This document shows, in pieces, positions 1-23,230 of a DNA stretch of 23,230 nucleotides. Origin of the DNA: Bdellovibrionia bacterium (GTDB lineage: Bacteria; Bdellovibrionota; UBA1018); contig JBJMMA010000035.1 of the NCBI GenBank assembly GCA_045805065.1, positions 1-23,230 of the forward strand, given 5' to 3'. Below the pieces are notes generated by a model. It was not told the origin of the DNA, ran no database searches, and was given only the letters and a program-made list of their open reading frames with translations. The translations under genes were made by a program, and so were the position numbers. How positions within the stretch are numbered: position 1 is the stretch's first letter; every line of letters begins with the position of its first letter.

Positions 1-28
1 GGGTCCGACGGGTCCGACGGGTCCGACG
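1..28. repeat. 9-bp tandem repeat (GGGTCCGAC)x3, truncated by the window edge
   Basis: gggtccgac gggtccgac gggtccgac g read directly at 1-28. Confidence 0.85.
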
Positions 29-79
29 TCGGCTCCAGCGCCTAGCGCCACTGTTCTATCTAACACACCCACATCTTAA
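2..79 (+). CDS. Possible 3' end of an upstream gene with collagen-like Gly-Pro-Thr repeats (partial)
   Basis: Frame starting at base 2 reads GPTGPTGPTSAPAPSATVLSNTPTS then TAA at 77-79. The other + frames are also open for a short distance, so the frame is not certain. Confidence 0.35.
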   Translation, partial: GPTGPTGPTSAPAPSATVLSNTPTS

Positions 80-99
80 GTTTGGACCAAGAATTGCTT

Positions 100-143
100 C
101 CCGGTCCTGCCTCCCCAGAAGTTTGAGTGGGGCAGGATCCGGG
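100..143. other. GC-rich imperfect hairpin just upstream of the dioxygenase-like gene
   Basis: ccggtcctgcc (101-111) pairs with ggcaggatccgg (131-142) with one bulge; no U-tract follows; it abuts the G-rich RBS region. Confidence 0.4.
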
Positions 144-149
144 GGCTGA

Positions 150-1094
150 ATGAAAGCTGAAGAACTATCTCGTCGTGACTTGATGAAGTGGGGAGGGGCT
201 GCAGTCGCAAGCATCTCTCTGGGAACGTTGGAATCCATCATCAGCGGCTGCAAAGGCGCGTCCCTTATTCAGCCGGATTCAAGACAGCAAGGCGCAGCGC
301 CGGATGCGTGCCTTCAGGCAACGAACACGACGCGCGGTCCTTACTTTGTCGATAATGCGCTCGATCCCAACATCGATAACGATGTCGTTGACCCTAGTAT
401 TCCTGAGCGATCCGACGTCACGACAGATACGGAAGGCAACGCTGGAAAACAAGCGGGGCTTCCACTGACCCTGAAGCTGACGATCGCATCCTATAATGGT
501 GGTGCATGTGCGCCACTGCCTCAGGCACGCGTGGATATTTGGCATTGCAACGCTCAAGGCGTTTACTCGGACGTTCAAGTCGGAGCGCCTCCGCCGGGTG
601 GCGCGCCAGGGACTCCGCCACCGGGAAGTCCCGCGACAAGTCCAGGCATGGGAGGTCCTCCTCCTGGAGCGCCGCTGCCGGGCGGAACCTTTGATGGATC
701 GCCCACTGCTGCATCCACACAAGGTCAGAACTTTCTGCGTGGCTATCAGAGAACAGATGCCAGTGGTCAGGTCACATTCCAGACGATTTATCCAGGCTGG
801 TACATGGGAAGAGCCGTGCATTTTCACATCAAGATCCGACTTTATGATGCTTCAGGCAATGTGACGACTGAGGCCACTACACAGCTTTTCTTTAATGATA
901 CGACTTCTGACGCGGTCTATGCAGGGAATGCTGCATACTCTCGCACTGGAACGCGTGATACTCGCAACAGCAACGATTCGATCTTCGAGAGCGAGACGCC
1001 GGCACTCTTGGTCAACCTCACGGGATCCGCAACGACTGGATACACGGGTACAGCAACGCTTGGAATCCAGACGGGTCAGATCTTCGGCGGGTGA
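150..1094 (+). CDS. Intradiol ring-cleavage dioxygenase-like protein (protocatechuate 3,4-dioxygenase beta-like), predicted Tat-exported lipoprotein
   Basis: Tat motif SRRDLMK, hydrophobic stretch and ISGC lipobox-like site. Family motifs GPYF, VDIWHCNAQGVYS, FLRGYQRTDASG, TIYPGWYMGRAVHFHIKI (Tyr/Tyr/His/His iron ligands plus Arg) and TTQLFF. Confidence 0.88.
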   Translation: MKAEELSRRDLMKWGGAAVASISLGTLESIISGCKGASLIQPDSRQQGAAPDACLQATNTTRGPYFVDNALDPNIDNDVVDPSIPERSDVTTDTEGNAGKQAGLPLTLKLTIASYNGGACAPLPQARVDIWHCNAQGVYSDVQVGAPPPGGAPGTPPPGSPATSPGMGGPPPGAPLPGGTFDGSPTAASTQGQNFLRGYQRTDASGQVTFQTIYPGWYMGRAVHFHIKIRLYDASGNVTTEATTQLFFNDTTSDAVYAGNAAYSRTGTRDTRNSNDSIFESETPALLVNLTGSATTGYTGTATLGIQTGQIFGG

Positions 1095-1103
1095 GAGCAA
1101 CTC

Positions 1104-4100
1104 TTACCAGCCGCGGAAGAAAAACGGCGGAGCGAGTGCCGAGACAGTAAAGGCATTGGAGCACGCAGTGGTGAGTCCACCCGAGCTTGCCTTGAAGTAG
1201 TAGCTTGGGATTGAGCCCGTGTTGGCGAGCGAGTACTTGATACCTGTGAATGTCGAGAGTCCGCTGGATGGCGTCGCCGATCCGTTGGTGAGCGTTCCGC
1301 CTGCGACGGGCGTGGCGCAGGTATTGTCGCTGTACACATCTACTGCGATGGCAGTGGCGTATGTGGTGTCGGTGCTTCCTTCGGCGTCTTGTGCAGCAAC
1401 TTTTGGAACGGTGGCAAAGACGCTGTTTACGTAGTTGCTCGTTGAAGGATGTACAGTGAAAGCAAGTTGGCTTGCTGGACCAGGTGACAACGTGATTGAA
1501 GTCGAGCAAACGCTCGTGAGCGATCCGGATGTTGCTTTCAAGTAAATCGGATTTCCGCTGTTGCGCTTGTTGAGCGATACGGCGGTAAAGGCAGCTTCTC
1601 CGTATGCGATTGTTTTAGGAGAGTCGGCAACCGTTGCGCCCGTCAGTGAAGTCGCGCAAGTATTATCCGTATAAGCTGCGAGCGTGACCGAGGTAGAGCC
1701 AGTATAATTGACGTCAGGCCAATTGTTGTGGGTGCTGCTCACCGGCATGACATCAGGTTGCTGTGCGAGAGCAACACCAACTCGTCCTGTAGGAGCGGGT
1801 TGAGTGTAGAAAAGTAATTTGTCAGCAGGGTAGAGGCCTGCGATTGTTCCCTGCGATCCTGTCGCATAGCCAGTGCCTCCAGCGACAGAGTAAGCTCCTG
1901 TAAATGAGTTGGTAGTAAAATAGAGTGCGATTCTTCCGCCGCCACCACCACCGCCTCTTCCAGTGGCTACCGCCGCATCGCCGCCTTTTGCTTGAATGTT
2001 GCCGGTGCCGGCCAAGACTCCGGTCTGTACCCAAATGCTTCCTCCGGAGCCGCCGCCACCGCTGTAAGTAGTGCCTGAGCCGTATACGGAGGAGATGCCT
2101 CCATTTGCGCTGAGCGTGCCGTTGACGGTGAGGCTGCTGCTGATAACCAGCTTGATTGCGCCGCCTCCACTTCCGCCCTTGGCTGGGAAAGAGCTATTTG
2201 TGTTCCCGCCTCCTGAACCTAAACTCACTGGCTGAGTGGGGGACCCGTACGCGGGTCCACCTGCAGCAACGTTGCTGCTTCCATTTGCGCCAGTGCCGCC
2301 ATATCCACCGCCGCCGCCTCCGTTCGTTGAGCCCGCTGCTCCTTTCCCAGTTCCTGTGTCTGATGCGGATCCCATCGCGTCAGCAGTAAAATAAGAGGCG
2401 CTATCAATGGTCAGGTTGCTTGCAGCTAACGTGGCGGACGTTCCGGTTGCTAGTGATGGAAATCCATAATGACAGCCGTTAGTCACGGAGACATCGTGAA
2501 TCGCCGCTGCATAACCAGGAAGTGCGTCTGCAGGATTAAAGTAAGTCGTGATTGGGAATGGGCAACTTAAATCACCCGTCGCTGAGTTTTGATAAAAGAG
2601 GGATCCATTGCTTGAGCCTGTGAGCACAACGCTGCCCGAGAAGGTACTGCTGCTCGAATAATAAAGTGCAATGTATCCACCGAGTGAGCTTGTAGCCATA
2701 GCAGAGATTGTCCCTGATCCGGCAAGTGATGAAGTCTGCAGCCAAATACTTCCCGCATTTTTTCCAGCCACAGTACCGTTAGCGCTGAGGGTCCCGTCAA
2801 CCGTTGTCGTGCCAGAAACGATGAGCTTGATCGCGCCACCTCCACCACCGCTGGCTCCTTGAAGGGTAGGTTGTGTAGTGGAGGCTGTTCCTGTGCCTGC
2901 GCCAATTCCATTGGCGTTCATAGAAGATCCTGAAGCAATAGTCAGATTGCCTGTGATGCTCATCGTGCCGTTCTGAACGACGTAACTACATCCATTGGAA
3001 ATACTCACGTCATGGATAGTTGTAGCTGGAGGACTGCTTGGATCGTAATAAGTTGTTATGGCCGAATTGCAGACGACGTCGCCTGTACCCGAGTTCTGCA
3101 CAAAATAGGTTCCGTTTGAACCTGTCGCACCGCCTGCGCCGCCGGTAATAGTTGTGGTTCCCGTAAAAGTTAAAGCGGTACCGTAATAGATCGCAATTCT
3201 GCCGCCACCGCCACCACCGCCTCGTCCAGCGGCTACTGCCGCATCGCCGCCTTTGACTGAGATCGTGCCCGTCCCAGCAAGTGTTCCCACTTGCAGCCAA
3301 ATGCTTCCTCCAGAACCGCCACCACCGCTATAGGTTGAAGTCACGCTGCTGGTGCCACCAGTGGCGCTCAGAGTTCCGTTCACAGTCAGCGTGCCGCTGA
3401 CCGCAAGCTTAATTGCTCCGCCTCCGCTCCCGCCTGTGGAGATACTGCTATTTGCTTCTCCGCCATACGAACCCAGACTGACGGGTTGAGTGGCTGAGCC
3501 ATAGGTGATTCCGCCAGTGCCGCCCCCGGTCCCTGATCCCTTGGCACCTGCGCCTCCGTATCCAGCACCACCTCCACCCCATCCTGAACTACCAGATCCC
3601 CCGGCGCCACTGCCGGCAGTGCCGTAGGCTCCTCCCTTGGAGTCAGCGGAAAAGTAAGAGGTGCTATCAATCGTCATATCGCCCAGGGCGGTAAGCGTGG
3701 CGGAGGTTCCAGTTGCCTGATTTTTAAATCCGTAGCGACAACCGTTAGTGATCAAGACATTATTAATTGCTGCTGCGTATCCGGGCAGGGAGTCTGCAGG
3801 ATTGAAGTATGTCGTGATCGAAAATGGGCAGCTAAGATCGCCCGTTGTGGAATTTTGATAAAAGAAAGATCCATAAAGGGAACTCGGAGAGCCTGCAACG
3901 TTGATGGTTCCTGAGAAGCTGCTGCTGGTGGAGTAGTAAATGGCGATATATCCACCCAAAGCGGTTGCTCCTGCGACGGTAGCAGAGATGGTTCCAGCTC
4001 CGGCAAGAGTTGCGGTCTGGAGCCAGATGCTTCCGGCGTATTTTCCAGCAACAGTCCCATTGGCGCTCAATGTGCCATCAATAGTGGTTGTCCCAGCAAC

Positions 4101-5738
4101 AATGAGCTTGATCGCTCCTCCGCCTCCGCCTGCGGCACCTTGATAAGTCGGCTGAGTGGTAGAAGCGGTTCCGGCTCCAGTTCCGAGGCCATTTGCATGA
4201 ATGGAAGAGCCAGATCCAATCGTCACATCACCCACAGCGGTGAGAGTGCTGTTTACGATCGCAAAACTGCAGCCGCCAGAAACGCTGAGGTTGTTAATAG
4301 GCGTAGAGGGAGGGCTTGCAGATTCGTAAGCCATATTGATTGCTGATGAGCAAGTAACATCTCCAGATGTTGAGTTCTGGAGAAAGTAAGTGCCTGCTCC
4401 TCCGGTACTGGAGGCGTATCCACTTCCTCCCGCAGCTGAGACAGTCCCTGTAAAGCTATTGGCAGAGCTATAATAAATGGCAATTCTTCCGCCACCGCCC
4501 CCACCGCCTTGGGTAGAGGTTGAAGGTGCGGTGCCGCCCTTTGCTGTAATGCTTCCGGTACCCGCCAGTGTTCCAACTTGCAGCCAGAGGCTTCCACCGG
4601 CGCCGCCCCCACCGCTCGCGCTGGAGGTTATTGTTGTGTCGTTCCCGTTAGCACTCAGGGCTCCATTGACCGTTAATGTTCCACTGACAATCAGCTTGAT
4701 CGCTCCACCTCCGGCGCCACCTGCAGATCCAGAAGAGGTCGCCGATCCGCCGCCTGAGCCAAGCAGAGTCGGTTGAAGGCCAGAGTCGTATGTAGTGGTG
4801 CCTCCGGCGGTAGCATTGTAACCGTTAGTACCGACACCTCCATGGGCACCGCCACCTCCGGAATAAAGGTAGTTGGCTCCAGCTCCAGGTCCGGAAGCTG
4901 CTGGATAGCCTCTCCCATCAGCCGAAAAATAGGACCCGCTGTTGATCGTCATGGTAGGAACCGTCAGCGATGCTGAGGCTCCTGTAGCCTGATATTTGAA
5001 TCCATAGCGACAGCCATTCGTCACTGTCAGGCTAGCGATGGCAGCTGCATAACCCGGAAGTGCATCATTTGGATCAAACATGACAGTCGTGTTGAAAGGA
5101 CAGCTCAGGTCGCCGGTCGTGGAGTTTTCGTAAAAAAGATAAGCGGTTGAAATGGTTCCACTGAACGTGCTGCCACTCGAATAATAAATGGCGATGTAAC
5201 CACCCGCCGAAAAGGTAGCCACCGTGGACATCGTTCCTGCGCCTGCCAGGGTAGCAGTCTGAAGCCAGATACTTCCACCTGCAGCACCAAAGGCCGCGCC
5301 ATTAGCGCTCAATGTTCCCGCCACTGTTGTCGTGCCGGCCACGATGAGTTTGATCGCTCCGCCCCCGCCGCTTGGCTGATAAGTAGGTTGAGTGGTCGAT
5401 GCTGTTCCAGTTCCGTTACCTAGCGTGTCGGACTTGAACGTTGTGCCTGTATTTATGGTGAGGTCTCCAGCGATAGTGATCGTAAGGCCTGTTCCCGTTA
5501 CGATGCCTGTGGATTGAATGGTCAAGCTGTTGAAACTGTATGCGCCAGCGCCAAGAGTGAGAATCGCACCTGAGACGACCACGTCGGCGCCTGAGTTTGC
5601 GCCCGCGGCCCAAGTCGTATTGCTGCTGACAGTAACGGTTGCTGCGGACGCAGAGGAGGGGAGGACCGCTCCTGCGAGCGCCAAGCAGAGACTACTGAAA
5701 ACCCAGATGGGTTTTAAATGCGTCGTAAAACGAGTCAA
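1104..5738 (-). CDS. Large secreted glycine-rich repeat surface protein / putative adhesin (1544 aa) with two C-terminal Ig-like domains
   Basis: TTG start with GAGGGG RBS 5 nt upstream; Sec signal ending ASA-A; six repeats of GGAIKL...LSA(N/T)G...GS(I/L)W(L/V)Q...IA(I/L)Y(Y/F); two C-terminal units starting ADKLLFYTQP and ASQLAFTVHP. Confidence 0.9.
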   Translation of the reverse strand: MTRFTTHLKPIWVFSSLCLALAGAVLPSSASAATVTVSSNTTWAAGANSGADVVVSGAILTLGAGAYSFNSLTIQSTGIVTGTGLTITIAGDLTINTGTTFKSDTLGNGTGTASTTQPTYQPSGGGGAIKLIVAGTTTVAGTLSANGAAFGAAGGSIWLQTATLAGAGTMSTVATFSAGGYIAIYYSSGSTFSGTISTAYLFYENSTTGDLSCPFNTTVMFDPNDALPGYAAAIASLTVTNGCRYGFKYQATGASASLTVPTMTINSGSYFSADGRGYPAASGPGAGANYLYSGGGGAHGGVGTNGYNATAGGTTTYDSGLQPTLLGSGGGSATSSGSAGGAGGGAIKLIVSGTLTVNGALSANGNDTTITSSASGGGGAGGSLWLQVGTLAGTGSITAKGGTAPSTSTQGGGGGGGRIAIYYSSANSFTGTVSAAGGSGYASSTGGAGTYFLQNSTSGDVTCSSAINMAYESASPPSTPINNLSVSGGCSFAIVNSTLTAVGDVTIGSGSSIHANGLGTGAGTASTTQPTYQGAAGGGGGAIKLIVAGTTTIDGTLSANGTVAGKYAGSIWLQTATLAGAGTISATVAGATALGGYIAIYYSTSSSFSGTINVAGSPSSLYGSFFYQNSTTGDLSCPFSITTYFNPADSLPGYAAAINNVLITNGCRYGFKNQATGTSATLTALGDMTIDSTSYFSADSKGGAYGTAGSGAGGSGSSGWGGGGAGYGGAGAKGSGTGGGTGGITYGSATQPVSLGSYGGEANSSISTGGSGGGAIKLAVSGTLTVNGTLSATGGTSSVTSTYSGGGGSGGSIWLQVGTLAGTGTISVKGGDAAVAAGRGGGGGGGRIAIYYGTALTFTGTTTITGGAGGATGSNGTYFVQNSGTGDVVCNSAITTYYDPSSPPATTIHDVSISNGCSYVVQNGTMSITGNLTIASGSSMNANGIGAGTGTASTTQPTLQGASGGGGGAIKLIVSGTTTVDGTLSANGTVAGKNAGSIWLQTSSLAGSGTISAMATSSLGGYIALYYSSSSTFSGSVVLTGSSNGSLFYQNSATGDLSCPFPITTYFNPADALPGYAAAIHDVSVTNGCHYGFPSLATGTSATLAASNLTIDSASYFTADAMGSASDTGTGKGAAGSTNGGGGGGYGGTGANGSSNVAAGGPAYGSPTQPVSLGSGGGNTNSSFPAKGGSGGGAIKLVISSSLTVNGTLSANGGISSVYGSGTTYSGGGGSGGSIWVQTGVLAGTGNIQAKGGDAAVATGRGGGGGGGRIALYFTTNSFTGAYSVAGGTGYATGSQGTIAGLYPADKLLFYTQPAPTGRVGVALAQQPDVMPVSSTHNNWPDVNYTGSTSVTLAAYTDNTCATSLTGATVADSPKTIAYGEAAFTAVSLNKRNSGNPIYLKATSGSLTSVCSTSITLSPGPASQLAFTVHPSTSNYVNSVFATVPKVAAQDAEGSTDTTYATAIAVDVYSDNTCATPVAGGTLTNGSATPSSGLSTFTGIKYSLANTGSIPSYYFKASSGGLTTACSNAFTVSALAPPFFFRGW
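1850..5460 (-). repeat. Intragenic tandem triplication of a ~420-aa (~1.25 kb) super-repeat, each made of two sub-repeats
   Basis: GTASTTQPT(Y/L)Q recurs near 5375-5415, 4141-4185 and 2860-2900; GDLSCPF and NGC(R/H)YGF each occur three times. Boundaries are approximate. Confidence 0.85.
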
Positions 5739-5773
5739 GACGTCCCCTCAAGTATTTTAGACTACTCCCTTAA

Positions 5774-5800
5774 TTATCGTCTCTCAGACGAAGAATTTTA
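5774..5800 (-). promoter_or_regulatory. Sigma-28 (FliA)-like promoter of the glycine-rich surface protein gene
   Basis: Minus strand TAAA-N15-GACGATAA, one mismatch to consensus TAAA-N15-GCCGATAA, ending 35 nt before the TTG start. Confidence 0.72.
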
Positions 5801-5815
5801 AGGAAATATGAGGGT

Positions 5816-5846
5816 AAATAGGCGAACCATTACGTGTGGTTGCGCC
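5816..5846 (-). terminator. Possible intrinsic terminator after the TPR gene
   Basis: Minus strand GGCG(C)AACCA-cacgtaa-TGGTTCGCC followed by TATTT, ~35 nt after the stop at 5882; the U-tract is weak. Confidence 0.45.
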
Positions 5847-5881
5847 TGGCTTCATATTGACTTAACAAAGCTTATGTAAAG

Positions 5882-8800
5882 CTATTTATGACTTGCGGGC
5901 TTGCGATCCGCTGGCTGAGCCTTTGCGCCAGACGCAACAGCTTTGGAAGCTGGAGCGTTTGCCGGAGCATTGGCTGGAGCAGGCGGAGCCGGTGGAATGA
6001 AGGCTGCGTAAATCGCCTTGGCTCTCGCGGCAGCGTACGAGTCTTCGTAGTACTTGGCAAGAGTGAGCGCGACGACTGGCTCAAGCTTGGCGTCGACAAT
6101 CTTGCGAGTCTCTTCGAGCTCAACGAGTGCTTCGCCACGCGCGCCTGCCGATGCCATGGAGACAGCGCGGATCAGGCCCATTTCAGAATCCGTAAAAAGC
6201 TTCCGGTCTTTTGCTTCCTGGAGGAAGAATGCGACCTGCACCCAGTTACGGTTTTTGAGAGACTGCGTCCAAGCCGTGAGAATCATTTGAGCTGCGCTAT
6301 CGTCTGCGGGTTTTCTTCCTGCGGCTTTTTCCTTCGCAGCCCAAGCATCATAAGAAGCCTCATGAGCCTGGTGAATGTAAGGCAGATAATCCATTCCAAG
6401 GCCGATGACTTTGAGACCCTTAGGAATCACGATGCCCGCATGGGATTCTTCAGCCAGGGACTTGAGCTTCTTGGCTTGAGATGGATTCTCAGCAAAGAAT
6501 GGCTCGGTGATTGCGTTGAAGGCGTCGCCTTCGATCGCAAAGCGTGAGGCCATATCAAATGCCTTGGTGCGAATGTCGTTGGCTTTCTCTTCGAATGGAA
6601 GCGTGAGCTTGCGGATCGTGTCCTGATAAGCAGTCACTTCAGCATCGCTCAAGCCCTTTGGAGCCGGGAGATCGCCGAGACCCTTGGCAAGATCCTGATA
6701 CACGGATGCCAATTGATTGAGCGTCTCTGCGCGGACGCGAGCCCATGGAAGATCCATGATCTTGGCGACTGCGTTTTCAAGTTCGCGGATCGAGTCCACA
6801 CGATGCGTGATGTATTTCTCGTTTGCTCTCAGTGGAGCCACGTCTTTCATCGCAGCGCGATTGAGTGCGAATGCATTTGGAATGCTGGTGTTGATGTAAG
6901 GCAGAACAAAGAACTTCGCCAATGCATCGAGATCTTTCCAGCCGGCACCCACTGCTCTGAGAAGGTGGTTTCGATCGCGGAAGGCGAGATGCTTTGCACC
7001 TTGAAGAGTGTAGATTGCCCAAAGCGCTTTTGCTTCGCCCGAATCCATCTTGTGAACGCGGTTGAAGGTTGCAATCGTCTTGTCCTCATCTGGAGGATTG
7101 GTAGCGCTTTGCTGAATCGCGTTGATCGCATGATATTTCTCACACTCATCCGAGAGCTTATCCGTGCAGATGGACTTGGCCTGAAGAAGAGACTTCAATG
7201 CCGCGCCATCAGCGGAGAGCCAGGAGAGGGCAAGGGTTTTCTTTCTCAGGTCATCGACTTTCGATGCGTCAGGCTTTTGCTTGGCGTCTTTGAGCGCGCC
7301 GCTCTGATAGAGGTTGATGTAAGCCGTATAGTCGGTGACTGCGCCTCCGAACTCAAACTTCTCTTCTTGCAAGCTAGCACGAGCCAAGAGAGCGTTCGAG
7401 ACACGGGTCGGGTCCTTGTCTGATTGAATGAGCTGAGTGAAGTAGCCCATCGCGCGAGGCTTCTCGTTATTTGCCAAGGCTGCAGAACCCGCAAGGCTCA
7501 AGCAGTCTGGGATACGAGCACTATCCTTATAGTCCTTGATGAATTCATCGGCTTGCTCAAGCGCATCTTTGTAAAGCTTGGCTTGGTATTTGAGCTCGAT
7601 CTTCTTGTAAAGAGCATCGGCTGCGACTTCATAGAGACGCTTTCCGAACTCGCCCTTCTTCCAGGTATCCAGTCTGTGGAAGGCGGTGGCGCGCTCATAA
7701 GTCGCGTCCCAATCGCTTCCGGTAATGAATGTGTCGAGCACAAGGCTTGCGGATGGAATCCCGTAAGTGGAGTGAGGGCGCTTCTTGGCAAACTCCTCGA
7801 GTCTTTCAACTGCGTGGCGTTGGTCGCCCGAGACGTAAATGGCGCGGTTGGCTTCGAAGTTGAAGTTATCCCACGTCTTGTATTGCTCGCTCTCAGCTTC
7901 GCCCTTTTTGAGCTTCTTATGTTCAGAGGCAAGCTGATCTCCCAATTGGTCGATCCACTCAATCCAGGTCGTCAGCACAGGATCAAGCTGTCCGTGCTTG
8001 GAGTTATCCTTGGACAAGGCAACCGCTTTGACTTCGGTTGGGATCATCTTCTTTTGGCGTAATACTTCGTAACGCGCGGCGATTGCTTTGATGTGAGAGT
8101 CCGCTACGCCTTTGGCAACCGTTTTGTTGATCGATTTCCAATGATCGACAATCCACCGATAGTGGGTGGTGGCGCCTTCAAAGTTTTCGATCGTAAAGAG
8201 AGTTTCGGCCAAGTTGTAGTGGACTTGCGGAATGCGTGGATCGCTCTCGACAACCACTTGCGTGAAAGTGTCGTAAAGGGAAGCAAGCGTCAAGCTGAGC
8301 TCGCGCGCTTTCTCGGTCTGCTTGTTCTTGACGATCACAGCTTGAAGGTTTTCAGCGGTATCGAGGATCATCTTCTGAGCCTTTGGCAATTGCTCATGCT
8401 TCAGGAGAGCTTCGCGGCCGACCTTCTTATAAAGAGTGAGAAGATCCTTCGCGGTATCGACGAGCGCGGTGAAATTGCGTTGGTTCTGAAGATATTCGTA
8501 AGTGATGATGATCAAGTCGAGCGATTCTGGACGGGTCGCCTCTTCGTTCAGGAACTGGTTCTTCCAGGCGACGAGCTCCTTCTCCATGTTTCTGGAGCGA
8601 ATCAGCTTTGCAAAACGATAGGACATTTTGCCAAGAAGCGGACCCTTCTCGATCTTGCGGAAGTAATCCAGTGCTGCGCTGGCTTTGTAGCGATCATCCT
8701 TTTCTTCAACGCCTTGAAAATAGAAAAGCGGGATATCGAGCAAAGTGTTTTCTTTGAGTGCAAAGTCAGAGTTTGCGAGATTGTCGCTGACCTTCTCTTT

Positions 8801-9556
8801 TCCAGCATCTGGAAACTTGACGTTGTAGTACGCGATTTGTTTTTCAGCGTAAGACAAGGCGTGCGCGATGTCCTTCAGGTTGTAGTAGGACCAGGCAAGT
8901 TTATAGAGAGCAAAAGGGTAGTGGGCGTCTTCAGGACGCTTCTCAAGCTCTTTTAAGTAGGTGATCGCAAGCGGATGATTGTTGGCTTCGATCGCAAACT
9001 CGGCAAGCGACATATAGGCTGGCGAGGTTTGCTCCGCTTCGGGGTAGTTCTTTACCAGATAAAGATAATCTTTGGTTGCAGCGGTCTTGTTCTCCATCTC
9101 CTCGTACGACTTTCCGCGCATGAAGTAAGCGGTAGCGATATCCGCGTAGTTTGGATAACGGCCGATCAGGAGATTCAGAGTGGAAATGGTTTGATGCAGT
9201 GATTTGTTGTAAGCGGTAAGATCAAGCTTTCCGCCTTTCTTGCTTGCGGCGCCATGGGCAACGCGAAACAAGATGGATGCTTTTTGCTGTTGAAGCTCGG
9301 CGAGCTTGGAGAGAAGAATTGGCTCCTGGCGTGGATTGCCAGTGTACTTCTTGAGAAGAAGAATGAGGCGATTCAGGGAGCTGTCTTGAGCGGCGAGCGC
9401 GGCCTGGTCGACGTCGCGGTCATGTTGCTCGCGTGCTGCTCCTGCAGGTCCTACTGCGCGAACCTGTACGCCCTCGTCGGCTTGAGTTGACGTGTTCTGT
9501 GTGAGTAGAAATGCTAAGTTGAGGATGAACGCGCCGGCGACGAGGTTCCGTTTCAT
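5882..9556 (-). CDS. Secreted/periplasmic tetratricopeptide-repeat protein, AgmU/GltD-like (1224 aa)
   Basis: Sec signal (MKRN...TQA-D); TPR-like helices (YFMRGKSYEEMENKTAATKDYLYLVKNYP, ALYKLAWSYYNL, HYNLAETLFTIENFEGATTHY); C-terminal LPAPKGLSDAEVTAYQDTIRKLTLPFEEKA resembles the AgmU/GltD C-terminus; directly downstream of the motor genes. Confidence 0.8.
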   Translation of the reverse strand: MKRNLVAGAFILNLAFLLTQNTSTQADEGVQVRAVGPAGAAREQHDRDVDQAALAAQDSSLNRLILLLKKYTGNPRQEPILLSKLAELQQQKASILFRVAHGAASKKGGKLDLTAYNKSLHQTISTLNLLIGRYPNYADIATAYFMRGKSYEEMENKTAATKDYLYLVKNYPEAEQTSPAYMSLAEFAIEANNHPLAITYLKELEKRPEDAHYPFALYKLAWSYYNLKDIAHALSYAEKQIAYYNVKFPDAGKEKVSDNLANSDFALKENTLLDIPLFYFQGVEEKDDRYKASAALDYFRKIEKGPLLGKMSYRFAKLIRSRNMEKELVAWKNQFLNEEATRPESLDLIIITYEYLQNQRNFTALVDTAKDLLTLYKKVGREALLKHEQLPKAQKMILDTAENLQAVIVKNKQTEKARELSLTLASLYDTFTQVVVESDPRIPQVHYNLAETLFTIENFEGATTHYRWIVDHWKSINKTVAKGVADSHIKAIAARYEVLRQKKMIPTEVKAVALSKDNSKHGQLDPVLTTWIEWIDQLGDQLASEHKKLKKGEAESEQYKTWDNFNFEANRAIYVSGDQRHAVERLEEFAKKRPHSTYGIPSASLVLDTFITGSDWDATYERATAFHRLDTWKKGEFGKRLYEVAADALYKKIELKYQAKLYKDALEQADEFIKDYKDSARIPDCLSLAGSAALANNEKPRAMGYFTQLIQSDKDPTRVSNALLARASLQEEKFEFGGAVTDYTAYINLYQSGALKDAKQKPDASKVDDLRKKTLALSWLSADGAALKSLLQAKSICTDKLSDECEKYHAINAIQQSATNPPDEDKTIATFNRVHKMDSGEAKALWAIYTLQGAKHLAFRDRNHLLRAVGAGWKDLDALAKFFVLPYINTSIPNAFALNRAAMKDVAPLRANEKYITHRVDSIRELENAVAKIMDLPWARVRAETLNQLASVYQDLAKGLGDLPAPKGLSDAEVTAYQDTIRKLTLPFEEKANDIRTKAFDMASRFAIEGDAFNAITEPFFAENPSQAKKLKSLAEESHAGIVIPKGLKVIGLGMDYLPYIHQAHEASYDAWAAKEKAAGRKPADDSAAQMILTAWTQSLKNRNWVQVAFFLQEAKDRKLFTDSEMGLIRAVSMASAGARGEALVELEETRKIVDAKLEPVVALTLAKYYEDSYAAARAKAIYAAFIPPAPPAPANAPANAPASKAVASGAKAQPADRKPASHK

Positions 9557-9562
9557 TGAGAA

Positions 9563-10072
9563 TCATTCCCCTTTGACTACCGCTAACTTAAAGTCCGTGT
9601 AGCCATTGAGGGCAGCTGAAGCGAGAACGGATTTGATCGTGGAATAGGGAACACGTTGGTCAGCAACGATGATGATCTTGCTATCCACTTTCACGTCCGA
9701 GTTTGCTTTCGCAATCAGAAGACCCTTCTGGCGCTCACGATCCAACGCTTTGCTCAGCGTGTCCGAAGCGCCATTGGCCTGGAGGTCAGACTTATTGAAA
9801 GCGTACTTTTGCAGCTCAACAATCGGCTTGCCTTCGAGACTCACAGCCTGCTCAGAGACTTCGAGTTTCAAGGCTTCAACCGAGGCTTCCGCGGCATTGG
9901 CTTGCGGTAAGAGCATGCCTTTGGAAGGATTGACCTCGATTGCGCTGGTTGCGAAGCTCTTCAACAAAAACACGAGAAGAACAGTGAAAATATCGGCCAT
10001 TGCAGTAATCTGCAGCGCCATCTCTTCACTCTGAACTCTGCGTTTTTTGAATAGCTTACTTTTGCTTTTCAT
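9563..10072 (-). CDS. ExbD/TolR family protein, AglS-like
   Basis: TM segment LQITAMADIFTVLLVFLLKSF with conserved Asp; C-terminal IIIVADQRVPYSTIKSVLASAALNGYTDFKLAV. ATG at 10072 (GGAG 5 nt upstream) preferred over the ORF-track TTG at 10093. Confidence 0.88.
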   Translation of the reverse strand: MKSKSKLFKKRRVQSEEMALQITAMADIFTVLLVFLLKSFATSAIEVNPSKGMLLPQANAAEASVEALKLEVSEQAVSLEGKPIVELQKYAFNKSDLQANGASDTLSKALDRERQKGLLIAKANSDVKVDSKIIIVADQRVPYSTIKSVLASAALNGYTDFKLAVVKGE

Positions 10073-10132
10073 GACGACTCCATGACTCCCCAAACCGGCA
10101 CAGACTAGTTGGGCCGGTCTGGGTTATTGTTC

Positions 10133-10160
10133 GTATCGGGTTCTGGTTTAAAGGGCTTTA
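10133..10160 (-). promoter_or_regulatory. Possible internal sigma-28-like promoter between the two exbD-like genes
   Basis: Minus strand TAAA-N16-CCCGATAC in the ~105-bp gap; spacer is one nt longer than canonical. Confidence 0.45.
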
Positions 10161-10177
10161 GGCGAAAGGTCTGCGGA

Positions 10178-10639
10178 TCAGAATCCACCCAGCAAAACGA
10201 CTGGCATGGTCTTACGCACGACGTCCATCGACTTCACGATGTTCTGATACTCCACGGTATTATCCGCTGAGAGTGTCACCGCGTTGACGGTCGGCCACTG
10301 CGACTTCAGATTCTGAAGCGTGTGGACGAGCTCATCATAATTCCACTCTTCGCCTTTCTTGGCGATTGGCGTAGTGGAAGTGCTTTTGCCCGAGACCTTC
10401 ACCGTGAATTTGTGATCCGAGCCAAGCTCGATCGCGATATTCACAGGAGGAGGGGTTGCATTGTCTGTGGACGTCGCGCCCGAAGCCGCCACACCTGCAT
10501 CCAGGATCCCGATCGAGAGAAAGGATGCCGAGGCGAGCATGAACGCGATGAGAACCGTCAGACAGTCGATGATTGGCGCCAGGTTAATATCAAAGTCCTG
10601 GCTGCCACCACTGCCTTCTTGGCCAAAACTTGCGCTCAT
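10178..10639 (-). CDS. ExbD/TolR family protein, AglQ-like
   Basis: DINLAPIIDCLTVLIAFML TM segment with the conserved proton-channel Asp; VTLSADNTVEYQNIVKSMD; start overlaps the upstream stop (TAATG). Confidence 0.88.
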   Translation of the reverse strand: MSASFGQEGSGGSQDFDINLAPIIDCLTVLIAFMLASASFLSIGILDAGVAASGATSTDNATPPPVNIAIELGSDHKFTVKVSGKSTSTTPIAKKGEEWNYDELVHTLQNLKSQWPTVNAVTLSADNTVEYQNIVKSMDVVRKTMPVVLLGGF

Positions 10640-11334
10640 TATGCAGCCCTCTTCAGATTGACGACGTTGCCTTCTTCTTCAGAAGATCCATGAGATGCGC
10701 CACCTGCTTCAGCCTGATAGTAGCGTTGCTTGAGGATATCCATCACGCGGATCGCGGATTGATCGATATCTCCGACCAGGCGATTGGTGCGGTTGATGAG
10801 GAAGCTGAAAGCCACCATACATGGAATAGCGACACCCAGACCCATCATCGTGGCGTTCATGGCAGTCGAGATACCAGCGGCAAGAAGTGCGGACTTCTGT
10901 TGTGGGTCAGCATGACCGACAGCTTCGAAGGATGCGATCAGACCGGCGATGGTTCCCAAGAGGCCGAGAAGGGTTGCAACGTTCGCAATCGTTGCCAGGA
11001 AGCTCGTACGCTTTTGAATCGTAGCGGTTGCTTCATGGGTTGCGAGCTGAAGACCATTCTCAATCAGGGTTTCTGGCTGATGCGCGCGAAGAAGCGCTTG
11101 TTTTGCAACATGAGCGACTGGCTTCGTTGGCATGCGGTCGCAGAGAGCGACGGCTTCAGCGACCTTGCCTGCGAGCACCAGGTCCGTGAGCTTATCAAAG
11201 AATCCCTGAGCGTCCTTAATCGGATAGACCTGGAAGAGAGCGCGGGATCTTTCAATCATGATCGCAAGAGCGACGGCTCCAGCAATCAGGATTGGTGCGA
11301 CGTGGCCGAGATTATTTTTAATGAAATCAAACAT
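10639..11334 (-). CDS. MotA/TolQ/ExbB proton-channel family protein, AglR-like
   Basis: N-terminal TM ending IMIER; FLATIANVATLLGLLGTIAGLIASFEAV and GISTAMNATMMGLGVAIP are TM2/TM3 family signatures. Confidence 0.92.
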   Translation of the reverse strand: MFDFIKNNLGHVAPILIAGAVALAIMIERSRALFQVYPIKDAQGFFDKLTDLVLAGKVAEAVALCDRMPTKPVAHVAKQALLRAHQPETLIENGLQLATHEATATIQKRTSFLATIANVATLLGLLGTIAGLIASFEAVGHADPQQKSALLAAGISTAMNATMMGLGVAIPCMVAFSFLINRTNRLVGDIDQSAIRVMDILKQRYYQAEAGGASHGSSEEEGNVVNLKRAA

Positions 11335-11346
11335 GCGAGCGACTCC

Positions 11347-13059
11347 TTATTGATTGACGAACTTAGGTTGATAGTTGACGTTGATTGTGTCCGTTGCCGC
11401 GAAGCTCAGGACCAAAGCTTGATCGTTGATGACGATGTTGCTTCCCGAGATCGTGTATTTCGAAGCAGGGATGACAGTCGAACTTCCGTCTCCATGGACG
11501 AGAGTGACGATCATGTCTTCCTGACCCGTAGGAATACGAGACAGCGGGAAAGTGCTCTTCTTCAGGATGATGGCCTGGCCGATCTGATCGAGAAGAGGAG
11601 AGTAGTCGCTTGCGCCGAGGTCGAGCTTCACTGATCCAGGGACCAGGTCAGCCAGAGCCAAGTAGCGGTCGCCTCGGTCAGAAGCAGGATTCTTGATCTG
11701 ACCAGTTGCCGCGTCATCTGCTAGGCGGGCGGTACGCAAGGCATCCAGTGTTGAAGCCGTTAACGGCGTGATCACTGCGACGAAGTAGTTGGGATCGGTA
11801 GCTCCTGCGCCATCGAGGTTCAGGAAAAAACTATCCAATTGGGTTTTGATGGAAGAAACGGGCTTTAGCTTTGCTGTGACTGGGCAAAGGCCTACGCGAT
11901 AGTGCGTTCCATCGACCACTTTGTCTGGGCATGCATTGGTGACATCGGTATACGAGCAGCTGCCGCCGGTGCAGCAATAGGTGCTCAGTGCTCCTGACGT
12001 GTTGTAGTTCAGGAGGAAGCTCTTATCGCAAACATAGTTTGCGTATGGACCTGCACTCGTGGAGTTTGCTGCTTCGATGTCCATGGTTTGATCGTCTTCG
12101 TCGGTGACGAAGATGATGCCGCGTGCGGAATTTGCGCGGAAAAACTTGGTAGGCGAGGCAGAGACTTCATTATCCGTCATGAACTGGATGACGGATTGAA
12201 GACCGCGCTCGGATCCACCACCAGCCGAACCCGTCGTTGCGTTGACGATGAAGTCCTTAGCAAGTTGCTGAGTCCATGCCGTCAGTGCAGCGCCGGTCAA
12301 GTTGGAGGCTGGCATCGTGGAGATGATCGCCTTACCGCTGTGAACCGTATCATTTTGAGTCGTGTTCACGCACTGAGTGATGGCCGTTTCACTGCCGGAT
12401 GGGCTCAAGCAGTGGGAAGTGCCGTTGTATGCAGTGGTGCCTGCTTTGTCGCGGATATCGCAACGGGTTTCACCGTTCAAGAAATAAGGCATCGCTTCGG
12501 AGCAGAATGCGGCGATTGGGCCGTCATGCAGTCCTGGAATCAGCTTTGCGTAATTTGCTGACGCTGCTTTTGGATAAACATCCTTGTTGAGGGTGTTTCG
12601 AAGAATCTTGCCTGTGCCGTCAACGAACGTAGGATCATTGAAAGCAACCGTTCTTGAAGCAAGATAGGTCGAAGTTTGATTGGCGCTGTTGAACGCAGTC
12701 GCGTTGAAATAAGTCTGGAAAGCAGGGTTTGCCAGATAAGTATCCGTCGTGATGACTGCCACGCGGATATCCCAGGTAGGGAGCATGTACTTATTGGCAA
12801 ATCCGGTCAGACCGTTACGAAGTTTGTCCTGAACGGTATCCATACTTGCCGAGTTATCGACCACCCAGAGCAAATCAATCTTGGTGTTGATCTGAAGCTG
12901 AGCGCCGAAGTTCTGGCTTTGTTGAGCCAGACGGAAAGAGTTTGGAATCTGTCCCGTGCAGCCGGACACGCCGATTACGCCTGCCATCAGGCTCACGCCA
13001 ATGGCTTTATTTAATGTTGCGGTCACTGGATGTTTTACTGATGAATTCGGGCGTTTCAT
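11347..13059 (-). CDS. Cys-rich von Willebrand factor A (VWA) domain lipoprotein, CglB-like architecture
   Basis: Lipobox VSG-C (Cys34); IDLLWVVDNSASM with DxSxS MIDAS; IRVAVITTD, GSERGL and IIFVTDEDD VWA elements; ten further Cys; small C-terminal beta domain (FPLSRIP...INVNYQP). Confidence 0.82.
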   Translation of the reverse strand: MKRPNSSVKHPVTATLNKAIGVSLMAGVIGVSGCTGQIPNSFRLAQQSQNFGAQLQINTKIDLLWVVDNSASMDTVQDKLRNGLTGFANKYMLPTWDIRVAVITTDTYLANPAFQTYFNATAFNSANQTSTYLASRTVAFNDPTFVDGTGKILRNTLNKDVYPKAASANYAKLIPGLHDGPIAAFCSEAMPYFLNGETRCDIRDKAGTTAYNGTSHCLSPSGSETAITQCVNTTQNDTVHSGKAIISTMPASNLTGAALTAWTQQLAKDFIVNATTGSAGGGSERGLQSVIQFMTDNEVSASPTKFFRANSARGIIFVTDEDDQTMDIEAANSTSAGPYANYVCDKSFLLNYNTSGALSTYCCTGGSCSYTDVTNACPDKVVDGTHYRVGLCPVTAKLKPVSSIKTQLDSFFLNLDGAGATDPNYFVAVITPLTASTLDALRTARLADDAATGQIKNPASDRGDRYLALADLVPGSVKLDLGASDYSPLLDQIGQAIILKKSTFPLSRIPTGQEDMIVTLVHGDGSSTVIPASKYTISGSNIVINDQALVLSFAATDTINVNYQPKFVNQ

Positions 13060-13102
13060 AATGCACCTGTCCCTATTCGTTCGACCATTGAGTCACTGAT
13101 AT

Positions 13103-14104
13103 TCACTGACTCTTGGAACCCTTGTTTGCGCCGCCGCTATGTGCGACCTGAACCGATGCCGTAGAACGGGATGGTTCGTTGCCAGCGCGACCTGCACAAG
13201 CCATCGCCATTTCGCCGCCAACCCAGTCCTTGAAGATCTCAAGCTTGGAGTTGCCAGCAGCCGTGCGTTGACTTGCGAGCTCCTGCTCTTCGACAGCTTT
13301 CTTGAGATCGCCGTCCAGAGCCTGGTTCACTTCGCCGTTTTTCTGAGCGTCAGAAGCTTCCCACTGAGCCAGGCCGGTGTCTTCGTTGGATCCACCGCTG
13401 ATGGCTTCGAGGAATTCATCTTTCTTCGCTGCTTCTTGTTTTGGATATGGGCAGCCTTCAGAGCATTTTGCCTTGCCGACGCAGAAACGCGCGGTCACGA
13501 TATCTTTTGGGCCAGCCACTGCGCCGATCACGAACTCGCCGACTTTACCGGTGAGTGCTTCGTGGCGCACTGGAGTTCCGTTCACGCGAATGCACACTGA
13601 AGAAGCGTGAACATCCGTGCGTGGCAATTTGATGAGATTGCGATGGTGACTGCATTCATCATCGCTTCCATGCGTTGCCATGGCTTTGTGGTTAAAGGTG
13701 AGAGTGAAGCAGCCATCGGTCATCGTCATAGGTGTTGCTGCGGATTTGGAATCTCCGGTAGTTGCACCATTGAGAGCAACAGGGCTTTGAGAGCCGCTTT
13801 GAATTTGCGAGCCGTTCACAGAGGTGGCTTCGCTTCCGTGAGTGCTCGAGGTCGAGGAACCTTGAGCAACAGAGCCGCCGGTTGTTTTGCCGTCGACGGA
13901 GTTCTTTGCCACCGAGTTGTTTGATGAAGTAGAAGGTGCGCCTTCATTAGAAGGGGCCGTCGACTTGCTCAAGCTCTGAGGAGATTGAGAAAGAGTCGGA
14001 TGTTTCGCGCGCCAGCCCATCCAGCCTCCTGCAATGAGAAGGAGAGGGAGTGCGATCACCGCGCCTTTGATCCACTTTTGTTTGTTGTTTTCGATTTGGC
14101 TCAT
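13103..14104 (-). CDS. Hypothetical membrane-anchored protein with Ser-rich linker and small Cys-rich domain
   Basis: One N-terminal TM (WIKGAVIALPLLLIAGGWMGW), S/T/G-rich linker, then a domain with six Cys (GCFTL, ECSHH, VCIRVNG, FCVGKAKCSEGCP). ATG at 14104 preferred over TTG at 14158; start uncertain. Confidence 0.75.
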   Translation of the reverse strand: MSQIENNKQKWIKGAVIALPLLLIAGGWMGWRAKHPTLSQSPQSLSKSTAPSNEGAPSTSSNNSVAKNSVDGKTTGGSVAQGSSTSSTHGSEATSVNGSQIQSGSQSPVALNGATTGDSKSAATPMTMTDGCFTLTFNHKAMATHGSDDECSHHRNLIKLPRTDVHASSVCIRVNGTPVRHEALTGKVGEFVIGAVAGPKDIVTARFCVGKAKCSEGCPYPKQEAAKKDEFLEAISGGSNEDTGLAQWEASDAQKNGEVNQALDGDLKKAVEEQELASQRTAAGNSKLEIFKDWVGGEMAMACAGRAGNEPSRSTASVQVAHSGGANKGSKSQ

Positions 14105-14252
14105 AAATGTATTTTTCCCTGATGTGTTAAATATACTTAACAGATAGCGCAAAAGCAAACTATTTTAGTCTGGTATACTTTCCCCATAAAGTTCATGAGT
14201 TAGCGAGATCTCGATTTTATGTACCCCCGAGAAGCACTCGCCACATGACTAC

Positions 14253-14279
14253 AGATCGGCAGAAGTCTGCAATAGTTGA
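14253..14279 (-). promoter_or_regulatory. Sigma-28-like promoter facing the leftward motor/adhesin operon
   Basis: Minus strand TCAA-N15-GCCGATCT. Confidence 0.5.
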
Positions 14280-14304
14280 CTTAAAAAGTATGAAATACGA
14301 TACT
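14276..14304 (+). promoter_or_regulatory. Sigma-70-like promoter upstream of the first flp
   Basis: TTGACT (14276-14281)-N17-GATACT (14299-14304). Confidence 0.5.
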
Positions 14305-14331
14305 TAAGAAGTACCGGCCAGTTTCCGAAGA
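14305..14331 (+). promoter_or_regulatory. Sigma-28-like promoter upstream of the first flp
   Basis: TAAG-N15-TCCGAAGA, followed by strong RBS AGGAGG (14341-14346) and ATG at 14357. Confidence 0.55.
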
Positions 14332-14356
14332 AGCTGGAGTAGGAGGAACGGCTAAT

Positions 14357-14569
14357 ATGACTCGACACCTTGGGGATTCAAAAAATTGGAAACGCCTGGC
14401 CAACCGGTTTTGGCAGGATGAGCGTGGCCAATCCACGACTGAGTACATCTTGATCCTGTCTGTGGTCGTGATGGTTGCGATGAAGTTCAAGTCCACCTTC
14501 ATGAAACAAATGGATGCGGCTGTGAATAAGTTTGGTTCTGAAATGGACCAGGCGATGTCGGATCAATAA
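14357..14569 (+). CDS. flp: Flp family pilin (probable major pilin)
   Basis: 70 aa; FWQDERG|QSTTEYILILSVVVMVAM Flp prepilin motif (Gly-1, Glu+5, Tyr+6); AGGAGG RBS. Confidence 0.92.
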   Translation: MTRHLGDSKNWKRLANRFWQDERGQSTTEYILILSVVVMVAMKFKSTFMKQMDAAVNKFGSEMDQAMSDQ

Positions 14570-14591
14570 GAAGAGATCCGCGCGTTTTTTT
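14559..14591 (+). terminator. Possible weak terminator/attenuator after the first flp
   Basis: CGGATC...GATCCG 6-bp stem spanning the stop codon, then CGCG and a T7 run. Confidence 0.4.
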
Positions 14592-14733
14592 CGGCAAAAT
14601 TTGCAGTCTGAATTTATGATCGCTCGGCAGATTGTGCCGATGCGACGTTATTTATTTCGTGTGTAACAAGTGAATACTGGCAAAGCCAGCAGCTGATCGT
14701 CATAATAGTGTATGGGGCCGGGGGTAGGGTTTC

Positions 14734-14943
14734 ATGACTGAATTGGCGAAAAAATTTGTTCGCGATGAATCAGGACAAGCCATCACGGAGTACATCCTGA
14801 TCATGTCGCTCGCGCTCGGGGGCGCAGTCGCTATCAGCAAAGGTCTGATGGGCGTGCTGGATAAATTCACTCTCGCCTTCGGTGCTCAGCTTGAAAAAGA
14901 TCTGAAAGCGGGGAGGGCGCCTAGCAGTGTCTGGACCAACTGA
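14734..14943 (+). CDS. flp: Second Flp family pilin
   Basis: 69 aa; FVRDESG|QAITEYILIMSLALGGAV. Confidence 0.88.
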   Translation: MTELAKKFVRDESGQAITEYILIMSLALGGAVAISKGLMGVLDKFTLAFGAQLEKDLKAGRAPSSVWTN

Positions 14944-15475
14944 CACCACTCTTCTGATCTATGCTATTCTCGCAATCTCCGTTTGCGGCGCGCTCACGGA
15001 TCTTGTTTGCGGGAAGATCTTCAATTGGCTGACGCTTCCCGCGCTGGTGCTGGGACTTGCGGCCTCAACCTGGTTGAATGGCTGGACAGGACTTTCGACA
15101 GCTGTGCTGGGAACTCTGGCTGGCTTAATTCTTTACGGCTGGATGTTTGTCCTGGGCGCGATGGGTGCAGGCGATGTGAAATTCATCATGGCGCTTGGTG
15201 CCTGGGGTGGAGTTCGTTTCGCAGTTCAGACCGCACTTCTGGGTGTTCTGGTGGGCGGTCTTTTGGCCGTTCTTATGCTGGTTTTCAGCGGAAAAATGCC
15301 TGGTTTCTTAAAACGCGTGCACCGCTTTTTCCTGACCCTGTTTGTTCGCGAGCTCGAGATCGAAATGCCTAAAATCAATCACGCGATGACGATGCCATTC
15401 GGGATCCCGATTGCGATCGCAGCGGCCTGGGTTGCATTAGGGGATCCATTTTCTTTCCTGGGAGTGACGTTATGA
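14927..15475 (+). CDS. cpaA: Prepilin peptidase, A24 family (CpaA/TadV)
   Basis: Multi-TM; ALTDL (Asp1), KIFNWLT, MGAGDVKFIMALGAW (Asp2), C-terminal MPFGIPIA; GTG start overlapping the flp stop region. Confidence 0.92.
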   Translation: MSGPTDTTLLIYAILAISVCGALTDLVCGKIFNWLTLPALVLGLAASTWLNGWTGLSTAVLGTLAGLILYGWMFVLGAMGAGDVKFIMALGAWGGVRFAVQTALLGVLVGGLLAVLMLVFSGKMPGFLKRVHRFFLTLFVRELEIEMPKINHAMTMPFGIPIAIAAAWVALGDPFSFLGVTL

Positions 15476-15753
15476 GAAAACTCCCTCCTTCTCCAATCGC
15501 TTCTGAGGAAGGCCAGGCTATTCTTGAGTACATCCTTCTAATCTCAATCGTGGGCTTGCTCTTTGTCGGTCTGATGAACGGTCTCGGAAAGATTGATGTC
15601 ATCAAAAGGCTGATGAAGCCGCTCAATGGCGACTACGCCCACGCTTATCAATACGGACATCCCAAAGCATTGGGCTTTGATGATGGAGGGCCACAGAAAC
15701 ATCCGCGCGCCATTGGCGGGGATAGCTTCAGGATTTTTTATGCTAGGCCATGA
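15472..15753 (+). CDS. Flp/TadE-like minor pilin
   Basis: SEEG|QAILEYILLISIVGLLFV prepilin motif with a ~55-aa C-terminal extension; ATGA overlap with the peptidase gene. Confidence 0.82.
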   Translation: MRKLPPSPIASEEGQAILEYILLISIVGLLFVGLMNGLGKIDVIKRLMKPLNGDYAHAYQYGHPKALGFDDGGPQKHPRAIGGDSFRIFYARP

Positions 15754-16294
15754 TAGAAAATCAGAGAGCGGGCAATCCACCGTAGAGTTCGCGCTGACGA
15801 TGATTCTGGTCTCATCGTTCATGTTTCTTTTCTTCCAGCTCTCCATGGTTATGGGAATGAGCTCGTATATCCAATACGCCACTTTTATGGCGGCACGTGC
15901 TTATCTATCCGCCGGCCCGGATGTTCAGGATCAGCAGACTCGCGCAAGGACGGTCATTCAGCAAATGCTCAAAGCGCCCGGAAACTCAGCGAAAGATCGC
16001 CTTCCCACCATCGTCAAAGGGGATGGGGGGTCTGATGGGACAGTCCCGGGTCTGAGTTTTGACGCCGCTCAGTTTGATCCCAAGAGCCGAAATTACAGTT
16101 GGCTGCAGGGAATCCGATATAGCTTCAAGGGGCGTGTGTTTTTAATGCCCATTGGGACCGGCGGGGCCACCAAGCCTGGGGCCGCAACGGTGTCCCTGAC
16201 GTCTGAAAGCTTTTTAGGAAGAGAGGCAACCACTGAGGAATGCCGCTCTGACATGAAGAATAGAGGAGATGGGATTTACGATAATGGCTGCTGA
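15740..16294 (+). CDS. tadE: TadE-like pseudopilin
   Basis: KSESG|QSTVEFALTMILV followed by YATFMAARAY (TadE-type AAR motif). ATG at 15740 with AGGA RBS preferred over the ORF-track start at 15626. Confidence 0.85.
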   Translation: MLGHDRKSESGQSTVEFALTMILVSSFMFLFFQLSMVMGMSSYIQYATFMAARAYLSAGPDVQDQQTRARTVIQQMLKAPGNSAKDRLPTIVKGDGGSDGTVPGLSFDAAQFDPKSRNYSWLQGIRYSFKGRVFLMPIGTGGATKPGAATVSLTSESFLGREATTEECRSDMKNRGDGIYDNGC

Positions 16295-16862
16295 CAAGAC
16301 ACTGCAAAACAAAGAAACGATATTAGACGATGACTCCGGTCAGAGCGTGCTTGAGTTTCTTTTGGTTTTGCCGGTCTTGATGACCATCGTGATGCTCATT
16401 ATCCGGGTTAATACGGCGATCCAGATGTCCATCGTCGATCAAAAGTATGCCCGCGCCCAGACTCTTTTTATTACTGGAAACGCGGCAGAGTATCCTCTTC
16501 GCGCAGCGGTTGTGAGCGATCTTGCTCAAAGCGGGATGAACCAGCTTGTGGTTGGTGTCTCTGAAGATCCTCCCCGCGATCCGAACGGTGGCGAAGGTGA
16601 TCAGAAAGTTTCGGCAAGTACCTACTACATCGGGCGCAGGCCGGGTGGCATGAGCGAGAACTCGGATTCGGGCGATGACATCAGCAAGCGCGTGACAATT
16701 CGCGTGCGCAATACGGTGACTCTCTGCCTGCCGATGATCAATCTCGATGGAAAGCCTGCATTTGATTTCAACGTCGGGGGCGGCGGAAGCCCGAAATACA
16801 ACTACAAAGAAGACCCAAGAAGTTGGCAATTCTGTAGCTCAAAACTGGAGCAGCGCGGATGA
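16284..16862 (+). CDS. TadE/TadF-like pseudopilin
   Basis: DDSG|QSVLEFLLVLPVLMTIV...QKYARAQ; C-terminal Cys pair; start at 16284 or 16269. Confidence 0.82.
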   Translation: MAADKTLQNKETILDDDSGQSVLEFLLVLPVLMTIVMLIIRVNTAIQMSIVDQKYARAQTLFITGNAAEYPLRAAVVSDLAQSGMNQLVVGVSEDPPRDPNGGEGDQKVSASTYYIGRRPGGMSENSDSGDDISKRVTIRVRNTVTLCLPMINLDGKPAFDFNVGGGGSPKYNYKEDPRSWQFCSSKLEQRG

Positions 16863-17704
16863 ACAATAAAGCCCTGACTCTTTCCATATTAATGGCGATC
16901 CTGGCCGTGTTCTTCGTTCAAAGCTACGTTCAGAGCGTTGAAGAAGAGCAAAAGAAGAAGTTTGGCTCTGAGATCACCGTGGTTGTCGCCAAGCGCGACA
17001 TCAAGGAAATGGCAACGATTGATGAAACGATGCTGACGACGCTTCAGATTCCGGAGCGTTTCAAGGATCCGAACGCCGTTGCTTACAGCAAGCCTGAAGT
17101 CGATGAGAAGAGCGGCCGCAAGATCGGCATGGGACTGAAGGAATGGGCGGGCTTTATCGCCAGTGTTCCGATCAAAAAAGGCGAGCAGCTCACTTACACC
17201 AAGATCACCGAGCCTAGCATCAGAACGGGCCTTTCCCCACAGGTCGCACCAGGCAAGCGCGCCATCGCGATCAACGTGAGCGAAGTCTCAAGTGTTTCCA
17301 AGCTTGTTAAGCCCGGCGATCGCGTGGATATCATCGCCGTGATCGATCTTGGGGGCGGTAAAGCCAATAAGATCGCAAAGACTCTTCTTCAAGATGTCGT
17401 GGTCCTGGCAACGGGCCGTAACGTCACAAACAATCCAGCGCGCATGATCGAGAACGACTCCATTACCGGTAAAGACAAGGTGAAGTCTTTGGCCGAGGAT
17501 TTCTCCTTCAGCAGCGTGACCGTCGAAGTGGATCCTGTTCAGGCTCAAATGCTTGCGCTGGTCATGCAGAACGGCGAGAGCTCCTTGCTGCTTTCACTGC
17601 GAAACAATGAAGACACCGAGCGTGGCGCCATTGGAGCAATGTCGTATAGCGATGTGCTGGGAATTGATCTGAATAGGGCGAGGGCGCCTGCGGGCAAACA
17701 ATGA
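16859..17704 (+). CDS. cpaB: Flp pilus assembly protein CpaB/RcpC
   Basis: N-terminal TM; SAF-like VVVAKRDI...PIKKGEQL; PGKRAIAINV, LVKPGDRVDII, TLLQDVVVLATG, VTVEVDPVQAQMLAL, LSLRNNED. Confidence 0.93.
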   Translation: MNNKALTLSILMAILAVFFVQSYVQSVEEEQKKKFGSEITVVVAKRDIKEMATIDETMLTTLQIPERFKDPNAVAYSKPEVDEKSGRKIGMGLKEWAGFIASVPIKKGEQLTYTKITEPSIRTGLSPQVAPGKRAIAINVSEVSSVSKLVKPGDRVDIIAVIDLGGGKANKIAKTLLQDVVVLATGRNVTNNPARMIENDSITGKDKVKSLAEDFSFSSVTVEVDPVQAQMLALVMQNGESSLLLSLRNNEDTERGAIGAMSYSDVLGIDLNRARAPAGKQ

Positions 17705-19482
17705 AAACCTCTAAACGGCCAACATCTTTGATTTCGCAATCCACGGCTTGGACCCTGCTCATGTCACTCTTAGCAGGGACGGTGACGTTTGGCCTGCCTC
17801 ACGCCGCTCTCAGCGCGGAAAATGATTCCAAGGCCAAGCCAAGCGCCGAAGCATCAGACTCCTCAGGAGCCTCTGAGTCGGATGATGCGAGCAACGATGC
17901 CAGCGATGATGCCAAGCCCGAGGATCTCAATCACGAGAAGATCACCCTGCGTGGAAAGAAGAAAAATCCCAAGCGCTCGCGCCTGACCTCGGATACTTCC
18001 GAGGAAGAGGCCGATCGTCGCCGCTTGCTTTTGACGACGGGCGAAGACAAGACCGTTGATCTTGATTTTGATGCCAATACTCGTGCTGAGGGCATCACGG
18101 TGGGTAACCCGCTCCTGGTGGCAACAACCCTGGTGAAGGTCGGAGATAAGCGCCAGATCGTCTTCAAGCCTCTGAAAGCAGGCGAGACGAACGTGATTGT
18201 GCGCGATGCCGATGGCAATATCCGGCTCATCTTCATGGTCCGCATCACGGGAAGCAATCTGCTTCGCATTGCGGGCGAGATCCGTGACCTTCTTCGTGAC
18301 GTCGAAGGCATTGATATCCGGATTGTCGGCCCGAAGATCATTCTGGAAGGCGAAGTCCTGGTTCCTGCCGACTATGGTCGCGTTGCCATGATCGTAGCCG
18401 ATGCCGCATACAATGGATTCGTGATGAACCTGACGACCTTGTCGCCTCTGGGCATGCAGGTTCTCGCTAAGAAGATCGAATCGGACATCAAAAATTTCGC
18501 GCCAAACGTCACGACACGTGTGGTGAACGGCGTGATCTTTCTCGAAGGCTCCGTCAAGAATGTGGATGAGGCAAAGCGCGCGAACGATATCGCGCTCATT
18601 TATCTGCCTGATGTGAAGCCTACGACGCTGATCGAGCGCGATGACAAGACTTCCGTGAAATCCCAGATTCCACGCAAGCTGCTTCAGAACTTCATTCAGA
18701 TCGAGCCGCCTCCACCCAAGAAGCAGGAGAAGCTGGTTCGCGTGACGGTTCACTTTGTCGAACTCTCCAAGGACTACAGCAAATTCTTCGGATTCAAATG
18801 GGAGCCAGGTTTCACCTCAGAGCCTACGATCGCAATCGGCCAGGGCACGAGTGGAGCAACTCAGGCTGGCGGAATGTCGTTCAGCGCGACGATCTCAAGT
18901 TTGCTTCCTAAGCTCAAGAGCGCACAGGACGCAGGATATGCTCGCGTTCTGAAAACCGGAACCGTGATTGTGAGAAGCGGTCAGCCAGCAAAGCTCGATG
19001 AGCTGACCCAGTTCCCATATGTCGTCTCTGGCCCGAATGGTCAGACAACGCCTGCCGCGCAGCCTGTCGGGCTCTCGGTTGGCGTGACGCCATTGATCTT
19101 GGGTCAGAGCGAAGACATTCAGATGGATCTCAATATGAATCAGATCGATCTGGTCTCGCTTCCAAGCAACGGGGGACCTCCGATCACTTCCACTCACAAG
19201 GTGGAGACGAAGATTTACGTCAAATCCAAGGAAAGTGCTGCAGTCGCAGGCGTGAACTCCACGGATGTCGGAACGTCCTTCAATAAGGATGATCCGAATC
19301 CAGGAACCTTCAGCGGTGGCTCAGGCGGCGCACAGACGGATGCGATGTTCACTTTGAAGCACACCAAGAACTACTCCAAGAAGAAATCGCAGTTTGTGAT
19401 CTTCGTTACGCCGGAGATCATCGACAATGCTTCCGAAGGCAGCGAGGACTTGAAACGCAACTTCCGGGTGAAGGTAAAATAA
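17701..19482 (+). CDS. cpaC: Tad secretin CpaC/RcpA with N-terminal pilus-formation and BON-like domains
   Basis: Signal peptide; ITVGNPL...KAGETNVIV N-domain; IILEGEV and IFLEGSV BON-like segments; VRVTVHFVELSK, IVRSGQPAKL, GLSVGVTP, KSQFVIFVTPEII secretin motifs. Confidence 0.9.
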   Translation: MKTSKRPTSLISQSTAWTLLMSLLAGTVTFGLPHAALSAENDSKAKPSAEASDSSGASESDDASNDASDDAKPEDLNHEKITLRGKKKNPKRSRLTSDTSEEEADRRRLLLTTGEDKTVDLDFDANTRAEGITVGNPLLVATTLVKVGDKRQIVFKPLKAGETNVIVRDADGNIRLIFMVRITGSNLLRIAGEIRDLLRDVEGIDIRIVGPKIILEGEVLVPADYGRVAMIVADAAYNGFVMNLTTLSPLGMQVLAKKIESDIKNFAPNVTTRVVNGVIFLEGSVKNVDEAKRANDIALIYLPDVKPTTLIERDDKTSVKSQIPRKLLQNFIQIEPPPPKKQEKLVRVTVHFVELSKDYSKFFGFKWEPGFTSEPTIAIGQGTSGATQAGGMSFSATISSLLPKLKSAQDAGYARVLKTGTVIVRSGQPAKLDELTQFPYVVSGPNGQTTPAAQPVGLSVGVTPLILGQSEDIQMDLNMNQIDLVSLPSNGGPPITSTHKVETKIYVKSKESAAVAGVNSTDVGTSFNKDDPNPGTFSGGSGGAQTDAMFTLKHTKNYSKKKSQFVIFVTPEIIDNASEGSEDLKRNFRVKVK

Positions 19483-19484
19483 CC

Positions 19485-21737
19485 ATGGCTGGTCATATCA
19501 TCGCAGTTGTTGGCGGAAAAGGCGGGGTAGGAAAGAGCGTGTTCGCAGCGAACTTCGCGATTTCCTATTTGCAGGAGTTCAAGCAACGTCCCCTGATCGT
19601 GGATCTGGACCTCAACAGTCTGGGAGACCAGAACCTGATCCTTGGCCTGAATCCTCCTAAAAACATTGTCGATGTGAGCAAGATCCCAGGTGGCGTCATT
19701 GATATCAAGACGCTGCAGCCGATGATGGTCACGGCTCCTGCTGGATACAACTTCATTGGTGCGCCACGTGAGTCAATCATTGCACGTGATTTGGATCTTG
19801 ACGGCTTAGGAAAGTTTCTCAAAGGCGTCACGAATATCTTCAATCTTGTTGTCGTCGATTGCGGTAACGGGACTGAGCCTTGGGCGTTGAAGACGATGGA
19901 GTACGCGACCGCGATTTTTGTTGTCGCAACTGCTGACCTTATCGTCATCAATCAGACCAAGCGCGTTCTGTCCAAGATCCAGGAACTCATGTTCCCGCCG
20001 GAGATGGTGCAAATCATCATCAATCGCTACTCGAACGCGAGCTTGTTCAAGCCACAGGATATCAGCAAGAACCTGAATCGCGCCGTTTTCGGAGCGATCC
20101 CGGAAGATGCGGCAACCTGCGATGGATCTCTGGCAAAGAGCACGCCCATCACGCTCGCTGCGCCTAACGCGCCGGTAGTTCGCGCTTATCACGACATCGT
20201 TCGCAAGATGCAGCAGGTGAACCTGCTTGAGAACCTGGCAAAACTTAAAAAGCCAACTGGCGTGGTTGCCAAGGCTCAAGCGGCAAACAATCCTGAGACT
20301 TCAGCCGACACTGCCAACGCACCCGGAGGCAGAAGTTTCGCTGCGCCTCTGGATGCCTGGACTGCGATGAAGCTTCGCATTCACAAGGCTCTCGTCGATC
20401 AGCTCGACAAGAAGATGGACGTCAATTCCAAGGATCCTAAGCAGCTTGCTGTTCTTCGTGAGCGCACGTCATCTGCTGTCTTGAAGATCATGGAGACCGA
20501 GGACACCGCATCAGTTCTTCCGAGCGCGAATGAGAAGCGTCAGATGCTCAAGGAAGTCCTGGATGAGGCGCTGGGCCTGGGACCGCTGGAAGACCTGCTT
20601 GCGGACGATTCCGTGACCGAAATCATGGTCAATGCGCGCGACCAGATCTACATCGAAAAAGCGGGTAAGCCGCAGCTCTCGAAAGTGAACTTCTCAAGCG
20701 AGCTTCAGATGATGAACGTGGTTGAGCGTATCGTCACGCCGCTGGGTCGTCGTGTGGACGAAAAAACCCCCTACGTCGATGCCCGTCTTGCTGACGGATC
20801 TCGCGTGCACGTGATCATTCCGCCGCTTGCCTTGCGCGGACCCACGATCACGATTCGTAAATTCCCCAAGAAGCGCATCGAAGCGGAAGATCTTGTTAAG
20901 TACGGATCCATGACGCCGGATATCGCGGATTTTCTGCGGTGTTGTGTTGAGGCAAAACTCAATATCGTCGTCTCAGGCGGTACGGGTTCCGGTAAAACGA
21001 CGCTTCTGAACGTGCTCTCAGGTTTCATTCCTGCGACCGAGCGTATTATCACGGTGGAAGACGCCGCCGAAATTCAGCTCAAGCAGGCTCACGTCGTCAG
21101 GCTTGAGGCTCGCCCCAAGAACATTGAAGGTGAGGGCGAGGTCAGCATCCGCGATCTCGTGAAGTGCTGTCTTCGTATGCGCCCTGACCGTATTGTCGTC
21201 GGTGAGTGTCGCGACGGAGCGGCTCTCGACATGCTTCAAGCGATGAACACCGGTCACTCGGGCTCGCTCACGACGGTTCACTCGAACAATCCGCGTGAGT
21301 GCCTGGGCCGTCTTGAAACGCTGGTCATGATGGCAGGACTGAATCTGCCTTCCAAGGCGATCAAAGAGAACATCGCGTCCGCTGTTAATCTGATCATCCA
21401 GCAGACGCGTCTCACCGACGGATCCAGAAAGATCACCTACATCACCGAGGTCACGGGAATGCAGGGCGATGTTATCTCGCTTCAGGACATCTTCGTCTAC
21501 AAGCAAGAAGGCCTGGACAAGAAGAGAAACGTCATCGGAAAATTCGTACCTCTGGGATTTGTTCCCAAGTTCGTTGAGGAGATGGAAGCCAAGGGCATGC
21601 GCGTTTCGCGCAATCTCTTTGACCCCAACAAGAACGCAAAACCTACGGGAGGTGGTGCTGCGCCAGCTGTAGCACCAGCTGCAGCACCGGCAGCTCCTGC
21701 AGCTGCGGCGGCAGGAGGGGCGAAGCCGAAAGGCTGA
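19485..21737 (+). CDS. tadA: Fused ParA/MinD-like (CpaE/TadZ) and CpaF/TadA pilus assembly ATPase
   Basis: N-terminal [31 protein letters not shown] (ParA/MinD); C-terminal [56 protein letters not shown] (CpaF); single 750-aa ORF. Confidence 0.93.
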
Positions 21738-21750
21738 CGCAATTTGAGCT

Positions 21751-22614
21751 ATGCCTTTATGGATTGGCCTGCTCATCCTGGGGATTGCCGTTTTCGGAGT
21801 CTCCTACCATTACTCAAAGCGCTTCCTGGACTGGTTGCGCTTTCAGTCATTGGGCACTCGCGATTATATCGTTGAGCGGCTTCAGATGATGTTCATCGAT
21901 ATTCCTGCGCATAAGATCCTGATGGGACTTTTTGGGATGAGCTTTGGCCTCGGGAGCATCGTGTTTCTGGCTTTTCTTCCTCATCTTCTTCCAGGCTTCA
22001 TCTTCGGCACGGTGGCGACCGTGATCGGCTGGAAGGCGCCCAAGCCTCTGGTGGATTGGTATTATAGAAGGCGCGTGAAGAAGTTCGTCGTTCAGATGAT
22101 CGATGCGCTGGCTCTCATGTCCAACGGCATGAAGTCAGGTCTGTCGGTTGTCCAGGCACTCGGAATGGTCTCTGAAGAGATGCCCAATCCGATCAAGCAG
22201 GAGTTCAACGAGGTTCTTCGCCAGAACAAGATCGGTGTTCCGCTGGAGGAAGCTTTCACGAGTCTTGGCAATCGCATCAAATCCGATGACGTCGAGATGT
22301 TTGTCACCTCCGTCAATATTTTGAAAGAGACAGGCGGTAATCTCGCGGAAACCTTTGATACGATCGTCACAACGATTCGCGAGCGAATCAAAATCGAGAG
22401 TAAAATCGAGGCCATGACGACGATTGGCTTCTATCAAGGTATCTTCGTCATGGCGATCCCGCCAGTGCTGGGAACCGTGTTTTACACAAGCGATCCCGAG
22501 TTTATGCAACCATTGTTTACCACTGCGATCGGATGGGTGATCGTGGCAGCGATATTCTTGCTTGAAGCCATCGGATTTTTTGTCATCATGAAAGTTATCA
22601 AAATTGACGTCTAG
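21751..22614 (+). CDS. tadB: TadB inner-membrane platform protein (T2SS F family)
   Basis: QMIDALALMSNGMKSGLSVVQAL, PIKQEF, ETGGNLAETFDTIVTTIRER, two C-terminal TMs ending IKIDV. Confidence 0.92.
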   Translation: MPLWIGLLILGIAVFGVSYHYSKRFLDWLRFQSLGTRDYIVERLQMMFIDIPAHKILMGLFGMSFGLGSIVFLAFLPHLLPGFIFGTVATVIGWKAPKPLVDWYYRRRVKKFVVQMIDALALMSNGMKSGLSVVQALGMVSEEMPNPIKQEFNEVLRQNKIGVPLEEAFTSLGNRIKSDDVEMFVTSVNILKETGGNLAETFDTIVTTIRERIKIESKIEAMTTIGFYQGIFVMAIPPVLGTVFYTSDPEFMQPLFTTAIGWVIVAAIFLLEAIGFFVIMKVIKIDV

Positions 22615-22651
22615 CTTGAGACACTGGAGAATCAGATTGAGGGCGATACAT

Positions 22652-23230
22652 ATGAGAAAAATCAACGCCATTTTAATGACAGCCGCGATGTTCGCGGTAT
22701 CCATCGCGCAAGCTCAAGTGAGCCTTCGCAACGGGAATTTCTTCACCGCTTATACCGATCTGGTCTATCCGGGTGGATTTGATCCGAAGGTTGAGCGCAT
22801 TTACAACTCCAAGACCGATTGGGCAAAAGGCATCTTTGGTCCAGGCTGGGGTTTTGAATACGAAGCTTATTTGAAAGTCTCGGCAGACGGCAGCGTCGTC
22901 GTGCACGAGTACGGTGGCGGAGCCGAAAACCGCTTCAGCCCGGTCGCATTCAATGCAGGCGAGCTGGATAAGGCCGTGGATATGATCGCAGGCGCTGCAA
23001 AAGCCTCTGGCGTGATTGGAAGCGCTGCTCAGCTGGAAACCTACAAGAAGAGACTTCGCTCGGACATCAATTACAGAAACGAGCAGTGGGAAGAGTTCCG
23101 TCACCAGGGCAAGCTTCAGCCTCGTCAGCTTGCGGTGGGAACCAAGCTTCAATCCAACCATTACAGCTATCAGTTCATCACGAAGGTTGAAGGCGGATAC
23201 CTTCGGAACTACGAGACGGGCAAGACCGAA
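22652..23230 (+). CDS. Secreted DUF6531/RHS(YD)-type protein, Bd0109-like, truncated at window end (absent from the ORF track)
   Basis: ATG at 22652 after GAGGG; frame open to the end (193 codons): MRKINAILMTAAMFAVSIAQA|QVSLRNGNFFTAYTDLVYPGGFDPKVERIYNSKTDWAKGIFGPGWGFEYEAYL, matching the RHS N-terminal pattern V...NGN...DL...R.YNS....G.FG.GW. Confidence 0.85.
   Translation, partial: MRKINAILMTAAMFAVSIAQAQVSLRNGNFFTAYTDLVYPGGFDPKVERIYNSKTDWAKGIFGPGWGFEYEAYLKVSADGSVVVHEYGGGAENRFSPVAFNAGELDKAVDMIAGAAKASGVIGSAAQLETYKKRLRSDINYRNEQWEEFRHQGKLQPRQLAVGTKLQSNHYSYQFITKVEGGYLRNYETGKTE

Follow-up and report, generated by a model that had tools for sequence, protein, structure and literature searches.

TAD loci have been described as syntenic in all BALOs examined and as needed for predation, and those of Bacteriovorax as including TadV and three flp genes (PMC5430801); three TAD-associated flp genes are reported for both Bacteriovorax and Halobacteriovorax (PMC5430801, PMC3526173). 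Published Myxococcus work treats the BALO TAD/hit locus as the Bdellovibrio homologues of Kil. Four agl/tonB-like operons, Bd1473-1483 among them, are reported in B. bacteriovorus (PMC2797640). Within this operon, Bd1481 is described as aglR and Bd1483 as both a gliding-cluster protein and a MIDAS lipoprotein (PMC2277423, PMC11003981), and Bd1473-1483 as a whole is counted among four "expanded core complex" sets with a relationship to the Agl-Glt machinery of Myxococcus. The core complex itself is reported to comprise GltD, E, G and C plus AglRQS (PMC3169522).

The stretch of DNA analysed here (the window) is the whole of contig C35, 23,230 nt, from a Bacteriovoracaceae-type genome (G000) assembled into 262 contigs. 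It contains a complete BALO-type Tad/Flp operon, from 14357 to the end, divergent from an Agl-like operon (Table 1). Each module appears to correspond to a published Bdellovibrio system, the Tad operon to the TAD/hit locus and the Agl-like one to the agl operon Bd1473-1483, whose MIDAS lipoprotein is Bd1483. We read the contig as two separate envelope systems of known kinds that came to stand head to head through one genome rearrangement, and give this reading a probability of about 0.8. The pairing of a Tad locus with a gliding-type motor looks ordinary rather than like a new combined machine, and the view that both systems form one machine is not supported by anything in evidence.

Table 1. 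Features of the 23,230-nt window in order of position.
Feature	Coordinates	Strand	Basis
Secreted Gly/Thr/Ser-rich repeat protein, 1544 aa	1104..5738	-	19% Gly, signal peptide, three long repeats, weak AgmC_N-like region
TPR protein, 1224 aa, signal peptide	5882..9556	-	TPR matches; GltD-like by size, position and weak collinear similarity
ExbD/TolR-type subunit 2	9563..10093	-	PF02472, E 6.5e-15
ExbD/TolR-type subunit 1	10178..10639	-	PF02472, E 3.1e-13
TolQ/MotA_ExbB-type proton channel, Agl-like group	10639..11334	-	PF01618, 90.7 bits; under TolQ and ExbB equivalog cut-offs
MIDAS/VWA outer-membrane lipoprotein, 570 aa, Cys-rich insertions	11347..13059	-	Lipobox, DxSxS, model fold
351-aa protein, first gene of Agl-like operon	13103..14158	-	N-terminal anchor, low-complexity linker, conserved Cys-rich C-terminal domain
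Divergent spacer, 198 bp	14159..14356	.	Sigma-70-like site facing flp1, TTGACT-17-GATACT, 14276-14304
flp1, Flp prepilin, 70-aa ORF	14357..14569	+	G/QSTTEY; orthologues head Tad operon in relatives
flp2, Flp prepilin	14734..14943	+	G/QAITEY
Prepilin peptidase TadV/CpaA, Peptidase_A24	14927..15475	+	PF01478, E 3.9e-13, 50.2 bits
Third Flp-like/pseudopilin gene, 93-aa ORF	15472..15753	+	G/QAILEY; position kept in relatives
TadE-like pseudopilin 1	15626..16294	+	PF07811, E 5.7e-06
TadE-like pseudopilin 2	16269..16862	+	PF07811, E 6.9e-04, under curated cut-off; position conserved
CpaB/RcpC	16859..17704	+	TIGR03177, 147.8 bits vs cut-off 71; PF16976
CpaC/RcpA secretin	17701..19482	+	PF00263, 56.7 bits; PF13629
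Fused TadZ/CpaE (ParA-like)-TadA/CpaF ATPase, 750 aa	19485..21737	+	PF01656 residues 6-212; PF00437 residues 363-643
TadB platform protein (T2SSF)	21751..22614	+	PF00482, 69.9 bits
DUF6531/RHS-repeat protein, cut by contig end, last operon gene	22604..23230	+	PF20148, E 1.2e-12

An earlier note on this DNA had placed a Tad locus from 14357 onward, and this locus is real, with flp1, flp2, an A24 peptidase, a third Flp-like gene, two TadE-like genes, CpaB, CpaC, a TadZ-TadA fusion and TadB. It shares its gene set and order with the B. bacteriovorus TAD/hit locus (bd0109-bd0119: flp, TadV, TadE-like, RcpC/CpaB, RcpA/CpaC, TadA, TadB, WapA-like RHS), and its three flp genes and TadV peptidase with the loci described in Bacteriovorax and Halobacteriovorax. 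The processing motif of Flp prepilins is defined as G/xxxxEY. All three Flp-type prepilins contain it in their translations; in flp1 it suggests that the true start of this gene may be further in. The first TadE-like ORF overlaps the preceding gene, so that its start is probably downstream of 15626. The fused ATPase scored 217.9 bits against PF00437 and 324.9 against the TadA model TIGR03819, under the cut-off of 373 for that model. It carries a fused ParA-like TadZ domain, whereas the KilF ATPase of M. xanthus is described with an N-terminal FHA domain (PMC8460266).

Every one of the 36 further loci from the order sample showed the same Tad gene order, as did L002, L006, L008 and L010, and across the phylum sample this order was partly detectable. 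The CpaC secretin was matched in 41/41 genomes (G000 included) and TadZ-TadA in 151/151 genomes of the phylum sample; among the matches listed, most span query residues ~1-713. A collinear cpaB-cpaC-tadZA-tadB-DUF6531 stretch, as in the window, is present in a complete genome from another class (G166). Full-length orthologues of the last, truncated ORF measure 570-586 aa and contain DUF6531 and RHS repeats; a gene of this kind after tadB is also conserved in relatives, which is where the hit locus as published has wapA/Bd0109. The ORF (22604 to end) is not TadC. The window holds a single T2SSF gene, and a second lies on C226:15689-16600, where it is 68% identical to the TadC-like gene of genome G006. 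By homology, the Tad block would assemble a Flp pilus used for prey attachment and entry, with TadC, as the second platform protein, and FHA-domain regulators probably supplied from elsewhere in the genome.

Our survey of Tad neighbourhoods revealed that the BALO Tad operon normally stands back to back with a TadC/FHA/PP2C-like block. This divergent neighbour (TadC, DUF192, three FHA proteins and a PP2C-like protein) was found in 32 of 35 informative order/class loci, and G000 carries it on C226:15689-22977. The present clade differs from other BALO TAD loci in that the upstream divergent neighbour is the Agl-like operon instead. Among 66 informative Tad loci in other genomes of the phylum, just two (G001 and G170) have an Agl-like block upstream. 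Together with the window they form one shallow clade (SH-aLRT 99), and its sister genome (G004) is without the adjacency; the central inference of the earlier note, one co-regulated machine read from physical linkage, thus in substance does not pass the synteny check that the note itself proposed. Confinement to one clade points to a single rearrangement, which would have set the two operons head to head in the ancestor of two genera. Elsewhere in the phylum both blocks are conserved separately from each other, as in G166, where a collinear Agl-like cluster at 1.39-1.41 Mb lies 1.3 Mb from Tad at ~0.09-0.10 Mb. A 585-nt contig from a run of another study bridges positions 14113-14693 at ~93% identity, and the retention of the adjacency in two genera and in this environmental relative indicates that it is not a one-off.

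The best-surviving alternative keeps the model of the earlier note for this clade alone: a co-regulated predation island, in which a PMF motor would position the MIDAS adhesin, and in this genome the Gly-rich protein as well, at the Tad pilus or load them there. We consider it unlikely. It draws support from the retention of the junction in G000, G001, G170 and the environmental relative, from a spacer of just 198 bp, and from Myxococcus, where gliding and the Kil Tad system are reported to cooperate in prey invasion, although the same source describes killing as independent of the motility complexes (PMC8460266). Against it stand the 2/66 distribution, which traces to one event, and the composition of the block: the adjacency in G170 comes without a MIDAS gene, and the Gly-rich protein is at the site in G000 only. 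Moreover, the rearrangement split the Tad operon from its TadC/FHA partner block, an outcome that speaks against any selection to keep genes clustered around Tad.

The promoter evidence points in the same direction. Similar promoter motifs had been claimed for the two operons, but our scan of the spacer returned one sigma-70-like site, directed toward flp1, with no matching element on the minus strand. The spacer's only repeats, one of 17 nt (76%) and one of 19 nt (74%), are both short and imperfect. Inspection by eye of the sequence ahead of flp1 and flp2 gave no sigma-54-type -24/-12 element with fitting spacings. Both G001 and G004 have kept the flp1 promoter-like element; since G004 is without the adjacency, the element is older than the junction. 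With the adjacency restricted to one clade and the Tad operon usually beside TadC/FHA, linkage gives no ground for one co-regulated machine.

Divergent operons with a common 198-bp spacer can nevertheless be co-regulated. According to one report, the two counterparts in B. bacteriovorus fall between attack phase and 30 min of predation (PMC2797640), which makes similar timing possible even without linkage. A variant for this small clade would have the shared divergent control region switch adhesion/gliding and Tad-based prey attack together, as one attack-phase unit; or, separately, the Cys-rich anchored protein and the enlarged MIDAS lipoprotein might constitute a new Bacteriovoracales adhesin-plus-partner module. 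We regard this pair of proposals as distinctly improbable. Under the preferred reading of two known systems joined by rearrangement, the clade offers a natural rearrangement for testing co-regulation, should a member ever be cultured.

The minus-strand operon carries TolQ, two ExbD subunits, a large TPR protein and a Gly-rich protein with the places and domains that the earlier note had given them. The phylogenetic tree of TolQ, built from within-phylum paralogues plus E. coli TolQ and ExbB, revealed a 100/100 split between Tol-Pal/ExbB proteins (both E. coli sequences included) and paralogues from clusters with two ExbD genes, the window's TolQ among them. The motor thus groups away from ordinary Tol/Exb systems; grouping with them is an outcome that the earlier note had named as refuting its reading. 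Among the matches listed in a homologue search with this TolQ, all were close relatives with generic names. Two further TolQ plus two-ExbD sets, on C111 and C232, belong to fuller clusters in the same genome. The 1224-aa TPR protein aligned collinearly with the 1219-aa TPR protein of the C111 cluster (24%, E 3e-7) and was matched in 38/41 genomes, G000 included; a related-locus search with this protein alone retrieved a same-genus contig only, and a PDB sequence search gave chance-level matches.

By retrieving loci with a profile of the MIDAS lipoprotein, we observed that the order 351-aa gene, MIDAS, TolQ, ExbD, ExbD, TPR recurs in most of them, with TolQ directly after MIDAS in 26/35. The survey thereby describes a conserved operon of Agl-Glt core type in Bacteriovoracales, with a Cys-rich protein and an enlarged MIDAS lipoprotein encoded at its head. 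In relatives the operon runs on, first with a ~90-aa gene and then with genes for a TonB_C protein, a product of ~257 aa, a TPR protein of ~620-660 aa and a GYF protein. In G000 it is interrupted after the large TPR gene, and counterparts of the continuation, with the TonB-like and second TPR genes (candidates for GltG- and GltE-type parts) among them, are found on C168:743-5678; the putative link between C35 and C168 comes from synteny in relatives and is not an assembled join. The Agl-like block in the window would accordingly represent the 5′ half of an Agl-Glt "core complex"-type operon. The label "Agl-Glt-type" is a provisional one, based on within-phylum paralogy, gene order and published Bdellovibrio trees.

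The G166 cluster resembles that of the window and its relatives, with a MIDAS gene near TolQ, two ExbD genes, a ~1200-aa TPR gene, a TonB-like gene, a ~255-aa gene and a second TPR gene. From the published description, we infer that this type of cluster equates with Bd1473-1483. The window's MIDAS protein and the 353-aa lipoprotein of the G166 cluster gave an end-to-end profile match (probability 98.5%, E 1.8e-15); the difference in length, 570 aa versus 353 aa, is due to Cys-rich insertions. The window operon is headed by the 351-aa Cys-rich gene. G166 instead has a gene of 206 aa between MIDAS and TolQ, and a profile comparison with the 351-aa family showed the two to be unrelated (probability 0.2%).

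The lipoprotein that the earlier note called VWA corresponds to the 570-aa ORF, and its MIDAS/VWA reading is borne out by sequence motifs and by model fold. Its lipobox Cys34 and DxSxS residues D68/S70/S72 are invariant in 29 orthologues. Pfam gave no VWA domain at E<=0.01, and a PDB sequence search gave no match at E<=1. Scores of 29.1 bits against NF052240 (the Bdellovibrio MIDAS adhesin equivalog, cut-off 700) and 22.3 bits against NF033765 (CglD, cut-off 400) did not reach the cut-offs, the matches covering only residues 47-134. Searched against the PDB, the predicted structure (pLDDT 85.2, pTM 0.85) gave 102 matches at E<=0.001. These were led, with probability 1.00, by headpieces of integrin beta-I type and by PitA, a pilus adhesin, at a TM of only 0.25-0.30 over the whole model.

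The 351-aa gene ahead of it was overlooked in the first reading of the DNA. An alignment of 26 orthologues showed C150, C189, C226 and C236 to be invariant, and many orthologues have a lipobox. The protein matched no Pfam or NCBIfam family; its model is a small beta-sandwich, and the fold search returned generic beta-sandwich matches only (best Z 5.4). A TonB/GltG-like role was considered and rejected, as the protein is Cys-rich, lacks TonB_C and a Pro-rich region, and has a lipobox in many orthologues. A complex prediction of MIDAS residues 38-570 with residues 140-351 of this protein scored 0.00 without controls, which says nothing either way.

The same principle appears to underlie the M. 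xanthus Agl-Glt system with CglB, which is described as having a TolQ/TolR PMF motor, two TolR-like subunits, a large TPR protein, a TonB-like transducer and an integrin-like MIDAS lipoprotein (PMC3169522, PMC9946355). This likeness is drawn from published descriptions, and the window operon is without the GltA/B/H/K beta-barrels and without GltC, F, I and J. Linkage between cglB and aglRQS is not known from M. xanthus. By analogy, a TolQ and two-ExbD proton channel could pass force through the TonB-like protein and the TPR scaffolds to the outer-membrane MIDAS lipoprotein adhesin, and force on the adhesin would serve gliding or surface adhesion.

The block might instead energise outer-membrane transport or maintain the envelope in the manner of TonB or Tol, with the lipoprotein gene merely carried along; we judge this very unlikely. 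Consistent with such a role, the curated matches of the large TPR protein are YbgF/CpoB-like and BamD-like TPR stretches only, all below cut-off, a TonB_C protein is part of the operon in relatives, and Luciano et al. doubt that the core complex could drive motility by itself (PMC3169522). However, Tol-Pal (C64) and an ExbBD pair (C178) are encoded separately in the genome, the window TolQ falls on the opposite side of the 100/100 split from such proteins, a TonB-dependent receptor is not linked, and the constant partner is a lipoprotein of MIDAS adhesin type. That the junction is a chimera of metagenome assembly, as might be suspected of one contig in 262, is an explanation of negligible probability, since the same junction occurs in the G001 and G170 assemblies and is bridged by the independent contig.

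The remaining component of the operon is the giant Gly-rich protein, which had been put forward as a second adhesin. The ORF is real, and its product is secreted and repeat-bearing, but the site is occupied in G000 only; the 1544-aa gene is missing there in every relative examined. Its partial match to the AgmC model NF047640 (40.9 bits) did not reach the cut-off of 275. Together with a dioxygenase-like gene, it may simply have been inserted into the operon. This gene is a lineage-specific insert at a variable site, not one of the conserved operon genes, and was probably gained as a species-specific insertion.

The window places side by side two known modules of the Bdellovibrio-and-like predatory group (BALO), a Tad pilus operon and an Agl-like operon, brought together by one rearrangement in a shallow clade. 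Gene content was established by ORF calling and domain scans in an assembly of 262 contigs (4.22 Mb, 94% complete), of which the window is one entire contig (C35). The junction itself is real. The order 351-aa gene, spacer, flp1 recurs in a genome of the same genus (G001) and likewise in one of another genus (G170), and a 585-nt contig from a sequencing run of another study bridges positions 14113-14693 with 42 differences.

Features of the window, and TolQ-family sets on other contigs of the same genome
Feature	Position	Strand	Remarks
Dioxygenase-like ORF at contig end	150-1094	+	TAT signal; PF00775 (intradiol dioxygenase, C-terminal domain) matched weakly, 32.3 bits
Secreted protein, 1544 aa	after TPR gene	-	19% Gly; three long repeats
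TPR protein, 1224 aa	after two ExbD	-	
TolQ/MotA_ExbB, then two ExbD	after 570-aa lipoprotein	-	
MIDAS lipoprotein, 570 aa	11347-13059	-	
351-aa protein, first gene of Agl-like operon	13103-14158	-	no family match
Spacer, 198 bp, between the divergent operons	14159-14356		
Tad operon	14357 onward	+	begins flp1, flp2, A24 prepilin peptidase, third Flp-like, two TadE-like
CpaB	Tad operon	+	TIGR03177, 147.8 bits (cut-off 71)
CpaC secretin	after CpaB	+	
TadZ-TadA fusion, 750 aa	19485-21737	+	ParA-like TadZ domain and TadA ATPase
TadB	after TadZ-TadA fusion	+	
DUF6531 protein, last Tad-operon gene	22604-23230	+	cut by contig end
TolQ and two ExbD, further sets	C111, C232		
Tol-Pal set with TolB	C64		
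ExbB-ExbD pair	C178		

The earlier note had read the parts of this gene list correctly but missed the extra first gene (351 aa), and had proposed that physical linkage and similar promoter motifs mark a single co-regulated machine of Tad pilus, Agl-Glt-like motor and two adhesins. We surveyed the Tad loci of 80 other genomes (40 order-level relatives and 40 across the phylum), scoring them with the window's proteins and taking as informative those in which 3 kb or more of sequence precedes the first tad gene that could be detected (n = 66). Agl-like genes lay upstream of Tad in 2/66, the loci of G001 and G170, and linkage as a general rule therefore fails in this survey. A tree built from concatenated CpaB, CpaC, TadZ-TadA and TadB (31 rows) placed the window, G001 and G170 in one clade (SH-aLRT 99), whose sister, G004, lacks the adjacency. 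Because the adjacency is restricted to one clade whose sister is without it, one rearrangement suffices as explanation, and a single co-regulated machine is not supported.

A converse survey with a profile of the MIDAS lipoprotein yielded 35 loci, from genomes that partly overlap those of the Tad survey. The MIDAS gene was followed directly by TolQ in 26 loci; in four, TolQ, two ExbD and TPR genes lay about 6 kb upstream of it; two had no TolQ nearby, and three were truncated where their contig stops. Tad genes accompanied it only on the G001 contig. In two other genomes the blocks are far apart. They are separated by 164 kb on one contig in the relative G006; in G166, a complete genome from a different class, the Agl-like counterpart is a collinear cluster at 1.39-1.41 Mb, and the Tad genes occupy about 0.09-0.10 Mb.

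The similar promoter motifs were not confirmed in the spacer. Its only sigma-70-like site, TTGACT-17-GATACT (14276-14304), faces flp1; the opposite strand of the spacer yielded no counterpart, and the repeats there are short and imperfect. The flp1 site is kept in G001 and, almost letter for letter, in G004, and its presence in this adjacency-free genome indicates that the Tad operon retained its own promoter.

The usual neighbour of the Tad operon is a different one. In 32 of 35 informative order- or class-level loci, a divergent block upstream carries genes for a TadC-like protein (the second T2SSF platform protein), for DUF192 and PP2C-like proteins, and for three proteins with FHA domains, of which one also contains PAS and the other two TPR (for example L008:11579-18715 in G006). 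In the window's genome this block lies on another contig (C226:15689-22977), and the rearrangement thus detached the pilus operon from the genes that normally accompany it, an outcome difficult to reconcile with selection favouring a Tad-centred island. Accessory genes rich in FHA domains are described as characteristic of the Kil Tad-like system of Myxococcus, of which the Bdellovibrio TAD locus is treated as a homologue (PMC8460266). Like the Kil clusters, the TadC/FHA block is FHA-rich; it probably represents the half of the BALO Tad system that provides regulation and the platform.

Published accounts describe TAD loci as syntenic in all examined BALOs, bd0109-0119 as an attack-phase operon, TadV with three TAD-associated flp genes in Bacteriovorax and Halobacteriovorax, and flp genes as required for predation (PMC5430801; PMC3526173); the Tad operon of the window likewise has TadV and exactly three flp genes. 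The hit locus is given as wapA (Bd0109), tadB (Bd0110), tadA (Bd0111) and secretin (Bd0112) (PMC2277423). The TadZ(ParA-like)-TadA fusion found a match in 151/151 genomes of the phylum sample, most matches listed covering residues about 1-713, and fusion seems to be the rule in the phylum. Reading the last Tad-side ORF as TadC was rejected in favour of an RHS-repeat protein: complete orthologues span 570-586 aa with DUF6531 and RHS repeats. Throughout the order, a short protein of this kind (e.g. L002:3324-5084) is conserved as the closing gene of the Tad operon; in G166 it can be detected weakly, at 31% identity.

The Agl-like operon, too, has a recognizable usual content. In relatives the large TPR gene is followed by a ~90-aa gene, a 373-521-aa protein with a C-terminal TonB_C domain, a ~257-aa protein, a 620-660-aa TPR protein and a GYF protein, and the counterparts in the window's genome lie at C168:743-5678. 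Together with TolQ and two ExbD, these downstream genes would correspond to the Myxococcus core complex, reported to combine AglR, AglQ and AglS with GltD, GltE and GltG (and GltC) (Luciano et al., PMC3169522). Four agl/tonB-like operons are reported in B. bacteriovorus, among them Bd1473-1483, with Bd1481 as aglR and Bd1483 as a lipobox MIDAS protein (PMC2797640; PMC2277423; PMC11003981). The G166 cluster is laid out in the same way, running from a 353-aa MIDAS lipoprotein through a 206-aa gene, TolQ, two ExbD and a 1246-aa TPR protein to a 488-aa TonB-like protein, a 254-aa protein and a 713-aa TPR protein. Deletion of bd1483 is described as leaving invasion normal, with no defect (PMC11003981); transposon insertions in Bd1481 or Bd1483 are reported to have lowered biofilm predation (PMC2277423).

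The site that separates the large TPR gene from the ~90-aa gene (window 5738-5882; L004, L005, L125) is variable, and its cargo differs by genus: the 1544-aa Gly-rich gene in the window, several small genes in G001, a 370-aa ORF in G004 and an HTH/DUF4423 gene in G170. The Gly-rich protein, cast earlier as the machine's second adhesin, is therefore no conserved part of the Agl-like unit. It matched an AgmC N-terminal model weakly and in part (40.9 bits, cut-off 275); a 427-aa relative is encoded on C161. The dioxygenase-like ORF is convergent with the Gly-rich gene.

Five TolQ-family genes occur in the window's genome, and C111 additionally encodes an FHA protein, a TPR protein of 1219 aa and a beta-barrel protein of the outer membrane. 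In a tree of 16 proteins from this genome, G004, G006, G019, G166 and E. coli K-12 (TolQ, ExbB), all paralogues from two-ExbD clusters, the window's TolQ included, stand apart from Tol-Pal and ExbB proteins across a 100/100 branch. The motor does not group with ordinary Tol/Exb systems, a grouping that would have counted against the earlier note's proposal. Placement of this TolQ in the AglR family proper would rest on the tree, on gene order and on published Bdellovibrio trees. The 1224-aa TPR protein is collinear with that of C111 (residues 134-471, 24% identity, E 3e-7).

The VWA assignment of the 570-aa lipoprotein held although Pfam, at E<=0.01, detected no such domain. Aligning 29 orthologues showed no variation at lipobox Cys34 or at D68, S70 and S72 of the DxSxS motif, and the AlphaFold model is confident (pLDDT 85.2, pTM 0.85). 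Top Foldseek matches were headpieces of integrin beta subunits and PitA, a pilus adhesin of streptococci (probability 1.00), with whole-model TM-scores low (0.25-0.30) because the protein bears large Cys-rich insertions. The 353-aa G166 lipoprotein (L130:14759-15820) aligns over its full length with the MIDAS family of the window's protein (hhalign, probability 98.5%, E 1.8e-15). The window's protein is longer by ~215 aa, made up of Cys-rich insertions that lie inside the MIDAS domain or around it, and these may form a cap like one reported unique to Bd0875. L009 (G019) and L125 (G170) have no MIDAS gene between the 351-aa gene and TolQ; in L082, L084, L085 and L089 it lies instead ~6 kb downstream of the TPR gene. 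The 351-aa family (window and 25 orthologues) had no Pfam or NCBIfam match. Its members combine an anchor or lipobox, a variable low-complexity linker and a ~170-aa domain with four invariant cysteines, and the gene usually stands directly upstream of the MIDAS gene (27/35 MIDAS loci, E<=1e-6).
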